64,000 nucleotides of DNA from Nitrosopumilaceae archaeon (GTDB lineage Archaea; Thermoproteota; Nitrososphaeria; Nitrososphaerales; Nitrosopumilaceae): positions 1 to 64,000 of the forward strand of contig CBDBCR010000004.1 in the NCBI GenBank assembly GCA_965203465.1, written 5' to 3'. The position numbers and the translations under genes were made by a program. Position 1 is the first letter of the stretch. Each line of letters starts with the position of its first letter. The notes under the pieces were generated by a model. That model saw only the letters and a list, made by a program, of their open reading frames with translations. It searched no databases and had not been told where the DNA came from. This document shows, one piece after another, positions 1 through 64,000 of the stretch.

Positions 1-1005
1 CGCCTCGCGGCGACGGGCCAAGGCTGGAGGCTGGAGCTGGTCGCGGCCGACACCGCCACCGATCCGGACGCGGCCCTCGAGGCGGCAAAGTCGCTCCACT
101 CCGCCGGAATCACCGCGATGGTCGGGCCCATCGCCAGCGCCAACGCAAAGGCCATCAAGGGCTATGCCGACGACAACGGGCTGATAGTCGTATCGTGCTG
201 CTCGACGGCCCCCGAGCTTGCCATATCGGGGGACAGCCTGTACCGCATGACGCCCGACGACTCCAACGAGGGCGTGGCGCTGGCCGCGCTGCTCGAGTAC
301 CACGGCATAGACAGGGCCGTGCCGGCGTGGCGCGGCGACACGTGGGGCGACGGGCTGGCCGGCGCCTGGAAGGCGGCGTCGGGCGAAGCGGCGGCAGAGG
401 GCGTCCGGTACGAGCCGGGCTCGCTGGATCCGGGCTCGGTGGCCCGCGAGCTTGCCTCCCAGGTGGGCGAGGCGTCCGGGTCCGTCGGCTCCGGGAACGC
501 GGCCGTGATGGTGTTCGGGTTTTCGGAGACGGCCGACATCGTGCGCGCGTCCATGGAATACCCAGAGCTGGGGCAGGTGCGTTGGTACGGCGCCGGCGTG
601 GTCAACAGCGCCCCGCAGTTCTCGCCGCCCGAGATCGACGAGTTTCTGGTGTCGGTAAAGTTCACGACGCCGGGCGCAAAGGCGGTGCCCAGCGAGGCGC
701 GCCAGAGCGTCCAGGAGAGGCTCTCCGGGGAGCTGGGCGAGACGGCCGGCAGGACGTTCGTGCACGCCTCTTACGACGCGGTCTGGCTCTTGGGGCTCTC
801 GATGCTCGAGGCGGGCAGCTCTGACGGGGCCGACCTGCGGGGGGTCATATCGGGCGTGGCCGACGGCCGGCAGGGCGCGATCGGGGACATGACGCTCAAC
901 GCGGCAGGCGACCTAGCCTTGGCCGACTATGAGTTCTGGCAGACCGTCGAGGGCGGGCAGGCGCCGGCCGGAACGTACGAGTCGGGCGCCATCGTGCCGC
1001 CCTAG
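1..1005 (+). CDS. Branched-chain amino acid ABC-type / type 1 periplasmic solute-binding protein, 5'-truncated by the window edge
   Basis: Frame is open from base 1 (RLAATGQGWRLELVAADTATDPDAALEAA...). Carries VGPIAS, SCCSTAPEL, YRMTPDD, SYDAVWLL and GDMTLNAAGD motifs typical of LivJ/ANF-receptor-like proteins. Confidence 0.85.
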   Translation, partial: RLAATGQGWRLELVAADTATDPDAALEAAKSLHSAGITAMVGPIASANAKAIKGYADDNGLIVVSCCSTAPELAISGDSLYRMTPDDSNEGVALAALLEYHGIDRAVPAWRGDTWGDGLAGAWKAASGEAAAEGVRYEPGSLDPGSVARELASQVGEASGSVGSGNAAVMVFGFSETADIVRASMEYPELGQVRWYGAGVVNSAPQFSPPEIDEFLVSVKFTTPGAKAVPSEARQSVQERLSGELGETAGRTFVHASYDAVWLLGLSMLEAGSSDGADLRGVISGVADGRQGAIGDMTLNAAGDLALADYEFWQTVEGGQAPAGTYESGAIVPP

Positions 1006-1415
1006 CGCGGGCGCGCCGGAAACGAGACTTTCGAGACTCCGCCCCCCGGACCCCCTCTGGGGGCACTTTTCAGGCACGGCAAAAACGAGACTTTCGAGAC
1101 TCCGCCCCCCGGACCCCCTCTGGGGGCACTTTTCAGGCACGGCAAAAACGAGACTTTCGAGACTCCGCCCCCCGGACCCCCTCTGGGGGCACTTTTCAGG
1201 CACGGCAAAAACGAGACTTTCGAGACTCCGCCCCCCGGACCCCATCTGGGGGCACTTTTCAGGCACGGCAAAAACGAGACTTTCGAGACTCCGCCCCCCG
1301 GACCCCCTCTGGGGGCACTTTTCAGGCACGGCAAAAACGAGACTTTCGAGACTCCGCCCCCCGGGGACGCCCGGGGGCTTCCCGCGGGCGCGCCGGAAAC
1401 GAGACTTTCGAGACT
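1006..1415. repeat. 63-bp tandem repeat (5 near-identical units, one divergent unit and a partial unit)
   Basis: AACGAGACTTTCGAGACT recurs at 1021, 1084, 1147, 1210, 1273, 1336 and 1398. A 33-bp segment is identical at 1006-1038 and 1383-1415. Confidence 0.97.
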
Positions 1416-1422
1416 TGACACA

Positions 1423-2604
1423 TCATCTGTTCGCACTGCTGAGAATGTATTTTTTGAACATTGGCATCGCAAACCTGTACAAACCGCGCTGCTGTTTGTA
1501 TATGATGCCTTTTTGCTCCAAACGCCTTAGATGACCAGAGATGGCACCTTTGCTAACGTTCATTTTTTTACAGATTGTCGAAAAACAAGCATCTCTTTTT
1601 GATGACGCTATTTCAACCAAAACCTTCTTTTGAGTATCTGACAAGGACGCTATACGTTGCGCGAAAAAACTATTGTCGAGCTTTTCTATTATGGACTGCC
1701 TGACTTTGTCATAATCTTCCAACTCTACACGTCTTGCATCTATTCTTTCTACGATCTCACTCGAAAAAAACTGTATAAAATACGGATATCCTTCGGTATC
1801 GTGTATGATTGTAGAAATGGTCTCATCTGAGAAGCTTTTGTTTATGTGGCTGAGGGGCTTCAGTATGGCGTTTTTAGCCGCGTCATCACCCAAGTTTGAA
1901 ACTTCCATAGACCCGAACATTCTCTCAGAATACGAGCGAGCGTTTTTTACATTGGCTACCATGGGTGGAAGTCCACACAAAACCAACGACACATGCAATC
2001 CTTCCTGTTGCAACTCGTTGAATGCGGCAATTAAAGATCCCAAAACATTCCAACCGTTAGCTTTCACATCTTTGACCGTGTGGAATTCGTCCATCATGGC
2101 AACTAACCCATCGATCCCGTTTTTTTGCGCCCTTTCTAAACCTTGAGTCACGCACGATTTTATCTCGGCATCCAAAGGTGCCGAACTACGCTGATCATAC
2201 GACGGTTCGTACGATATGACTCCCGGAATGCCAATACTCTTGGGCTTCAGATACTCTCCGGCAGATTTGATTTTTTCTCCAACCCCCTCAATCTTGATCG
2301 CAGCTACTGCACTTTCAACGTCGTGTCGGAACGACTTGATAAACAAAGCGGGATCGCAACGAGATGAGTCGTAATTCATGCCGGTTACCGGTAAGAAACC
2401 ATCACTGCCGCACATGCGCGAGAACCTGCGCAACAGGACGGTCTTGCCTACCCCGCGCAAGCCATGCACCATCACGTTCTCGACTTTGCCCGCCTTGAGG
2501 CGCTGCAACAAGTGGGCAAACACTCCAGTTTCTGCATCCCTTCCGGCAAAATACGGAGGTTCCAATCCGGCACCGGGGTTGAACGGATTGTCCGTCTTGT
2601 ACAC
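1423..2604 (-). CDS. AAA-type P-loop ATPase with C-terminal winged-helix domain
   Basis: NPFNPGAGLEPPYFAGR start, Walker A GLRGVGKT, Walker B MMDEFH, GYPYFIQ motif and C-terminal HTH (VSKGAISGHLRRLEQKGII). Visibly lower GC than the flanks. Confidence 0.88.
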   Translation of the reverse strand: MYKTDNPFNPGAGLEPPYFAGRDAETGVFAHLLQRLKAGKVENVMVHGLRGVGKTVLLRRFSRMCGSDGFLPVTGMNYDSSRCDPALFIKSFRHDVESAVAAIKIEGVGEKIKSAGEYLKPKSIGIPGVISYEPSYDQRSSAPLDAEIKSCVTQGLERAQKNGIDGLVAMMDEFHTVKDVKANGWNVLGSLIAAFNELQQEGLHVSLVLCGLPPMVANVKNARSYSERMFGSMEVSNLGDDAAKNAILKPLSHINKSFSDETISTIIHDTEGYPYFIQFFSSEIVERIDARRVELEDYDKVRQSIIEKLDNSFFAQRIASLSDTQKKVLVEIASSKRDACFSTICKKMNVSKGAISGHLRRLEQKGIIYKQQRGLYRFAMPMFKKYILSSANR

Positions 2605-2825
2605 GAAACTCCGTGCACGGAGGCTGTGTATAAACCTGATTTTGGGGGGGGGGGGGCGGGCGGGACGGAACCGCCCGTTTGCGGTCTAGGAAATGCGGGG
2701 TTTTCCCGGCCGCCTTTGCAATCCGGCGCGAGATCGGTTCGTGCGTCCAGCCTAGGGCGCGGCCCGCGGCCCCTTGGCAGGCCCCGCGGGGTCGGTTTAT
2801 TTTGCCCCCCGCCGGCCCGCGCGGC

Positions 2826-3239
2826 GTGGACTGCGTGTTCTGCCAGATATCGTCGGGCCGCCTCCCCTCGTACAAGCTGCACGAATCGGATCTTGCCATG
2901 GTCTTCCTCGACGCGTTCCCGTCTGCCCGGGGCCACTGCCTGGTGGCGCCCAGATCCCACCACGAGCGCCTGCAGGACGTCCCGCGCGCGACCGGCGCGG
3001 ACATGTTCGGGATGGCCGCCAGGGCGGTCTCGGCGATCGAGGAAAAGCTCGGATGCGACACGCTCGTGGCGCTCCACAACGGGCGGGGGGCCGGGCAGGC
3101 GGTGCCGCACGCGCACCTGCACCTGATACCGCGCGGCGCGGGGGACGGGGCCGGCGCCGTGCATTCGATGTTCCCCGAACCGACAAAGCTGGATCCCAAG
3201 GAGGCCGAGGATCTGAGCTCGGCGCTAGCGTGGGAATAG
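2826..3239 (+). CDS. HIT family nucleotide hydrolase
   Basis: DCVFCQI N-terminus and AGQAVPHAHLHLIPR histidine triad. GTG start at 2826, downstream of a TTTATTTT box. Confidence 0.93.
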   Translation: MDCVFCQISSGRLPSYKLHESDLAMVFLDAFPSARGHCLVAPRSHHERLQDVPRATGADMFGMAARAVSAIEEKLGCDTLVALHNGRGAGQAVPHAHLHLIPRGAGDGAGAVHSMFPEPTKLDPKEAEDLSSALAWE

Positions 3240-3857
3240 CCTGCCGCTGCCGTCCTCGACGCTGATCGCCTTTGTGGGGCACGTCTCGGCCGCGTTCATT
3301 ATCTTGTTGACACCCGCGCCCCGCTCGTTGATCACCCTCGACTTTGGGTTGAGGTTGGTGTTCTTGTCTATCTCGAAGACCTCGGGCGCGATTATCTCGC
3401 AGCTGCAGCAGCCTATGCATAGGCTCTTGTCGACGGAGACGGACAGGTCGGGCTGCTCGTCCGGCTCCCTGGCCTTCTCGGTCTCGGGGCCAGAGCCGCC
3501 CTTCCTTGCGGCCTCGTAGTCCCGCCAGAACTTCCTCTCGTACTCTTTCCACCAGTCCTCCTCCTCGACGCCGCGCGTGAACCGGCCCCAGTCCTCCTCG
3601 GGGACGGGGCCTTTTCGGCGGGGCGCGCCCCACGGGCCCGGTGCCTTGGGCCCGCGCTTGGCGGCCGGGGCCGGATCGCCGGGCCTGCGGTCCTTTAGCG
3701 CGTTGTAGGCCTCGGAGACCTCCTTGAAGCGCCTCTCGTCGCCGCCGTTCTTGTCGGGGTGCGATTCCAGGGCGAGGCGCCGGTACGCGGCCTTTACGCT
3801 CTCCGGCGAGGCGCCTGACTCTAGATCCAGCACCTGGTATGCGCGGCCCGCGTCCAC
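3225..3857 (-). CDS. DnaJ-ferredoxin fusion (DnaJ-Fer)
   Basis: J-domain with HPDK, followed by CIGCCSCEIIAP...AETCP Fe-S motif. This architecture is characteristic of Thaumarchaeota. Confidence 0.92.
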   Translation of the reverse strand: MDAGRAYQVLDLESGASPESVKAAYRRLALESHPDKNGGDERRFKEVSEAYNALKDRRPGDPAPAAKRGPKAPGPWGAPRRKGPVPEEDWGRFTRGVEEEDWWKEYERKFWRDYEAARKGGSGPETEKAREPDEQPDLSVSVDKSLCIGCCSCEIIAPEVFEIDKNTNLNPKSRVINERGAGVNKIMNAAETCPTKAISVEDGSGRLFPR

Positions 3858-3881
3858 GGGGGCCGGATCCGGCCAGCGGCT

Positions 3882-4388
3882 TTAAACCGTGCGCGCGGAT
3901 CGGCCGCTTTGCTGCCTCCGGCGGCCCCGCCGGGGCACCCGCGAGGCCGCCGGCTGTCTGCGCTCCGCCCCGGATCCGCGGCCGGACGCAAAGCCGAGGC
4001 CCCTGAGCAGCCTGCGGAAGTGGGGCTGCTCCAGCCGCGCCCCCGTCCGGCGCAGCACCGCCTCCTGGAGGGCCGCCGGCGTGAGCCGCCCCTCCCTGAA
4101 GAGGCGACTGGCCTCTTTTTCCACGCGGTAAGGCTCCACGATCGGGGGCCTGCCGCTCCTGGGCAGGTCGGCCATGCGGCCGGGCCCGGCAGCGTCGAAG
4201 CGCGCCAGCCAGTTCCTGACGGTCTTGTCGGTGACGCCGCGGCGGCTCGCCTCGTCGCGCACGCTGCGGCCGCGCACGCGCACGGCCTTCACCGCCAGCA
4301 GCCGCTCGCGCGCCCTCGGATCCTTCTCGGCACTTATGGCGCGGTCCAGCCGCGCGCCGATCCTGCCCCCGGCCCGCGCGCGGGTCAT
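3882..4388 (-). CDS. IS630-transposase-like helix-turn-helix protein without a DDE domain
   Basis: RARERLLAV...TVRNWLARF...DLPRSGRPP...RRLLRGLGF matches the N-terminal HTH half of IS630 transposases. ATG at 4388 overlaps the upstream TGA (ATGA). Confidence 0.75.
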   Translation of the reverse strand: MTRARAGGRIGARLDRAISAEKDPRARERLLAVKAVRVRGRSVRDEASRRGVTDKTVRNWLARFDAAGPGRMADLPRSGRPPIVEPYRVEKEASRLFREGRLTPAALQEAVLRRTGARLEQPHFRRLLRGLGFASGRGSGAERRQPAASRVPRRGRRRQQSGRSARTV

Positions 4389-5041
4389 ACGTCGAGCCTC
4401 TGGTTTATGCACGAGATCACCATGGCGTCGCGGATCTCCATGCCGCCCTCGTCGGAAAAGTTGTACTCTGTCTTGTCGGTGTTTGTGTACACCCAATAGT
4501 CCACTATCCTGCAGTCCCCGTACTTCCAGGTCTGCAGAGTCTGCCCGCCGCCGGTCAGGATCTCGACGTCGACCATGAAGCCGCTCAGGCTGTGGTCGTG
4601 GTCGAGGTACCTCTCCATCACCTCGTAGACCTCGGCCTTGTCGGTGCTCGGCAGCGAGCGCAGGGTAAAGGACGGCGTGGTCTCTGCGTACTGCATGTAG
4701 TCGAGGCTGGTGTCGGTCGTAGTCCTGCTTATCTGGCTGTACAGCGAGTACGAATAGACCGAGACCCCGGCGCCGAACGGGCCCTGGGAAAAGTGCACGG
4801 CGAACGAGGCGGCCCTGTCCTCGGCCGGCGCCGCCGATTCGGCGCGGACCTCGGGGACTGGAAGCTGCAGTATCCCCTCCGAGAGCAGGTACTGCATGGA
4901 GGCGGCAAACTCGGCGTCGCCCACGGCCCCCTGCGACCACAGGCCCGCGTTGCCCTTTACCCACTGCGGGATGCCGGCCTCGGCGTGGGCGCCGGCGGCA
5001 AGCGCCGCCGAGGCGGCCAGCGCGGCGATCAGGGCTTTCAC
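4385..5041 (-). CDS. Secreted thaumarchaeal surface-associated protein
   Basis: Signal peptide followed by IPQWVKGNAGLWSQGAVGDAEFAASMQYLLSEGI, resembling the IPxWxKxxAxWW motif of Nitrosopumilaceae exported proteins. Confidence 0.75.
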   Translation of the reverse strand: MKALIAALAASAALAAGAHAEAGIPQWVKGNAGLWSQGAVGDAEFAASMQYLLSEGILQLPVPEVRAESAAPAEDRAASFAVHFSQGPFGAGVSVYSYSLYSQISRTTTDTSLDYMQYAETTPSFTLRSLPSTDKAEVYEVMERYLDHDHSLSGFMVDVEILTGGGQTLQTWKYGDCRIVDYWVYTNTDKTEYNFSDEGGMEIRDAMVISCINQRLDV

Positions 5042-5304
5042 GGACAGCGGCGCGGGCCGAATTATTTAATCCGTCCGGCCCGCGCGCCGTAAGCGGCCGG
5101 GTCGGCGGATAGCCTAGTCACGGAAAAGCGCCACGCGTGGATCGGGCCGTGCCTGAACGCAAGCCCAACCTGACCGGTTACCGCGCGCCGCCCCCGCCCG
5201 GGCGCGGCCGGCCCCGGCGATCGGGCGCTTCGCCGGCTGCGGCAAGATCCGGCCCGCCGCGGAAAAACGGAGCTCCCCGGCGCCGGACGTGCCGGGCGCG
5301 GCCT

Positions 5305-5413
5305 AGCCGGCCGGGGGCCGATCCGCGGGGGGTTTTGCGACAATGACTGAACAAACAACCCAAACAGTAGCACGCGAGCCGGCCGGGGGCCGATCCGCGG
5401 GGGGTTTTGCGAC
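5305..5413. repeat. Orphan 37-bp direct duplication flanking a 35-bp AT-richer insert (72-bp period); candidate off-target spacer integration
   Basis: AGCCGGCCGGGGGCCGATCCGCGGGGGGTTTTGCGAC is identical at 5305-5341 and 5377-5413. Insert: AATGACTGAACAAACAACCCAAACAGTAGCACGCG. Confidence 0.9.
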
Positions 5414-5426
5414 CCCGCTCCACGGC

Positions 5427-5455
5427 TTATATATCGGGGGGGGGGGGGTGGGACT
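5427..5455 (+). promoter_or_regulatory. TATA box with a G13 homopolymer between TATA and the start codon of the giant protein
   Basis: TTATATAT at 5427-5434, G run at 5436-5448, GTG at 5456 (about 26 bp from TATA, leaderless geometry). Confidence 0.65.
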
Positions 5456-8400
5456 GTGAGGACGACTGCCGTCTGGTGGCTTGCGGTCGTTATAGTCTTG
5501 GTAGCCGCCGCCTCGGCGCTGCCCGGGGCCGAGGCCACCACGCCGACGCTGACCTCCAACGCCATGGACCTGCGCAACGACGGCACGTGGGCGGCCACCC
5601 TGACGCTGACGTTCAACACCAACGTAAAGGTGCACACCAGCGTGGACGACACGCTCAACGACATCACGGCCGAAGGGCAAAAGGGCGCTTCGCTGCAGAT
5701 AAGCGGCGCCACGGTCAAGGTATTCTTCCTGCCGCCGGCCGAAGAGACGCTACGAAGAGCAGACCACGACATAGACGTCAGCATAACGAGCACCGCGATA
5801 AGGTCGACGGACACCAGCACCGCCTACGGGGGCGTCACGAATTCGAGGGCCACCACAACCCAAGACTCCGTCGGCCCGAAGGTGGCCAGCGCCGCCCTGG
5901 ACAGGGACGGCGGGGTGCTGTACATCGTCACCGACGAGTCCATCGCGTACGGCGACTACAACGTCGCCAGCGCGAATGGCGGCGATGCACGCGTCCAACA
6001 AATCGCCGGCGTTGGATACGTCTTGCAGTACGGAACTTCCTTTGAAAACGTCACAAAATACCACGTGCGCGACGGCGCGACGGCCTCGGGCGGCGTCACG
6101 ATGGCCTCCTCCAACAACCCGAGCGTGCACCGCACGCCGACCCACGAGATCCGCTTCACGCTCAGCTCGTCCCAGCTTGCCACGGTGACCGGCTACACGA
6201 GCCCGCACCTGCACATGGACGCGGGCGCGCTCACGGGCATAGGTTCCCAATATCAACTCGACAACGCTGCCGTCTCAAGAGCCGAAAACGCGGCCATCGC
6301 AAAGGCGATAAACTACATACCCCGGGCGACCGCCGCGGAGCTGACCGTCGCCACGCGCGCCCTGTCGGTCACGTTCGACGAGTCGGTCACCAAGAGCTCG
6401 GGCACCTTTTACATACGCAACAGCGCCACGGGCGCCTACGCCGCGTCGACCGACGTGGCCGGCACGCTGAGCACCGTCTCGGGGACCGCCGGCTCTGCCA
6501 CGCTTTCGGCCTCGGACGTCACGAAGGTGCAGGGCATGGCCACGCCGCACCTGCACGTCAACGCCGGGGCGGTGACCGACGGCGGCGGCGCGGACAACCT
6601 CAAAAAAGCGGTGGCGCTGACGATCACGTCCCCGGGGCCGGCGCTGTCCGGGGCCACGCTCGACGAGAACACGCGCACGCTCACGCTCACGATGGACAGG
6701 ACGGCAAAGTCGGGCGACGCGGACGTGACCCAGTCGAACATACTCATAAGGGACGGGGCAGGCACGAGCGGCGGAACCGCGCTGACCGGATCGACCGTAT
6801 CCTCTACGGGCAACAGCGCGACCGTCACGCTGACGCTTACGCCCGCGCAGGTGGCGACGGTCACGGGGTACGCCGCGCCCCACGTGTACCTGAAGGCGGG
6901 CGCGGTGAAGAACACCTCCGACCAGGCCAACGTGCTCTCGGCGACGTCGGTGGCGCTGGGCATATACCCGGCGCTCGAATCGGCCGTCGTCGACCTCAAC
7001 AACTTTTCGACCGGCAGCGGCCAAAACACCTCGTATTACGCCGGCAAGCTGGCGCTCAAATTCAACGTGGACGTGGGCGTGAGCACGAGCGACGCGGACA
7101 CCCTCCCAAAGATAACCGTGCGCGAGGCGGACAACTCGCCGACGCTCACGCTGGATACGGACGCCTCGATCATATCGAGCTCCAGCACAGTCGAGATAGG
7201 GCTGAGCAACGCGCAAAAAGAGGCCGTCAGGGCGATGTCGGGAAACCTGGAGGTGCTGATAGGGGCCAACGCCTTCAAGTCCGACACGGGATCGCTGGCG
7301 CTGCCCGCCGTCGGCGACGGGGCCCTGTCCATACCGAGCGCCAGCGTGACGCCGGACACCACCCGCCCGGCGATAACCTCGGTCTCCCTGGACGGAGAGT
7401 CGGGCCTGCTCACGCTCAACTTTGACGAGCTCGTGCAGGCAGACCCGGCGGACATCAACCTGAGCCACATGCAGCTGTACTATCCCCAGCGGGGAAACTT
7501 CCACCTGGGGGACTTGCTCGCGGGATACGCCGCCCTGTCCACCCCGTGCGTGCCCGCGCCCTGCCCCCAAGGCGGCTCCGCGGTCACGTCTTCGGGCGAT
7601 TCCACCGCGGTAACGGTCCAGCTCAGCGAGGAGCACCGCAAACGGGCCATAGCCCTGATCGATCCGCAGTATTGGATACAGCACCAGGAGTCGATAAAGG
7701 ACACGTCGGGAAACTTCACACCGAGTGCCGTCTTCGGCGGGGCCTCCTACACGCCGGACACCAACGCCCCCACGCTCGTGACCGCGGCGCCGAACGGGCC
7801 GGAACTCGACGAGGGCAGCGGGATACTGACGCTGACGTTCAGCGAATCCGTAAAGGATGGATCGAACGTGGATCTGACGCAGATCTTCATTGCGGGCAGC
7901 ACGGCCGCGAGCGGCGGGACGGCCCTGAGCGTCTTGGGGGACGCCTCCGAAGTGACATCCACGTCGGATACGGACTCTGCCATAACCGTGAAACTTCGCG
8001 AGCCGGCAAGGCAGGCTGCCATAGGGCACACCACGCCGTACGTGTACTTTGCCTCGGGCGCCGTGGTGGATCTTTCAAACCAGACCCTGGCCGCCTCGAC
8101 TGCAGCCGCCGAGATAACCGACACGGCCGACGACGATCCGCCCACCGTGGAGTCGGCGGCCCTCGACGAGGGCACCGGGATACTGACTATCACGTTCAAC
8201 GAGACCGTCGACGTCTCGAGCGCGAGCTCCAACGGCGCCAGTTTCGAGCTGCGCGAGGGCGCGAGCGCCACGGACAACCTCGCAAGCGAGGTGGTGCTGT
8301 CCGACGGCGAGATACAGTCCGGCCAGTCCGACGGCCTGACGCTCGTCTTCGAGCTCGACGAGGACAGCCGCAGGGGCGCCATCGCACTGTCCGACCCCTA

Positions 8401-11400
8401 CCTGTACGTAGCGGCCGGCGCCATAACCGACACCATCACGCCTACCGGCAACGGCATCGCCGCCATTACCCAAACTACCGGCGGCGTCGAGATCGCCGAC
8501 ACGGACGACGACGACGGGCCGGAGGTCGAGGAGGCGGCGCTCAACGAGGGCACCGGGGTGCTGACGATCACGTTCGACGAGCAAGTGGACATCTCCAGCG
8601 CGAGCTCCAGCGGCGCCAGTTTCGAGCTGCGCGACGGCGCGAGCGCGCCAAGCGGCCAAGCGGGCAATGTCGTCCTGTCCGACGGCGAGATACGGCAGGG
8701 CCAGTCCGACGGCCTTGAGTTCGTCTTCGAGCTCGACGAGGACAGCCGCCAGGGCGCCATAGCTCTGGCCGCGCCGTACCTGTACATCGCGGCCGGCGCC
8801 ATAGACGACACGATCGCCCCGACGGGCATCGCGGAGAATCTTGTAGGCACGGTGGCCGACATCACGCGCGACACCGTAAAGCCCGAGGTCGTGTCGGCGG
8901 CCCTCAACGAGGAGACGGGGCTGCTCGCAATCACGTTCGACGAGACCGTCGACGTGGGCAGCGCGACGGCGGCCAGTTTCCAGATACGCGACGGCCCGGG
9001 CTCTGCGTCCGGCTCTGCGGGCGAGATAGTCTTGTCCGCATCCGAGGTACAGGCGCAACAGTCCGACGGCACCGCGCTCAACTTTGAGCTTTCCGAGGCC
9101 AGCCGCCGGGGCGCCATAGACCTGGGCGATCCGTACCTGTACGTATCGGCCGATGCCATAAACGACGCGGTGACCATGGCCAACAGCGGCATCGCCCCCA
9201 ACGGCATCGCCGTTGCCAGCGCCGACATCGTAGAGACGGCCGACACCACCGCGCCGTCGCTCTCGACGGCAGCCTTGGACGAAGAGACCGGCATACTGAC
9301 GCTGACCTTCGACGAATCGGTAAAGGACGGCCAAGGCGTCGAACTGGACAGGATCTTCATCGGCGACGGCGCGTTCAGCTCGGGCGGCGAGCCGCTGACC
9401 GGCTCGACGGTGACCTCTTCGGACGCGACGACGGACGCGGCGGTGACCATAGGCCTGACCGAGACATTGCGCAAGGCGTCCATCGGCTACGCCGACCCGC
9501 ACGTGCGCCTGGCCGAGGGCGCCGTGCGGGACGTCTCCGACCAGGACATCGCAGCATCGGGCAGCTCTACGATCGCGGACACGCCGGACACGACCCCGCC
9601 GACGATCAGCGCCACCGACGGGCCCATACTGCACGAGCCGGCCGGCGTGCTGACGGTGGTCTTCAGCGAGTCGGTGCAGGACGGCGACGACGTGGATCTG
9701 ACCAAGATATTCGTAAACGACGGCCCGTTCACCACGGGCGGCACCGCGCTGACCAGCTCTTCGGGCACTTCGACCATGAGATCCACCGAGGACACCGACT
9801 CCGAGATACTCGTGACTCTCCACGAGACGCTCAGGCTGGCGGTCATCGCGTACACGACGCCGCACCTGCGCTTCGATTCGGGCGCCGTAAAGGACCTGTC
9901 CGGCCAGGCCATCGTGGCCTCGGCTAGCAGCACGGCCATAGGTGAGGTCACCGACCTGACGCCGCCGGTCGTCTCGTCGGCGGCGCTCAACGAAGAGACC
10001 GGAATATTGACGCTCACGTTCAACGAGAGCATCGACGTGTCGACGGCCGACGGCGCCAAGTTCAGCCTGCGTGAGGGCGCAGGCGCGTCCGCCGGCTCTT
10101 CGGGCGAGCTGGTCCTGTCCAACGCGCAGGTGCGGCCGGGCCAGTCCGACGGCACCGCGTTCGTATTCGAGCTCTCCGAGGCCAGCAGGCTGGCGGCGAT
10201 AAATTTGGGCGATCCGCGCCTGTACGTGTCCGAAGGCGCCATAGAGGACGACTCGCTCAACAGGATAGCGGCAAACACCGCGGGGATAGACGTCTCGCAG
10301 ACGCTTGACGCGACTGACCCGGCCCTCTTGGCGTCGGGGCCGGGCAGGCCGACCCTCGACGAGGCCACCGGGGTGCTGACTCTTACCTTCGGCGAATCGG
10401 TAAAGGAGACAGCCGACCTGGCAAAGATCCGCATCCGCGACGGCCCGGGGACCGGCGGCACCGCGCTGACCGGCTCGGAGATCACGTCAGCTCACATCGA
10501 CGCGGTCGTCGCCGTGGATCTGAGCGAGGCGCTGCGCAAGGAGGCCATCGGGTACGCCGATCCGCACGTGGTCCTCGAGTCGGGCGCCGTCGTGGACCTT
10601 TCAGACCGGGGCGTCGCCGCCTCGGCCGCGCAGATATCGGACAGACCCGACTTGATCGCGCCGTCGCTCTCGTCGGCGGCCCTCGACGAGGCCACCGGGA
10701 TACTGACGCTCACCTTCGACGAATCCGTAAAGGACGGCCAAACAGACCTGTCAAAGATACGGCTCAACGACGGCAGGTTCAACGCCGGCGGCACCGCGCT
10801 GACCGGCTCGGCGGTGACCTCCACCCAAGACACCGACCCGCTGGTGACGGTGCAGCTTACAGAGACGCTGCGGCAGATAGCCATCGGCTACGCGACCCCG
10901 CACGTGCGCCTCGAGTCCGGCGCCGCCAGGGATCTGTCCGACCAGGGCGCGGAGGCCTCCGCCGACAGCACGGCCGTCTCGGACGCGCCCGACCCGTCGG
11001 TGCAGCCCAGGATCAGGTCGGCCGAGGCGGCCTCCGCGTACACGGTGAGGGTCTCGTTCAACCTGCCGCTGACAGGCGCGGGCCCGGCAGGCTCTTGGTC
11101 GGTGGGCGACAACGCGGCCGTCTCGGTGAGGGTGCCGACCGAGCGCGTCGGGACGCTCATCTACGTCGGGGACGACATGGGCCAGGTGCCGGCCGTGCTG
11201 TCCGGGGATCTGGTCTCGGTGGGCGGAGGCTACTACCGCGTGACCACGGCCGACATTTCCGCAAGGGCCGTATTCTACGCGTACGTCACGTTCGGGAGCC
11301 CGGTCGAGGCCGGCCAGTCTATATCGTACTCGCAGCCACCGGATCCGTCCGGCGTGGCCGACTTTGACGGGCGCGACCTGGCCGCGCAGTCCGTGCAGAT

Positions 11401-14400
11401 ATCCGGGCGCTCGGCGTACACGCCCGTGGAGACGGCCGCGGTCTCTGCGTCGCTGGTAAGGGACGGCATGGCCTATTCGGGCGAGGCAAGAAAGGTGGTA
11501 AACTACGATCCGTCCTACGAGTATTCGGTCCCGGCCGTCACGCGGTTCCACAGCCTCTGGGGCGTCGAGGACGTCGCCACCTACACGGTGGACGGCGACG
11601 AACTCGTGCGTGCCCTGTTTTCGGGCAGCTGGGAGACCGTCAGGTACGATCCGCGCACCGAGACTGCACACCTGTCGGGCAGGGTGGGATCGCCCGAGAC
11701 GGCGCCGGCCGCCGTGAACCTGCGCGGCTCGGTCGGCACGTTCGCCGTGGCGGCGTCGGCTTCCGACGACGGGATCCAGATAGTAAACATCACCGACCCG
11801 TACGCGCCGCGCCAGGCCTCGTACGTGGCAGACAACCGCTCGCCTGCCTACGGCTGCGCCTTCCCGACGGTCCACGCAAGCCTTCTGCTCCACTGCGTGA
11901 ACCTGGCCGGCACCCCGGGGCTGAGCCCGCTGACCGAGCTCGACGGCGCAAAGTCGGTCGACATCGCAAAGATAGGGGGCCGCACGTACGCCGTCGTGGC
12001 CGGCAAGGTGGACAACGGCGTGCAGATGATAGACATCACGGATCCGGTAAACCCGCAGACCGCCGACTCTGCGGACGACACCGACTGGGCCGCCGGCATC
12101 CACCCGCTGGTCTCCCCCAACGACCTGGCCGTCTTTTCGTCCGGGGGCAAGACGTACGTGGCGGTGGCAGCAGAGTACGGCGGCGGCTCCCTTGGCGCCG
12201 TCACCGTGCTGGACATCAGCGATCCGGCCCTGATACGGCCCGGCTCGCTAATCGAGGCCGGCGCGCGGGACGGCGACGGGAGGGAATACGATTCGGTAGA
12301 GTCGCCGGTCAGCATCGACACTTTCGAGTCCGGCGGCTCTGCGTACGCGATCGTCTCGGCGTACGACGCAGGCTTTGACTCGGCGGTCCAGATCATCGAC
12401 CTTTCGGATCCGGCCGCCCCCAAGCGGGCCTCCTCGATAACAGGCCAGATGCTCGACAGGGACGGGCGCGCCTTCGCCGACTTTGCGATCGAGACGCCCG
12501 GACAGGTGCGCGCGTTTTCGGCAAGCGGCGTGCCACACGCCCTGCTTGCATACTCGGACACGCTCCAGATAGTGAACCTGGCCGATCCGTACGCGCCGCG
12601 CTCGGCCGGCGCCGTAACGGGGGGGCCGGGCCCGTTCAGCGGCCTGCTCGACGTAAAGGGGGTGGACGTGGTGCAGGCCGGCGGACGGGTGCTGGCCGCC
12701 GCGACGGCCGGCTCCGGCGACGGGCTGTTTTTGATAGACATAACCGATCCGCGATCCCCGCAGCGCTTGGCGTACGTGCGCGACGGCCAGACCGATCCGG
12801 CCGGCGCCCGCGTCGCGCTGGCCGCGCCTCTGGGCGTCTCGCTCTCCGTCATCGACGGGCGTCTGTACGCCTCGGTGGCCTCTTCGCAGGACCGCGCGGA
12901 GGCGCCGGGCCAGGGCGGCGCGCTGGCCATCTTTGATCTTACAGAGCCTGCAGGGCTGGGAAGCGCCAGGACCGTCACGATCGGCGCGCTGGCCCCGCTT
13001 ACCGGCCCGGTCTCGCCGCTGGGCCTGCACTGGGAGGCGGCCATGAAGGCGGCGGCCGCCGATCTCAACGCCGAGCTGGAAGCGCAGGGCGCGGACTGGC
13101 GCGCGGCGCTGGACGTGCGGGACACGGAGGGGCGGCCCTCCGAGGCTCTCGCGCAGCTCGTAAGCCTGGACATGCTGGGCGTAAAGGCGGTCGTCGGGCC
13201 GGCCACCTCGGCCAACCTGGCGCAGGTAAAGCAGTACGCCGAGGACAGGGGCATCACGCTGATAAGCTACGGCTCGACTGCGCCCTCGCTGCCCGAGGAC
13301 AACCGGCAGTTCGGCCGCGCCCTGTGGGACGCGGTTCCGACCGGGGCGCATTCGCTCGCAGAGGCCGACGGCATATTCCGGACGGCCCCGCCCGACGCGC
13401 TGGCCGGCTCGTTCGCAGCCGAGCAGCTGGCCAAGGCGGGCAAGACGCACGTCACCATAATATTCCGGGACGATCCGTGGGAGCGCGCGCTGGCCGAGCA
13501 GATACGCGACGAGTTCGCCGTAGGATCCCGCACGGCCGCCTTGGTCCCGCACCAGACGCCCGTCGCCGACCCGGCGGCGCTCGCCGCCGCCATGGCGGCG
13601 GCGCACAAGACGGGCAACTCGGCGGTGCTGACCCTCGAGTTCAGCACCGACGCCCTGACGGTAATATCGGCGGCCATCGGCGCCTCGTCGGCGCCGTCGG
13701 CCTCCCCGGCCGCCCGGGCACTCGGAACGTCGCAGTGGTTCGGCATGGTGGGCCTCGACGACGCCGTCTCGCACCCGCTCACCGAGCGCGGCGTGGAGCT
13801 GCTCCGGCTGGCAGCCTCGGGCACCTCGACGCTCGAGACCATACTGGACAGGGACCGCATAAGGGCGGTGGCGGCGCAGCTCGCGTCCTCGAGCCCGTCG
13901 GCAGAGGCCGCGCCGTTCCGCGCGGCGTACTCTGCCACCGTCGGGCTGTCCGCCTCGGGCCCCATCTCGGCCGAGGCCATAATAGCGCAGTCCGAGCGCG
14001 TGATAGAATTCGTCTCGCAGACCCGGTACACGCTGATAGAAGAGGTGCCCGACACGGACCACCCGTCGTTCGCGCGCGTCACCGGCTCCATCTCGTCGAT
14101 GCTGGCCGACGAGCACGGCCAATTCGGCGTGCCGACGTACGCCGCCTACGACGCGGTCCGGTTGCTGGGCAGGGCCATGACGCAGTCGAGCTCGCTCGAG
14201 GCGGGCCAGCTGCGCTCGGCCATACCGGCGGCCGCCGACGGGCACCGCGGCCTGGCCGGCGACGGCACGCTCGACGCCAACGGGGACCTGGCTGCCGCGG
14301 AGTTCGAGCTCGCGCAGGTGCGCGGCGGCCAAGCCGTGAAGATACCGCACTACGAGCTGCCGCTGACGATAAGCCGGTTCGAGGTCTCGTCTCGCCACGC

Positions 14401-16585
14401 GTCGGGCCTGGCTTCGGACGGGACCGCCGTGGACGTATCGTTCGAATCCATGGAAGAGTTCTCCTTCGAAAGCCTGAGGATAAACGGCCGCGACGCGTTC
14501 GTCTCGGCGAGCAGCTCGACGGGGGTCACGGCGGGGTGGCTCGCGCGCGGCTCGGACGCCGACGGGCCGCTGGAGATAGCGCTGGGCATCACGGTGGACG
14601 GGATACGGGCGACGCTGGGCGCGCGGCACCTGACGGGCCCCAACGTGGCAGTCGACAACACGCCGCCGCAGCTCGAGTACGCCGCGCTGGTCGGGCAGCG
14701 CACCCTGGCGCTCTTTTACTCCGAGCCGGTGGAGACCTCGGCTCCGGACTATGCGTCGTTTTCGTACGGCTCTTCGTCGGCCCCGGCGGCCTCTTCGGTG
14801 CGCGGCTCGGGGACCGCCTCGGTCCTGGCGATGCTGGGCCCGTCCGACGATCCGATGGAGCCGGGCATGCGCATAATCTTTTCAGTCTCGGGCGTGGCAG
14901 ACAGGGCCGGAAACGCGCTGTCCAACGCCGGCGCGCAGTCGCTGGTTCCGGCGGACACGCGCGACGGGACGGTGGTGCTGCGTGACACCGCGCGCGACGG
15001 GCGCGCCCAGCTCGAGATTCCAGCCGATTCGCTGGTAAGGACGGTGGTGGCCCCGCAGCCCATAGCGCTGGACGCCTCGCTGCTGCCCAGCCCCGCGCCG
15101 GCCGACGCGCGCGTGGCCTCGGCCGGCGGAAGCACGGCCGAATTCGCCTCCGGCCTGTCGGTGCGCATCGGCTCGGTCACCGTGGTGCTGCCGGCAGGCC
15201 TCCAGGTGGGCGGGCTGCCCGCGGACCGCACGCTGCGCATGTCCGCGCCGAGTTCGGCCGTCCCGTCCGAGGACTATGTGACCGATTCCGGGCTGGATTC
15301 GTCGCGGTACGCCACCCTGGTGGAGGTGGGCGATCGGGCCGGGCGCGTCGAGCTGTCGCTGCCGGCCCGCATAGAGTTCGGCTCGCTCGAGGATCTGGTC
15401 TTCGTGGTGAGCGGCGGGCGGACCCTCGCGGTACAAGAGTGCTCGGGCCTGACGGCCTCGTCCCCGCTGGCCGCGGTGGCCGCGCATCTGGCCTCGCTGG
15501 AGGGCTCGGACCGGACCGACGCGGGCTCTTGCTACGTGCGGGAGGGCTCGGCTGTCTGGACCAACCACTTTTCGGCGTGGGGCACCGGATCCGCGCTGCA
15601 GCGCGGCGGCTCGGAGTGCGACGACTGCACCCCGCCGACGCTCGGGCTGGATTCGTACGGGACAAAGCTGGTCGACGGAGGCTTTTCGTACAACGGCCTG
15701 TCCTCGGACGTGGCGTACTTTTTCACCCCGTACCCGCTGATCGAATCCGAGGTGGGGAAACAAAACACCGTGGTACTAAAGATGTACGAAAACGAGGGGC
15801 CGGGCAACGTAGAGCACGTCTCGCTCGCATTCGGCCTGCGCTCCGGCGAGGTCATATCGGAGAGCAGGGCGGTCATAAACTACGACATTTCGTTCGACGG
15901 GAACGGCTCGGTCTCGGTCATAGATCCGGATGGCGCCATCGACATCGACACGCTGTCGGCCTCGCACGACGTGGCAGAATGCTCGCCGGGCTCTTCGCTC
16001 GAGTGCCTCTCCGTTACGATAACCCACATGTTCAGGGCCCCTCTCGAGTTCGACATCGTCGGGACCGACGTGTGGGACAGGGAGAGGAATTCGTGGCAAA
16101 ACTACTACAACCACGGCATACACGTCTCGGGCGAGCCGCTCGACCCGCAGCCCGGGGTGCCGGTCAACGGGGGCGATCTCGTGCTGTACCCGGTATCCTC
16201 GGACACCGACGTGATGATGGACGCCGGCGGCCACCTGTTCAAGCTCTCGCCGGAAGGCGACTACGTGCCTCTGTCCAACCAGTCGAGGCTGTACCACGAC
16301 ATCGACGAATCGATGTACCTGTACGACGGCGTCCCGATGCAGGGCTACGACCGCTCCGATCCGCAGTTCCGCGACTACCTGTACGCGCAGGTGCTCTCCG
16401 CCCAGCAAGTTTTGGATTCCATGATGCCTCCGTCAGAAGCAGGCGAGCCTGTCGCGGAACCGGCGGCGCCCGACCGCGGGGCCGCAGAGCAGCGCCTGCG
16501 CGAGGCCGTATTGGCCGAGCAGCGCAGGGCCGCGCTGCTCTTCGAGGAGCTGTTCGGGTACCAGCGCATCAACGGGCAGGACTGA
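5456..16585 (+). CDS. Giant (3709 aa) multidomain cell-surface protein / putative adhesin
   Basis: Signal peptide. More than ten ~125-aa beta-rich repeats (D-T-x-x-P-x-x-x-S-A-A-L-D-E-x-T-G-x-L-T-L-T-F-D-E-S-V). LVIVD-like repeats (IQIVNITDP, VQMIDITDP, VQIIDLSDP). An embedded type 1 solute-binding domain (TIGALAPLTG...VVGPATS...AYDAVRLL). C-terminal CDDCTPPTLGLD domain. Confidence 0.92.
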   Translation: MRTTAVWWLAVVIVLVAAASALPGAEATTPTLTSNAMDLRNDGTWAATLTLTFNTNVKVHTSVDDTLNDITAEGQKGASLQISGATVKVFFLPPAEETLRRADHDIDVSITSTAIRSTDTSTAYGGVTNSRATTTQDSVGPKVASAALDRDGGVLYIVTDESIAYGDYNVASANGGDARVQQIAGVGYVLQYGTSFENVTKYHVRDGATASGGVTMASSNNPSVHRTPTHEIRFTLSSSQLATVTGYTSPHLHMDAGALTGIGSQYQLDNAAVSRAENAAIAKAINYIPRATAAELTVATRALSVTFDESVTKSSGTFYIRNSATGAYAASTDVAGTLSTVSGTAGSATLSASDVTKVQGMATPHLHVNAGAVTDGGGADNLKKAVALTITSPGPALSGATLDENTRTLTLTMDRTAKSGDADVTQSNILIRDGAGTSGGTALTGSTVSSTGNSATVTLTLTPAQVATVTGYAAPHVYLKAGAVKNTSDQANVLSATSVALGIYPALESAVVDLNNFSTGSGQNTSYYAGKLALKFNVDVGVSTSDADTLPKITVREADNSPTLTLDTDASIISSSSTVEIGLSNAQKEAVRAMSGNLEVLIGANAFKSDTGSLALPAVGDGALSIPSASVTPDTTRPAITSVSLDGESGLLTLNFDELVQADPADINLSHMQLYYPQRGNFHLGDLLAGYAALSTPCVPAPCPQGGSAVTSSGDSTAVTVQLSEEHRKRAIALIDPQYWIQHQESIKDTSGNFTPSAVFGGASYTPDTNAPTLVTAAPNGPELDEGSGILTLTFSESVKDGSNVDLTQIFIAGSTAASGGTALSVLGDASEVTSTSDTDSAITVKLREPARQAAIGHTTPYVYFASGAVVDLSNQTLAASTAAAEITDTADDDPPTVESAALDEGTGILTITFNETVDVSSASSNGASFELREGASATDNLASEVVLSDGEIQSGQSDGLTLVFELDEDSRRGAIALSDPYLYVAAGAITDTITPTGNGIAAITQTTGGVEIADTDDDDGPEVEEAALNEGTGVLTITFDEQVDISSASSSGASFELRDGASAPSGQAGNVVLSDGEIRQGQSDGLEFVFELDEDSRQGAIALAAPYLYIAAGAIDDTIAPTGIAENLVGTVADITRDTVKPEVVSAALNEETGLLAITFDETVDVGSATAASFQIRDGPGSASGSAGEIVLSASEVQAQQSDGTALNFELSEASRRGAIDLGDPYLYVSADAINDAVTMANSGIAPNGIAVASADIVETADTTAPSLSTAALDEETGILTLTFDESVKDGQGVELDRIFIGDGAFSSGGEPLTGSTVTSSDATTDAAVTIGLTETLRKASIGYADPHVRLAEGAVRDVSDQDIAASGSSTIADTPDTTPPTISATDGPILHEPAGVLTVVFSESVQDGDDVDLTKIFVNDGPFTTGGTALTSSSGTSTMRSTEDTDSEILVTLHETLRLAVIAYTTPHLRFDSGAVKDLSGQAIVASASSTAIGEVTDLTPPVVSSAALNEETGILTLTFNESIDVSTADGAKFSLREGAGASAGSSGELVLSNAQVRPGQSDGTAFVFELSEASRLAAINLGDPRLYVSEGAIEDDSLNRIAANTAGIDVSQTLDATDPALLASGPGRPTLDEATGVLTLTFGESVKETADLAKIRIRDGPGTGGTALTGSEITSAHIDAVVAVDLSEALRKEAIGYADPHVVLESGAVVDLSDRGVAASAAQISDRPDLIAPSLSSAALDEATGILTLTFDESVKDGQTDLSKIRLNDGRFNAGGTALTGSAVTSTQDTDPLVTVQLTETLRQIAIGYATPHVRLESGAARDLSDQGAEASADSTAVSDAPDPSVQPRIRSAEAASAYTVRVSFNLPLTGAGPAGSWSVGDNAAVSVRVPTERVGTLIYVGDDMGQVPAVLSGDLVSVGGGYYRVTTADISARAVFYAYVTFGSPVEAGQSISYSQPPDPSGVADFDGRDLAAQSVQISGRSAYTPVETAAVSASLVRDGMAYSGEARKVVNYDPSYEYSVPAVTRFHSLWGVEDVATYTVDGDELVRALFSGSWETVRYDPRTETAHLSGRVGSPETAPAAVNLRGSVGTFAVAASASDDGIQIVNITDPYAPRQASYVADNRSPAYGCAFPTVHASLLLHCVNLAGTPGLSPLTELDGAKSVDIAKIGGRTYAVVAGKVDNGVQMIDITDPVNPQTADSADDTDWAAGIHPLVSPNDLAVFSSGGKTYVAVAAEYGGGSLGAVTVLDISDPALIRPGSLIEAGARDGDGREYDSVESPVSIDTFESGGSAYAIVSAYDAGFDSAVQIIDLSDPAAPKRASSITGQMLDRDGRAFADFAIETPGQVRAFSASGVPHALLAYSDTLQIVNLADPYAPRSAGAVTGGPGPFSGLLDVKGVDVVQAGGRVLAAATAGSGDGLFLIDITDPRSPQRLAYVRDGQTDPAGARVALAAPLGVSLSVIDGRLYASVASSQDRAEAPGQGGALAIFDLTEPAGLGSARTVTIGALAPLTGPVSPLGLHWEAAMKAAAADLNAELEAQGADWRAALDVRDTEGRPSEALAQLVSLDMLGVKAVVGPATSANLAQVKQYAEDRGITLISYGSTAPSLPEDNRQFGRALWDAVPTGAHSLAEADGIFRTAPPDALAGSFAAEQLAKAGKTHVTIIFRDDPWERALAEQIRDEFAVGSRTAALVPHQTPVADPAALAAAMAAAHKTGNSAVLTLEFSTDALTVISAAIGASSAPSASPAARALGTSQWFGMVGLDDAVSHPLTERGVELLRLAASGTSTLETILDRDRIRAVAAQLASSSPSAEAAPFRAAYSATVGLSASGPISAEAIIAQSERVIEFVSQTRYTLIEEVPDTDHPSFARVTGSISSMLADEHGQFGVPTYAAYDAVRLLGRAMTQSSSLEAGQLRSAIPAAADGHRGLAGDGTLDANGDLAAAEFELAQVRGGQAVKIPHYELPLTISRFEVSSRHASGLASDGTAVDVSFESMEEFSFESLRINGRDAFVSASSSTGVTAGWLARGSDADGPLEIALGITVDGIRATLGARHLTGPNVAVDNTPPQLEYAALVGQRTLALFYSEPVETSAPDYASFSYGSSSAPAASSVRGSGTASVLAMLGPSDDPMEPGMRIIFSVSGVADRAGNALSNAGAQSLVPADTRDGTVVLRDTARDGRAQLEIPADSLVRTVVAPQPIALDASLLPSPAPADARVASAGGSTAEFASGLSVRIGSVTVVLPAGLQVGGLPADRTLRMSAPSSAVPSEDYVTDSGLDSSRYATLVEVGDRAGRVELSLPARIEFGSLEDLVFVVSGGRTLAVQECSGLTASSPLAAVAAHLASLEGSDRTDAGSCYVREGSAVWTNHFSAWGTGSALQRGGSECDDCTPPTLGLDSYGTKLVDGGFSYNGLSSDVAYFFTPYPLIESEVGKQNTVVLKMYENEGPGNVEHVSLAFGLRSGEVISESRAVINYDISFDGNGSVSVIDPDGAIDIDTLSASHDVAECSPGSSLECLSVTITHMFRAPLEFDIVGTDVWDRERNSWQNYYNHGIHVSGEPLDPQPGVPVNGGDLVLYPVSSDTDVMMDAGGHLFKLSPEGDYVPLSNQSRLYHDIDESMYLYDGVPMQGYDRSDPQFRDYLYAQVLSAQQVLDSMMPPSEAGEPVAEPAAPDRGAAEQRLREAVLAEQRRAALLFEELFGYQRINGQD

Positions 16586-16967
16586 CAGGATCCTGGCCGT
16601 GCGCGCCCGGGCGAGGCGGCCGCCGGGCCGGAAAACGCCGCGCCGGAGCAATTCTATCCTGGTACTTTGGGCGCGGGCTGGGGGGACGCACCCGAGCGGC
16701 GTCGCACGCGCCGCGCCCGGGAATGTGCCCGCAGGCCGGGCCGCAAGGGAGCTCCGCCCGTCGCGATCCGGCGCCTGATCGAGTACCGCGCGGCCGAGCA
16801 GGGCCGAGGGCTCGGCAGGATCGTGACCCGCGCTCTGGCTTGGCGCTGGCGGGCCTGCACGCCCGCGGCGAGTTTTGCCGGTGCTCGTCGGAGTCTTGGC
16901 CGCTTGTTGGAAGCTGCATGTTGACAGTTACCGAAAGTTTATTTGCTGCCAGACGACAACCACCGAC

Positions 16968-17216
16968 ATGGCCGAGGCCCGGATGTCTGACGAATCTCTG
17001 GATGGCCCACAGGCCAAAAGCCAGCCCGCAGAGGCGGATATGGAACTGGTCAGCTTGCTTGACGGGGAGGAGGACGACGAATCTATAGAGCGGGATATTT
17101 TGGACGCCAAGGAGGCGAGGAAAGAGTTCGAGGAAGGTCGGTGCGTGCCACACGAGGAAGTCAAGCGAAGATATAGACATGACATGGCGAGCAGAGTGGA
17201 CGGACAGGGCACGTAA
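16968..17216 (+). CDS. Putative antitoxin of a type II TA pair
   Basis: Small acidic protein containing EARKEFEEGRCVPHEEVKRRY; overlaps the RelE gene. Start uncertain (ATG 16968 or 16983). Confidence 0.7.
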   Translation: MAEARMSDESLDGPQAKSQPAEADMELVSLLDGEEDDESIERDILDAKEARKEFEEGRCVPHEEVKRRYRHDMASRVDGQGT

Positions 17217-17430
17217 AGATCTGGGCAGACTTGCCAGCGGCGACGGCGAGCGCATCCTTGACGCACTCGATTGTATTTTGGAGGATCCTGCGACAAAATT
17301 GGACAGGTTGGTGAACTCTTGTCTTTACAAGTGCAGGGTCGGCAATTACCGTATCGTAGTAAACGTGATATTCGAGCGGCGTGTCGTGCTGGTAACAAGA
17401 GTCAAAAAGCGCTCTAGGGCGTATGGGTGA
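17179..17430 (+). CDS. relE: RelE/ParE family toxin
   Basis: 83 aa; WTDRARKDLGRL...LYKCRVGNYRIV...VKKRSRAY. Confidence 0.85.
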   Translation: MTWRAEWTDRARKDLGRLASGDGERILDALDCILEDPATKLDRLVNSCLYKCRVGNYRIVVNVIFERRVVLVTRVKKRSRAYG

Positions 17431-17814
17431 CCCGCGCCGCAAAAAACGCGTCCGCGCCCGGCCTGCGCTCCCGGCCAAACCAAAGTTCCGCCAGCGGGCA
17501 ATTTCCGATCGCAAACGCGGCCAGGCGTGCAAAACGACGGCATGATCCAAACGGCCGGCGCGCCGGGTTAGCGCAGCCGGGCGCGCCCGCGCCGGCGCGG
17601 CTGCCCGGATCCGGGCCGCGCATGCGCCAGCCCGGCGCCGATGCGCGCGGCGGTGCCGCCAAGACCTTCATGCGGGCCCGAGGCCGCCGGGCGGGCCGGC
17701 GCGGGCCCGGAGCAGAAAGGCGGCCCGCCTCTGCGGGCGCACCGAAGGCCGCCCTGCGAGGGATCTTGCGGCGCGGCGCAGTAGTTAAATCGGCGCCGGG
17801 CGCGCGGCGCCGCG

Positions 17815-18630
17815 TTGAAGCCTCTCCGGTCGGGCAAGGTAAAGGACGTCTACGAGCACGGGGAGGGCCTGCTCTTCGAGTTCAGCGACCGCGTCTCGGC
17901 CTTTGACGTGCCGTTCGCAGAAAGGATACCCGGCAAGGGGGAGTCGCTGTGCTCGTTCGCCCAGTTCTGGTTCGAGAACCTGCCGGTCAGGAACCACTTC
18001 GTCAGGCGCGTCTCCAAGACCGGCATGCTGGTCGAAAAGCTGGACATGATACCGGTAGAGTGCGTCGTGAGGGGCTACCTGTACGGCAGCCTGGCCGAGC
18101 GGTGCAAAAGGGGCCTTGCGGATCTGCCGCCCGGATCTTCGGGCGAGCTTGCCTCCAGGCTGCCCTCCCCGGTATTCGATCCCACGACAAAGGCCGAGCA
18201 CGACGAGCCGATCACGAAAAAAGAGGCCGTCGAATCGGGCAGGATCTCCGAAGAGACGTTCGGCCTGCTCGAATCGGAGTCGCTGCGCATATACGGGCAC
18301 GTCAGCCGCGTCTGCGCCGGCGCGGGGTTCATCGCGGCCGACCTGAAACTGGAGTTCGGCCTCGACGCGGGAGGAAAGCCGGTGCTAGCCGACTCCATCG
18401 GGCCCGACGAGTTCCGGCTCTGGCCCGCCGACCTGTACGAGCCGGGCAGGACGCAAGAGTCGTACGACAAGCAGGTGCTGCGCGACTGGCTCGTATCGGA
18501 GGGGCACGCGGCGCGCTTCGAGGCAGAGCGCGCGGCAGGAAAGGCGCCGGCGCCGCCGGCCATCCCGCCGTGGCTCGTATCCAAGATGGCCGGGCGCTAC
18601 TCCGAGGCGTACTCTAGGATCTGCACCTGA
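17815..18630 (+). CDS. purC: SAICAR synthase
   Basis: SGKVKDVY, FSDRVSAFD, IPVECVVRGYLYGS, ADLKLEFG, DEFRLW and SYDKQVLRDW motifs. Confidence 0.97.
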   Translation: MKPLRSGKVKDVYEHGEGLLFEFSDRVSAFDVPFAERIPGKGESLCSFAQFWFENLPVRNHFVRRVSKTGMLVEKLDMIPVECVVRGYLYGSLAERCKRGLADLPPGSSGELASRLPSPVFDPTTKAEHDEPITKKEAVESGRISEETFGLLESESLRIYGHVSRVCAGAGFIAADLKLEFGLDAGGKPVLADSIGPDEFRLWPADLYEPGRTQESYDKQVLRDWLVSEGHAARFEAERAAGKAPAPPAIPPWLVSKMAGRYSEAYSRICT

Positions 18631-18780
18631 GGCGCCTGCCGCCCGGACAGGACCCGCGCGCTCGCGCCCGCCGACTCGAATATGCGGGCAGCTCCCCCTT
18701 GGCTGCCCGGCGCCCGCCCGCCCCGCCCGGGGGGGGGGGGAGGAGGGCGGCCGGGCCCCCGATCCGGGCGGTACGACAGG

Positions 18781-18940
18781 ATTTGCATCGATGCCAAACC
18801 TATGATATTGCTATCAAACTAATAACAGCAATACTAGAGTTATGATATTGCTATCAAATTTATAGTATTGACTACAAAATAATAGTGTTAATATCAAAAA
18901 TATGATAGTGCTACGATCTGTATGGTACTGAGTGCGAGAC
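18781..18940. repeat. AT-rich array of about 8 degenerate palindromic sites with exact 20-bp spacing
   Basis: TATGATATTGCTATCAAA is identical at 18801 and 18841. Related units start at 18821 (inverted), 18861, 18881, 18901 and 18921, with a weaker one at 18781. Core TGATA-N4-TATCA. Confidence 0.8.
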
Positions 18941-19088
18941 TGACGGCAGCGGCGGCAAAAGCGCGGGGCCGCTCCGATCCTGGCCGGGCCGCTCCGATGC
19001 GCGCAGGATTGGTCAAAACTATTGGAGCCCGGGCGAAACAAAGTTGACAACACGCCCTTTTAACCCCCGCCGGCGAGGGCAGGATCAA

Positions 19089-19610
19089 ATGTCGACGCTG
19101 CTTGAAAAGCCGGTCAAGGTGAGCAGGGTGGTGGCAACCAGCGCCAGCCACGCGCGGGCCATAGACGATCCCATCCGCGCCAAGATGCTGGCCATACTGT
19201 ACCGCAAGGAGCTCAACGCCGAGCAGATAGCCAAGGAACTGGGAAGGGCAGGCTACAAAAAGGCGCTGACGACCACGCGGCACCACCTGGAGATACTGCG
19301 CTCGGCCGGCCTCGTGGATGTGGTGCGCATCGAGGAGGCGCGCGGGGCCATCACAAAGTACTACGGCGCGGCGGTCAGGCTGCTCGACTGCCCGCTGCCC
19401 GACGACTTTGAGTCGAGGTACTCGGCGCAGATAGAGAGCGCCCAGGACAAGGTGCGCGGGATGCTGAGGCAGATCCCAAAGACAGAGCCCCCAAAGGGCA
19501 AGAGCGCCTCGGAATACCGCCAGTACCTGCTGCTCGAGATAGTCGGGAGGGCGGTGGCCAACGTGCTGGAAGCCGAACGCGGGGACAAAAAGGCGGCCGA
19601 CAAAAAGTAG
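19089..19610 (+). CDS. ArsR-like winged-helix transcriptional regulator
   Basis: AIDDPIRAKMLAIL...TTTRHHLEILRSAGLV...RGAITKYY; TTTTAA box about 30 bp upstream. Confidence 0.88.
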   Translation: MSTLLEKPVKVSRVVATSASHARAIDDPIRAKMLAILYRKELNAEQIAKELGRAGYKKALTTTRHHLEILRSAGLVDVVRIEEARGAITKYYGAAVRLLDCPLPDDFESRYSAQIESAQDKVRGMLRQIPKTEPPKGKSASEYRQYLLLEIVGRAVANVLEAERGDKKAADKK

Positions 19611-19654
19611 CGGGGGGCCGCTGCGCCCCGGCCTATCCGCGGGGGAGGGTGCGC

Positions 19655-20101
19655 TCAGCAGTTGGCGATGCACACCTTGGCCAGGTCAGAGGAGGCCTGC
19701 TCCTTGGTGGGCCTTATCATCAGCACGTACTCGAAACCCTCGTCAAAGCCGCCCTGCAGCGGAAAGTACGCGGTTATCTGCCCGCCCTCGCCGAACTCGC
19801 CGTGGCTCGGCTGCGTGGGCGGGGGCGACTTGTCCACCAGGCCGAACTGCTGCCTGCCGACCGGGGCCGGATCGCCGCCGGGCCCGCGCGCGTCTATCGA
19901 GACCTTGGCAAAGACCGTCCCTGGGGGATCGCCCTCTTCTGTCCCCTGGTAGGCCACCGCGTACGTGTTGGGCCCGACGCGAACGCGCTCGCCGGCCGAT
20001 GCGGTGACTATCTCGGGCTTGTAGTCCATGAAAAACACCATGGCCACGGACATCGAGGCCACCACGGCCGCCGCTACGGCTATCACGGCCAGGCTCGCCA
20101 T
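19655..20101 (-). CDS. Membrane-anchored small beta-sandwich protein (DUF4352-like)
   Basis: N-terminal hydrophobic helix MASLAVIAVAAAVVASMSVAMVFF followed by an Ig-like beta pattern. The upstream part of the long ORF overlaps another gene and is spurious. Confidence 0.6.
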   Translation of the reverse strand: MASLAVIAVAAAVVASMSVAMVFFMDYKPEIVTASAGERVRVGPNTYAVAYQGTEEGDPPGTVFAKVSIDARGPGGDPAPVGRQQFGLVDKSPPPTQPSHGEFGEGGQITAYFPLQGGFDEGFEYVLMIRPTKEQASSDLAKVCIANC

Positions 20102-20142
20102 GCCAGGACGCAGAACATGCCGTATATGTTGGAAACGCCCCC

Positions 20143-20164
20143 TTTCTAAATTCGAATTCAGAAA
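20143..20164. promoter_or_regulatory. 22-bp palindrome, copy 1 (one mismatch)
   Basis: TTTCTAAATTCGAATTCAGAAA, about 40 bp upstream of the minus-strand start at 20101. Confidence 0.6.
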
Positions 20165-20187
20165 GGGCGCCGAACCGGCGGCCCGGC

Positions 20188-21189
20188 TCACCGGTCCCAG
20201 TCGAACCTGCGGCCCAGCATGGAGTAGAGGCGCTCGTTGTGGGGCCTGAAATAGCCGAGCAGCTTTTCGCGCGTGGCCTCCTTCATGGGCGCATAGTCGC
20301 CCTCGTTGAGGGACGCCGGCGCGCCCGCGCCGAACGGCTCGAGGCCCAGAAAAGAGTACACCCCGTCGAGCGCCGCCTGCCCGTCCCGCCTCATCTGATC
20401 GGCCTCGACTACCAGGATGTCCTTGGCGGCAAAATGCCCGAGCCACCGCTCCAGGTGCTCGGCGTACCTGCCCCCCTCGGCGTACCCGTAGTTGTAGCTG
20501 CGGTAGGCCTTGTGGCGCGGATCTGTCGCGCTGCGCTCCCTGTCCCAGGCCGTCCTCCGCCCTTCGTACTCTAGGGCGTCCTCGAACGTCATGCACTCGC
20601 GCCCGCGCCTGAGGCGCATGTGGTAGTGGGAGTAGGCCCTGTCCGCCGGGTTGCGCAGCGCCAGCACCAGCTTTGCGCGCGGGATCGCGCGCGCGGCCCT
20701 GGCCGGGGCGGCCGGGTGGGGAAAGTAGGAAGGGGTGGCCTCGCCGGTGATCTTTCTGGCGCCCGGCAGCGACTTTTCAAGGACGGTGGGGAAGTGCTGC
20801 CTGTACCAGAGGGCGCCGCGCTCGTGCATGCGGGGGTCGTCAAAGTAGTTGATCTCCTTGCGGACGGCGGGCAGCACGCGCGGGTGCCTGCATATCATCT
20901 CGTAGAGGGACGTGGTGCCCGACTTTGTGGCCCCTATCACGACAAAGTCCGGCAGGGCCCTCATGAACGAGGTGGCGGCCCTGAAGCGCTTTTTGGATCC
21001 GGCCACGGCCAGACGCGGGTGTCTCTGGAAGGGCCAAAAGTCGGCCTGTCCGGCCCGCCCCCCCTTGCCGCATACCGGACACGCATAGCCGATCACGCGG
21101 CAAGGCCGGGGGGCGTTATTTTTAATTTCTGTGGCGGGTTTAGCTTTCAGGCGCGGCCCGGATCCCGGCGGGACTGTATGCCGTGACAC
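20188..21189 (-). CDS. PAPS-dependent sulfotransferase
   Basis: LPDFVVIGATKSGTTSL (5'-PSB loop), KEINYFD, GEATPSY, LRNPADRAYSHY (3'-PB). The true start is probably downstream of 21189. Confidence 0.92.
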   Translation of the reverse strand: MSRHTVPPGSGPRLKAKPATEIKNNAPRPCRVIGYACPVCGKGGRAGQADFWPFQRHPRLAVAGSKKRFRAATSFMRALPDFVVIGATKSGTTSLYEMICRHPRVLPAVRKEINYFDDPRMHERGALWYRQHFPTVLEKSLPGARKITGEATPSYFPHPAAPARAARAIPRAKLVLALRNPADRAYSHYHMRLRRGRECMTFEDALEYEGRRTAWDRERSATDPRHKAYRSYNYGYAEGGRYAEHLERWLGHFAAKDILVVEADQMRRDGQAALDGVYSFLGLEPFGAGAPASLNEGDYAPMKEATREKLLGYFRPHNERLYSMLGRRFDWDR

Positions 21190-21318
21190 GCCGCTGTTTG
21201 GACGGTTGCCGGCCGGGGGCAGGCACGAAAGCTAAACCCCCGCCGGATCCGGGTATTTCGGGGGTATCCGGTCCGTGCCTGAGCGGGGGCCCCGCCCCGA
21301 GGGGTTTAGCTTTTGCGC

Positions 21319-21762
21319 CTAGAGCGCCTTTCTCATGTACAGCGCGACCCGGTCGCCCATCTCGGCGGTGTTCTGCAGGGCCTCCAAAAAGTCGCGCTGA
21401 TTGTGCCGCTCTTTGCTGTCCAGTACGGTATAGACGCCGGTCACGTGGCGGCCAAAGTCCTCCGAAAAGCGGCAGACGGCCCGTATGTCGTCGCAAAAGT
21501 TCCGTATGCGGTCGCGCATCTTTTCTTTCTGGGCCTCGGTGAGCTGCATGTAGCGGTAGTTTTGGCCGGTCCCGAGGGGGCACCTTGCCCCGATCACCAA
21601 TACGTCGGGCTGCTTTTTGGGGCCGAAGACTATCACGCGGCCGCCGGGCCCGCCCGCGTTGGTGACGGAGAATTCGAACGCCGTGTCCTTTTCGGTCTGG
21701 GATTTTTCCGTCTCGTAGCCCTCGTGGATCAGCCAGCGCTGGGCCGCGTCGCGCAAGTCCAC
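21319..21762 (-). CDS. Conserved archaeal protein, DUF2299-like
   Basis: 147 aa; WLIHEGY...VFGPKKQPDVLVIG...YMQLTEAQKEK pattern. Confidence 0.6.
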   Translation of the reverse strand: MDLRDAAQRWLIHEGYETEKSQTEKDTAFEFSVTNAGGPGGRVIVFGPKKQPDVLVIGARCPLGTGQNYRYMQLTEAQKEKMRDRIRNFCDDIRAVCRFSEDFGRHVTGVYTVLDSKERHNQRDFLEALQNTAEMGDRVALYMRKAL

Positions 21763-21798
21763 GCCCTCCTGCCCGGAAGGCTCAATATTTGCCCTTTG

Positions 21799-21820
21799 TT
21801 TCTGAATTCGAATTCAGAAA
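21799..21820. promoter_or_regulatory. 22-bp perfect palindrome, copy 2
   Basis: TTTCTGAATTCGAATTCAGAAA, about 40 bp upstream of the minus-strand start at 21762. Confidence 0.6.
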
Positions 21821-22554
21821 GGTTTGTCCATGCAGCACCTCTTGTACTTTTTGCCGGAACCGCAGGGGCAGGGGCCGCCCTTGGAGGGGTTTTTCCACCT
21901 GCGGGTTTCTTTGAACAGCTCCTGCGGATCTTTGGCTTCTGCCGCCTGCGGGTCCATCTGGCCCGAGTACATCTGCTCCAGGACGTCGATGCCGCTCACG
22001 TCGCTCGTTATGGTCCCGGTCAGAAGCAGGTTCTCGTAGTATTCGTACAGGTCGGGATCTATCAAGTCCAAGAGGCACTCGGCCAGCCACGTCCTGACCT
22101 CGAGGTCTTTCTCCTCTTTTACCGCCTCTTTGATCGCCGCGATCACAGCGGGCCTGCACTCGGGGTGGTCCAGGGCTATGCTGACCAGGGCGCGCCCGGC
22201 CGAGTGCCTAGGCCACATCTTGGCTTTGGTGTGGCGCACCAGGCCCGAGAGCGTCTCTACCGCCCCGGGCCCCGTGTGCGCCAGGACGCCGGGCAGATCT
22301 TGGTTGATCCAGTCGTCTTCGCTTTCGTCTTTGTGCACTTGCAGCAGGAACGAGTTTATGGCAAGCTGGGCCCGGTAGTGGCCCAGCAGGGCCAAGAGGT
22401 GGACGGCGCACCTGTTCCCTTCGCTGTCCGGGCCTTCGGTGGCCAGCCTGGCCAGCTCGGGGAACGCGGCGTCTCCCATACCTGTTATCTTTTGCACCGT
22501 TTCGGCATCGGTAGCAAAGCCGGATTTTGAGAGCTCGCGGATCGGGTCTTCCAC
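21814..22554 (-). CDS. DUF1186-like helical protein with C-terminal SEC-C motif (paralog 1)
   Basis: HEAT-like helices and C-terminal PCPCGSGKKYKRCC. Confidence 0.85.
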   Translation of the reverse strand: MEDPIRELSKSGFATDAETVQKITGMGDAAFPELARLATEGPDSEGNRCAVHLLALLGHYRAQLAINSFLLQVHKDESEDDWINQDLPGVLAHTGPGAVETLSGLVRHTKAKMWPRHSAGRALVSIALDHPECRPAVIAAIKEAVKEEKDLEVRTWLAECLLDLIDPDLYEYYENLLLTGTITSDVSGIDVLEQMYSGQMDPQAAEAKDPQELFKETRRWKNPSKGGPCPCGSGKKYKRCCMDKPF

Positions 22555-22877
22555 CGGACGGGGGGCGGGCCGGAAGGGTGATTAGTGTTTGGGCGGTGCC
22601 GGGGCCGATCCGGAGCGCCGCGCGCATATCTGCGATCCGCCGTTTCCAGGCGGCCCTGTCCTGATCGGCGTCGCGGCGGCGGCGCTGGCCGGAGCGCGCG
22701 CCGATCCGCTGGCAGATATGCTGCGTCGCCAGAACCAGTCGACTGTCCTGCCTGCGCGGCGCAGGGAGGCGGCGGCCTCGCGCCGTCATCCGCAATGCCG
22801 CCCCCGGATCGTGCCGTCGAGCATCTCGTTTTGCCGGATCTTGAGTCGGGCCGAGCTCGCTCTTGGCGACCTCGCGG

Positions 22878-23612
22878 CTAATTCTTGCCCATGCAGCACC
22901 TTTTGTACTTTTTGCCGGAGCCGCAGGGGCAGGGGGCGCTCTTCGAGGGGTTTTTCCACCTGCGAGTCTCCTCGAACAGTTCCAGAGGGTCTTCCTGTTT
23001 CAAGTCGTGCGGGGGCAGCTCTCCGGCGTATATCTGCTCCAGGTTGTCCGCGCTGACGACGTCGCTCGTTATGGTTCCGGTGAGCAGCAGGTTTTCGTAG
23101 TATTCGTACAGGTCGGGATCCACCAAGTCCAGGAGGCACTCGGCCAGCCACGTCCTGGCCTCGGGGTCTTTTTCGCCCGCCACGGCCTCCTTGATCGCCT
23201 CGATCACGCCGGCTTTGTGCTCCGGGTGGTCAAGGGCCGTGCTGACCAGGGCGCGCCCGGCCGCGTGCCTCGCCCACGTGTCGGCTTTCGGGTGGCGCAC
23301 CAAGCCCGACAGCGCCTCTACGGCCCCGGGCCCCATGTGCGCCAGGACGCGGGGCAGGTGCTCGGTGACCCAGTCGTCATCGCCGTCTTTGTACACTTCG
23401 AGCAAGAACGAGTTTATGGCGAGCTGGGCCCGGTAGTGGCCCAGTACCGCCAGCAGGTGGACGGCCGACTTTGACCCCTCGCCGTCGGGGCCCTCGGTGG
23501 CCAGCCGGGCCAGATCCGGGAACGCGGAGTCTCCCATCTCTGTTATCTTTTCCACGGTTCCGGCGTCGGTTTCAAAGCCGGACTCTGCGAGCTCTCGGAT
23601 CGGGTCTTGCAC
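22878..23612 (-). CDS. DUF1186-like helical protein with C-terminal SEC-C motif (paralog 2)
   Basis: Collinear paralog of 21814-22554, including the shared upstream GGGTGATTAGTGTTTGGGCGG. GTG start at 23612. Confidence 0.85.
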   Translation of the reverse strand: MQDPIRELAESGFETDAGTVEKITEMGDSAFPDLARLATEGPDGEGSKSAVHLLAVLGHYRAQLAINSFLLEVYKDGDDDWVTEHLPRVLAHMGPGAVEALSGLVRHPKADTWARHAAGRALVSTALDHPEHKAGVIEAIKEAVAGEKDPEARTWLAECLLDLVDPDLYEYYENLLLTGTITSDVVSADNLEQIYAGELPPHDLKQEDPLELFEETRRWKNPSKSAPCPCGSGKKYKRCCMGKN

Positions 23613-23694
23613 AGGACTGGGGCGGGCCGGAGGGGTGATTAGTGTTTGGGCGGGATCTTGTAGGTTTAATGGGCAGGGCCCCGCGTGAGCCCCG

Positions 23695-24609
23695 TTGGAC
23701 GTGGACGAGGCCGCCGCGATCGCGGCGGTGGGCGAGGAGAAACTGCGCAAGTGCGGCGGGGCGTGGGGCGGAGGCCCCGCGATGGCCCCGTGGCTGCAGG
23801 ACGGCGGGCTGGCGGCCCTGGTTCCGGGAGGCAGAAAGTGGATGAACGTGTTCGTCTGCTTTGGCAAAGGCGCGCCGGAGGTCTGGTGCGACTGCAGGCA
23901 GGCGGGGCCGTACTGCTCCCACTCTGCAGTGCTGATCGCCTATGCGGCCGCCAACTCCGGCTGTCTGAAGGCGGTGCGCGCCGCAGAAGACGAGGGGATA
24001 CGCGAGGCGGCAAAAGCCGCGGAACCGCGGGACCGGAAGGCCCTGGCCGCGGCGGCCTCGGGCGAGGATCCCGCCGACCGGATGGGCCTGCACCTGCTGA
24101 AGCTGCCGCCGCGTGGCCTTCCCCCGCGCGGCATCGACTACGGGCGCGTGCTGGACATGGCGTACGTCAACATGTCGTCGGACTGCTTTCTGGAAGAGTT
24201 TGCCGACGTGGACTTTGGCGTGGCCGAGCGCGTGGCGGGCAGGTTCGCCGCCTCTGGGTACCTGCCGGAGGCGGCGCGGATATACTGCGTCGTGGCAGAG
24301 ACCATAGCGAAGAACGTCGCCATCACGGACGACTCCAACGCGCACTATTCCTACTCGCTAAAGACGGCGCTCGAGAAACTGCAGGGGTGCATGGTGAGCA
24401 GGGCGGGGAGGCCGAGGAAAAAGATGCCCGACGGCGAGCGCAAGAGGTGCATTTCCTGGCTGGCGCGGCGCGCGGCACTAGACGATCCGGACTTTTTCAC
24501 CGATGACTTTGAGGCGGCGCTCGATTCGGTGTGCGCCGCGCCGGGGGACGGGGAGTGGCGCGAGGAGCAAGAGAGGCTGCACTCCGAGCAGTCCGCCGCC
24601 CGGAGATAG
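23695..24609 (+). CDS. SWIM zinc-finger domain protein (paralog 1)
   Basis: CDCRQAGPYCSH (CxC-xn-CxH) followed by a helical domain with DDSNAHY. Confidence 0.8.
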   Translation: MDVDEAAAIAAVGEEKLRKCGGAWGGGPAMAPWLQDGGLAALVPGGRKWMNVFVCFGKGAPEVWCDCRQAGPYCSHSAVLIAYAAANSGCLKAVRAAEDEGIREAAKAAEPRDRKALAAAASGEDPADRMGLHLLKLPPRGLPPRGIDYGRVLDMAYVNMSSDCFLEEFADVDFGVAERVAGRFAASGYLPEAARIYCVVAETIAKNVAITDDSNAHYSYSLKTALEKLQGCMVSRAGRPRKKMPDGERKRCISWLARRAALDDPDFFTDDFEAALDSVCAAPGDGEWREEQERLHSEQSAARR

Positions 24610-24943
24610 TTTCGGGCCAGGCGCAGCCTCCTTTCGTAAACCGGGCCGTGATCGCACAGGTGCGAAATCTGCGGCGTGGGGGTCTTTTGAGCCGTTTGAT
24701 CGATTCTTCCGCGGTCTTTAACGTCGCGGCTTCCGTCGCCATTCCTATACGAGCGCACGGCTTCTCCCCGTCGGCCAGGGGGGCTCAACCGCGCTCTTTT
24801 CTTCGGTTGCCTCCGAACGGCTTTGCCCCGTGCAGCCGTGCCGTCCGGCAATTCGCGGACGCTTTGGGCGGCCCGGGCAGATTGCGTCGCCGGATCGCGC
24901 ACGGCCTATACTTAAAACGACGAGGACGAACCCGCAGAATACG

Positions 24944-26521
24944 ATGAATCGACTCGCGGGCCCCATGATCGCAGAGCATCTGCGCGAACAAAACCCGTGG
25001 TGGCTGGACGGGGCATGGGACGAGAAAGACGCGGAGCTGGGGGCGTGGCGCTCCTCGCCGCTGAGGTGCGATCCCCGGCTGCGCCGCGAGATAGAATACC
25101 ACTCGGAGCCGTCCAACACGACGGTCTATTCGGTGCGCGGCCCGCTCGGGGCGGGGAAGACCACCATGATAAAGATGCAGATCCGCGACCTGATTGCCGG
25201 CGGCGCCTGCCCGTGGAACGTGGCGTATTGCTCGTTCGATCTAGGCGGCGAGCCGGCCGACGTGGCCGAGGCGGTCAAGGCGTACCTTGAGCTGAGCCGC
25301 CGGCGCCGTGACGGGCGGCGCTCCTTCCTGTTCCTGGACGAGCTGTCGAACGTGCTGCATTGGCAAAAGGGGGTGAAATGGCTGGTGGACGCCGGCCTCT
25401 TGCGCGACTTCATGCCTCGGCCATCTCCTTGAGCCTGACGCAAGGTGAAATGGCTGGTGGACGCCGGCCTCTTGCGCGACTTTACGGTGGTGACCGCCGG
25501 TTCGACGTCTGCGGACATCAGGAAAGCGACAGAGCTGATGCCCGGCCGGAGGGGGAGGGTGGCGGGCGGCCACGACAGGATTCTGTTCCCGATGGGGTTC
25601 GGGGATTTTGCCTGCATGATGGACGGAGACGTGCGGGCGATACTGGAGGGCGGCCGGGGCGGGGACCGGCTCTTGGCCGGCCTGCTGGGGGGCGAGATAG
25701 GCGAGGCCGTCGACCGGCTGTCGGCGCACCGCCCCGAGCTGGACAGGCTGCTGGCAGAGTACGCGGTAACCGGGGGCTTGCCTGCCGTCGTGAACGCAAA
25801 GGCGGCGTCCGGCCGCATTCCGGACGGCGCGTACGCGGACTGTGTGGGCAGAATCGCCGAGCAGTGGAGGCAAGCGTCGGGGAGCGAGGCGCCGCTGGGG
25901 CGGCTCGCCGGCGCCGTGGCCGAAAGCGCGGGCCGCCCGTTCTCCTGGAGCCAACTCGCCAAGGACGCCTCTTTGGGGGGTGCGGGGGCCGCAGCAGAGT
26001 GCGTGCAGACGCTGCAAGACATGTTCGTCCTGCACGTGCTGCACGGGTACGACGCTGCGGGAATGCCCGATGCGGACGGCAGGAAAAAGGCGTACTTTGG
26101 CGATCCGTTCGTGCGCCATGCATTCGGCGCGCCCCGGGAGGGCGGGGGCTTTGGCGCGTCGCTGCGGCGCGCCGGCGGCGAGCCGGGAATGGGCAGCATA
26201 GTGGAGGGCGCCGTCTGCGACTGCCTGGTCCGGCTCGCGCTCCGGTCCGGCTGCAACTTCCTGCAGGATTATTCGGACAGCCTCTTTTACTGGCAGGACG
26301 GCGAGGGCCGGGAGCTGGATTTCGTGCTGCGCACCCCCGAATACATGGCGCCCGTCGATGTGCGGTTCCGGCAGACACTGGGCGGGCGGGATCTGGCCCC
26401 CGTCGCCCGGTTCTTGGACGAGGCCCATGCCGAAAAGGGCATCGTCGTCTCAAAGTCCGCGCTGGAGGAAAAGGCAGACTACGCGGTGGTGCCCGCGTGC
26501 ATCTTTCTGCTAGGCGCCTGA
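24944..26521 (+). pseudogene. AAA+ ATPase with DUF4143-like C-terminus, interrupted by a 72-bp duplication/insertion carrying a stop codon
   Basis: EQNPWW, GPLGAGKTT, FLDELS, then TAGS, TGGLP, KKAYFGDP, RELDFV. Both halves are in the same frame; TGA at 25430-25432 lies in the insert. Confidence 0.85.
25372..25482. repeat. Orphan 39-bp direct duplication flanking a 33-bp insert (72-bp period); candidate off-target spacer integration
   Basis: GGTGAAATGGCTGGTGGACGCCGGCCTCTTGCGCGACTT is identical at 25372-25410 and 25444-25482. Insert: CATGCCTCGGCCATCTCCTTGAGCCTGACGCAA. Confidence 0.9.
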
Positions 26522-26570
26522 CGCGCGGCCCCCTGGTCGGTTCAATGGGCGCCGGGGCCGGAGCGCGCCG

Positions 26571-27475
26571 CTGGATCTGGACTGGGATACGGCGGCCGCC
26601 GCGGTGGGCCGAAAAGCTGCGCGAGTGCGGCGGGGGCGTGGGGCGGCGGCCCGGTGATGGCGCCGTGGCTGCAGGAAGGCGGTCTGGAGGCGCTGGTTCC
26701 GGGCGGCGGGGACTGGATGACCGTGGCCGTCTCCGTCAAAAATGGCGTGCCGGAGGCGCGGTGCGACTGCGGGCAGGCGGGGCCGTACTGCTCCCACTCG
26801 ATAGTGGTCATGGCTTACGCGGCCGCCAACGCGGACTATCTGAGGGCGGTGCGCGCCGCAGAAGACGAGGGGATAAGGGAGGCGGCCAAAATCGCCGAGC
26901 CAGAGTACAGAGAGGCGCTGGCCGATGCGGCCCTGGGCGAGGATCCGGCGGACCGGTCGGGGCTGCGCCACATGCAGCTGACGACGCGGTGCCTCCCCCC
27001 GCGCGGCATCGACTACGGGCGCTCGCTCGACATGGGCTACGTCGGCCTGTCGGCGGGCTGCTTTCTGGAAGAGTCTGTCGACATCGACTTTGACACGGTG
27101 GGGCAGATCGCCAGGCGGTTCGCGGCCTCGGGGGACCTGGCAGAGGCGGCGCGGATATACTGCGTCGTGGCAGAGACCATAGCGAAGAACGTCGCCATTA
27201 CGGACGACTCCAACGCGCACTATTCGACGTCGCTCAAGACGGCGCTCGAGGACTTGGGCAGGTGCATGGTGGGCCGGGCGGGGCGGCCCAGGAAAAAGAT
27301 GCCCGCCGGCGAGCGCAAAAAGCGCATCTCTTGGCTGGTGCGGCGCGTGGCACTCGACGATCCGGACTTTTTCACCGAGGACTTTGAGGCGGCGCTCGAT
27401 TCGGTGTGCGTCGCGCCGGGGGACAGGGAGTGGAGGAGGGAACAGGAGAGGCTGCGCTCTGGATCGACTTTATGA
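26571..27475 (+). pseudogene. SWIM zinc-finger protein (paralog 2); 5' end frameshifted relative to paralog 1, ORF intact from 26654
   Basis: CDCGQAGPYCSH. The AVG / EKLREC / AWGGGP segments at about 26600-26655 fall in different frames. Could be sequencing error or use of a downstream start. Confidence 0.6.
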
Positions 27476-27552
27476 GGACGGCTTGGACTCCACGATCCAA
27501 ACACAACAGGCATCTTTAGAGTCAATGAGTAAACTCACAAGCTGGTGTTTTC

Positions 27553-27632
27553 TAGAGTCCATGCGTAAACGCGCCGGTTGGGGTTTTCTAGGCACGGATC
27601 TGCGAGATTTGGGAGATTACGCATAACCTCTT
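27553..27632. mobile_element. 80-bp MITE-like element, copy 1
   Basis: TAGAGTCCATGCGTAA...TTACGCATAACCTCTT; imperfect 16-bp terminal inverted repeats; nearly identical to 34217-34296. Confidence 0.8.
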
Positions 27633-27729
27633 ATGCACAATTCTGCGAATTCTGGGCGATTGCGCGTGACCTCGCGGTATTCTGCACTCACTGCACCAAT
27701 GGGCTCGGTGGCGCACAAGTGATCGAAAC

Positions 27730-29829
27730 TCATGATTTTGTAGTGCCTGCTGGAACAAACAACCCCAATCCGAAGTGCTTTCCGTATCCTAGCGCCAACG
27801 GACCTGTGAACGGCTCTTTGAAATTTATCTCTAGAGAACGCCCGATGCTGGTTATGGGGCCTTTGCCGTTGCGCATTGTTTTGAATCGCCGGGTTGGCGT
27901 TTTTATGTTCCTGTGTGATACAACTACCAATTCTGAGTCGACGCGTACGCTTTCGACATCTCTTGACATCTCTTTCTCTATTTGGTCTTTGATTCCAGTT
28001 TTCTTTTTCATGTGCCACGGGGTGTAATACGGCGTTACCGACTTCCATTTTTGCGATCTTGCAAACAGGCTGCACTTCTGACCAAGTTCGACCATCCCGT
28101 CGAATCTATTGAAATGCATACGCATTCTCATACTGTTGTCGAACATGTCTGTGATCCCGCTTAGGGCCTGCATTTCTACACGCCCAAACCCGTATCTGGC
28201 GTACACCGCAACGTGGTCGATAAACCCGTCTGCATCTGCATCGTACGGCAACCACAACGCGTGACTGTGGTTGAGTGGCTCGCTGCTGTGGCCAGATATG
28301 GTGGCCGGTATGTTGGATCTCCCGAACAGCCGCTGAAACTTCGACATTGCGGCACGCCTCATAAGATCTGCCACATCCACAGTCTTCTCAATCGGGGGGC
28401 GATCTCCGAGCAGCGTAAAATATGCCGCTTTGGGCATTTCTCTCGGTGCAAACAAACCGAAACCGGCCTTCTTGTTATTCCCTATGGCGAACGCCCCCTT
28501 TCTGGCCGCCTTGAATTCTATCTCCAAGTGGGCGGTTCTGCCTGTTGCCCTGGGCAGGCCGTTCCAATAAGGCTCTTTTCTAGAATCCACAAACGCCACA
28601 TCGCCTGTTATGCCGTCCTTGCCCAGTGCAGCTATCGCGGCTTCGGCAACATCCGAGCGCAACTCCCGGTGAGCCCTGACGCGCAAGGCCTTGTCTGCCG
28701 CCGTCTTGTCTTTAGCAACGTTTTGTTCCTTGCCGACGTTCAGATCTACCGGCATTACCGAACACCACCGTCTGGACCATCCTTTGTACATCTTTTGCAC
28801 TGGATCGTTGGAATCTTCGAGGCGTATCTGGTACTCGACATCTCCTATCTTTACAAATTGGCCCGATACGTGGGAGAGAAACCTGTCCCTGACGCCTTCG
28901 TCAGTCTTGTGAGAGATCAGAAAAGCTATGCGCCGCACGATGCCGTCTGAATGTTGGCCCAATGTGGGCATGACGACCGCGTCTGCATGCAGCATGCTGT
29001 TTCCGTCGTACTCGTTTTTCATCCTGTAAAGCTGCTCGACTGCCAGGGGAATCTGGCTGCTGGTCAAGGCCCCTCTGTTTCCAGCAGCATCGAAAATCCT
29101 AAACACGTAGATGTCGGGAGATGGCGTGTGGGTTCTGTACCTCTGAGTGTGATATTTTCTGATCGGGGACGGCTTGTAAAAACTGTCTCCTGACACCCTG
29201 CTTTCAAACTCGCCATGGTGCCTTCTGGCGTCTTCTAGAAGGCCCTCGGCAGGGACTTCGATTCTTTCGCTCCCCTGCTCGTCTATCACGTAGCACTGCC
29301 CGTCGGCTGCGTGTGGGGATTCACGCACGCTGCCGTGCACTGCAACGGGGTCTATTCCCCATCCGAGGACCGGGATCTCTTTCGCGAGCTCGCACAGAGT
29401 TTCAATGCTATCTGGCTCCTCGTGTGGAATCTCCCAAACATACGTTGCCGTCTCTGTTATGTAGGGCTTCATTGTCTTGCCGGTGGTCATAGTTTTTTCA
29501 TCCTTGGGCTCCTTGCCTTCTGCGTACGCCTTGCTGATCACGTCGCCGTCGTTGTTGGGCACGAATATGGTGTATTCGCACCCCTTGCAACGGTGTGCGT
29601 AGATCTTGGGGGGCCCAAATTTCTCGAAAAATTTCAGAGCTTTGTCGCCCCTGTGGAACTCGACCCTTCCAGAGTTCTGGTGCAGCGCCGCGACGAACGC
29701 CAAGAAAAGCCTCCTGGGCGACGGCGGCCATTCCTTCCCGTGGTACCGTCCGAGCAGAAATCTGACTTGGAATGCGAGATATCTTGGTTTCTTAGCCATT
29801 TGCAGCTCTTGCGACATCGATTCCACCAC
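27730..29829 (-). CDS. csb2: Type I-G Csb2 (Cas5-Cas6 fusion), long form, module A
   Basis: EWPPSPRRLFLA N-terminus. Two G-rich loops: AIGNNKKAGFGLF and ALGYGKHFGLGLF. Confidence 0.88.
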   Translation of the reverse strand: MVESMSQELQMAKKPRYLAFQVRFLLGRYHGKEWPPSPRRLFLAFVAALHQNSGRVEFHRGDKALKFFEKFGPPKIYAHRCKGCEYTIFVPNNDGDVISKAYAEGKEPKDEKTMTTGKTMKPYITETATYVWEIPHEEPDSIETLCELAKEIPVLGWGIDPVAVHGSVRESPHAADGQCYVIDEQGSERIEVPAEGLLEDARRHHGEFESRVSGDSFYKPSPIRKYHTQRYRTHTPSPDIYVFRIFDAAGNRGALTSSQIPLAVEQLYRMKNEYDGNSMLHADAVVMPTLGQHSDGIVRRIAFLISHKTDEGVRDRFLSHVSGQFVKIGDVEYQIRLEDSNDPVQKMYKGWSRRWCSVMPVDLNVGKEQNVAKDKTAADKALRVRAHRELRSDVAEAAIAALGKDGITGDVAFVDSRKEPYWNGLPRATGRTAHLEIEFKAARKGAFAIGNNKKAGFGLFAPREMPKAAYFTLLGDRPPIEKTVDVADLMRRAAMSKFQRLFGRSNIPATISGHSSEPLNHSHALWLPYDADADGFIDHVAVYARYGFGRVEMQALSGITDMFDNSMRMRMHFNRFDGMVELGQKCSLFARSQKWKSVTPYYTPWHMKKKTGIKDQIEKEMSRDVESVRVDSELVVVSHRNIKTPTRRFKTMRNGKGPITSIGRSLEINFKEPFTGPLALGYGKHFGLGLFVPAGTTKS

Positions 29830-29839
29830 ACTCAGACAA

Positions 29840-30889
29840 TCATTCGTCTCCGTCTGCCTTTTTCTTATTTTTCTTTGACATCTTTTCTTTTATCGCCTTT
29901 TCTGCCTTTTTCTTCTCAAACCCTGCGCTTCTGTCTTTGCCCACGCCAAAGCCTTCCGCTGCCTTTTGCGCCCATTTTAGAACCTCGTCATGATCGAAGC
30001 TCACATCCTCGCGCTTCCCGTCAGGATACACAAGATTCCACTCTGGATCCCCTTTCTCTGGATCGCGTACGAGAAGGCACCCTTGTCTTAGATCCCATTC
30101 GCGTATAGAGGATGCCGCCACCATGGCTAGGCCCAAAACGTACCTCTGTAGGGCCTCTTGCTCGTTGTCGGATCTGATCTTCCTCAGAGCCGCAAAGTTC
30201 ACCACGACATCTCTTCGTATGGGGCCGCGGGCTATGATGCCTCCGTGCGTGCCGACTGCCGGAGCTTCGTTAAAGCCGATCTCCGACCTGGCGTCTTTTT
30301 CCTTTTTGTCTTTTGCCTCGTTTAGCAGATCCTCGTCGGTGTATTTTATCGGCGGAAAGTATTGTGCGGATCTGCTCAGCTCGTCCACATCGTACGCCCG
30401 TATTGTGGACGAGACTATGCGGGGAACCTTTACTTGCGTGTTCCTGGAATCCCACAGTCCAAACACCAGCGATGTGGGGGCTATCTTGGCAACGGCCGAC
30501 GCGTTTCCTGCTTTTAGAGATTTCAGGGCTTCCGTAAGATCCTCGCTGATCGTAGAATGCCTGAGCAGGGCGTCCGCTGCCCTGTGGCCCACCTCGCACA
30601 AGTTCACCGCGTAGTCTGCCGCACTTATCACTACTTGGGGGACAAGCTTGCTGTACGGTTCTTTCATAAAAACGGGCTCCATCCTGTTCGCCTGCGAGCC
30701 TACGCTGTCTACCAAACAAGTCTGCGTCCCGTCTTTCATGGCGTCTATGCAATATGGGCTGTTGGAATCTTTCCCGCCAGCGAATGTGGGGGGAAAGAAC
30801 GGCGAATCCTTGCCTTCTACTGGAATCAAGTACTCCCTCAAGACTAGCGCAGAAGCGTCTCCGCTTATCCACTTGTCCGGCTCTAGCAT
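29840..30889 (-). CDS. cas7: Type I-G Cas7 (Csb1/GSU0053 family), module A
   Basis: FFPPTFAG, LVDSVGSQANRME, GHRAADA, PTSLVFGLWDSR, LRQGCLL. Confidence 0.92.
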   Translation of the reverse strand: MLEPDKWISGDASALVLREYLIPVEGKDSPFFPPTFAGGKDSNSPYCIDAMKDGTQTCLVDSVGSQANRMEPVFMKEPYSKLVPQVVISAADYAVNLCEVGHRAADALLRHSTISEDLTEALKSLKAGNASAVAKIAPTSLVFGLWDSRNTQVKVPRIVSSTIRAYDVDELSRSAQYFPPIKYTDEDLLNEAKDKKEKDARSEIGFNEAPAVGTHGGIIARGPIRRDVVVNFAALRKIRSDNEQEALQRYVLGLAMVAASSIREWDLRQGCLLVRDPEKGDPEWNLVYPDGKREDVSFDHDEVLKWAQKAAEGFGVGKDRSAGFEKKKAEKAIKEKMSKKNKKKADGDE

Positions 30890-31626
30890 GGCGTGTCTGC
30901 CTCGGACGCTTCTATAAATGTCTTTTTTTGACCGCTCTTTCTAGTACGGGCCCTGAAGTGGCGCGTGCCTGGAAACTCCAGAGCGCCTGCCGCTGCGGCC
31001 TTGGCTACGATGTTTGGCAGCGGCACCGCCCACGCATTGTAGCAATACTCTTCCCGTGATCTTCTGCTGTTGTGCCAGCCGTATGCCTGTACCCCCAAGT
31101 ACGCGAAAAACTCCACCACCGGAAACGATCTCCGCTTCATCTTCTGCTCGTTTAGAGAAAACCCCACATCCAGAGTGTTCCACGAGGTGTGTGTATCAAA
31201 CCCCGACGGCACATCGATCACGCTGCTGCCCCACAACTCTTTTGCGTCGCTCGTTTCGTGCACCTTCATGTGTTCTATCCACCTGCCTACCACGTCGTGG
31301 GATTTTTCCTGTCCTGCAAACAGCTTTATTTCCGGCCTGTTGTCAAAATGTTCCCAGAAATCTAGACGCGTGTTTATTTTTCCTCCAAGGTGAATGGGAG
31401 ATGCGCTTTCATCGCCGGCCGGTATGTCGATGCGGGACGCCTCGTTGACTATTGCCTGTATGGGATCTTTTTGTTCTGTTTCCAACACGAATTCGCCTCC
31501 GTCAAAACTCCCGCGAACTGCGCCAAGAACGCGATCTACAGCGTGCAGTATGCCACAGCACGCAAAGAAATGACCGGGATTGAGCAAGTCTACCGGCAAT
31601 CTGGTCTCGATCGCATTCCCGTTCAT
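30883..31626 (-). CDS. cas8: Type I-G small Cas8 (Csb3/GSU0052-like), module A
   Basis: PVDLLNPGHFFACCG, KLFAGQ, LDVGFS, VEFFAYLG. ATG overlaps the cas3 stop (ATGA). Confidence 0.8.
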   Translation of the reverse strand: MNGNAIETRLPVDLLNPGHFFACCGILHAVDRVLGAVRGSFDGGEFVLETEQKDPIQAIVNEASRIDIPAGDESASPIHLGGKINTRLDFWEHFDNRPEIKLFAGQEKSHDVVGRWIEHMKVHETSDAKELWGSSVIDVPSGFDTHTSWNTLDVGFSLNEQKMKRRSFPVVEFFAYLGVQAYGWHNSRRSREEYCYNAWAVPLPNIVAKAAAAGALEFPGTRHFRARTRKSGQKKTFIEASEADTPC

Positions 31627-34136
31627 CGTGACTTCCCCACATTGTTTGACGCACTCCAGTCGGCGCCTCTCAAAAGTCCCTCCAACCACGCCAGCCCGAA
31701 CGCGCCGAATCTTTTTTGCAAGTTTGCGTATCGCTCGGCCACGCGGGTTAGTATCTGATCGTCACCGTCCAAGTTCATGGCTTTGTTGTCCCTTGCCTCT
31801 GGTCTGAAGCACGGCCTTGCCCATCCGTGGTGGGAGGCCACCAGGTGGAGGACCAGATCAGCTTCATCGCCAAGTTCGTCGCGGGGCATTTTCTCAAGCA
31901 TGTGCGTGGAGCACAGTTCATGCCGAAACCTGCCCATGTTGAGTGGACTCTTCCGGCTAGCGGTTTTTGCAAGGGGCATTTTGTCGGGTTCTACATGCAT
32001 CCACGCTTGCCACTTCTCGTTTTCTTTTCCTTTGTCGTGGTACCCCGCCGCTGTTATTATGGCATTTTTCACGGCCTCTGGCATATTTGAGTACGGCTTT
32101 ACCATGTCTGCAGCTTTTTCTTTCACGTCTTTTAGATGATCGTCCAGATTCTGTTCTACCAACGTGCGCGACTGCTGTCCAATCCTCCTTGCATAGTATC
32201 GGATCTTTGTATCTGGAGAGTCCTCGTCTGGCTTTGTGATGTCGATCTCGTACACTAGCTTCATTTTAGAGCTGTCGAGCCATTTGCCGATCTCACGCAC
32301 TTTCGGCAAACCCCCGATCTGTTTTATCGCATCCTGCGCATCGTCCATCTTCTCTACCAAAACTCTGCACCGGGAATACCCGCTCAGACCTTCGGTGTCT
32401 TGTCCGTTGCTCGAAATGTCTGCGACATCTCTCACTGGCGAGGTTTCTCCAGGACTCAGGAACCCGCGCTTGTCGAGGCCGCCAAAATCCGTGGGCAACA
32501 CAACAGTCGAGAAATACAGATCTTCTTTTTTGACATCTGACGTTGTCTGCTTTTTACACTGCCCGTCGTCTTTTATTACCATTATCTGCCCGCTTCTACT
32601 TTTTAGAAACTTGTACACTTCGTCAGTGTACTCGCGTAGCGTCTCTTTGGGCAGGATCCTGTAGTTGTCGAACACATCACCAGCATCATCATCATTTTTC
32701 AAGTACTTTGCGTCTTCTCTCCAACACACGTACGTGTCTGGTCTGGCCTTGTCTTCGTCCCCACGTAGCCAAAACCTCACATGAGGCCTTGACCGGTATT
32801 CTCTATATATGGAAGTCATGGACCATGAATCCAGCAAGTCTTTTGTCAATGGCTGGGTTTTAGGCTTGGACGCAAACATCCTGTCCATGTCGCCTTCGCC
32901 CAGACCTTCCAACACCTTGCTTAGGGCCTGCGGACTTCCATCGTGCATATTACGTTCAACCAGAAACTTGACCGTCTCTGCCGCAGATCCTTTTTCGTTG
33001 CCGTTATAGATTAGAGTGGCGGTGGCTTTTCGGTCTTTCCCTCCAGTGCGATTGAGGCGCCCAAGCCTCTGTATGAGAGAATCCAGCGTTGTGGCATCGC
33101 ATACCATGTGATCCGCATCAAAGTCTGCGCCCACCTCGCCGGCGGATGTGGCCACCATGTACGATGGCTCTCCGCCGTGTTTGCCTAGGAAAGCCTTGTA
33201 TGCTTTTTTCTCGGACAACCTGTCTCGTTCAAACCCGCGTATAGTGCCGGTCAAAACCACCACCTCGTGTTCTTTCTCTAGGTTTTTTGATATTTTTAGG
33301 GCGTCTTTGGGACTCCTTACGTAGATCATGACTCTTCCAGGTTTTGACTCTGCGTGTCTTGCTATCTCGTCTGCCACGTTGACTTGCGGGGGAATTTTCT
33401 TCAACTCCAGCTTCTTCACCGCCCTATACCTGTCTTCCACTACAGCGTTGTGCATGTCGTCGCTCCCCAACCTTATGATGTTGTTGCCCTTTCTGTGTTG
33501 TGTAGCTGACATGAAGAGTGTTCTTGGTGGGTACAGACGATCGGCGTTTTTCACGTTGGATATGTCCTCCACATCTCTAAGAAGATTTTCCATGGCTGGC
33601 GATAGATGTGTCTCGTCCAGAACTAGGAGCGAATCCTGTCCCAAGAGTCCGGCGTAAAAAGATCTGACCTTTCTTCCTACTCCGTACCCAGAGAACAAGA
33701 GGCGGCTTCCTATCATGTCTATGGTGCCTATTATTATGGCCGGCATGTGTGGCTCTTCCAGCCACTTTCTGTTGTCTTCCAGGCCTCCGCCTCCTCGGAG
33801 TTTGCTTATGTTCAGGCTCCCGATCTTGGATCTGTAGTTGTTGTCTGCTTCTATTTTTTTGCGCAGTTTGTCTGCTTCATCGGAAGCCTGATCAACTATC
33901 ACGCGCCTATCCACAATATAGACAAGTCTTGTAGGCACGTGATCATGTCCGCGAATTCTTGTATGTGTTAAGGCAAGCATCCATATGTGCATGATCGATG
34001 TTTTGCCCAGACCTGTGGGAATGTCCATCGTATCGGGAATGTCGCCTTTTACGAGCATGTCGAACATCCTTTGTTGCCATGGGTATGGCGCATGCCCGGT
34101 TATGGCCTCGAAATCCTCGGCAAAGCCCATCACCAA
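31623..34136 (-). CDS. cas3: Type I-G Cas3 (helicase with C-terminal HD nuclease), module A
   Basis: PYPWQ, IPTGLGKT, DETH, QRLGRLNR; C-terminal LDDH...YHDKGK...RHE...SHHG...AD. Confidence 0.95.
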   Translation of the reverse strand: MVMGFAEDFEAITGHAPYPWQQRMFDMLVKGDIPDTMDIPTGLGKTSIMHIWMLALTHTRIRGHDHVPTRLVYIVDRRVIVDQASDEADKLRKKIEADNNYRSKIGSLNISKLRGGGGLEDNRKWLEEPHMPAIIIGTIDMIGSRLLFSGYGVGRKVRSFYAGLLGQDSLLVLDETHLSPAMENLLRDVEDISNVKNADRLYPPRTLFMSATQHRKGNNIIRLGSDDMHNAVVEDRYRAVKKLELKKIPPQVNVADEIARHAESKPGRVMIYVRSPKDALKISKNLEKEHEVVVLTGTIRGFERDRLSEKKAYKAFLGKHGGEPSYMVATSAGEVGADFDADHMVCDATTLDSLIQRLGRLNRTGGKDRKATATLIYNGNEKGSAAETVKFLVERNMHDGSPQALSKVLEGLGEGDMDRMFASKPKTQPLTKDLLDSWSMTSIYREYRSRPHVRFWLRGDEDKARPDTYVCWREDAKYLKNDDDAGDVFDNYRILPKETLREYTDEVYKFLKSRSGQIMVIKDDGQCKKQTTSDVKKEDLYFSTVVLPTDFGGLDKRGFLSPGETSPVRDVADISSNGQDTEGLSGYSRCRVLVEKMDDAQDAIKQIGGLPKVREIGKWLDSSKMKLVYEIDITKPDEDSPDTKIRYYARRIGQQSRTLVEQNLDDHLKDVKEKAADMVKPYSNMPEAVKNAIITAAGYHDKGKENEKWQAWMHVEPDKMPLAKTASRKSPLNMGRFRHELCSTHMLEKMPRDELGDEADLVLHLVASHHGWARPCFRPEARDNKAMNLDGDDQILTRVAERYANLQKRFGAFGLAWLEGLLRGADWSASNNVGKSR

Positions 34137-34216
34137 TCTGATTCTGGCCCATTTATTATATTTTTACTGGGATTGGGCGCTTTGCTGATGCGAACTATGG
34201 GGTCGTGCTTTCCTAT

Positions 34217-34296
34217 TAGAGTCTATGCGTAAACGCGCCGGTTGGGGTTTTCTAGGCACGGATCTGCGAGATTCGGGAGATTACGCATAACCTCTA
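34217..34296. mobile_element. 80-bp MITE-like element, copy 2
   Basis: TAGAGTCTATGCGTAA...TTACGCATAACCTCTA; TA at both ends; same orientation as copy 1. Confidence 0.8.
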
Positions 34297-34323
34297 TTAA
34301 ACGACACAGATCGTTTGGCACGC

Positions 34324-34574
34324 CATACACCGGAGTCGCAACTTAATAGTTGCGGAAGGAGGCACGACCTCCGGAAAAAAGCCCTGGGCTAGGGCGCTTC
34401 AATGGGGCCGCAACCTGATAGTTGCGGAATGGTGCACTCGGCCAATCACGTGGCCAAGGAACTTCAGCAGCTTCAATGGGGCCGCAACTTGATAGTTGCG
34501 GACGCCGCCCGGCACTGTGCCAATTCCGGCACCGAGCGGCTTCAATGGGGCCGTAGCATAACAGCTGCGGAAGA
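34324..34574 (-). CRISPR. Degenerate mini-array: 4 repeats, 3 spacers
   Basis: Repeat variants start at 34324 (left part decayed), 34396, 34470 and 34539 (stem variant GCCGTAGCATAACAGCTGCGG). Same family as the main array. Confidence 0.9.
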
Positions 34575-34818
34575 AGCGTGCCAACGATGTCAATTCAGTG
34601 TCCGTTATCGGCTTGTAAGTGTTCACGTCATCCAGACCCGTTTGCCAGTACTTTGGCATCTCTGCTATATATTCTGACTCAGGTTCCACCTGGTATGCAC
34701 TCACCCCCTCCAGCTCGATCGTGCCTAGCGATTAGATCTCGTGTGTGAGCCCGTGCCTAGCAGAACGAGATTCGTGGGGGGAGCTGAGTGCATACTTCCA
34801 CCTGTCGTGACGCGCGTG

Positions 34819-34850
34819 AAAAAAACACACTCTTGGTCAAGAGAGTGTGT
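34819..34850 (-). terminator. Hairpin plus oligo-T terminator downstream of cas module B
   Basis: ACACACTCT-loop-AGAGTGTGT stem adjoining an A7 run (T7 on the minus strand), about 40 bp after the stop at 34891. Confidence 0.6.
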
Positions 34851-34890
34851 GAAAACCTGACGCAGGCCGACGTGTAAGTTTTCTGCGTCG

Positions 34891-35886
34891 TTATCGGACG
34901 CCGAGCCCGTGCCCCGCAGGCGTTCCTGCGCCCACCGTGCGAAATTTTCCGTCGCTAAATATTCGCGCCACGATCACATCTAGCGCACCGCAGTCGCGCA
35001 TAGATGCGGCAAGTCGTGCTATGTTTTTTGCACGATCATCTGTGTCTGCTACGGGATCATTGCTCGCGCGCTTGTGCCTTTGTGGGGGGTATTGCGCATC
35101 AGCAATCTGCCTGAGCTCTTTCATCCGCAAAAGAACGCGCACTGCGTCCAGCGGCAACGGCTTCTCCCAGATCGGCCAAGCTACCGCCTCTCCGGTCGAT
35201 CCGCATCCCGTGGTGCTGAGCCCCCCGCGTTCCGGCGCCGACGTGAACTCTGATATTCCGAGTGCGATAAGCGGCTCCGCCCCGGTCACGGGCGCTCTGA
35301 ACCCCACGGGGTCGGATGCGCGCAGGGCATGCTTCCGTCGCTCGCGCCAGTCAAGTCTAAATGGCCGCAGGCTCGAGCTGCCTTGCTGCTTTTCTTCCGG
35401 ACGATCCCATGTCTTGAACAGTCCTCTTCGTATGAAGTCTGCCATGCCTTCCTCGCGCATGCCCAAGGCGGCGTCGAAATCCCTGCCAAAGTACTGTTGC
35501 CCTGCCCCGAGTGTAAGGCACAAGGCACCCGGCCTCATCGTGCCGTCTTTGGTAAGGGCGCCGTCCGACAACAGGGACGCCACAACATCGCGGTCTGTTC
35601 TAGACAGAATGCTTGGAAGCTCTGAAGGCTCGATGCCGTTGACGTTCTTTTTTCCGATCTGCATTTTCTTGCCCAGCGAGGAAATGCCGCTGGCCGCGGC
35701 ATCGCACACCGCATCGACGCTCTGATCCCCGCACGTTAGCAGGGACGCCTTGCCTTGCGACCATTTCGACTCGGGCTTCCAACAGGGCACGGACTTTTCA
35801 AGAGCCCTGAGCAACCCGATCAGCGCCAGCACTGCTGCCAGACTGTCCTGCTGTAGGCCGCGGAGCGCGATCTCTTGGCGACTCAC
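34891..35886 (-). CDS. Type I-G Cas8-like protein (small, cas3-adjacent family), module B
   Basis: LRGLQQDSLAAVLALIGLLRAL, GAGQQYF, FRLDWRERRKHALRASDP, AWPIW. Start overlaps the cas3 stop. Confidence 0.7.
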   Translation of the reverse strand: MSRQEIALRGLQQDSLAAVLALIGLLRALEKSVPCWKPESKWSQGKASLLTCGDQSVDAVCDAAASGISSLGKKMQIGKKNVNGIEPSELPSILSRTDRDVVASLLSDGALTKDGTMRPGALCLTLGAGQQYFGRDFDAALGMREEGMADFIRRGLFKTWDRPEEKQQGSSSLRPFRLDWRERRKHALRASDPVGFRAPVTGAEPLIALGISEFTSAPERGGLSTTGCGSTGEAVAWPIWEKPLPLDAVRVLLRMKELRQIADAQYPPQRHKRASNDPVADTDDRAKNIARLAASMRDCGALDVIVARIFSDGKFRTVGAGTPAGHGLGVR

Positions 35887-38762
35887 AGTTCCTCCCTCCC
35901 CGCCGCTCGCGATAGTCCGCGTGCTGCCTTCGACTCGGCACCGAGCCCGCCATTGATCCGTTCCTCTGCCGACCTGCGACCGTCAGCAAGCCGGAGCACG
36001 GCCTCCATATGTGCAAGCTTCCACGGCCCGTGCCTGGCATATACGCGCACGGCAAGACTGCACCACCACGGATCTACGCCTTCTGTCCACATGGCTGGCG
36101 GAAAAACGGGCCTGCCGTACCCGTGGTGCGTGCCAATCAACCACAGGACCAGGTCTTCATCGGCTGCATCCTTTACCTCCTTTTCTTCCCTTGCAGACAG
36201 CACCGAGTGCCATTCGTGCCTGTATCCGTTGGGCATGCGAGCCAGGCGCCTGCACTCGCGCATCTCCTGCCGGTCCGTAGGGCCGGCGCTCTTTGCAATG
36301 ATGTCCATCCCTTCGACTCTTTCCTGAGTCGTGCCGTGCAGCACCGCCTGCATGATCTTCTCCCGCTTACCTATGTCGTGGAACTTCGCCGCGATCCGTA
36401 CTGCCGCAGCGTCGTCCTCGGACAGCCCGGACTTTCTGGCAAATTCCTCGGCCGTCTTCATGACCCCCGCCAGATGCTCGTCGAGCGTGACCGTTCCAGT
36501 CCGGTCAATCCTTCCGTCCCAGCCGCGGCTGTAGTCCGCCACCAGGCCTGCCGCGTCCTTCGATATGTATTCCGTGGCGTTGCGGCAAAGATCTGGTTCG
36601 AGCGCCGTTTTGAACGCTACCCCGTACACTGTCCCGTCGCGCATCCTGACGACGTCGGTCTTGCCCCCGCGCCCTGCAACCTGGCGCCACGCATCGGGCA
36701 GGCCCCCTATCCCGGCAACCACCCTTCCGACCTTTGCATTCCTGCTCTCGTCCGCGACAGCGCCTCTCAGATCGTTCCACGCAGCGTCGCTTGCGACGTC
36801 CTTGACAGGCCCTCCGTCGATCCAGATGGCCATCTTGCCGCGCTGGACCAGGTGAGCCTGCAGGCTAATGTCCTCTGCGGGGCACGACCCTTCAGCCCCA
36901 GTCCAGCCGTACTCGTCGCAGCCGCCGCGTGACGACGGAACCACGATCGTGTCGCCGGGCCGAATGTCGCCGGCGCCAACCTCTTGGATCCTGCCCCGGT
37001 TGCCCACCCTTACTGCCATTGCGGGCGTGTTCTGGCCTCCGCCTCGTGCGACTCGCTGGCCCTCGATGTCTGCCAGATCGTCGACGGAGGGATCGGACTT
37101 CCGTGCGCCGCTTGCGGCGCCGTCTGTGACATCTCTGCCGTGCAGTCCTTCGAGCCACTTTCGTACGTGCCAGACCGGCATCTCGATCGCTTCCAGCGCG
37201 GATGGAGGGATCAGATTCGCGGACATGCCCACTTCGTCTAGATCTTCGCCCTGCCGCCACACCACGCGGACGTCGGCGGGGCTAGTGCTCTTGTCCGGCA
37301 GTCCGTGAAGGAACAAGGCCGCTTCAGGATCCGGCGATCCCGGCGGCCTCGTTTTGTGCCACGCCCAGAGGTACGCGGGAAGCAGGGTGACGGATGCCCT
37401 TTTGGGCGACGACATCTCTTCGATCATGCCGTCAGGCGGCATTTGGAACGATTTTACGCCAAAATCCACCATTTTGCTGTCGCCGGCGGCTTTTACAAGC
37501 CATGACCACGTCGCCTTGGTGGCCGTGCCGTACACGGGATCGTCGGCTTTTTCGCCCACGTCCCGATCGTCGGCCACTATGACGGCGGCAGAATCGTCTT
37601 CGTTGCCGATCCTGTTTAGCCTCCCGAATCTCTGCAGCAGTGAGTCGAGCGGAGCCGCCTGCGTGAGTAGCGCGTCAAACGTAATGTCGGCGCCGGCTTC
37701 TATGCACTGCGTCGACACAGTGACGGATTTCATCCGCGTGTCCGAATCTGGGCGGAGACTCTCAGATATGCGCGCAGTCAGAATGTCCTTGCACAGGGGC
37801 CGGGATCTGCCTGTGAGCAGGCGAGCTTCGTAGCCGAGTCTTTCTGCGTCGGCGCGCACGTTGTTGAACACCTCTCTTGCCGCGCCGACCGTGTTGACTA
37901 CGACGCCTATGCGACGCATGTTCCCCTCGGACATGATCGTCTTGGCGTGTCTTGCAAGCGCGGCAGGCGATCTGCGCCGGCCCGCAACCTCCAGTGTGGC
38001 AGTCTTGGACTTGGACATGCGCTCGCCCATCTCGTCTATCATGGCGGGCTTTTGGTCTGGATTTGGAAACGCCCCGTTTGCCCCGGCGCGCAGCGTCGCG
38101 CTCATCTGCACCACGCGTCCTTGAGTCCCCCACCCCCTCTCGTCCCGCAGGTCTTTAGTCGACTGCAAAAGCCGCATGAATGGCGCGGACAGGTGGGCCT
38201 CGTCGAGTATGTAGAGCGTGTCGGTTCCAAGTAGCCCTGCATGCACCGGCCTCATCTTCCAAGACACGCCGTACCCTCGGAACAGCAGCCTTGAGCCCAC
38301 TTGGTCTATAGTGGACAGCACGATGGTCGGATCGGACGGCGACCCGTTCCACCCAGAGTCCCGAGGCATGCCTCCCCGGAGCCTCTTTACGGTGAGCGGA
38401 TCCCCCGACGACAGGCTTCTCAATGCGTCTCCGGCAGCTCTGGCGGCCCCGCTCCCGCGCCCCCCGTTCAGCGCCTCGGCGATGACCTTGGCGTGACCGT
38501 ACGAATCGTCCACCGACACTCGGCGATCTACCACCATGGCGACCCTGACCGGGGCGGTCCTGTTGGCCGATCTTGCTTGGCATGCCAAGTGCCACACGGC
38601 CACGTCAAGCACGGATGTCTTGCCAGACGCGGTGGGCATCGATATGGCTTCCGGCCACCCGCCGTCCATCACCCTCCTTGCAAGGGCCGACTGCCACTCG
38701 AACGGATCCCTGCCGTGTATGTCGTGGTAGAGTGCCTTGAACGAGATCGTCCCGTGGTCCAC
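35883..38762 (-). CDS. cas3: Type I-G Cas3 (helicase with C-terminal HD nuclease), module B
   Basis: PFEWQ, MPTASGKT, DEAH, QRFGRLNR; LDEH...FHDIGK...RHE...THHG...LAD. GTG start at 38762 inferred. Confidence 0.93.
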   Translation of the reverse strand: MDHGTISFKALYHDIHGRDPFEWQSALARRVMDGGWPEAISMPTASGKTSVLDVAVWHLACQARSANRTAPVRVAMVVDRRVSVDDSYGHAKVIAEALNGGRGSGAARAAGDALRSLSSGDPLTVKRLRGGMPRDSGWNGSPSDPTIVLSTIDQVGSRLLFRGYGVSWKMRPVHAGLLGTDTLYILDEAHLSAPFMRLLQSTKDLRDERGWGTQGRVVQMSATLRAGANGAFPNPDQKPAMIDEMGERMSKSKTATLEVAGRRRSPAALARHAKTIMSEGNMRRIGVVVNTVGAAREVFNNVRADAERLGYEARLLTGRSRPLCKDILTARISESLRPDSDTRMKSVTVSTQCIEAGADITFDALLTQAAPLDSLLQRFGRLNRIGNEDDSAAVIVADDRDVGEKADDPVYGTATKATWSWLVKAAGDSKMVDFGVKSFQMPPDGMIEEMSSPKRASVTLLPAYLWAWHKTRPPGSPDPEAALFLHGLPDKSTSPADVRVVWRQGEDLDEVGMSANLIPPSALEAIEMPVWHVRKWLEGLHGRDVTDGAASGARKSDPSVDDLADIEGQRVARGGGQNTPAMAVRVGNRGRIQEVGAGDIRPGDTIVVPSSRGGCDEYGWTGAEGSCPAEDISLQAHLVQRGKMAIWIDGGPVKDVASDAAWNDLRGAVADESRNAKVGRVVAGIGGLPDAWRQVAGRGGKTDVVRMRDGTVYGVAFKTALEPDLCRNATEYISKDAAGLVADYSRGWDGRIDRTGTVTLDEHLAGVMKTAEEFARKSGLSEDDAAAVRIAAKFHDIGKREKIMQAVLHGTTQERVEGMDIIAKSAGPTDRQEMRECRRLARMPNGYRHEWHSVLSAREEKEVKDAADEDLVLWLIGTHHGYGRPVFPPAMWTEGVDPWWCSLAVRVYARHGPWKLAHMEAVLRLADGRRSAEERINGGLGAESKAARGLSRAAGREEL

Positions 38763-38766
38763 GGCC

Positions 38767-40173
38767 CTACGACTCCTCGGCCATACACAGACCGAGTCCG
38801 CGATACCTGCCTGCCCCGACCATGACGGGCCCCGGCACGGGCACGCCGAACTCGATTCTGGCGTGCCAGAGCCCGCCGCGACCCGCATGCTTGACCCACT
38901 TTGCGGCGTGCAGCACGCCGTAAGACATGCCTGCGCGTGAGACCTCGACCGACACTGGCCTGGGCAGGCCCACCCTTTCAACGCTGTCTGCTATGCCTAT
39001 CTCCTGGCCGACGCCGGCCTTGGCGTACCTGTCGACTGCGATCGGGGTGACCGTAACCCACGCCTTTGACGATCTCGTGTACCTGTCGGTCTGGAGGCTG
39101 AGCCTGTCATCTGCATGTCCGAGCTGTAGGCGCAGACCGCCGGGCAATTCGATCTCAAACCCGGGCTCTGCGACCTTTCCTACAGCCCTGTCTATGACTC
39201 TCTGTTCGGGAGATTCGGCCGACACGTCAGACGGCATTACCACGGAAAGACCCAAGAGCCCGCCGTCGGAGTGACGCCAGCCTACGTCGAGCATTGGGAC
39301 TATGGCCATGTGCGATCGCTGCGACGGGCCGCCGCCGGGGGCGATGCCGGATACGACTTCCGGCACGGGCGACGCGGCCCCGCCAATTATGACCGAGCGC
39401 ACTGCTTTGGCAACCAGCGGAAACGACTCTGGCGCCGGCGCGTCTTCCATTACCGCCAGAACCGACCACGAATTCCATATGGGTGACGGATGCCCCGCGC
39501 CTGCGTCGCCGGCCAGCATTGTGTAGCGAGGCCAGGCATCGGGCGGCCTGGGATGCCACACGACGCCCTCTTTTTCGGCGCGCTCGTACCCCTCAAGCAG
39601 GTCGTCGAGCCTCCCACTGGACGGGCACCGTATTCGTACGTTGCCGCTGTCGTCCGGCACGAACCGCGTGCGGCCATGCGTCTTCCTGCTCGTCCTAACC
39701 GACATCCGCACCAGCGACGACGAATGGCCGAGGCGCGGGACACATGCGGCAAGATCTTCCAGCTCGCGCACAACTTCGGGAGGCGGTTCGGAATCCCACG
39801 ACATGGTGACGGTTTGATCGTCGTCTGGCAGAACGACTGCTGGAAACCACCTTGGTTTTCGCGTGACGATTGGCAAACCCGGCCCCATGTCGCCCATGTA
39901 TCGCCCTTCGTTGCTTTTGTCTTGGACGGGCACATAGAATTCGCGCACGTCCCTCCGGCTGTGCGGCGGGCATGCGACTTCGGGCGGCTTTTGAGACTCC
40001 ATCCATCGTAGCGCGTCTTTGCCACGGCCGCCGGGCCTTGACGACATGGCGTCGACTAGTGCAGAGAAGAGCCTATCTGGGCTCGGGGGCCACTCGGCCG
40101 TTTTGTCGTCGTTTATCTCTGCCGCGTAGCACACTCCCGAAAGGTACTCTACTTCGATCGAGAGCATTGGCAT
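38767..40173 (-). CDS. csb2: Type I-G Csb2 (Cas5-Cas6 fusion), module B
   Basis: EWPPSPDRLFSAL, LGHSSSLV, WVTVTP, GPVMVGAGRYRGLGLC. Confidence 0.9.
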   Translation of the reverse strand: MPMLSIEVEYLSGVCYAAEINDDKTAEWPPSPDRLFSALVDAMSSRPGGRGKDALRWMESQKPPEVACPPHSRRDVREFYVPVQDKSNEGRYMGDMGPGLPIVTRKPRWFPAVVLPDDDQTVTMSWDSEPPPEVVRELEDLAACVPRLGHSSSLVRMSVRTSRKTHGRTRFVPDDSGNVRIRCPSSGRLDDLLEGYERAEKEGVVWHPRPPDAWPRYTMLAGDAGAGHPSPIWNSWSVLAVMEDAPAPESFPLVAKAVRSVIIGGAASPVPEVVSGIAPGGGPSQRSHMAIVPMLDVGWRHSDGGLLGLSVVMPSDVSAESPEQRVIDRAVGKVAEPGFEIELPGGLRLQLGHADDRLSLQTDRYTRSSKAWVTVTPIAVDRYAKAGVGQEIGIADSVERVGLPRPVSVEVSRAGMSYGVLHAAKWVKHAGRGGLWHARIEFGVPVPGPVMVGAGRYRGLGLCMAEES

Positions 40174-41363
40174 CAGTCCGCACTAGCAGTTACGCCTACT
40201 TTGTCTAGCATGCGTTGACGCGACTTTTTGATGAGGTCTACCAGGCTCTTGCTGGGCCTTATGACCGTCGGCTCTTTTTTCCAAGCGTGCGGTTCTAGCT
40301 CCTTGGACGATTCTTCCAGCCATCCAACCACCTCCATCACGTCAAACTTGAACGGCTTCGTCGTGCCGTCTGCCTCTACCAACTCCCACTCGGCCCCTCC
40401 GTCTTGAGTTAGATCGCACCTAGATCTGAGCGAAGAGTACGTTGGCTCGCCTTCGGCACCCAAGATCGCAAGAGACGCCAAGGCGGCTCTGGCCGCACTT
40501 TCGTCAGCTTTTTGAAAGCGGAGCCTGCGCAATCCTGCAAGCGTGATCACCGTTGTTTGTTTCGCATGATCTACGGTGACCCCCAGGCTCGGGATTTCTT
40601 TACTTACTATGCTCCCGTACCCGTACTCTGACGGCCTTTTGCCGTTTTCGTCTAGGCGCATCTCTCCGCCTTTGATGGATATCTTTACATCCTTGCCAAC
40701 GTTGAACACGTCCGTCTTTGATGCGGGGCTTTTGCATTCCTGCACATTGATGCCTACGATCTCTGACGTTATGCAACGCTGGAACCTTGCGGTAAGCGTG
40801 CCTCCCCAGTATGACTTCCACGCCCCGTACACCAAACTCGTGGTGCTGTACTTTAGTATGGGGGTTGCGTTACGCGTTGTAGCTGATGCGATCTCGCCGC
40901 CTATGGACGTTTTCGGAAACTGGCTTCCGTCCAACACTGAGTCCCGTATTGCGGCGTCAAACACTCTGTGTGGCAGCTCCATGGAGGTCACTACGCCAAT
41001 GTCGGCGATGTCCGCTTCGCCCGTAAAATCCACTGCGACTTTTGGGATCGCCGGTATGCGGTCTTTTGCTATCGAAGTCATGCCTTTGCCGTCAGTCGAT
41101 TTTGTTCGGTACTCGCCATTCGTGAGATTCACCAGAGATTCCTCCATTCTGGCCGCCTGCGACTGCACTGAGTCAAGCAGCACGCACTTTACGTTTTCGT
41201 CGTTGATGCGCCGAGTCTCGTAAGAGTGGGCGCCCCATTTTTTCTTTTCTGGATGCGGGTACGTTGGAGGGGCCAGATAGTCGCCCTTTCCGCCGGCTGG
41301 CTGTAGCCTGCGGACGCGCCTCAGGGCGCTGGCTGTCTCTACCGCCTCTGCAAGCAGTTTCAT
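40173..41363 (-). CDS. cas7: Type I-G Cas7 (Csb1), module B
   Basis: LQPAGGKGDYLAPPTY, LLDSVQSQAARME, LPHRVFDA, LRSRCDL. Confidence 0.92.
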   Translation of the reverse strand: MKLLAEAVETASALRRVRRLQPAGGKGDYLAPPTYPHPEKKKWGAHSYETRRINDENVKCVLLDSVQSQAARMEESLVNLTNGEYRTKSTDGKGMTSIAKDRIPAIPKVAVDFTGEADIADIGVVTSMELPHRVFDAAIRDSVLDGSQFPKTSIGGEIASATTRNATPILKYSTTSLVYGAWKSYWGGTLTARFQRCITSEIVGINVQECKSPASKTDVFNVGKDVKISIKGGEMRLDENGKRPSEYGYGSIVSKEIPSLGVTVDHAKQTTVITLAGLRRLRFQKADESAARAALASLAILGAEGEPTYSSLRSRCDLTQDGGAEWELVEADGTTKPFKFDVMEVVGWLEESSKELEPHAWKKEPTVIRPSKSLVDLIKKSRQRMLDKVGVTASAD

Positions 41364-41998
41364 GCCGGATCGTCTATGGGTGGTCTAAAATGTGTTTTGG
41401 TTTGGGGTTCGCATTCGCCCGTCCCTGCTGCTCCACCTGGGACGGCTAACGCTACCCGCAGCGCGTCCGGCGAACGGTTTGATGGGCCAGGCAGACGTAG
41501 CCGCCGGCGAAATCGGCCATTTCCGCCTACGCTTCGGGCGGCCTTGGCCCGGGAACCGGGGCGTTGAACACGGCCGATCCGGCGGCCCCCGCTAGGACGC
41601 GTCCCGCTCTCTGCCACGCAGCGTCTCGGCTACGCCTGCACACGAATTTGCGCCTCAGAAAGCCCGTCCCGCTAGGACCATCTGCCTCAAGCCTCCCGCA
41701 ACGCACCGAGCGACGGCGTACCGTGCCTTGGATTGTATGTGGTAGGCGAATAGATGCCCGCTACGCTACTGATAACAATAAATGTAGACAGATTCCGGCC
41801 CCTCTATGGAAAGCCCGACAAAGGCGATCGGAGAATGCAGGTCTTACCTGTTCAACGCCGGTCTGCAAAAGCGCGAGAAATGCCGTACTGCGTCCAACGA
41901 ACCTAAAACTGGGAGCCGGCTCAAGCCTGATCTTAACCAGGTCCGCAATGCCCCGGTTGCGCAGATCGCCAGAATCGGGGCAGAGATGTGGTAAGGGA

Positions 41999-44900
41999 AT
42001 GAAAAAATCATCTGTAAAGCGATTGGAAAAAATCCCAGACGAGGATGGGAACGAGCTGTCCATCAAGATAAAAACCAGCGAGATCTCAATCAACCTAAAA
42101 TCACTGAATGCGATGACCGAGGCGGAGATCAGTGACAAGATAACTACGCTTCTTCTAAAATACGGGATAACGCCTTGGCAGCAGCAGGCCATACCGTCGA
42201 GATCTAGGACCAGAAAAATCGGCAGTTGCGATCTGTACATACACGACAAACGCGTGATCATAGAGGTCAAGAAGGTAAAGCGGCTGGAAAAAGGCCCCCA
42301 CAGCCCCGAAAGCGGAGACGGGGGGCGTTCGGCGTTTGACCAGCTTGCAAACTACATCAAGGCCGAACGGTCGCAGAAAAACACACAGATCGTGGATTAC
42401 ATCGACACCGGCGAAGTCTCCGAGCAGACACACTACTGGGTCGGCATAGTCACAAACTACAAAAAGTGGTGGGCTTGGACATGGCCCCCATCCGAATCCG
42501 AGGATGACGGAAAACTACAGGAAAGCTTCAACGGGGTGGAGCTTACCGCGCCAAAAGAACGCCAACTCATAGCACTGCTTCAAAGAAAAGACACCAAACC
42601 CGTTCCCGAAGAACTTGGACCCATGTTTGAGCCCCACTTGAAGCGCTTCCTGAAATTGTACGATAGGGTAAAGGGCTATAGAGACACGCAGACGCAGAAG
42701 GGGTTGTGGTTCAAGCAACTGCAGGCCAGCGGCAATGCGCCCGACACCGAGATCGACGAGATATTTGTCAGGCACACGCTCCTCATTCTCGTCACGAGGC
42801 TGATTTCCAAAGTAGTAGGCAGCCACGAGGACGACGTGATCACGCACGGCTTCGTATGCTGGGTAAGCGAGGGGTGCGATGAGATAAAGTCCCTAACGGC
42901 AGACATTGGAAGCTATGACTGGAACCACGAAACGCGCGACATAATGCGTTCGCTATACATGGGTTTTATTCCAAAAAAACACCGCAAGAGTTATGGAGAA
43001 TATTACACTCCAGATTGGCTTGCAGAAAAATTGGCGAGGACTGTCATAGACGAAAAATACATCAAGGAGCAACTTGAATCCTTCCAGTCCGAAGGCACGG
43101 TCAAGCCAGTACTGGATCCGGCGTGCGGATCCGGCGCGTTGCTGTACCATGCAGGTAGGTTTATTCTGAACTCAAAGGCGGTGGGCGAGGCGCGGCAGTA
43201 CATGAACCCCGCAAAAATCAACGAATTCCTTTGTGCCATGCTTTACGGCATAGACATACATCCAGTAGCAGTCGAGATGGCCAAAACCAACATACATCGC
43301 CTCATACGGTACGCTCCAGACCACCACATACGGGTGTACCAGGGCGATTCACTCCTCTTGAACCGGCCAACCGACAACATTCACAGCTCCGCCATAGCAG
43401 ACCCGGACGATCTAGTCTTGTATTCGCCCAAAGGAACCGCTCTGGTGCTTCCAAAGCTGTTTCTAAAGTCACCGGAGGGAATCGAGATGATGGTGAGGAC
43501 TGCCAAGGAAAAGATCAGACCGCCTGCCGCGTTGACCAAATCACTCGACAAAAAAGACGCAAAAAAAGTCATGACTGCCCAAAAGACGCTGGCTCGGATG
43601 GTAGACGAGGAAGGCAACGGCGTGTGGGAGTGGTACATAAAGAACCAAGCCGCCCCTTTGCTTTTGCAGGAGCAGAAAGCGGGCAGGATAATATCCAACC
43701 CGCCGTGGGTTCGAATAAACCAGATAAACGTGAAAGAACGCAAAGCGCTAATCACAAGCGAGGCCAAAAATCTTGGCTTGTGGGTGGGCGGCAACACGGC
43801 TACAAGCTTTGACATAGCCGCTCTGTTCGTCGACCGGTGTTCCTCGTTGTATCTGACCGATCCGAAAAAAAGCGGCTGGATACTGATTGGAGGCGCGCTA
43901 AAGACATCGGGATGGAGCGGCCTGCGCAAAAGCGACGTGTGGAAGAACTACAAGGCCATGTGGGATCTAGGAAGCATTGCGTTCGAGATGGGGTTTTCAA
44001 CATGCACCGTGTTTTTCGGAATCCGCACGCCCAGCCTCAAGCTTGTCAAAGAACCGAACACCGCTGTAAAACCCAACGAATTCCTGTCAGATATACGGGA
44101 CAAGACTAAATGGGTAAAACCAGACCGGGATTATCCTTTCTACCCGTCGGGATACTTTGCTAACAAAAACGCCGTCGCCAAAAACGGAGCCACGCTGTTT
44201 CCATACAATTTTGTCAGGATTAGAGAAACAGTCTCGGCAGGCGGGAAAGATGTAGGATTCAAAACGCTCTCCAAAAAAAGCAAATGGGACAAATACGGAA
44301 GTCTCGAGGGCAAGGTTCCAGAGGCATGGGTGAGGGACTGCATTTACTCCCAAGATCTGTACCCGTACGCGCCCGAAACCCACACGAAATGCATAATACC
44401 AATGAAGGGCAGCAAGTGGGATCAAACGAAAGATTCACATCCGTACTGGAGAAAGGTGTCAGACGCGTACAAAGAAAACAAAGGAAAGGGGAAAGACACC
44501 CCTTCCACATTGGAAAAAAACCTGAACCACCACAACAAATTAGTCAACCAATTCGGGATCAAAAAGTGGTTGGTGGTTTACAATGCGGGAGGCGAGAATT
44601 TGTACGCCATGAAAACGCCTCCAGGCAGATACATAATCGAACACGGATGCTTCTACGTTCCATGTGAATCCGAGAATGAGGCGGACTATCTTAACGGCGT
44701 GCTGAATTCGCCAGCCATGCTGAAACCCTTCGATAAGGCGAAGACAAGCGACTTGTACTTTGGACTGAGCATCTGGAAATGTGTGCCGATACCCAAGTTC
44801 AACCCAAAGAACAAACTTCACGCAAAACTTGCAAAACTGTCCAAAAAGGCAGGAGTGGCATCTGCGAAGACGTACAAGTCCGAACGTGCGAGCGGGAACA

Positions 44901-45046
44901 GGCTGGACAACTGGTCTATGTCAAGAATAATACAAAAGACGCTTGTGGAAAGCGGAGTTTCGGGGGAGATTGACGATCTGTGCAAGGCCATGATTGACGA
45001 ATACTATCAATCCGTGGCAGAAACCAAAAAATCATATTGGAAGTGA
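41999..45046 (+). CDS. Type IIG-like restriction-modification fusion (PD-(D/E)xK nuclease + N6-adenine methyltransferase + specificity region)
   Basis: CDLYIHDKRVIIEVKK, GEYYTPDWLA, VLDPACGSG, GIDIHPVAV, ISNPPW. Lower GC than the host genes. ATG at 41999 inferred. Confidence 0.85.
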   Translation: MKKSSVKRLEKIPDEDGNELSIKIKTSEISINLKSLNAMTEAEISDKITTLLLKYGITPWQQQAIPSRSRTRKIGSCDLYIHDKRVIIEVKKVKRLEKGPHSPESGDGGRSAFDQLANYIKAERSQKNTQIVDYIDTGEVSEQTHYWVGIVTNYKKWWAWTWPPSESEDDGKLQESFNGVELTAPKERQLIALLQRKDTKPVPEELGPMFEPHLKRFLKLYDRVKGYRDTQTQKGLWFKQLQASGNAPDTEIDEIFVRHTLLILVTRLISKVVGSHEDDVITHGFVCWVSEGCDEIKSLTADIGSYDWNHETRDIMRSLYMGFIPKKHRKSYGEYYTPDWLAEKLARTVIDEKYIKEQLESFQSEGTVKPVLDPACGSGALLYHAGRFILNSKAVGEARQYMNPAKINEFLCAMLYGIDIHPVAVEMAKTNIHRLIRYAPDHHIRVYQGDSLLLNRPTDNIHSSAIADPDDLVLYSPKGTALVLPKLFLKSPEGIEMMVRTAKEKIRPPAALTKSLDKKDAKKVMTAQKTLARMVDEEGNGVWEWYIKNQAAPLLLQEQKAGRIISNPPWVRINQINVKERKALITSEAKNLGLWVGGNTATSFDIAALFVDRCSSLYLTDPKKSGWILIGGALKTSGWSGLRKSDVWKNYKAMWDLGSIAFEMGFSTCTVFFGIRTPSLKLVKEPNTAVKPNEFLSDIRDKTKWVKPDRDYPFYPSGYFANKNAVAKNGATLFPYNFVRIRETVSAGGKDVGFKTLSKKSKWDKYGSLEGKVPEAWVRDCIYSQDLYPYAPETHTKCIIPMKGSKWDQTKDSHPYWRKVSDAYKENKGKGKDTPSTLEKNLNHHNKLVNQFGIKKWLVVYNAGGENLYAMKTPPGRYIIEHGCFYVPCESENEADYLNGVLNSPAMLKPFDKAKTSDLYFGLSIWKCVPIPKFNPKNKLHAKLAKLSKKAGVASAKTYKSERASGNRLDNWSMSRIIQKTLVESGVSGEIDDLCKAMIDEYYQSVAETKKSYWK

Positions 45047-45111
45047 GCGTGTTAGTCAAGTCACAGTTCCTGTCTGAAACTCGAGCAGTATGTCCACACA
45101 ACCTGTAGGAT

Positions 45112-48100
45112 GCTTCAATGGGGCCGCAACTTGATAGTTGCGGAAGGTACGACAAGCTCTACGCGACGAGCGAGCAGGTCTTGCTTCAATGGGGCCGCAA
45201 CTTGATAGTTGCGGAAGGTGTAAACAAAACAGCCGCTAGCCGACCTGCCCGGGGCTTCAATGGGGCCGCAACTTGATAGTTGCGGAAGGCTTGGTGAACA
45301 ATGCTGGCTTCTTGAACCTGTCCCCGGCTTCAATGGGGCCGCAACTTGATAGTTGCGGAAGGCCGGCCCCGGATCGAAGTCCCGGGCAAAGCCCGTGTGC
45401 TTCAATGGGGCCGCAACTTGATAGTTGCGGAAGGGGCATGGCGATAAGAATCAGGCGGCGGTACTGGAAGCTTCAATGGGGCCGCAACTTGATAGTTGCG
45501 GAAGGTCAACACGACTTCCGTGGCCGAGGTCTCGGAAGTCAGCTTCAATGGGGCCGCAACTTGATAGTTGCGGAAGGAGCTCGAGAACCCCGGCGAGGGG
45601 ACGACCCCGTGGGCTTCAATGGGGCCGCAACTTGATAGTTGCGGAAGGTCGCCGGCCTGTTCTGGTGGCTCAGCAGCGCGACCGACGCTTCAATGGGGCC
45701 GCAACTTGATAGTTGCGGAAGGTTTATAACGCTGTTATGAAATAGCCGAAGGGTATATAGCTTCAATGGGGCCGCAACTTGATAGTTGCGGAAGGTGTAA
45801 ACAAAACAGCCGCTAGCCGACCTGCCCGGGGCTTCAATGGGGCCGCAACTTGATAGTTGCGGAAGGCTTGGTGAACAATGCTGGCTTCTTGAACCTGTCC
45901 CCGGCTTCAATGGGGCCGCAACTTGATAGTTGCGGAAGGTGCCAGATAACAGACAACAGCGGGCGCGTTTTTGCAGCTTCAATGGGGCCGCAACTTGATA
46001 GTTGCGGAAGGACGATCCAAGGCGCGACCGACGGCAGCAGGTCGGCAGCTTCAATGGGGCCGCAACTTGATAGTTGCGGAAGGGCTCCACCTCTCCCTCG
46101 GCGTCGCGCGCAATGCGGACGCTTCAATGGGGCCGCAACTTGATAGTTGCGGAAGGTGCTCGCATAAATGCCACGAAAAAGCCCGAGCCCGAGAGCTTCA
46201 ATGGGGCCGCAACTTGATAGTTGCGGAAGGACGATCACGAGTATAACAACAATCAGCCCGTAAGGCTTCAATGGGGCCGCAACTTGATAGTTGCGGAAGG
46301 GTTGGCCCAAGATGAGGTCTTTGCGGACCTAAAGCCGCTTCAATGGGGCCGCAACTTGATAGTTGCGGAAGGTGAAATTTTTGCTACGGACACTCCTGCA
46401 TTGCAGGCGCTTCAATGGGGCCGCAACTTGATAGTTGCGGAAGGACGTACCACGACGTGACCTATTCGTACGAGGACGGGTAGCTTCAATGGGGCCGCAA
46501 CTTGATAGTTGCGGAAGGCATGGTGCGGGGTATGCTCTCAATGCTCGGGGGCGGGCTTCAATGGGGCCGCAACTTGATAGTTGCGGAAGGCATAGTGCTG
46601 CCCGTAAGCGTCTTGAAAATCAAGGCTTCAATGGGGCCGCAACTTGATAGTTGCGGAAGGTCCGCAAGACCGGCTTGCTTCCGTCCTTCGATTGCCGCTT
46701 CAATGGGGCCGCAACTTGATAGTTGCGGAAGGAACTCGCCGGAGGGCCGCGACCTGTACGAGCGGTACGCTTCAATGGGGCCGCAACTTGATAGTTGCGG
46801 AAGGAAAAAGTCGGGCGAAACGACAAAGTACAGGCTGCTAGCTTCAATGGGGCCGCAACTTGATAGTTGCGGAAGGGCGGCGTTCTGGGAAGAATACGTG
46901 GGCGGATACAACGCTTCAATGGGGCCGCAACTTGATAGTTGCGGAAGGCCTAGCCGATGTCAATGACATCAGCGAAGCGATGGAAGCTTCAATGGGGCCG
47001 CAACTTGATAGTTGCGGAAGGGTTGCCACCACACCCACAAAGCAAAACCGATCAAGGGGCTTCAATGGGGCCGCAACTTGATAGTTGCGGAAGGGCGATC
47101 TATCAGCTCGTCACCGGCGCGGTGCCCGAGGCTTCAATGGGGCCGCAACTTGATAGTTGCGGAAGGTTTACCGGCCGCGACAAGTTCGGCAAGGCGTTCG
47201 CGCTTCAATGGGGCCGCAACTTGATAGTTGCGGAAGGACCACCTTGATCGAACCGCCGTGCTCGGCGGCCCACGCTTCAATGGGGCCGCAACTTGATAGT
47301 TGCGGAAGGGTTTCCCATGGCCCGATAAGGCCAATGAGGGTTATATGCTTCAATGGGGCCGCAACTTGATAGTTGCGGAAGGCCTTATACCGTCCATTTT
47401 TTCGGCGACGCCGAGATGGTGGCTTCAATGGGGCCGCAACTTGATAGTTGCGGAAGGGTTAATCGAGAGATCCAAACGACTCAAGCGCACCTGCTTCAAT
47501 GGGGCCGCAACTTGATAGTTGCGGAAGGGCGCGCCCCCAGATTCGCGGCCACGGCCCGCTTGTAGCTTCAATGGGGCCGCAACTTGATAGTTGCGGAAGG
47601 ACCCAGAGCCCGTGCAGGTCTTCCCGCGTGTTTGACGCTTCAATGGGGCCGCAACTTGATAGTTGCGGAAGGCTAACCATAGGCCTAAGGCATAAATACC
47701 CCTAGGTGCTTCAATGGGGCCGCAACTTGATAGTTGCGGAAGGGTTGGCGGGCAATTTGACGGACGCAGAGTTGTTAGAGCTTCAATGGGGCCGCAACTT
47801 GATAGTTGCGGAAGGAGATCCTCAAAGTCCGCAAAGTAGGCGATATTCTGGGCTTCAATGGGGCCGCAACTTGATAGTTGCGGAAGGGTTGGCCCCGGCC
47901 GCCGTGCCCAGGCCGTACCGTATCGCTTCAATGGGGCCGCAACTTGATAGTTGCGGAAGGCAATGGCATGCCCAAAACCGCGACGCACGAAAGGGCGCTT
48001 CAATGGGGCCGCAACTTGATAGTTGCGGAAGGGGTGATCCAGAATGAGTTTGAGCATAATAAGACCAAGCTTCAATGGGGCCGCAACTTGATAGTTGCGG

Positions 48101-48953
48101 AAGGAAGGGACGATAGACCGCGCCGCGCCCGCGGTTCCGGCTTCAATGGGGCCGCAACTTGATAGTTGCGGAAGGAGGTGCGCGGTCGGCGCGCCCTTGC
48201 GGGTGCCCTGGAGCTTCAATGGGGCCGCAACTTGATAGTTGCGGAAGGATCTTGGCCCAAAGACCCCCCCCCCCAAAGCCACGCTTCAATGGGGCCGCAA
48301 CTTGATAGTTGCGGAAGGCCCGCGTCGTAGCCGTAGCCGTGCTCGCCCATGGTCGCTTCAATGGGGCCGCAACTTGATAGTTGCGGAAGGCTATAGTGCC
48401 AAGTTAACCGTCCGATTCACAGTCCGCTTCAATGGGGCCGCAACTTGATAGTTGCGGAAGGATAGACCAGGCCAACAAAGAGATCATCGAACGCGCGCTT
48501 CAATGGGGCCGCAACTTGATAGTTGCGGAAGGCACATAACCGGGGAGCAGAAGAACCGCCCCGCGAAGCTTCAATGGGGCCGCAACTTGATAGTTGCGGA
48601 AGGATAGCGGCCCTCAACGAGGCCAGGGAGAAGCTGACGCTTCAATGGGGCCGCAACTTGATAGTTGCGGAAGGTTTGAGGCTGTCGGTGATCTTTCTGG
48701 CGGGCGTCAGGCTTCAATGGGGCCGCAACTTGATAGTTGCGGAAGGCCGCAAGTTCAGCACCGCGGCAAAACTGCACCTCAGCTTCAATGGGGCCGCAAC
48801 TTGATAGTTGCGGAAGGTAGCTTCAATGGGGCCGCAACTTGATAGTTGCCGCCCGGTGCGCCGGTTGGATGCTTCAAGCAACTTGTATATCGGCCCGCGT
48901 CCGTAGGCCCCCGTTACGCTTCAATGGGGCCGCAACTTGATAGTTGCGGAAGG
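45112..48953 (-). CRISPR. Type I-G CRISPR array: 53 complete 36-bp repeats plus aberrant units at the leader end; 51 regular spacers of about 34-39 bp
   Basis: GCTTCAATGGGGCCGCAACTTGATAGTTGCGGAAGG on the + strand with hairpin CCGCAACT-TGAT-AGTTGCGG. The minus-strand reading ends ATTGAAGC, as typical for the transcribed orientation. Counted by eye. Confidence 0.98.
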
Positions 48954-49122
48954 CCTGCCCGGGCGCCTGAATCCGCTCTGGTCGGTGCGGAATTTCCCGG
49001 CAGGCGGCATACTGTGCGCGGTTTCTGCACGCGCGCCTGCATCGGCATGCGGGCGGACACTTCCGTATATTAACAAACTGCGAGCGCCTCAGCCTGCGCG
49101 CCGCAACCCACAGCCGCTCGCG
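48954..49122 (-). promoter_or_regulatory. Probable CRISPR leader
   Basis: Non-coding stretch between the last repeat and the cas2 stop, with a TATATTAA box near 49066-49073. Confidence 0.6.
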
Positions 49123-49407
49123 TCATATTATGCGCGCCGGCTCGCGCGCGTGCCTCTCCATCCGGGAGCCAACGAACTCTATCCTACCGTCGCCGTCCGA
49201 GCCCATGTCGGCCACCATCACCCGGTCGGCCGACATGTCTATCTGCTCCGCCAAGTCGGCCCGCAGCAGGGCCAGCTCCTTGCGGCTCAGATCGCACAGA
49301 AACACCGAATACTGGGCGGGCTCGCCGTACCCGAGCATCTTTTTGTGGACGCGCTGCAGGCGGCCAGGCTCCGTCACGTCGTAGCAGACGAGGTACGTGC
49401 GCCTCAC
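49123..49407 (-). CDS. cas2: CRISPR-associated endoribonuclease Cas2
   Basis: YLVCYDV...QYSVFLCDL...DRVMVADMG. Confidence 0.96.
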   Translation of the reverse strand: MRRTYLVCYDVTEPGRLQRVHKKMLGYGEPAQYSVFLCDLSRKELALLRADLAEQIDMSADRVMVADMGSDGDGRIEFVGSRMERHAREPARII

Positions 49408-49411
49408 GGGA

Positions 49412-51055
49412 TCACCGGGTCCGGAAGGACGGATAATGCGGTATTTCTTTCAGGAGGTGCCTAGAGAGCAGCCGGGCCTGGGTCTCGAGCACGCGGCGGT
49501 AGCTCGCCGGATACCCGAGCACCGGGTGGTTCACGCTCGCGTCCATCCTCCTCTCGAACGCCCGCGTGGCCGCTATCCTGCCGCCGCTAGACATGAACAC
49601 CCCGAACGGTGTCTTTGTAAAGTCCGACGGCCCTATCTCGCCGTTGTTCAGGGCCGTAATGCACGCCGAATCTGCCGCCAGGGGGCGGAACTCTTCTATC
49701 ATGTCCAGCGCGAGCGCCGGCTTGCCGTACTTTGGCATGTGCAGAAACCCAACGTACGGATCGAGTCCCACCCTGCTGACAGTCGAGGCGGCCTGCGACA
49801 ACAGCAACATGTACATGTATGACAGCACCGCGTTGACCGGATCCTTGGGCGGCCGCCGGTTCCTCCCGTCAAAGTCGAACTCCGTCTCGGCCCTGAGCAT
49901 GGTGCCGAATTTTTCAAAGTACGTGCGGGCCGCCAGCCCCTCTATCCCGAGCAGCTCCTCGTACCCGCGGGCGGCAAGCGCCCGCTCGGCCAGGGCCGAC
50001 ATCTTTTCGACGGCGCCCCGGCAGTCTCTGCCGTTGCGCCTCAGCAGGGTAGCGCAGTTCCTTATCTTGCCGTTGACTATTCTCCTCGCGATGGCCATGC
50101 GGGCCGAGCGGTCGGCGTGGGCCGCGTGCTGCGCTATGCGGAGCTGGGCGTTGCGGTGCCACCCGCCGGTGGCCATCCCCACGAACTTTCCCGAATACGA
50201 CGTGTAGCAGACGGCCACGCCGCGCGCGTACAGTTCCCGCAGCGCCTGCGTGGTCACCTGCACGTTGCCTCGCACGGTCAGCGACGAGACATCGAGCAGG
50301 CGCACGGTCTCGGTCTTGCCACCCTTTACAGATATCTTGAGGCAGTCGCCCGACTTTGAGACGCGTGCGCCTTGATCCTGCACGTGCACCGGCGTCGCGT
50401 CGCTCCTGATGGGGTACATGCGCCTCACCGACTCCTCTTCCACGGCGCCGGTGAGCAGGTTGACTTCGTCCGGCAGGCATATTTCCACCAGCGAGCACCT
50501 GGGGCACTTTGGGCTGTCGACCAGCGGTGGTGGCACCGCGTCCTGCTCCATGGTCTCTCTCATCTCGCGTATCGTTTCCAGGGTCTGCGAGACCAGCTTT
50601 TCGTCAAACTCGACTTCCACGCGCTTTTTGGAGCCGACGTAATACACGATGCCGCGCTCCGATTCGTATCCGTTGGCCTGTAACAACAACCCCTGCGCGC
50701 ACACGTGTATGCGGTGGTCCGGCCATGTGCCCTCTCTGGTCTCGGGCGCCCTGCCGCGCTTGTACTCTACGGGAGTGGCCGTCTTGCCGTCCAGCTCCAG
50801 CAGGTCCAGCCTGGCCGAAAAACCTAGGCCCGGATCGGACAGCTCTACGGATCTTGCGTGCACGCGCTCCCCGTCGGACATCTTTTCGGCACCCGCCTGC
50901 CTGTCCACCCGGCGGTGCGCGTACTTTCCCTCGATCACCTCGGCGTTGTACTCGAATTCTTTCTGGGCGTGCTCCAGGTACCCGAGGCGCTTGCAGTACG
51001 CGTACTGGACGAGCATGCGCAGGCCCGTCAGATCATCCCCGGATTGCGCGCTCAC
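49412..51055 (-). CDS. cas1: Cas4-Cas1 fusion
   Basis: Cas4: YAYCKR, DLLE, PVEYKRG, KCPRCSLVEIC. Cas1: LLGIEGLAARTYF, RNRRPPKDPVNAVLS, GFLH, LALDMIEEFRP. Confidence 0.96.
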   Translation of the reverse strand: MSAQSGDDLTGLRMLVQYAYCKRLGYLEHAQKEFEYNAEVIEGKYAHRRVDRQAGAEKMSDGERVHARSVELSDPGLGFSARLDLLELDGKTATPVEYKRGRAPETREGTWPDHRIHVCAQGLLLQANGYESERGIVYYVGSKKRVEVEFDEKLVSQTLETIREMRETMEQDAVPPPLVDSPKCPRCSLVEICLPDEVNLLTGAVEEESVRRMYPIRSDATPVHVQDQGARVSKSGDCLKISVKGGKTETVRLLDVSSLTVRGNVQVTTQALRELYARGVAVCYTSYSGKFVGMATGGWHRNAQLRIAQHAAHADRSARMAIARRIVNGKIRNCATLLRRNGRDCRGAVEKMSALAERALAARGYEELLGIEGLAARTYFEKFGTMLRAETEFDFDGRNRRPPKDPVNAVLSYMYMLLLSQAASTVSRVGLDPYVGFLHMPKYGKPALALDMIEEFRPLAADSACITALNNGEIGPSDFTKTPFGVFMSSGGRIAATRAFERRMDASVNHPVLGYPASYRRVLETQARLLSRHLLKEIPHYPSFRTR

Positions 51056-51240
51056 GTGTATTTAGCGCCGCCGGGCGATATAAGCGCGGCACGAACCTGA
51101 CGCGGCGGCGCAGGATCTGTAGGCGTAAATGCGGCCCCCGCGGCGGGGGCTTGTAAACCTTTGAACCGTGCCGGACGGCGGGAAGGCGCGGCCTTTCCGC
51201 CTGCGCCCCACTTATTACGCGCCCCGCCCCCGACGGGGCG

Positions 51241-52434
51241 TTGCGGGATCTCATTGGGGAGGCCAACGCCGTCGTGGCGGACGACTGGGCGGAGGCGCGC
51301 CCCCCGTACAAGGACGACTTGCGCAGGCGGAAAAAAGCGCGCAGGTCAAACATGCAAAAGGCGCTCCCCCTGTACGAAGAGGCCGTCCGGCAGAACCCGG
51401 GCGACGAGCGCGGGTACTGCGGCGCGGTCCTCATGCTCGTGGCGACGGGGCGGTTCGCCGACGCGGCCCCGTACCTGGAAAGGCTGATCCGCCTGCGCCC
51501 GGACGCGGCGTACCCGCACGGCATGATGGGCTGCGTCATGGAGATGACCGGCAGGACCGGCGAGGCGGTCGCCTGCTACGACAGGATGATCGAGGCCGAT
51601 CCAGACGAGATGTTCGGGCGCCTGAGAAAATCCGTCGTGCTGGTCATGCTCGACGAGAACGAGCGGGCCCGGGAATGCCTGGACGATCTGTTCGGGGCCG
51701 AGCCGCGCGGCGCGTCGGCGGCAAAGGATCAGGAAAAAATACGCGACATCCTAGAATACGACGGCCCCGAAAGCGAGGACGACTTTAACGAAAACCTGAT
51801 GCCCGGGCTGGCAAAGATGTGGGAGACGCTGGTCTCGAAAGACGCCGATCTGCCGGAGGGCATCTTCCCCGAAGACATTGGCGCGCTGGCCCGCGCGGCG
51901 GCGGATCTGGACGACGAGGCGGCCGCGGATCCGGACAGCGAAGACGAGAACAGAATCAGGGCCATGATGATGCTCAAAGACGGCAGGTACGAGGAGTCCA
52001 TCGAGTGCCTGGACAGGGTCCTCCGGCTGCGGCCCGACGGCGTGGTGGATCTGGGCCTAAAGGGGATGATGCTGGAGGAGCTGGGCCGCCCCGACGAGGC
52101 ACTCGGATGCTACGAGCGCATAATCGAGGTAGAGCCGGGCGACATGACTGCGCGCCACCGAAAGTGCGGCGTGCTGGCGCGGCGGGGCGAGGTCGAAAGG
52201 GTGCTCGAGTGCTACCGCGCGGCCCTAGAGGCCGAGCCGTCGAACAAGGCAGGCGCGCGCACGAAGAAGGGCATGCGGGAGGAGTACCGCGAGCTGGCGC
52301 GCTGCGCAAAAGAGGCCGGTTCCGTAGAGTCGGGCTTTGCAAAGTTCATGGAAACCACAGGCGTGGAGCCCGGGCGCGCCCCGGGCCGCAGAGGCGCGGG
52401 GGGCAGGCTCCGCGCGGGACGGCGGCGCCGCTAG
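51241..52434 (+). CDS. TPR-repeat protein (paralog 1)
   Basis: ALPLYEEAVRQNPGD...EAVACYDRMIEADP TPR pattern; CACTTATTACGCGCCCC promoter motif upstream. Confidence 0.88.
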   Translation: MRDLIGEANAVVADDWAEARPPYKDDLRRRKKARRSNMQKALPLYEEAVRQNPGDERGYCGAVLMLVATGRFADAAPYLERLIRLRPDAAYPHGMMGCVMEMTGRTGEAVACYDRMIEADPDEMFGRLRKSVVLVMLDENERARECLDDLFGAEPRGASAAKDQEKIRDILEYDGPESEDDFNENLMPGLAKMWETLVSKDADLPEGIFPEDIGALARAAADLDDEAAADPDSEDENRIRAMMMLKDGRYEESIECLDRVLRLRPDGVVDLGLKGMMLEELGRPDEALGCYERIIEVEPGDMTARHRKCGVLARRGEVERVLECYRAALEAEPSNKAGARTKKGMREEYRELARCAKEAGSVESGFAKFMETTGVEPGRAPGRRGAGGRLRAGRRRR

Positions 52435-52480
52435 CCGGAGGCCGCGCCTCACTTATTACGCGCCCCCTGCAGGGCGGGGC

Positions 52481-53602
52481 GTGCGGGATCTGATAAAGGA
52501 GGCCAACGCCCTGGCCGCGGAAAGAAAGACCGGGGAGGCCGTCGGCCTGTACAGCGAGGCGGCCCGGAAAGACCCCGGCGACGTGCGCGCGTACTGCGGC
52601 CTGGCGGCGCTGCACCTAAACGCCAAGAGGTACGGCGAGGCGGCCGGGTACGCCGAGCAGCTGGTCCGCCTCCGGCCCTCGGAGGCCTGGCCGCGCGGCA
52701 TACTGGGCATAGCGCTCAGCCTGTCGGGCAGAAAGCGCGAGGCGCTCGACTGCTACGAAAAGATGGCCGAACTGGACCCCGACGACATGCTGGCGCGCTT
52801 CAACGCCATAATGGAGATGGTCTCGCTGGGCAAGACGGGCAGGGCCAGGCGGGCCATGAAAAAGTTCCGCGCGGCCCGGCCGTCCAGGCCGTCGGCCGAG
52901 GCCGAGCGGCGCATGGCCGTCCGCGTCCTGCGGGAGGGCCGCATCCGCAGCGAGTCCTCGACGGCGCTGATGCCCGGCGTCGCGCAGCTCCACAGGGTGC
53001 TGTTCTCCAAGGACCGCAAAGACGCCGACAGCGAGCCGAGGCGCCTGCTGGAGCTGGCCGGCGCGGCCGGGGATCTGGGCATGCAGGAAGAGGCCGCCGA
53101 GATGATCGACGCGGCGCTGGCCCTCGATCCCGACTTTGCCGACGCGCACAGCGCGAAGGCAAACGCGCTGGCAAAGGCCGACATGGACTCGGAGGCGCTG
53201 CGCTCGGCCGACGCGGCCCTGCGCGAAAAGCCCGACTCGGTGCCGGACATGGTCGTAAAGGGGATGATCCTCGCCAGGGCCGGCCGCTTCGAAGAGGCCT
53301 CGGCGTGCTACGACCGCGCCATAGCGCTGGAGCCGGGCGAGATGATAGCCTACCACCTAAAGTGCCGCCTGTTCGCGGTATCCAAAGACGCCAAAGGCCT
53401 CGCCGGGTGGTACCGCGCGGCCCTCGCGGCCGAGCCGTCCGACGGGTACCGCAGGCAGATCCAGGAGCAGATGCGCGCAGAGCACGCCGAGCTGGAGCGC
53501 TGGACAAAGGCCGCCGGCTCTGAAGAGCTGGGCCTCGAGGCGTTCATGGAAAAGGGCGGCGTCGGCGCGCAGCTGCCGCCGGACCCGCGCGCGGATGCGT
53601 GA
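52481..53602 (+). CDS. TPR-repeat protein (paralog 2)
   Basis: GTG start RDLIKEANALAA, same promoter motif at about 52450, TPR motifs. Confidence 0.88.
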   Translation: MRDLIKEANALAAERKTGEAVGLYSEAARKDPGDVRAYCGLAALHLNAKRYGEAAGYAEQLVRLRPSEAWPRGILGIALSLSGRKREALDCYEKMAELDPDDMLARFNAIMEMVSLGKTGRARRAMKKFRAARPSRPSAEAERRMAVRVLREGRIRSESSTALMPGVAQLHRVLFSKDRKDADSEPRRLLELAGAAGDLGMQEEAAEMIDAALALDPDFADAHSAKANALAKADMDSEALRSADAALREKPDSVPDMVVKGMILARAGRFEEASACYDRAIALEPGEMIAYHLKCRLFAVSKDAKGLAGWYRAALAAEPSDGYRRQIQEQMRAEHAELERWTKAAGSEELGLEAFMEKGGVGAQLPPDPRADA

Positions 53603-53639
53603 GGGCCCCACTTATTACGCGCCCCCTCCATGGCCGGGC

Positions 53640-54737
53640 GTGCGGGATCTGATAAAGGAGGCCAACGCCCTGGCCGCGGAGGGCCGGAACGAAGAGGCGC
53701 TGTCTTTGTACCGCGAGGCGGTCCGGAAAGACCCGGACGGCGAGCGGGGGCACTGCGGCATGGCCGCGATGCTCCTGAGGGCCAGGCGGTACGACGAGGC
53801 GGCCGGGTGCGCAGAAGAGCTGATGCGGCTCCGGCCCGGCGAGGCCTGGCCGCACGGCGTGCTTGGCGTGGCGCGCAACCTCGCGGGCAGGAAGGACGAT
53901 GCGCTGGCCTGCTTCCAGAAAATGATAAAACTGGATCCGGACGACATGATGGCGCGCCTCAGCGCGGTGGTGCTGCTGGCCTCGTCCGGCAGGAAAAAAG
54001 AGGCCGAGGCGGCATTCCGCCGGCTGGCAGAGGCCCGCCCGTCCGGGCCGCTGGCCGCAGCCGAGCAGCGCCTGGCGGTCTCGGCCCTGCGCGGGGGCGT
54101 CAAGCGCGGCTCGGACGCCTCGGCCCTGATGCCGGGCATGGCGGAGCTCAACGCGGTGCTCTCCTCGCGCGACGGCCGGGGCGGGCCTGAAGCGCTGCTG
54201 ACGCGCGCCGCCGAGGTGGAAAGACTCGGCATGCGCAGGGAGGCGGCCGCGATGATCGACGCGGCGCTGGCCGCGTACCCCGGCTCTGCCCAAGCGCACA
54301 GGGCAAAGGCCGCCGCGCTGGACGGCGACGGCAGGAGCGCGGAGGCGCTGGCCTCCCTGGACGAGGCGCTCCGGCTGGGGCCCGGCTCGGCCGGCGACCT
54401 GCTCACCAAGGGGAGGCTCCTGTCGGACCTGGGGCGTGCGGGCGAGGCGCTCGCCTGCTACGAGCGCGCCATATCGCTGGACCGGGGCGAGCTGATAGCC
54501 TACCACCTAAAGTGCCGCCTGCTGGCCCTCGCCGGCGACGCGCCGGGCCTGGCAGAGTGCTACCGCGCGGCCCTCGCGGCCGAGCCGTCCGACGGGTACC
54601 GCCGCGGCGTGCAGGAGCGGATGCGCGCAGAGTACGCCGAGCTGGAGCGCTGGACAAAGGCCGCCGGCTCTGAAAAGCTGGGCCTCGAGGCGTTCGTGGA
54701 AAAGAGCGGCGTCGGCGGGCGGCCGCCGCCCGACTGA
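53640..54737 (+). CDS. TPR-repeat protein (paralog 3)
   Basis: GTG start RDLIKEANALAA, same promoter motif at about 53609; 3' end nearly identical to paralog 2. Confidence 0.88.
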   Translation: MRDLIKEANALAAEGRNEEALSLYREAVRKDPDGERGHCGMAAMLLRARRYDEAAGCAEELMRLRPGEAWPHGVLGVARNLAGRKDDALACFQKMIKLDPDDMMARLSAVVLLASSGRKKEAEAAFRRLAEARPSGPLAAAEQRLAVSALRGGVKRGSDASALMPGMAELNAVLSSRDGRGGPEALLTRAAEVERLGMRREAAAMIDAALAAYPGSAQAHRAKAAALDGDGRSAEALASLDEALRLGPGSAGDLLTKGRLLSDLGRAGEALACYERAISLDRGELIAYHLKCRLLALAGDAPGLAECYRAALAAEPSDGYRRGVQERMRAEYAELERWTKAAGSEKLGLEAFVEKSGVGGRPPPD

Positions 54738-54809
54738 GTGTAGTCCCGAAATCATTTCGCGCGCCGGCCGGGCGCTTGCGTTATATCGCCCGGCCGCCGC
54801 CGCCCGCGC

Positions 54810-55970
54810 GTGGACCCGGTGGAAAGAGCCAACGCGCTCGCCTCCCAAGACAGGCACGCAGAGGCGCTCCCCCTGTACCTCGAGGCCGTCCGGGAAAACC
54901 CGGGCGACGAGCGCGGGTACTGCGGGGCGGTCGTCTCCCTCATGGAGACGAAAAGGAGCAGAGAGGCCGTCCCGTACCTGGAAAGGATGATGGAACTGCG
55001 GCCCGAGGAAGCCTGGCCGCACGGCGTCATGGGCCAGGTCATGGAGCGGGACGGCAGGCCCGACGAGGCGCTTGCGTGCTACGAAAAGATGGCCCAACTG
55101 GATCCCGACGAGGTGCTGGCGCACTTTCGCAAGGCGCAGATAATGCTCTCGAGGGACCTGGAAAAAGAGTACGAAAAATGCATAGTGCACCTGCTGAGCC
55201 TAAAGCCCGCCCGCGCCTCGCACGTCGAGGATCAGGGGCGGGTAGTCGTGTTCATAAAGGAAACGCGCGTGTGCGGCTCGGACGGCCTGATGCCTGGGAC
55301 GCGAAAGATGCTCAGTACGCTGCGGCGCGGCCCCCGGGGCGAAGACCCGGACGCGCTGGTGGAGCGGGCCGGCTCCCTCGCGGCCGGGGGCATGTTCGAG
55401 GGCGCGGCCGCGGCCGCCGGCGAGGCCGCGCGCGTGGACCCCGATTTTGCCTCGGCGCACAGCGCGAGGGCCGAGGCGATGGCCGGGCTGGGCAGGTACC
55501 GCGAGGCGCTCGGGTGCATAGGCGAGGCCGTCCGGCTGAGGCCCTACGACGACTACGACTTGGCTACAAAGGGCATGCTGCTCGAAAGGCTGGGCCGCTT
55601 CGGGGAGGCGGCCGAATGCTACGACCGGATCGTGCGGGCAGACGGGGCGGACATGGCGGCGCGCTACCTCAAATGCGGCGCGCTGGCGCACGCCGGCGAC
55701 GCCGAGGGGCTGGCGGCGTGCTACCGCGAGGCCCTCGGGGCCGAGGCGGGCAAGAGGGGCGCGCGGCTGCAAAGGCTGATGCGGGCCGAGCTTTCGGATC
55801 TGCAAAGCTGCGCGGACGCGGCCGGCTCGGCCGCCGCCGGCCTCGCCGAGTTCATGAGGACGGGCGGAGTCGGCGCGAGGCCCCGGTGGGGCAGGCCCGG
55901 CGGGGCCCGGCCGGTCTCCCGGCGCCGGGATGCGAGGCCCGGCAGGCTGCGCGCCGGCAGGCGCGCCTAG
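54810..55970 (+). CDS. TPR-repeat protein (paralog 4)
   Basis: EALPLYLEAVRENPGDERGYCG and further TPR units; basic tail ending GRLRAGRRA. Confidence 0.88.
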   Translation: MDPVERANALASQDRHAEALPLYLEAVRENPGDERGYCGAVVSLMETKRSREAVPYLERMMELRPEEAWPHGVMGQVMERDGRPDEALACYEKMAQLDPDEVLAHFRKAQIMLSRDLEKEYEKCIVHLLSLKPARASHVEDQGRVVVFIKETRVCGSDGLMPGTRKMLSTLRRGPRGEDPDALVERAGSLAAGGMFEGAAAAAGEAARVDPDFASAHSARAEAMAGLGRYREALGCIGEAVRLRPYDDYDLATKGMLLERLGRFGEAAECYDRIVRADGADMAARYLKCGALAHAGDAEGLAACYREALGAEAGKRGARLQRLMRAELSDLQSCADAAGSAAAGLAEFMRTGGVGARPRWGRPGGARPVSRRRDARPGRLRAGRRA

Positions 55971-56187
55971 CCGGGGAGGCGGGCGGCGCCGTCCCGGCCT
56001 TGCGCCGAGCCCGATCGGGAAACCGCGGCGATCGCAAGAGGGCGGATCCGGGGCGGTGGACGGCGGCACGCCGCCCGCGGACCGGCGGTTGGAAAGCCGT
56101 GATCGCCCGGCCGCGTGCGGCCTGCCGCAACCGACGGGGAAATGGCGGCCGGCCCTGGCGGTGCGGAGCCCTGGCGCCCGCCTGGCC

Positions 56188-58326
56188 TCATGCCCGTGTT
56201 GCGTGCAAGCCGGGGTCAGATTCGCGTGCGCGTGATTCGAGTTCCAAGAAACATTCTTCCGACATGCCCGATCCGTCGTGTCCGCGCCCGTTTGTTACCA
56301 TGAATTGGCTGTAGAGCACCGTCCTGACATCAGCTCGGGACAGATTGAGCCCGGCGCTGCCGAGCAGGCGGGCCTTGTGCTGCGCCATGCCGACCGCCGC
56401 CGCGGCGGCGTCCCCGCATGCTTCCGAGTCAGCGCACGCCCGCTTTTTGCACACGAAGATCACGTCCAACTGAATCGGGGATCTGGACTGAGTCATGGGG
56501 ACGGAAACCGACATTTCAGCTTTGACGGGGTGTGCGCCGACCGGCACAAAGCCGGATCTTGCCAGCGATTCGTGCACGGACGTCCATCCGTCTGGCCGGG
56601 AGTGGTGGTAGGTGAATACCAGCAGGCCCTCGTCGGCCAGGACCCTGTGGCACTCGGAGAACACGGCGGCCAGCTTTGCCGCAAACCGGCCAGGATTCGA
56701 GTCTTGCACCTCTTTCTTGTCGCGGGTTGTGTCTCCGCCGCCAATGAAACCGCGCGGATACAGCCTCCCCCACGAATAGAAGAAATCGGCCAGTTCCGAA
56801 TAGTTGACGTTGTCGAAGAACGGAGGATCCGTGACTACGTAGTCGATGGCGCCGTCGTCCAGATCCATCTTGTCGGAGCTTCCGCAGGCCAGCTTTATCC
56901 CGCCCGGCTCGGGCCGCCGTCTGTCAAGAGCGCCCACGCCCCATTTGAGCGCGCCCTCGGAAGAGGGCGTCTTGCGATCCTCGGCCCCCAGCTCGAAAGG
57001 CTCGCGCTTGTAATCCAGCGCCCTCAGCAGCCTGGATCTGAACAGCCCGGAGAACGACCCGGAGCTCTTCTCCGTCCCCCACACGTTCGCTTCCAGAGGC
57101 ATGCGCTCCGGTTTCAGTATGTGGTGGGCGAACATGTGTCTGACCGCCCCAGTCCCCTCCCCCTTGTAGCTGGCGAACATGTTGTTGAACTCGAGCGTGC
57201 CGGAGAACAGCAAAAGCAGGGCGTCCCGGCACGCGGCGTCGCCGATTCGCCAGATTGCGCTCTGGAGCCATCCGAGAGACAGCAGCTGGCGATCGTTGAA
57301 AAACTCCCTCCATGTCCGGTAATTGTAATTGATTGCCTGCCTTGTGTTGTGGCCGTCGGCCAATTCCGTGCGGGGCAACTTTATCTCGCCGTTCCCGACG
57401 GCAGATCGGAGGGCAATCGAGCACTTGGCGTATGCTGCGGCATCTTCCCGGGTGGCCTTGGCGTACCTTTTTTCGCCGTCGGCCGTCAGGACGAGCTTTC
57501 CGTAGAGCCTGTGCTCCGGAGGACTCTTGCTTGATCTGACGGAGTCCACAACGGCGAATTTCCTGCGGCACGCTCTGCACGTGGCGCTGGCCCCGCGCGC
57601 AGATCCGGCATCCGGCTCGAATGTGTGTGAGCAAGACGGGCACGCGGCCGCGTTCGCGGTCTTGCGCCAAGGGAATATGTCCCAGCATTCCGGGCACACC
57701 ACGTGCACGTTTCTGGCCTTCAGCGGGTTTGCGGTTCTTGCGAACGCGTACGTCGGAAACAGACTGACGCCAGATCCGCATCCGGGGCATTGCACCTGCT
57801 TGACCCAAAAAAAGTAGAGCACGTCGCACTGCCGCCCGTCTGAATCGCGCGTCTTGTACAGAGATCTTATCCTGTCGCGCGTCTCAAAGGCAACCTCGTT
57901 AAACGCCGCCATGATCTTCTCCCTCGGCGGGGAGGACATGGATACCCTGACCGCCTCGCACGCTACGGGGTTTATGTCCATGCCAAAAGAAGTGCAGCCG
58001 ATCTTGTGGGATTCGCCGATCGTGGTGCCGCTACCCATGAAAGGATCTAGGATTGATACGCCCGGATGGCTCCCGGGACGGTAGAACGCCTGGCGGAAGT
58101 CCGCATCAGGAGGCACGACGCAGCCGACGACTATTGCCCGGAACACCGAGCCCAGCCTGCGGGCCCACCATTTGTGCGTGTAGTACATGGGCCGGTAGAT
58201 CTCCTTCCTCCAGCTCTCTCTGAGCGCCAGCTTGGAAACGAAGTCTATCGGAAAATGATCGGACTCTATGGCGCGGATCCCCGTGCCGGCGGCGCGCGGG
58301 ATCGACACCTGATCCGACACGGTCAT
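56188..58326 (-). CDS. Amino-DNA methyltransferase with zinc-ribbon insertion (COG1743-like)
   Basis: HKWWARR, LDPFMGSGT, four CxxC pairs, VTDPPFFDNVNYSELADFF, VFTYHH. ATG at 58326 overlaps the upstream stop. Confidence 0.88.
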   Translation of the reverse strand: MTVSDQVSIPRAAGTGIRAIESDHFPIDFVSKLALRESWRKEIYRPMYYTHKWWARRLGSVFRAIVVGCVVPPDADFRQAFYRPGSHPGVSILDPFMGSGTTIGESHKIGCTSFGMDINPVACEAVRVSMSSPPREKIMAAFNEVAFETRDRIRSLYKTRDSDGRQCDVLYFFWVKQVQCPGCGSGVSLFPTYAFARTANPLKARNVHVVCPECWDIFPWRKTANAAACPSCSHTFEPDAGSARGASATCRACRRKFAVVDSVRSSKSPPEHRLYGKLVLTADGEKRYAKATREDAAAYAKCSIALRSAVGNGEIKLPRTELADGHNTRQAINYNYRTWREFFNDRQLLSLGWLQSAIWRIGDAACRDALLLLFSGTLEFNNMFASYKGEGTGAVRHMFAHHILKPERMPLEANVWGTEKSSGSFSGLFRSRLLRALDYKREPFELGAEDRKTPSSEGALKWGVGALDRRRPEPGGIKLACGSSDKMDLDDGAIDYVVTDPPFFDNVNYSELADFFYSWGRLYPRGFIGGGDTTRDKKEVQDSNPGRFAAKLAAVFSECHRVLADEGLLVFTYHHSRPDGWTSVHESLARSGFVPVGAHPVKAEMSVSVPMTQSRSPIQLDVIFVCKKRACADSEACGDAAAAAVGMAQHKARLLGSAGLNLSRADVRTVLYSQFMVTNGRGHDGSGMSEECFLELESRARESDPGLHATRA

Positions 58327-59084
58327 TCTTCGCCCTCCCCGCGCATACGCACCGGATCGTCGGGATCGCCGGCGAGCCTCCACGCGCAGAACTCGTGCCT
58401 TTTCCCGGCTGCGGGGTTGGGTTCTGTGCGAGCCGTGATCTCGCTACTGCGCAGGTCAAAGTTGTACCCCACGATCACGCGGTCTGCCTCGATCCTGGAC
58501 AGAACCCCGATTCTGGCCAATTCCCCCGGCACCTCCGCATCGGATGGCAATATGAGGGTCCTGTGGTGGGTAGTGCCCGCCGCTATTGCAAACGGGGTCG
58601 GCAGCACATACATTTTCCGATCCCTGATCATAACGTCCCCGTAGCTGCCGAAGCCCTTCACGCTCTTGTTGGCATGGGTGTATCCATGATCGGCGTTTAG
58701 GAAATCCCCGTGGCATATTGCCAGATCCATCACCGGATAATGCCGTCCGTCGGGTCTGGCAGGATACCGACCGAATATGTAATATATCGTTCTGCCGTTA
58801 TGCACGCCGCTTGGAATCTGGCTGTTGGAGTCGTATGTCAGGTCCCTTCCCGGATACGCCAGTCCCTTCACCTCAAACCCGTCACTGGCCGACACCATCC
58901 TGAAGTCCGGGTATGAGTTTCTTCCAGCCGTTTCAAAATCCAGCCGCAATTCCCCGATTCTGTCCTTTACCCAGTTCTGGAAGTGGAATTCTTTGTCGGT
59001 GTCGCTTTCGCTAGATATGAGCTTGTTGTCGTTCATGGCCAAGACGCATTTTTTGAATAGCGCGGCCGCGACGTTCAATGACAT
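58323..59084 (-). CDS. Putative type II restriction endonuclease (PD-(D/E)xK)
   Basis: NSYPDF...GFEVKG...DSNSQIP motif; translationally coupled to the methyltransferase. Confidence 0.7.
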   Translation of the reverse strand: MSLNVAAALFKKCVLAMNDNKLISSESDTDKEFHFQNWVKDRIGELRLDFETAGRNSYPDFRMVSASDGFEVKGLAYPGRDLTYDSNSQIPSGVHNGRTIYYIFGRYPARPDGRHYPVMDLAICHGDFLNADHGYTHANKSVKGFGSYGDVMIRDRKMYVLPTPFAIAAGTTHHRTLILPSDAEVPGELARIGVLSRIEADRVIVGYNFDLRSSEITARTEPNPAAGKRHEFCAWRLAGDPDDPVRMRGEGEE

Positions 59085-59197
59085 GCCGCTTGCAAGTTGC
59101 AATTTAAATCTAGGCTGGATCGCTGGGCCGTCCTTATTTAACGGGCCGGAGGCGGCAATTTCGCGCCCGTCCGCCGAATTTACAACAGTGCCAGAAC

Positions 59198-59670
59198 TTG
59201 GCCGAGTCCGACACGCTGGGCGACGGCGATTCCCGCTTTTGGAACTGGTTCAAGATCCAAAAAGTGCGCGTTTCCCGCAAAGCGCTTCGGGCCGGATCTT
59301 CCGTACGAGCGCGACATTTGCCTGCGGGGGCCGTATTCGCAGATCATGGGGGACGAGTGCCGGGACTTGGCGGAAAACGGGGATCGGTGCGACGAGGCCC
59401 GGCCCGAGCTGCCGCAAGAGTTCCGCGGCGGCGGGTTCCTAGACTTCGTCCGGGGCGGGAGCAACGGCTGGCTGGAGATGGCGACCACGCTGCTACCCAA
59501 GAGGAAACGCATGACGAAAATGGACCGCATCATGGAGGGCGCCGAAGGCTGGGGTCGGCTTCACGCGCGAATTCATAGAATTCGCCCTGCGCGACCTGGA
59601 GGGCGCCGGCCCGATCGAGTGCGACGGGCGACCGCAGTCGGTCTGCGTTCTCTTCGCGTACTCGGCTCTT
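59198..59670 (+). pseudogene. Frameshifted remnant resembling SocA/DUF4065-type antitoxin proteins
   Basis: FKIQK in one frame, CLRGPYS...WLEMATTLL in a second, FIEFALRDL in a third. Confidence 0.4.
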
Positions 59671-59832
59671 GGACGGGGCCGCAACGCGGCCTCGGAACGC
59701 GGCGCCCCGCCTCGGACGCCCCGCGCTCCTTTTCCCCCGCGCTCGCGGCGCCCGACGCATGCAGGAACCGAAGCCCAGGGCGATCGGGCCGGCCGCGCCT
59801 ATCTTATATGCCGCCTGCCCCTCCCCCCGCGC

Positions 59833-61011
59833 GTGGACTGGGAGCGGGCCGCCGATCTGATCCGCGCGCACAGGTACCGGCAGGCCCTGCCGCTCTACGA
59901 GGAGGCCGTCCGGAAAAACCCGGGCGACGAGCGCGGGTACTGCGGGGCGGTCATCGCGCTGATGGAGACAAGAAAGCGCAAGGAGGCTGCCGCGTACCTG
60001 GAAAGGCTGATGAAACTGCGACCCGAGGAAGCCTACCCGCTCGGCGTCATGGGCTGCGTCATGGAGGACGACGGCAGGAAAGACGAGGCGATGGCGTGGT
60101 ACCAAAAGATGATCGAACTCGACCCCCAAGAGACGCTGGCGCGCTTACGGCAGGCGCAGATGACCATGAGGGACAAGGAAAAGCAGTACGAAAAGCACCT
60201 GGTGGACGCAATCAAGCTAAAGACGACCCGCGCCTCGGCCGTCGAGGATCAGGCGCGGCTGGTCGCGTTCATCGACGAAAAGTACAGGGGCGGCAAGGAG
60301 GGCATGATGCCGGGGGTGCTCAAGATGCGCCGGATGCTGCGGTGCGGCCCGCCCGAAGACCGCAAGGACCCCGACCTGCTGCTGGAGCGGGCCGGCTCCC
60401 TGGCGGCCGGGGGCATGATCGAAGAGGCCGCCGAGGCGGCCGCCGAGGCCGCGTCCGTAGATCCGGACTTTGCCACCGCGCACGGCGTAAGGGGCGAGAT
60501 GCTCGCGGAGCTGGGCAGGTACGGCGAGGCCGCCGCGTGCATCGGCGAGGCCGTCCGGATAATGCCGTACGACACCGAGAACCTGATGCTAAAGGGAATG
60601 CTGCTCGAAAAGCTGGGCCGCTTCGGAGAGGCGGCAGAATGCTACGGCCGGACGATAAAGGCGGACCGGATGCACATGACGGCGCGCTACCTCAAGTGCG
60701 GCGCGCTGGCGCACGCCGGCGACGCCAAGGGGCTGGCAAAGTGCTACCGCGAGGCCGTCGAGGCCGAGACGGACAGGGACGGCGCCAGCATGCAAAAACA
60801 GATGCTCGCCGAGTACTCGGAGCTGCAAAGGTGCACGGGCGAGGCCGGCTCTGCGGCCGCCGGCCTGGCCGAATTTCTCAGGACGACGGGCGTCGGCATA
60901 CGGACCCGGTGGGGCCGCCCCGGCGAGGACGCGCGCCCGCTCCCCCCTTTCCGGCGCAGGCCGCGCGGGCCGGCGAGGCAGGGCAGGCTGCGCGCCGGCA
61001 GGCGCGCCTAG
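59833..61011 (+). CDS. TPR-repeat protein (paralog 5)
   Basis: Closest to paralog 4, with an identical 3' end GGCAGGCTGCGCGCCGGCAGGCGCGCCTAG. Confidence 0.88.
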   Translation: MDWERAADLIRAHRYRQALPLYEEAVRKNPGDERGYCGAVIALMETRKRKEAAAYLERLMKLRPEEAYPLGVMGCVMEDDGRKDEAMAWYQKMIELDPQETLARLRQAQMTMRDKEKQYEKHLVDAIKLKTTRASAVEDQARLVAFIDEKYRGGKEGMMPGVLKMRRMLRCGPPEDRKDPDLLLERAGSLAAGGMIEEAAEAAAEAASVDPDFATAHGVRGEMLAELGRYGEAAACIGEAVRIMPYDTENLMLKGMLLEKLGRFGEAAECYGRTIKADRMHMTARYLKCGALAHAGDAKGLAKCYREAVEAETDRDGASMQKQMLAEYSELQRCTGEAGSAAAGLAEFLRTTGVGIRTRWGRPGEDARPLPPFRRRPRGPARQGRLRAGRRA

Positions 61012-61916
61012 TCGGGCCGCAGGCGGCGCGCCGGCGCGGTCAGGGCCTGCACGGACCTGCGCCACTCCGCGTCCCCCTGCGAGACGCAGACCGAATCGAG
61101 CGCCGAGACGAAGTCTTGGGCGAAATAGTCCAGCTCGCCGAGCGCCACGCGCCGCGCCAGCCGCGATATGATTCTTCTGCGGCCCCCGACCGAAAGGCCG
61201 GCCGCGTACGACGCCAGATTGCCGAGCGCCGACCGCAGCGACTCGTGGTAGTGCGCGTACGAATCGTCTGTCATGGCCGTGTTCTTTACGACCGTTTCGG
61301 CCGCGATCAGGCATATCCGGGCCGCCTCGTCGGCGTCGCCCGCCGATGCGAACCTTCCGGCCGCCTCTTCGGCCACGTCAAAGTGCACGAAGTCGAGTCC
61401 CTCTAGGTATCCGTCGACCGCCTTTTCGATGTACATCACGTCCAGCACGCGCCCGTAGTCGACGCCGCGCGGGGGGAGCCCGCGCGGCGGCAGCTCGAGC
61501 AGGTGAAGCAAGTCGCGGTCCGCGCGCTTTTTCCACGCGGCGGCGACGGCCAGCTCTTTTTTCTGCCACGGCTCGGCCGTCTCCGCCGCCTCGCGTATGC
61601 CTTCGTCCTCCTCGGCGCGCGCCTCCCTGAGGGCGTCCATGTTCTCGGCGGCGTACACCGCCAGCTCGGTCGCGTGGGAGCAGTACCTGGCCCTCTGCCT
61701 GCACCCGCACGAGACCTCCAGCTCGCCGCCCTCCACGCGCGCGTACACCGGCCTCCAGTTCTTGCCGCCCGGCAGCACCGCCCACACGCCGCCGTCCTCC
61801 AGCCGCGGGGCCAGCACGGGGCCCGAGCCCCACCACGGACTGCCGTTCCTGCGCGCCTCCTCCTCGCCGACCGCCGCGATCACGGCCGCCATGTCTATCC
61901 CCGGCCCGTCCCGCAC
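61008..61916 (-). CDS. SWIM zinc-finger protein (paralog 3)
   Basis: CGCRQRARYCSH, LLELPPRGLPPRGVDYGRVLD and DDSYAHY shared with 23695-24609. Confidence 0.8.
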   Translation of the reverse strand: MRDGPGIDMAAVIAAVGEEEARRNGSPWWGSGPVLAPRLEDGGVWAVLPGGKNWRPVYARVEGGELEVSCGCRQRARYCSHATELAVYAAENMDALREARAEEDEGIREAAETAEPWQKKELAVAAAWKKRADRDLLHLLELPPRGLPPRGVDYGRVLDVMYIEKAVDGYLEGLDFVHFDVAEEAAGRFASAGDADEAARICLIAAETVVKNTAMTDDSYAHYHESLRSALGNLASYAAGLSVGGRRRIISRLARRVALGELDYFAQDFVSALDSVCVSQGDAEWRRSVQALTAPARRLRPD

Positions 61917-61968
61917 CGGGCCCCGCCCGGCCGCCTATCTTATTAAGATCGGCCCGCCGGCGCCGCGC

Positions 61969-63846
61969 GTGGATCTGCTCGAAAAGGCCATCGATCTCTC
62001 CCGCAAGGAAAAGTTCGGGGAGGCGATCGCCGCGTACCAAAAGGCCATCTCGGAGGATCCCGACGACGAGCGCCCGTACTGCGGCGCGATCCTCCTGCTC
62101 ATGACCACCAAGAGGCTCGACGAGGCCGGCGCGTGCATCGAAAGACTGATGCGGCGCCACCCCGAGGCCGCCTACCCCCACGGCGCCATGGGCTCCCTGA
62201 TGGAGATGCGCGGCAGGCCCGCCGAGGCGCTGCCCTTCTACGAAAAGATGATCGAGATGGACCCGGGCGAGGCGTTCGCGCGCCTCCACAAGGCCCAGAT
62301 AATGCTGAAAATGGGCGACAAGAAAAAGTACAAAGAGTGCGTCGCGGAACTGAAAAAAGCCGAGCCGCCGAGCGACTCGGCCGCCGAGGACAAGAAAAAG
62401 GCGCTCGACGCGCTGGAAAAAAAGTACGACGGCGATCCGACCGACCTGATGCCGTCGATGAAGGCCATGGCCGACGTTCTGCTCTACGGGCCGGGCGGGC
62501 GCGAGGAGCTCCAGCCGCTCTTCGAGCTGGCCCGATCCATGGAAAAAGGCGACGGGATCAAGGCCGTCAAATCGGCCCTGGACGACATGTTCCTGGGCCT
62601 GGATCCCGGGGAGGGCGGCCCCGCCGACGAAAAGATAGGCGAGGCCAACGCCCTGATCATGCGGGGCGAGGGCAAAAAGGCGGTCCCCCTCTACGAGGAG
62701 GCCGTCAAGCTGGACCAGGACGACGCGCGGGGGTACTGCGGCATGATAATCACGCTCATGATGATAGACAGGCAGAAAGAGGCCGAGGGGTGGGCGGAAA
62801 AGCTGGTCCGCATCAGGCCCGACGATGCCTACCCGCACGGCATCATGGGCTCGCTCATGGAGATATCCGGCCGGCCCGACGAGGCGCTTGCCTGCTACGA
62901 CAAGATGATCGAGATCGATCCGGGCGAGATGGCAGCGCGCCTCAAAAAGGCGCTCATACTGTTCGCCGGCGACAGGGACGACGAGGCCCAGAAATGCCTC
63001 GAAGAGGCGCTGGTCGCCGAGCCGTCCAGCGATTCGGGCGAGGACGTGCAGGATCTGATAGCCGACCTGCTGGACGACGACGACGAGATGGAAGAGGACG
63101 AAATCGCGGCCAATCCGGAGGTGGCGATACCGGGCATGGAAGAGATGGTGACGGTCCTGACCATGGGTGAAGACTTTGACGAAGACGACGAGGACGAAGA
63201 CTTTGACGATGAAGACGATGAAGACGACGAGGACGAAGACTTTGACGATGAAGACGAAGAGGACGACCTCGCGTTCGAAGTCGAGCAGCTGGTTTACCAC
63301 GCCAACAAGCTGGCAGACGGCGGGCGGTTCGCCGAGGCGGTCGCGCTGCTAGACGACGCGCTGCAGCTCGATCCCGACTTTGCCGACGCGCACAGCATCA
63401 GGGCCATGATGATGGTGCAGCTGAAAAGGTACCGAGAGGCCGTCGAGTGCGTCGACGAGGTGCTCCGGCTGCGGCCCGACGACGTGGAGGACCTGGGCGT
63501 GAAGGGAATGCTGTTCGAGAAGATGGGCCGGCCCGAAGAGGCGATGGCCTGCTACGACCGGATAATCGAGGTCGAGCCCGGAGAGATCATGGCCTACTAC
63601 CTCAAATGCGGCATGCTGGCCGAAGGAGGCGAGGCGGGCGAGCTGGAAGAGTGCTACCGCGCGGCCATGGCGGCCGAGCCGTCGGACAGGGACGGGGCGC
63701 GCATGAAAAAGTCGATGCGCGGCGAATACCGCGAGCTGAAGCGTTGCGTAGCGAGGGACGGCCCGGAGCGCGGCCTCGAAAAATTCATGGCAAAGACGGG
63801 CGTCGCGGCAAAGCCAAAGTGGGGCAGGGCCGGCGACGGCCCCTAG
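61969..63846 (+). CDS. TPR-repeat protein (paralog 6) with duplicated N-terminal block and acidic tract
   Basis: GTG at 61969 after a TTATTAA box; two YCG-containing blocks; (EDFDxxD...)3 tract at 63169-63267. Confidence 0.88.
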   Translation: MDLLEKAIDLSRKEKFGEAIAAYQKAISEDPDDERPYCGAILLLMTTKRLDEAGACIERLMRRHPEAAYPHGAMGSLMEMRGRPAEALPFYEKMIEMDPGEAFARLHKAQIMLKMGDKKKYKECVAELKKAEPPSDSAAEDKKKALDALEKKYDGDPTDLMPSMKAMADVLLYGPGGREELQPLFELARSMEKGDGIKAVKSALDDMFLGLDPGEGGPADEKIGEANALIMRGEGKKAVPLYEEAVKLDQDDARGYCGMIITLMMIDRQKEAEGWAEKLVRIRPDDAYPHGIMGSLMEISGRPDEALACYDKMIEIDPGEMAARLKKALILFAGDRDDEAQKCLEEALVAEPSSDSGEDVQDLIADLLDDDDEMEEDEIAANPEVAIPGMEEMVTVLTMGEDFDEDDEDEDFDDEDDEDDEDEDFDDEDEEDDLAFEVEQLVYHANKLADGGRFAEAVALLDDALQLDPDFADAHSIRAMMMVQLKRYREAVECVDEVLRLRPDDVEDLGVKGMLFEKMGRPEEAMACYDRIIEVEPGEIMAYYLKCGMLAEGGEAGELEECYRAAMAAEPSDRDGARMKKSMRGEYRELKRCVARDGPERGLEKFMAKTGVAAKPKWGRAGDGP

Positions 63847-64000
63847 GATCCGGCAAAGCGCGGCGGGCGATCTTTTTTTCAGCGCCGGCGCCCGGCGCGC
63901 AGGCGGCCCGCCCGCCCGGCCCCGCGCGCGCGCCGGGAAGCGGGGGGCGCGCGGGCGCCTTCGCCGGCGCGGCCCCACTGCGGCCTCGCCGCCACGCCGC

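Follow-up and report, generated by a model that had tools for sequence, protein, structure and literature searches.

The window analyzed here, a stretch of 64,000 nucleotides from a Nitrosopumilaceae archaeon, carries a complete set of CRISPR adaptation genes next to a long array, as well as two short structures in which an exact direct repeat surrounds a unique insert. The array (45112..48953, minus strand) contains 53 exact 36-bp repeats, located by BLAST, with a unit of 70-75 bp; it is adjoined by a leader at 48954-49122, and its orientation (minus) was assigned from the cas2-leader-array order together with the 3' end of the repeat, which reads ATTGAAGC. The 51 ordinary spacers are 34-39 bp long (36 bp in 21 of them, 35 bp in 14, and 37 bp in 9), giving periods of 70-75 bp, and one spacer, at 48462-48496, is self-derived, matching C1:333631-333665 of the same genome perfectly. 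On the far side of the leader lie cas2 (49123..49407, minus strand; Pfam CRISPR_Cas2, E = 6.8e-16) and a cas4/1 fusion encoding 547 aa (49412..51055, minus strand; Pfam Cas_Cas1 and Cas_Cas4). The Cas_Cas1 profile is matched over positions 2-282 of 283 (E = 2.5e-86) and Cas_Cas4 over 4-159 of 160; judged by these full-length matches, the integrase of Cas4/1 and Cas2 is intact, and a whole-genome profile search (a single PF01867 match) identifies Cas4/1 as the sole Cas1 of the genome. Two tandem type I-G effector modules (GSU0054, GSU0053, and Cas3 with HD, all recognized by Pfam) occupy 27730..41363 on the minus strand and are separated by a decayed mini-array (34337-34553). The combination of a Cas4-Cas1 fusion, Cas2, the GSU0053/GSU0054 families, and a Cas3 with a C-terminal HD domain places the system in type I-G (formerly I-U).

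An initial annotation of this DNA had described duplication-insert-duplication structures at two loci (37 + 35 and 39 + 33, with a period of 72), and both their coordinates and their exactness are confirmed. At locus 1, a 37-bp sequence at 5305..5341 recurs exactly at 5377..5413 (period 72), on either side of a 35-bp insert (5342..5376, 46% G+C) that proved unique in sequence searches. The second copy ends 13 bp upstream of a TTATATAT box (5427-5434), which we read as a putative archaeal TATA box, and 43 bp upstream of the GTG start of a 3709-aa ORF (5456-16585). At locus 2, within a gene for an AAA_14/DUF4143 ATPase, a 39-bp sequence at 25372..25410 recurs exactly at 25444..25482 (period 72) around a unique 33-bp insert (25411..25443), which is in frame and brings two TGA stops. 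Each of the two duplicated sequences has only these 2 occurrences in the 2.26-Mb genome.

Footprints at the array period in two genomes

We scanned the whole genome at offsets of 45-130, considering both exact matches and matches with up to 5 mismatches per 36, and counted as a footprint any isolated pair with unlike flanks, a duplication of at least 35 bp, and a unique insert. Pairs combining all of these properties occur only at periods of 71-74, so that the genome-wide peak near 72 bp anticipated from the two loci is indeed present; the "many" events that had been foreseen amount to 5 in 2.26 Mb. Outside the window lie three further footprints (41 + 33, 38 + 34, and 40 + 31, with periods of 74, 72, and 71). 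Taken together, the five have duplications of 37, 39, 41, 38, and 40 bp, inserts of 35, 33, 33, 34, and 31 bp, and periods of 72, 72, 74, 72, and 71, to be compared with the array unit of 70-75. The inserts thus span 31-35 bp (34-37 bp on the assumption of a 37-bp duplication), and the array spacers span 34-39 bp. Neither a common sequence nor common termini could be found among the five inserts, and the five targets are unrelated to one another.

Two of the five footprints lie on the 78-kb contig that bears the CRISPR locus (binomial P = 0.011), corresponding to a per-base density about 18 times higher on the CRISPR-bearing replicon (2 in 78 kb vs 3 in 2.18 Mb). The four footprints other than locus 2 are intergenic or sit just beyond a stop codon, and one target spans the stop codon of an RNA polymerase subunit gene; such locations are as expected if harmful insertions are purged. 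Two candidates at period 72 were set aside: C3:745578, a possible sixth event (31/36), has only about 26 matching bases, and C1:953946 (39 + 33) sits in a region of short-unit repeats. The same genome also holds duplication-insert-duplication structures of different sizes (27 + 46, 30 + 21, 25 + 17, and 32 + 119), showing that some other process makes such structures too.

Comparable footprints are found in a second genome, G004, which has a Cas4/1 that is 55% identical, a 36-bp repeat, and an array unit of 71-76. Two of them are clean (37 + 34 at C1:1094039 and 37 + 35 at C1:1938377), and a third, at C1:1200408 (period 73), is decayed. The target at C1:1938377 also exists, single and uninterrupted, in 8 paralogous copies, which represent empty sites. 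Three other pairs at period 72 in G004 (1863784, 1919323, and 2113370) were dropped as short-unit tandem repeats. Every site holds one insert only, both at the 5 sites of the source genome and at the 2 exact and 1 decayed sites of G004. In a Cas1-free genome (G005), no isolated 70-75 bp pair was seen in 396 kb, where only about 1 would be expected at the density of the source genome, so that this control carries no weight either way.

A broken ATPase gene and its empty allele

The most informative site is locus 2, which splits the ATPase gene (24830..26521, plus strand); once 72 bp are removed, the gene reads as one frame of 539 aa. Pfam assigns AAA_14 to 24830-25429 and DUF4143 to 25445-26518. 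The C-terminal piece alone shows no Pfam match to the remainder of AAA_14, and the argument for a split domain therefore rests on the restored 539-aa frame. From the reading frame, the insertion at locus 2 is predicted to have inactivated the gene. An allele without the insertion is found in related strains: one contig each in X1 (study P1) and X2 (study P2) joins 25371 to 25444, skipping exactly 72 bp (the X2 contig is 607 nt long and has 13 differences). In run X9, which resembles the source and is nearly identical to it, contigs stop at 25401 and restart at 25453, leaving locus 2 unbridged; assuming k = 31, these breakpoints presumably mark the positions at which 31-mers lose uniqueness, given a 39-bp repeat that is present twice.

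Empty alleles, proposed in the initial annotation as a check, are thus available at locus 2, and none was found for the four other sites. The target of locus 1 and that at C3:596454 had 0 exact matches each in metagenome_contigs. In relatives from the same genus and family, the DNA surrounding the three chromosomal sites is 66-77% identical and the sequences diverge at the footprint itself, so that no empty site could be recognized, and at this identity of only 66-77% no duplicated structure was seen at orthologous sites where the relatives align. Locus 2 has no orthologue among the 40 relatives searched.

Origin of the inserts and properties of the targets

A search of the genome found no match to nearby DNA for any of the inserts (0/5), and four of the five have no source anywhere within the genome; for example, the insert of locus 1 has no other match of at least 16 bases, and that of locus 2 has no match beyond 17 bases. 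The exception is the insert at C1:421176, which matches C1:116470-116506, 305 kb away, at 36/37 bases, with the match overlapping the duplicated target by 2 nt on either side (a junction identity of 2+2 nt). The mean G+C of the four orphan inserts is 0.53, lower than that of the genome (0.648, P = 0.014) and that of the array spacers (0.59), and we infer that the orphan inserts are foreign DNA. Each of them had 0 exact matches in viral_contigs, the whole array gave no match against a phage collection, and a comparison of locus 1 with 401 genomes of the order returned only short matches at the level of chance. Both self-derived protospacers (n = 2), that of the array spacer and the source at C1:116470-116506, which was checked upstream on either strand, lack a TTN motif. 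Self-derived spacers without a PAM are those that a cell would survive, and for this reason the missing TTN at two protospacers says little.

The targets had been proposed to resemble the CRISPR repeat. The letters on which that proposal was built are present (target 1 has GGGGCCG at repeat positions 9-15, and target 2 has AATGG), and the likeness they suggest is at chance level: the best ungapped matches of the five targets to the repeat have p = 0.20, 0.83, 0.99, 0.065, and 0.094, and the 5-, 6-, and 7-mers common to targets and repeat give P = 0.12, 0.34, and 0.17, with n = 5 targets and correspondingly low power in all tests of target features. A suggested enrichment of GGCCG likewise fails to emerge, with the motif in 3/5 targets and in 28% of background 39-mers (P = 0.14). 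We discounted a TTGCG motif (3/5 targets vs 7% of background, P = 0.003), which had been chosen by eye post hoc. The targets lack the hairpin and handle of the repeat, and by fold energy they form hairpins no more readily than random DNA does. Taken with the absence of a second spacer at 5/5 sites, this leaves the idea that the footprints seed new arrays without support.

The length of the duplications follows a pattern of its own. In all 7 exact events of the two genomes the duplication measures at least 37 bp and never 36 (P = 0.004 under a true length of 36), so that the match to the canonical ruler is not exact; the off-target stagger is probably at least 37 bp instead of the canonical 36. 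In the source genome, the exact repeats exceed what a fixed duplication of 36 or 37 bp plus chance would give (P < 5e-5 and P = 0.01, respectively). With the two G004 events added, junction identity exceeds that of a 37-bp duplication only at a borderline level (P = 0.05).

Explanations for the footprints and comparison with known systems

We consider it very probable that the footprints arose by off-target spacer integration by Cas4/1-Cas2; that this particular complex was the catalyst is suggested by the size of the structures and by their co-occurrence with it. Each locus would then be what remains of a single full-site integration event, in which the host Cas4/1-Cas2 inserted one spacer into non-repeat DNA. 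The complex would carry a prespacer of about 34-37 nt and attach each of its two 3' ends to a different strand of the target, with about 37 bp between the two joins. The single-stranded target left on either side would subsequently be filled in by host gap repair, and the resulting target, spacer, and target would together be as long as one array unit. The initial annotation had likewise held this Cas4/1-Cas2 to be promiscuous in vivo, and that part of its proposal is borne out by the size signature, the sole and intact Cas1, the peak in the genome scan, the empty allele, and the broken gene, whereas repeat likeness, the seeding of arrays, and the high number of events find no support.

Among the alternatives, template switching during replication or microhomology-mediated repair, in which a stalled 3' end copies DNA elsewhere and returns upstream to leave a duplication around a templated insert, has the most in its favor: the insert at C1:421176 was templated from the same chromosome with a 2-nt target overlap on each side, the exact repeats are too long for a duplication fixed at 36 or 37 bp and extended by chance, and structures of other sizes occur in the genome. 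Such a process would not impose a size, and still the 7 exact events of the two genomes all measure 71-74 bp, the CRISPR unit of the respective genome. Furthermore, searches of this genome and of the G004 contig turned up no template for 4/5 and 2/2 inserts, respectively, the sole template lies far away on the chromosome rather than nearby, and the junction-identity excess is only borderline across both genomes; we therefore regard template switching as improbable. An artefact of assembly or polishing that duplicated a short stretch is hardly credible. The evidence does consist of assembled contigs, and those of X9 fail to bridge locus 2; however, the inserts are unique sequence and not copies of the flanks, the X9 breaks fit a 39-bp repeat present twice in a 31-mer graph, the assembly comprises only 4 contigs, and the same structure appears in the independent assembly of G004.

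An unrecognized small mobile element, or another integrase unrelated to CRISPR that makes target duplications of about 37 bp, could draw on the direct repeats of 32-40 bp that flank longer inserts (119 nt at C1:825746 of the source genome; 87 and 222 nt at C1:22498 and C1:1675575 of G004), all at sites that adjoin or contain multi-copy elements. Copies of an element would be expected to be alike, and the five inserts have neither sequence nor termini in common; their length is that of array spacers, and no transposase family is known to give 37-bp duplications. We judge this explanation very unlikely. Functional paired direct repeats maintained by selection, such as protein-binding sites, do have a precedent in conserved direct repeats about 61-62 bp apart (C1:115347 in the source genome and C1:528185 in G004). 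It is nonetheless scarcely conceivable that the footprints are of this kind, given that locus 2 lies in a coding frame, brings stop codons, and is absent from related strains, that another target spans the stop codon of the RNA polymerase subunit gene, and that the targets are mutually unrelated.

Returning to off-target spacer integration, a more far-reaching reading, possible and in our view rather doubtful, is that the Cas4/1-Cas2 of Nitrosopumilaceae (sponge/marine-associated) acts in nature as a recurrent insertional mutagen that follows its own rules: a stagger of at least 37 bp, no need for repeat-like sequence, possible steering by identity between prespacer ends and target flanks (2+2 nt, in one case), and a roughly 18-fold bias toward the CRISPR-bearing replicon. 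If this were true, the 32-40 bp repeats flanking inserts of 87-222 nt in both genomes could be the work of the same enzyme on longer DNA. Together, the two uncultivated archaeal genomes provide eight footprints, one with a population-level empty allele and a broken gene and another, in G004, with eight internal empty copies. From them one can estimate what adaptation costs in mutations under natural conditions, with roughly 1 stray retained per 10 array spacers in the source genome, and they bear on the natural frequency of off-target integration, on its burden for the host, and on whether new arrays can originate from it. The footprints also supply real off-target sites for biochemical tests of the Cas4/1 integrase, the consistent excess of at least 1 bp in the duplications gives a handle on how the repeat-length ruler works without the repeat, and a scan that looks for isolated direct repeats spaced at the array period of the genome in question is simple enough to apply to any CRISPR-bearing genome.

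Among the known systems closest to this one is the adaptation module of G. sulfurreducens type I-U (now I-G), in which, according to the available text of its description, Cas4/1-Cas2 selects a TTN PAM and takes up spacers predominantly of 36 bp; that text reports no integration outside the array (PMC6547450). The two systems share the Cas4-Cas1 fusion with Cas2 and the GSU0053/GSU0054 effector genes, which are named after G. sulfurreducens, and they differ in that the two self-derived protospacers here lack TTN. For P. furiosus, the accessible portions of PMC6698737 describe full-site integration in vitro at some non-CRISPR sites by Cas1 and Cas2 alone, and specific sequence features shared by those off-target sites with the repeat. 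Unlike at the P. furiosus sites, repeat features were not detected among the 5 (plus 2) targets considered here. Casposons extend over kilobases, end in inverted repeats, and have short target duplications of about 14-15 bp. Casposases resemble the present case in using a Cas1-family integrase, staggered joins, and target-site duplication, whereas the inserts here are 31-35 bp long without common ends, and the only Cas1 is that of the CRISPR system.

Natural events were considered by Shmakov et al. in 2020, who are said to have invoked integration into repeat-like sequences. As cited in PMC13142298, and as far as that text goes, Shmakov et al. 2020 proposed that natural isolated arrays are born by off-target spacer acquisition. 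By comparison, the targets here are not repeat-like, and no site has progressed beyond one spacer. Most previous demonstrations of off-target spacer integration relied on over-produced E. coli Cas1-Cas2 or were made in vitro. Nivala, Shipman and Church reportedly observed in 2018 that off-target integration by the E. coli type I-E system gives rise to "neo-CRISPR" loci when Cas1-Cas2 is over-produced in the laboratory. The footprints share with these loci a spacer-sized insert, a duplication of approximately repeat length, a non-CRISPR chromosomal site, and a Cas1-Cas2 catalyst (here a probable one), and they differ in that the events are natural and the system is archaeal, of type I-G, and has Cas4 fused to Cas1. 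According to bioRxiv 10.1101/148544, as far as its text goes, the E. coli work offered only "circumstantial evidence" for two other species. The present footprints also come with empty alleles and the disruption of a gene, and their duplications exceed the repeat length by 1-5 bp.

Duplications around spacer-sized inserts

The initial annotation had read an exact duplication, a unique insert and a second duplication with a 72-bp period at two loci in the window, and both hold exactly: at locus 1 (C4:5305; 37+35 bp), positions 5305-5341 recur at 5377-5413, and at locus 2 (C4:25372; 39+33 bp), positions 25372-25410 recur at 25444-25482. The genome-wide peak that it predicted is also found. We scanned the genome (2.26 Mb in 4 contigs, 65% G+C; its closest relatives by RNA polymerase subunit are Nitrosopumilaceae archaea, and the runs containing its sequence carry sponge and marine metagenome labels) for all exact direct repeats of at least 24 bp at distances of up to 600 bp, keeping pairs with unlike flanks, and again at offsets of 45-130 with up to 5 mismatches per 36. 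With the array and short-unit tandem repeats set aside, five footprints consisting of a long exact duplication around a unique insert were obtained genome-wide, all with periods of 71-74 bp; the other three are at C1:421176 (41+33 bp, period 74), C1:818675 (38+34 bp, period 72) and C3:596454 (40+31 bp, period 71). Two of the five lie on C4, the 78-kb contig that bears the CRISPR locus (P = 0.011); its first 64 kb are the window. Two candidates were excluded: C1:953946 (39+33), which sits in a short-unit repeat region, and C3:745578, with only about 26 matching bases.

Duplication-insert structures of other sizes (27+46, 30+21, 25+17 and 32+119) indicate that the process behind the footprints is not the sole source of such repeats; none of them combines a duplication of at least 35 bp with a spacer-sized insert, and the 27+46 structure (period 73) is a possible sixth event. 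The 119-bp insert, between exact 32-bp direct repeats (C1:825746-825928), contains one of 17 copies of an element of about 85 nt with inverted ends, internal stems and a consensus around TTCTGCCGGTCATGGAAGATTTCGCC...GGCGAAATTTTCAACGCCCGCCAGAA. The window also holds a 63-bp tandem repeat (1020-1364; 5.5 copies, 99% identical).

Only at locus 2 is a recognisable gene broken, a pattern that fits survival of harmless hits. Locus 1 precedes a TTATATAT box by 13 bp and the start of a 3709-aa ORF by 43 bp, C1:421176 precedes a trypsin-like protease ORF by about 40 bp, and C1:818675 comes after a homocysteine S-methyltransferase gene. C3:596454 spans the stop codon of a gene for an RNA polymerase subunit, and its first copy leaves that gene whole. 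A run of 13 G (5436-5448), situated after the TTATATAT box and ahead of the GTG start codon of the 3709-aa ORF, is by its sequence a candidate slippage-driven on/off switch of that ORF.

A second genome with a related Cas4/1 (55% identical) and a 36-bp repeat in units of 71-76 bp, G004, was scanned over its entire contig C1 (2.16 Mb, 38% G+C; the database tool nonetheless assigns it to the same genus). Outside the array, two clean footprints were found, both inside multi-copy elements: at G004 C1:1094039 (37+34) the target is single in the 13 other copies listed of a small element, and at G004 C1:1938377 (37+35) it is single, with both flanks matching, in 8/8 other copies. Neither insert has a second match within the contig. 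The two copies at G004 C1:1200408 (period 73) mismatch at three positions and appear to record an older event, and three other 72-period repeats were excluded as short-unit tandem repeats. In a Cas1-free control genome, no isolated pair at 70-75 bp was present in the 0.4 Mb scanned, a length for which the density of the studied genome would predict only about one event.

G004 also has exact direct repeats of 40 bp around an 87-bp insert (C1:22498-22664) and of 37 bp around a 222-bp insert (C1:1675575-1675870); these repeats are near the CRISPR repeat length, their inserts far exceed spacers, and each structure adjoins or contains a multi-copy element about 70 nt long. A direct-repeat pair 61-62 bp apart, with core GACCCC..T.TTTCCACTCCAG and a partly conserved intervening spacer, is kept in both genomes (C1:115347-115430 and G004 C1:528185-528275) and is probably a functional element rather than an integration scar.

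The resident adaptation module and its array

The system lies on the minus strand of the window: a Cas4/1 fusion (49412-51055; Cas_Cas1 and Cas_Cas4 both matched end to end), Cas2 (49123-49407), a 169-bp leader between Cas2 and the array, the array itself (45112-48953), and type I-G effector genes (GSU0053, GSU0054 and Cas3-HD; 27730-41363). The effector sets are complete and doubled in tandem, whereas there is a single adaptation module, with no second Cas1 elsewhere in the genome. All 53 array repeats are exact and 36 bp long, and the 51 ordinary spacers measure 34-39 bp (mode 36), giving a unit of 70-75 bp. Adjoining the array, a 1160-aa ORF (41564-45046) looks, from its N6_Mtase, Eco57I and MmeI_N matches, like a fused restriction-modification enzyme.

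The leader-proximal end (48782-48953) is irregular: a full repeat is followed by TA (2 bp), a copy of the repeat with 7 bases missing, about 25 bp resembling the leader start and further sequence (100 bp in all), and then by a last perfect repeat adjoining the real leader. The arrangement resembles a duplication of the junction between repeat and leader, and no ordinary spacer touches the leader. Elsewhere in the array, a pair of adjacent spacers is present in two places (45219-45326 and 45796-45903), suggesting that a block was duplicated internally. Decayed mini-arrays (window 34337-34553; C1:325426-325788, C1:357765-357848, C1:715101-715182 and C1:805288), whose variant repeats still end in ...GCGGCCCCATTGAAGC and have a short stem, appear to be what is left of older arrays at scattered chromosomal sites. 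At 34470-34502, contigs of the near-identical, source-like metagenome run X9 with the same repeat and other spacers have depths of 68-168 versus about 8 for the studied genome, so more abundant organisms there share its repeat family.

Insertion, deletion and the source of the inserts

At locus 2, one contig from each of two other metagenome studies joins 25371 to 25444, with exactly 72 bp absent, supplying the empty alleles that the initial annotation had proposed to look for. One of them (607 nt) carries 13 further differences, so its source is a related strain and not the same strain. The insert brings two TGA stops into an AAA_14/DUF4143 ATPase gene, whose frame without the 72 bp runs for 539 codons. 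A deletion from one 39-bp copy to the other would leave an identical empty sequence, but the gene is intact in diverged strains, which makes insertion the simpler reading. The X9 contigs end at 25401 and resume at 25453, where 31-mers lose uniqueness given two 39-bp copies, which indirectly supports the filled allele. For the other four sites no empty allele was obtained: two metagenome scans, with the targets of locus 1 and C3:596454, yielded none, and relatives are too distant to compare.

Copying from adjacent DNA, the other origin to be weighed for the inserts, accounts for none of the five. The C1:421176 insert matches C1:116470-116506, 305 kb distant, at 36/37 positions spanning the 33-bp insert and 2 nt of duplicated sequence on each side; through this 2+2 nt identity, each incoming 3' end could pair, replacing the displaced strand. 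The other four inserts match nothing else in the genome and, by exact search, nothing in viral contigs, and locus 1 has no meaningful match among 401 genomes of the order. The mean G+C of these four inserts is 0.53, compared with 0.648 in genomic 34-mers (P = 0.014) and 0.59 in array spacers, which lends weak support to a foreign origin. The array also holds a self-derived spacer (48462-48496), matching C1:333631-333665 at 35/35 positions within a gene that encodes a NucS_C nuclease domain. Neither self protospacer (C1:116470-116506 or C1:333631-333665) has an upstream TTN, which PMC6547450 gives as the PAM for the module of G. sulfurreducens; for the array spacer, the lack of an upstream TTN on both strands may account for its being tolerated.

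Stray integration by the resident Cas4/1-Cas2 very probably explains the footprints. Of the promiscuity initially proposed for this module, stray integration is well supported and extends to a gene knockout at locus 2, while array seeding has left no sign.

Target choice and comparison with known systems

The proposed likeness of targets to the repeat did not stand: the quoted motif letters are present, but at chance level, for the five targets show no resemblance by alignment (P = 0.065-0.99), shared k-mers (P = 0.12-0.34) or GGCCG content (P = 0.14), and they fold no better than random 40-mers. Exact duplications measure 37-41 bp in the studied genome, and both of those in G004 are 37 bp long; none of the seven is as short as 36 bp, which has P = 0.004 for a true duplication of 36 bp plus chance identity, and the off-target stagger is thus at least 37 bp. 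Under a 37-bp duplication the residual excess of identity is borderline (P = 0.01 for the studied genome alone, P = 0.05 for seven events), and short identity shared by spacer ends and target flanks may also contribute. The duplication exceeds the repeat by at least 1 bp.

Over-produced E. coli Cas1-Cas2 is reported to integrate off target and to create 'neo-CRISPR' loci (Nivala et al. 2018, as cited in PMC6698737, PMC7054753 and bioRxiv 10.1101/148544); the evidence from nature described in that preprint is circumstantial and concerns two other species. Off-target acquisition is among the origins proposed for isolated arrays (PMC13142298, citing Shmakov et al. 2020). Our literature search, with subscription journals mostly outside its coverage, found no published natural footprints for type I-G or Cas4/1 systems or for Nitrosopumilaceae. 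In vitro, off-target integration by P. furiosus Cas1-Cas2 occurs where the DNA is reported to have repeat-like features (PMC6698737), in contrast to the five targets here. The footprints are a natural, multi-site and replicated case of a known laboratory phenomenon, with a gene knockout and empty alleles.

Follow-up and report, generated by a model that had tools for sequence, protein, structure and literature searches.

An ATPase gene in the genome of a wild, uncultivated archaeon is split by a 72-nt unit which was very probably put in place by off-target spacer integration, a recent and strain-specific event in which Cas4/1-Cas2 added a spacer outside the CRISPR array and thereby inactivated a candidate defence gene. 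The unit has the anatomy of a spacer enclosed by two copies of its target and matches the repeat-plus-spacer unit of the resident array, an empty allele of the gene exists, four other scars lie elsewhere in the genome, and one of these contains a spacer derived from the host's own chromosome.

The inserted unit and the interrupted gene

The window, by which is meant the whole 64,000-nt stretch of DNA that was analysed, carries the unit as two plus-strand copies of target DNA, located at 25372..25410 and 25444..25482, which are identical at 39 of 39 positions, are spaced 72 nt apart from start to start, and share no identity beyond their left edge. They enclose a plus-strand insert of 33 nt (25411..25443), the core of the putative stray spacer, which is unrelated to either flank (identity 0.18 and 0.30). 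The length of 39 nt is an apparent one, and the partition at this locus alone fits 36+36 as well as 39+33. The real duplication is probably 36-37 nt, and the real spacer probably measures 36 nt, of which up to 3 nt occur in the copies as well, so that the insert measures 33 nt, or 36 nt when three shared nucleotides are counted, against 34-39 nt for the spacers of the native array. An earlier reading, made from the sequence alone, had described an insert of 36 nt; the insertion is real, but three of those 36 nucleotides (CTT) also form part of the duplicated copy.

The effect of the unit on the gene is straightforward. The frame which begins at the ATG at 24944 reads ...WQKGVKWLVDAGLLRDF, continues with MPRPSP, and then meets a TGA at 25430-25432, which lies inside the insert and is the sole in-frame stop, just as the sequence-only reading had stated. 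The resulting N-terminal fragment (24944..25432, plus strand; ...LLRDF, MPRPSP, TGA) contains the Walker A and B region and matches AAA_14 (6.4e-10), and the C-terminal fragment (25445..26521, plus strand), which matches DUF4143 (5.7e-9), opens at a GTG at 25445 within the second copy and is otherwise undamaged. Deletion of 72 nt in silico produces a single open frame (24722-26449 in the emptied coordinates) with 501 codons from the ATG, which bears out the earlier claim that removal of 72 bp restores a continuous frame, here that of an ATPase with both AAA_14 and DUF4143. The split falls about 20 residues past the Walker B motif (FLFLDE), and both fragments are therefore most likely inactive, since the AAA+ core would be divided just after Walker B.

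The intact form of the protein is a candidate for a role in defence. The 501-aa homologue P0001 matches seven models of PDC-S01, a candidate defence system in PADLOC (best 3e-14), and on this similarity the ATPase is a candidate PDC-S01-like defence protein; a search of the PDB with the intact ATPase gave no matches and hence no solved relative. The neighbourhood of the gene is a defence island that also holds the type I-G CRISPR-Cas system described below and a type IIG restriction-modification gene.

The resident CRISPR-Cas system

The window encodes a complete type I-G (formerly I-U) CRISPR-Cas system, all of which lies on the minus strand. The adaptation genes form a full-length module of a Cas4g/Cas1g fusion integrase gene (49412..51061; NF049935, cut-off 560, score 686.8 bits) and cas2 (49123..49407; 94 aa). 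They are followed by the leader of the main array (48954..49122), whose minus-strand end, ...GGGCAGG, adjoins the first repeat (CCTTCC...), and by the main array itself (45112..48953), in which 51 spacers lie between perfect copies of a 36-nt repeat. The effector genes form two type I-G modules (27730..41384), which comprise Cas3g, Cas8g2, Csb1/Cas7g, Csb2 and a Cas3-extension protein, and between the modules is a mini array (34324..34574) of four partly degenerate copies of the main-array repeat. The NCBIfam models scoring above their cut-offs are cas4g_cas1g, cas3_GSU0051 (twice), Csb1 (twice) and Csb2 (twice), and Cas8g2 falls under its own (94.5 against 125). The gene order indicates that the array is transcribed on the minus strand, and repeats of the main-array kind generally end in handles similar to ATTGAAGC.

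The 51 native spacers are 34, 35, 36, 37, 38 and 39 nt long in 3, 14, 21, 9, 3 and 1 cases respectively, and the native repeat-plus-spacer units span 70-75 nt with a mode of 72 nt (21 of 51). One native spacer (48462-48496) matches the chromosome at 35 of 35 positions, at C1:333631-333665 within an ORF with a NucS domain. At its leader end the main array has a stretch of 62 nt which was considered as a duplicate of the leader and rejected, local alignment returning only its 30-nt repeat part.

The host is an ammonia-oxidising archaeon, as seen from its archaeal amoA (1.9e-115) and a gene for an Rpb1-type RNA polymerase; its relatives have small genomes, and the sequencing runs that contain it are sponge and marine metagenomes.

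Scars elsewhere in the genome

The 2.26-Mb genome was scanned outside the arrays for exact direct repeats that are 24 nt or longer and have a period of 64-82 nt. The scan gave 15 repeats, five of which are clean duplications around an unrelated insert, nine of which are tandem or periodic coding repeats, and one of which (27+46) is ambiguous. The five clean cases, all of them among those kept by a flank-similarity filter, are referred to here as scars E1 to E5. E1 (C1:421176) has copies of 41 nt and an insert of 33 nt, giving a unit of 74 nt, and lies upstream of a gene for an HtrA-like protease. E2 (C1:818675; 38 + 34, unit 72) falls in a small ORF of unproven reality which has no match in 30 relatives, and E3 (C3:596454; 40 + 31, unit 71) is positioned at the stop codon of an RNA polymerase A gene. 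E4 lies in the window on the minus strand (5305..5413; 37 + 35, unit 72), its parts being a copy at 5305-5341, the insert at 5342-5376 and a copy at 5377-5413; it is intergenic and ends 14 nt before a TTATATA box upstream of the GTG (5457) of a gene for a giant signal-peptide protein. E5 (window 25372; 39 + 33, unit 72) is the unit that breaks the ATPase gene, and it alone among the five clearly disrupts a known gene. When the inserts were compared with one another, all five proved to be different and unrelated.

A second scan, which tolerated mismatches and covered periods of 50-99, peaked at a period of 72, with six hits compared to one or two at every other period. Three further loci were left out of the five as possible older scars: C3:745578 (31/36, unit 72), which the second scan added, C3:214394 (27-nt copies, unit 73) and C2:103879 (unit 78). 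The genome would hold the products of at least five misfires of the integrase. Two of the five scars are on the 78-kb contig that bears the cas genes, which makes up 3.5% of the genome (binomial P ~0.011), and this hints at a local bias.

Origins of the inserts

The insert of E1 matches C1:116470-116506, 305 kb away from the scar, at 36 of 37 positions, and the match continues for 2 nt into both of the flanking copies, over CC at one junction and GG at the other. As judged from this match, a distant chromosomal stretch of 37 nt, a normal spacer length, was copied into the site. Because the match runs 2 nt into each copy, the true duplication at E1 is no longer than 37 nt, rather than the 41 nt that is apparent, and because the unit minus the spacer leaves 74 - 37 nt, it is also at least 37 nt. 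A self-derived spacer of this kind may survive as harmless in a place where no crRNA is made, though it would be dangerous in a working array.

The sources of the remaining inserts did not emerge from the searches made. Exact matching, which misses diverged protospacers, gave no hits in viral_contigs for the inserts of E2, E3, E4 and E5, and none in metagenome_contigs for those of E4 and E5. The search of the ATPase insert against host and viral sequence that the sequence-only reading proposed thus came back empty, since in addition to the exact search of viral_contigs, a search allowing up to three mismatches found no second occurrence in the window or in the 2.26-Mb, four-contig genome; shuffled controls yielded a match in 0 of 100 cases.

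Junctions and target sites

The apparent duplications in E1 to E5 exceed the 36-nt repeat by 5, 2, 4, 1 and 3 nt respectively. Adjacent native repeats, by comparison, are extended by chance identity by a mean of only 0.59 nt (n=51; Mann-Whitney p=3e-4 against the scars). Because all of the duplications are longer than 36 nt, and taken together with the protospacer of E1, the simplest reading suggests that 36-37 nt were duplicated, that the spacers have normal lengths of 35-38 nt, and that spacer ends and target flank are identical over 1-5 nt. The repeat-length ruler would in any case be an inexact one, with apparent duplications of 37-41 nt compared to the 36-nt repeat and a true duplication of at least 37 nt at E1. 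An alternative in which a longer stagger is combined with unusually short spacers of 31-35 nt is less simple, as lengths of 31-33 nt are absent among the 51 native spacers and two deviations that cancel each other would be needed.

The target sites may also resemble the junction between the leader and the first repeat. A G-rich flank resembling the leader end is found on one side of all five sites. The native leader ends in GCAGG, and this pentamer is reproduced exactly at two sites (P=0.0035), namely E1, where the copy starts with CGAGCG, and E3, where it starts with CCTCCA and so begins like the repeat (CCTTCC); the corresponding flanks are GCGGG at E4, GAGGG at E2 and GGGGG at E5, which matches the leader-end pentamer at three of five positions. 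The best pentamer matches of the five sites sum to 20/25, compared to a random mean of 14.75 (P=0.003). When the pseudo-repeat is taken to start at the first duplicated base, GGCC occupies repeat positions 23-26 in three of the five scars (E2, E4 and E5), with P ~0.01 for a motif that was picked post hoc. In E5 the match in register is CGGCC, at repeat positions 22-26, and the register divides the unit as 36+36, which is the partition that had been drawn in the sequence-only reading. Over the whole repeat, the five pseudo-repeats are no more similar to the real repeat than expected at random (69 compared to 64.6, P=0.15), and a comparison of the five sites over 9 nt of leader is not significant (P=0.10).

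The junctions are also the point at which an explanation without any Cas protein has to be weighed. In template switching during replication or repair, of the MMBIR-like kind, synthesis would jump at a microhomology, copy about 33 nt, and return upstream, and both the copying of a distant chromosomal site in E1, with 2-nt identity at each of its junctions, and the excess of junction identity in the five scars over native repeat pairs are what such a process could leave behind. It is nevertheless very unlikely as the source of these scars, because it gives no reason for units of 71-74 nt in five of five cases, all within the native range of 70-75 nt, and predicts neither pieces of spacer length nor leader-end pentamers at the junctions.

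Empty alleles and homologues

A database search with the C-terminal fragment returned five homologues of 496-504 aa, every one of which has both AAA_14 and DUF4143. The sequence-only reading would be refuted if homologous ATPases were naturally split at this point, but in the alignment all five are unbroken over the insertion site (...KWLVDAG.L...TV...). P0001 is 97% identical to the N-terminal fragment and 95% identical to the C-terminal one, and there are no further stops, so that the earlier statement that the remainder of the gene shows no decay holds. Because the gene has no other damage, the insertion is likely to be recent.

The empty allele was found in metagenome runs, represented as assembled contigs, from samples other than the source. 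Two runs supply one contig apiece, X1 from a marine metagenome (study P1) and X4 from a sponge metagenome (study P2), and in both contigs 25371 is followed directly by 25444, a shortening of exactly 72 nt. The empty-allele record in X4 covers 607 nt with 13 other letters, and by this measure comes from a strain about 98% identical. In run X11 the contigs listed end at 25323 and resume at 25448. Because the shorter allele occurs in X1 and X4 and the homologues are continuous, the insertion is derived and strain-specific. A DNA search of 30 relatives with the ATPase locus gave two short matches only (30-33 nt), and no orthologous empty sites at the species level.

A possible switch, reversible by recombination between the duplicated copies, had been raised in the sequence-only reading; the ATPase would be turned off by insertion and on again by exact loss of the unit between the 39-nt copies. 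Both alleles do occur in nature, the inserted one here and the empty one in X1, X4 and P0001, and deletion between direct repeats is a general mechanism by which two perfect 39-nt repeats separated by 33 nt could, through recombination or slippage, restore the gene exactly. Only this reverse step is plausible, however. The two alleles come from separate samples, and outside the unit their sequences diverge by about 2%, which points to different strains rather than to one toggling population; the forward step would be a rare and random misintegration that is neither programmable nor repeatable with the same spacer; and of the other scars, E1, E3 and E4 lie between genes or where a gene ends, and E2 lies in its doubtful ORF. 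A switch is therefore very unlikely.

The contigs from source-like runs bear on a further concern, that the 72-nt unit is an artefact of assembly or consensus calling and absent from the cells. The contigs of run X9 break inside the 39-mer (25401, 25453), and among those listed none covers the whole 39+33+39 structure. But breaks of the kind seen in X9 are expected when a 39-nt repeat meets a graph of 31-mers, runs X9 and X10 contain 0.98 of the 31-mers sampled from 24944-26521, and the X9 contigs have no other letters on both flanks. Four scars of the same design elsewhere, one of which copies a distant locus, would moreover be hard for an assembler to produce, and an artefact is barely credible.

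Insertion of a transposon or IS element was rejected, as the five inserts are unrelated, the one in the ATPase gene occurs only once, and it has no coding capacity. Such elements are likewise flanked by direct duplications of their target, but the insert here is a non-coding piece of 33 nt, and its duplications, at 37-41 nt, greatly exceed the lengths known for transposases.

Taken as a whole, the earlier proposal of a recent knock-out by the CRISPR adaptation machinery is supported by the length of the unit, the four further scars, the copied self fragment, the empty allele and the unsplit homologues.

Proposed mechanism

The events at the ATPase gene can be accounted for by a misdirected round of spacer acquisition, with Cas4/1-Cas2 as the probable catalyst. 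Cas4g/Cas1g-Cas2, carrying a prespacer of about 36 nt, would integrate it within the ATPase gene rather than at the leader-repeat junction, making staggered strand transfers about 36-39 bp apart, a distance equal to the repeat ruler. Repair of the gaps would duplicate the intervening stretch and produce the order target copy, spacer, target copy, in a 72-nt unit like that of repeat plus spacer, and the insert would place a TGA in frame and split the AAA+ core.

The choice of site may be governed by the G-rich flank resembling the leader end together with, in three cases, GGCC in the register of the repeat. The identity of 1-5 nt between spacer end and target flank could in turn help to fix the off-target product: the joined 3' end would take over the pairing of the target end that it displaces, and such pairing would hinder disintegration, the reverse reaction that normally removes off-target half-sites.

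Significance

Off-target integration is known mainly from overproduction in E. coli and from work in vitro, and its natural rate and cost have largely been inferred. The present case provides a natural record which consists of five fresh scars, one clear gene knock-out, and an ancestral allele that is still circulating. The self-derived spacer of E1 suggests that naive sampling of self DNA is tolerated when the product lands outside the array. The leader-end GCAGG, the GGCC in register and the junction microhomology offer sequence clues to recognition by type I-G Cas4/Cas1-Cas2, and genome scans for duplications of repeat length around inserts of spacer length can be used to gauge the fidelity of the integrase in uncultivated microbes.

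A broader and much more tentative proposal is that misfires of the integrase are frequent enough to have a part in shaping the genome, with self-derived spacers, which would be lethal in a real array, among its substrates, with short G-rich sites resembling the leader end as its targets, and with insertion favoured where each prespacer end is identical over its final 1-3 nt to the target nucleotides that it displaces, so that the joined end could pair with the opposite strand and the product escape disintegration. This is possible but doubtful at present. If it were true, gene knock-outs and seed units for new arrays would both arise naturally from off-target integration, and the neighbouring candidate defence gene would be one of those hit.

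Comparison with known systems

A search by phrase of the literature on off-target or ectopic spacer integration, which reached few subscription papers and parts of others and so leaves absence unproven, returned neither a gene knocked out in nature whose empty allele survives nor a case of multiple scars in one wild genome. Isolated and mini arrays were reportedly proposed by Shmakov et al. in 2020 (in CRISPR J) to arise de novo from off-target spacer acquisition; those arrays are said to have been collected by array finders across databases, and they are not known to have come with alleles of the empty site, a self protospacer that was copied, or a gene that was disrupted. A passage that apparently cites this work names off-target acquisition as one proposed origin of isolated arrays. 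The scars resemble these arrays in being units of two repeats and one spacer that are explained by off-target integration; the isolated arrays reportedly lie far from cas genes.

In vitro, the Cas1-Cas2 of Pyrococcus furiosus integrates at non-CRISPR plasmid sites (Grainy et al. 2019, PMC6698737), and the available text describes these sites as having scattered features of the repeat and of the leader-repeat junction, with several weak determinants over ~30 bp. The scattered weak determinants seen here are of that same kind; natural genomic scars and gene knock-outs are not reported in the portion of the P. furiosus work that is available (PMC6698737).

A close parallel is found in the off-target ("non-canonical") integration and neo-CRISPR formation of the type I-E system of E. 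coli (Nivala, Shipman & Church 2018, Nat Microbiol). There, Cas1-Cas2 reportedly inserts a spacer outside the array and a target of repeat length is duplicated, giving a mini array with two "repeats", and the off-target sites are reported to resemble the leader-repeat junction. Effects on fitness through hits in genes were reportedly anticipated, and the E. coli events are reported to have required overproduction of Cas1-Cas2 and to have been detected as rare reads; a preprint citing that study mentions circumstantial evidence in two other species. The present events differ in having become fixed in an uncultivated archaeon from the wild, an ammonia oxidiser whose type I-G system has a Cas4/Cas1 fusion, in numbering five scars per 2.26 Mb, with one self-derived spacer and with duplications that apparently run 1-5 nt over the repeat, and in including a disrupted gene whose intact allele persists in sister populations. 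They are a natural type I-G instance of the already known phenomenon of off-target spacer integration, to which the microhomology at the junctions possibly adds a new mechanistic feature.

Distribution of the scars and possible older events

The small contig C4 (78,276 nt), which bears the CRISPR-Cas locus and makes up 3.5% of the genome, carries two of the five scars, a distribution which may mean that off-target integration is biased in cis or locally. Three further sites are possible older or partial scars, namely C3:745578, at which the copies have 31/36 identity and the unit (copy plus insert) is 72 nt, C3:214394, with exact 27-nt copies and a unit of 73 nt, and C2:103879, with approximately 32/36 identity and a unit of 78 nt.

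Surroundings of the ATPase gene and repeat-rich regions of the window

The ATPase gene split by scar E5 (24944-26521) has paralogous stretches on both of its sides, which are 81% identical over 300 nt (23758-24057 and 26633-26932; 21947-22246 and 23008-23307). The ORFs that hold these stretches have no Pfam match, one of them contains a CxC...CxH pattern, and a SEC-C-motif/HEAT protein is encoded nearby.

Repeats of several kinds are found elsewhere in the window. A giant ORF at 5457-16585, which spans 3745 codons from stop to stop, begins with a sequence resembling a signal peptide (VRTTAVWWLAVVIVLVAAASA) and contains repeats of approximately 330-380 nt, and its first 600 residues have no Pfam match. 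A 63-nt unit is present in 5.5 tandem copies that are 99% identical at 1020-1364, a tandem family of TPR-repeat paralogues with units of approximately 1150-1200 nt occupies 51157-56314 and 59142-63846, and an acidic, GAC/GAA-rich repeat at 63163-63282 has periods of 9 to 39 nt and is in part near-perfect (95% at period 39).

The main array, its relatives and its neighbour

The main array is irregular in structure at its leader-proximal end (48782-48953): read on the + strand, this part consists of a full repeat followed by 2 nt (TA), a repeat with a different sequence in its last 6 nt, 62 nt which include an internally deleted, repeat-like remnant, and finally the full leader-adjacent repeat. 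This arrangement looks like the result of past faulty integrations or deletions at the real site; the 62-nt stretch is no copy of the leader. Elsewhere, two consecutive spacers with their repeats occur as exact copies (45219-45326 and 45796-45903; 180 nt, 100% identical), which is a segmental duplication within the array.

The native spacer at 48462-48496 matches the host chromosome at 35/35 positions (L014:4001-4035, a locus on C1; C1:333631-333665), within a 470-aa ORF which has a NucS_C domain and is adjoined by an HNH endonuclease gene; the spacer is either self-targeting or aimed at an integrated element. Two decayed arrays of the main-array repeat family, in opposite orientation, also lie on C1 (L005, 324600-326600; L006, 357000-358600), and their repeat copies either are reduced to 33-34 nt by internal deletions or carry 4-5 substitutions. 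A type IIG restriction-modification fusion, which is MmeI/Eco57I-like (41501-45043; PADLOC REase_MTase_IIG, 3.9e-47), has the cas genes on one side and the main array on the other.
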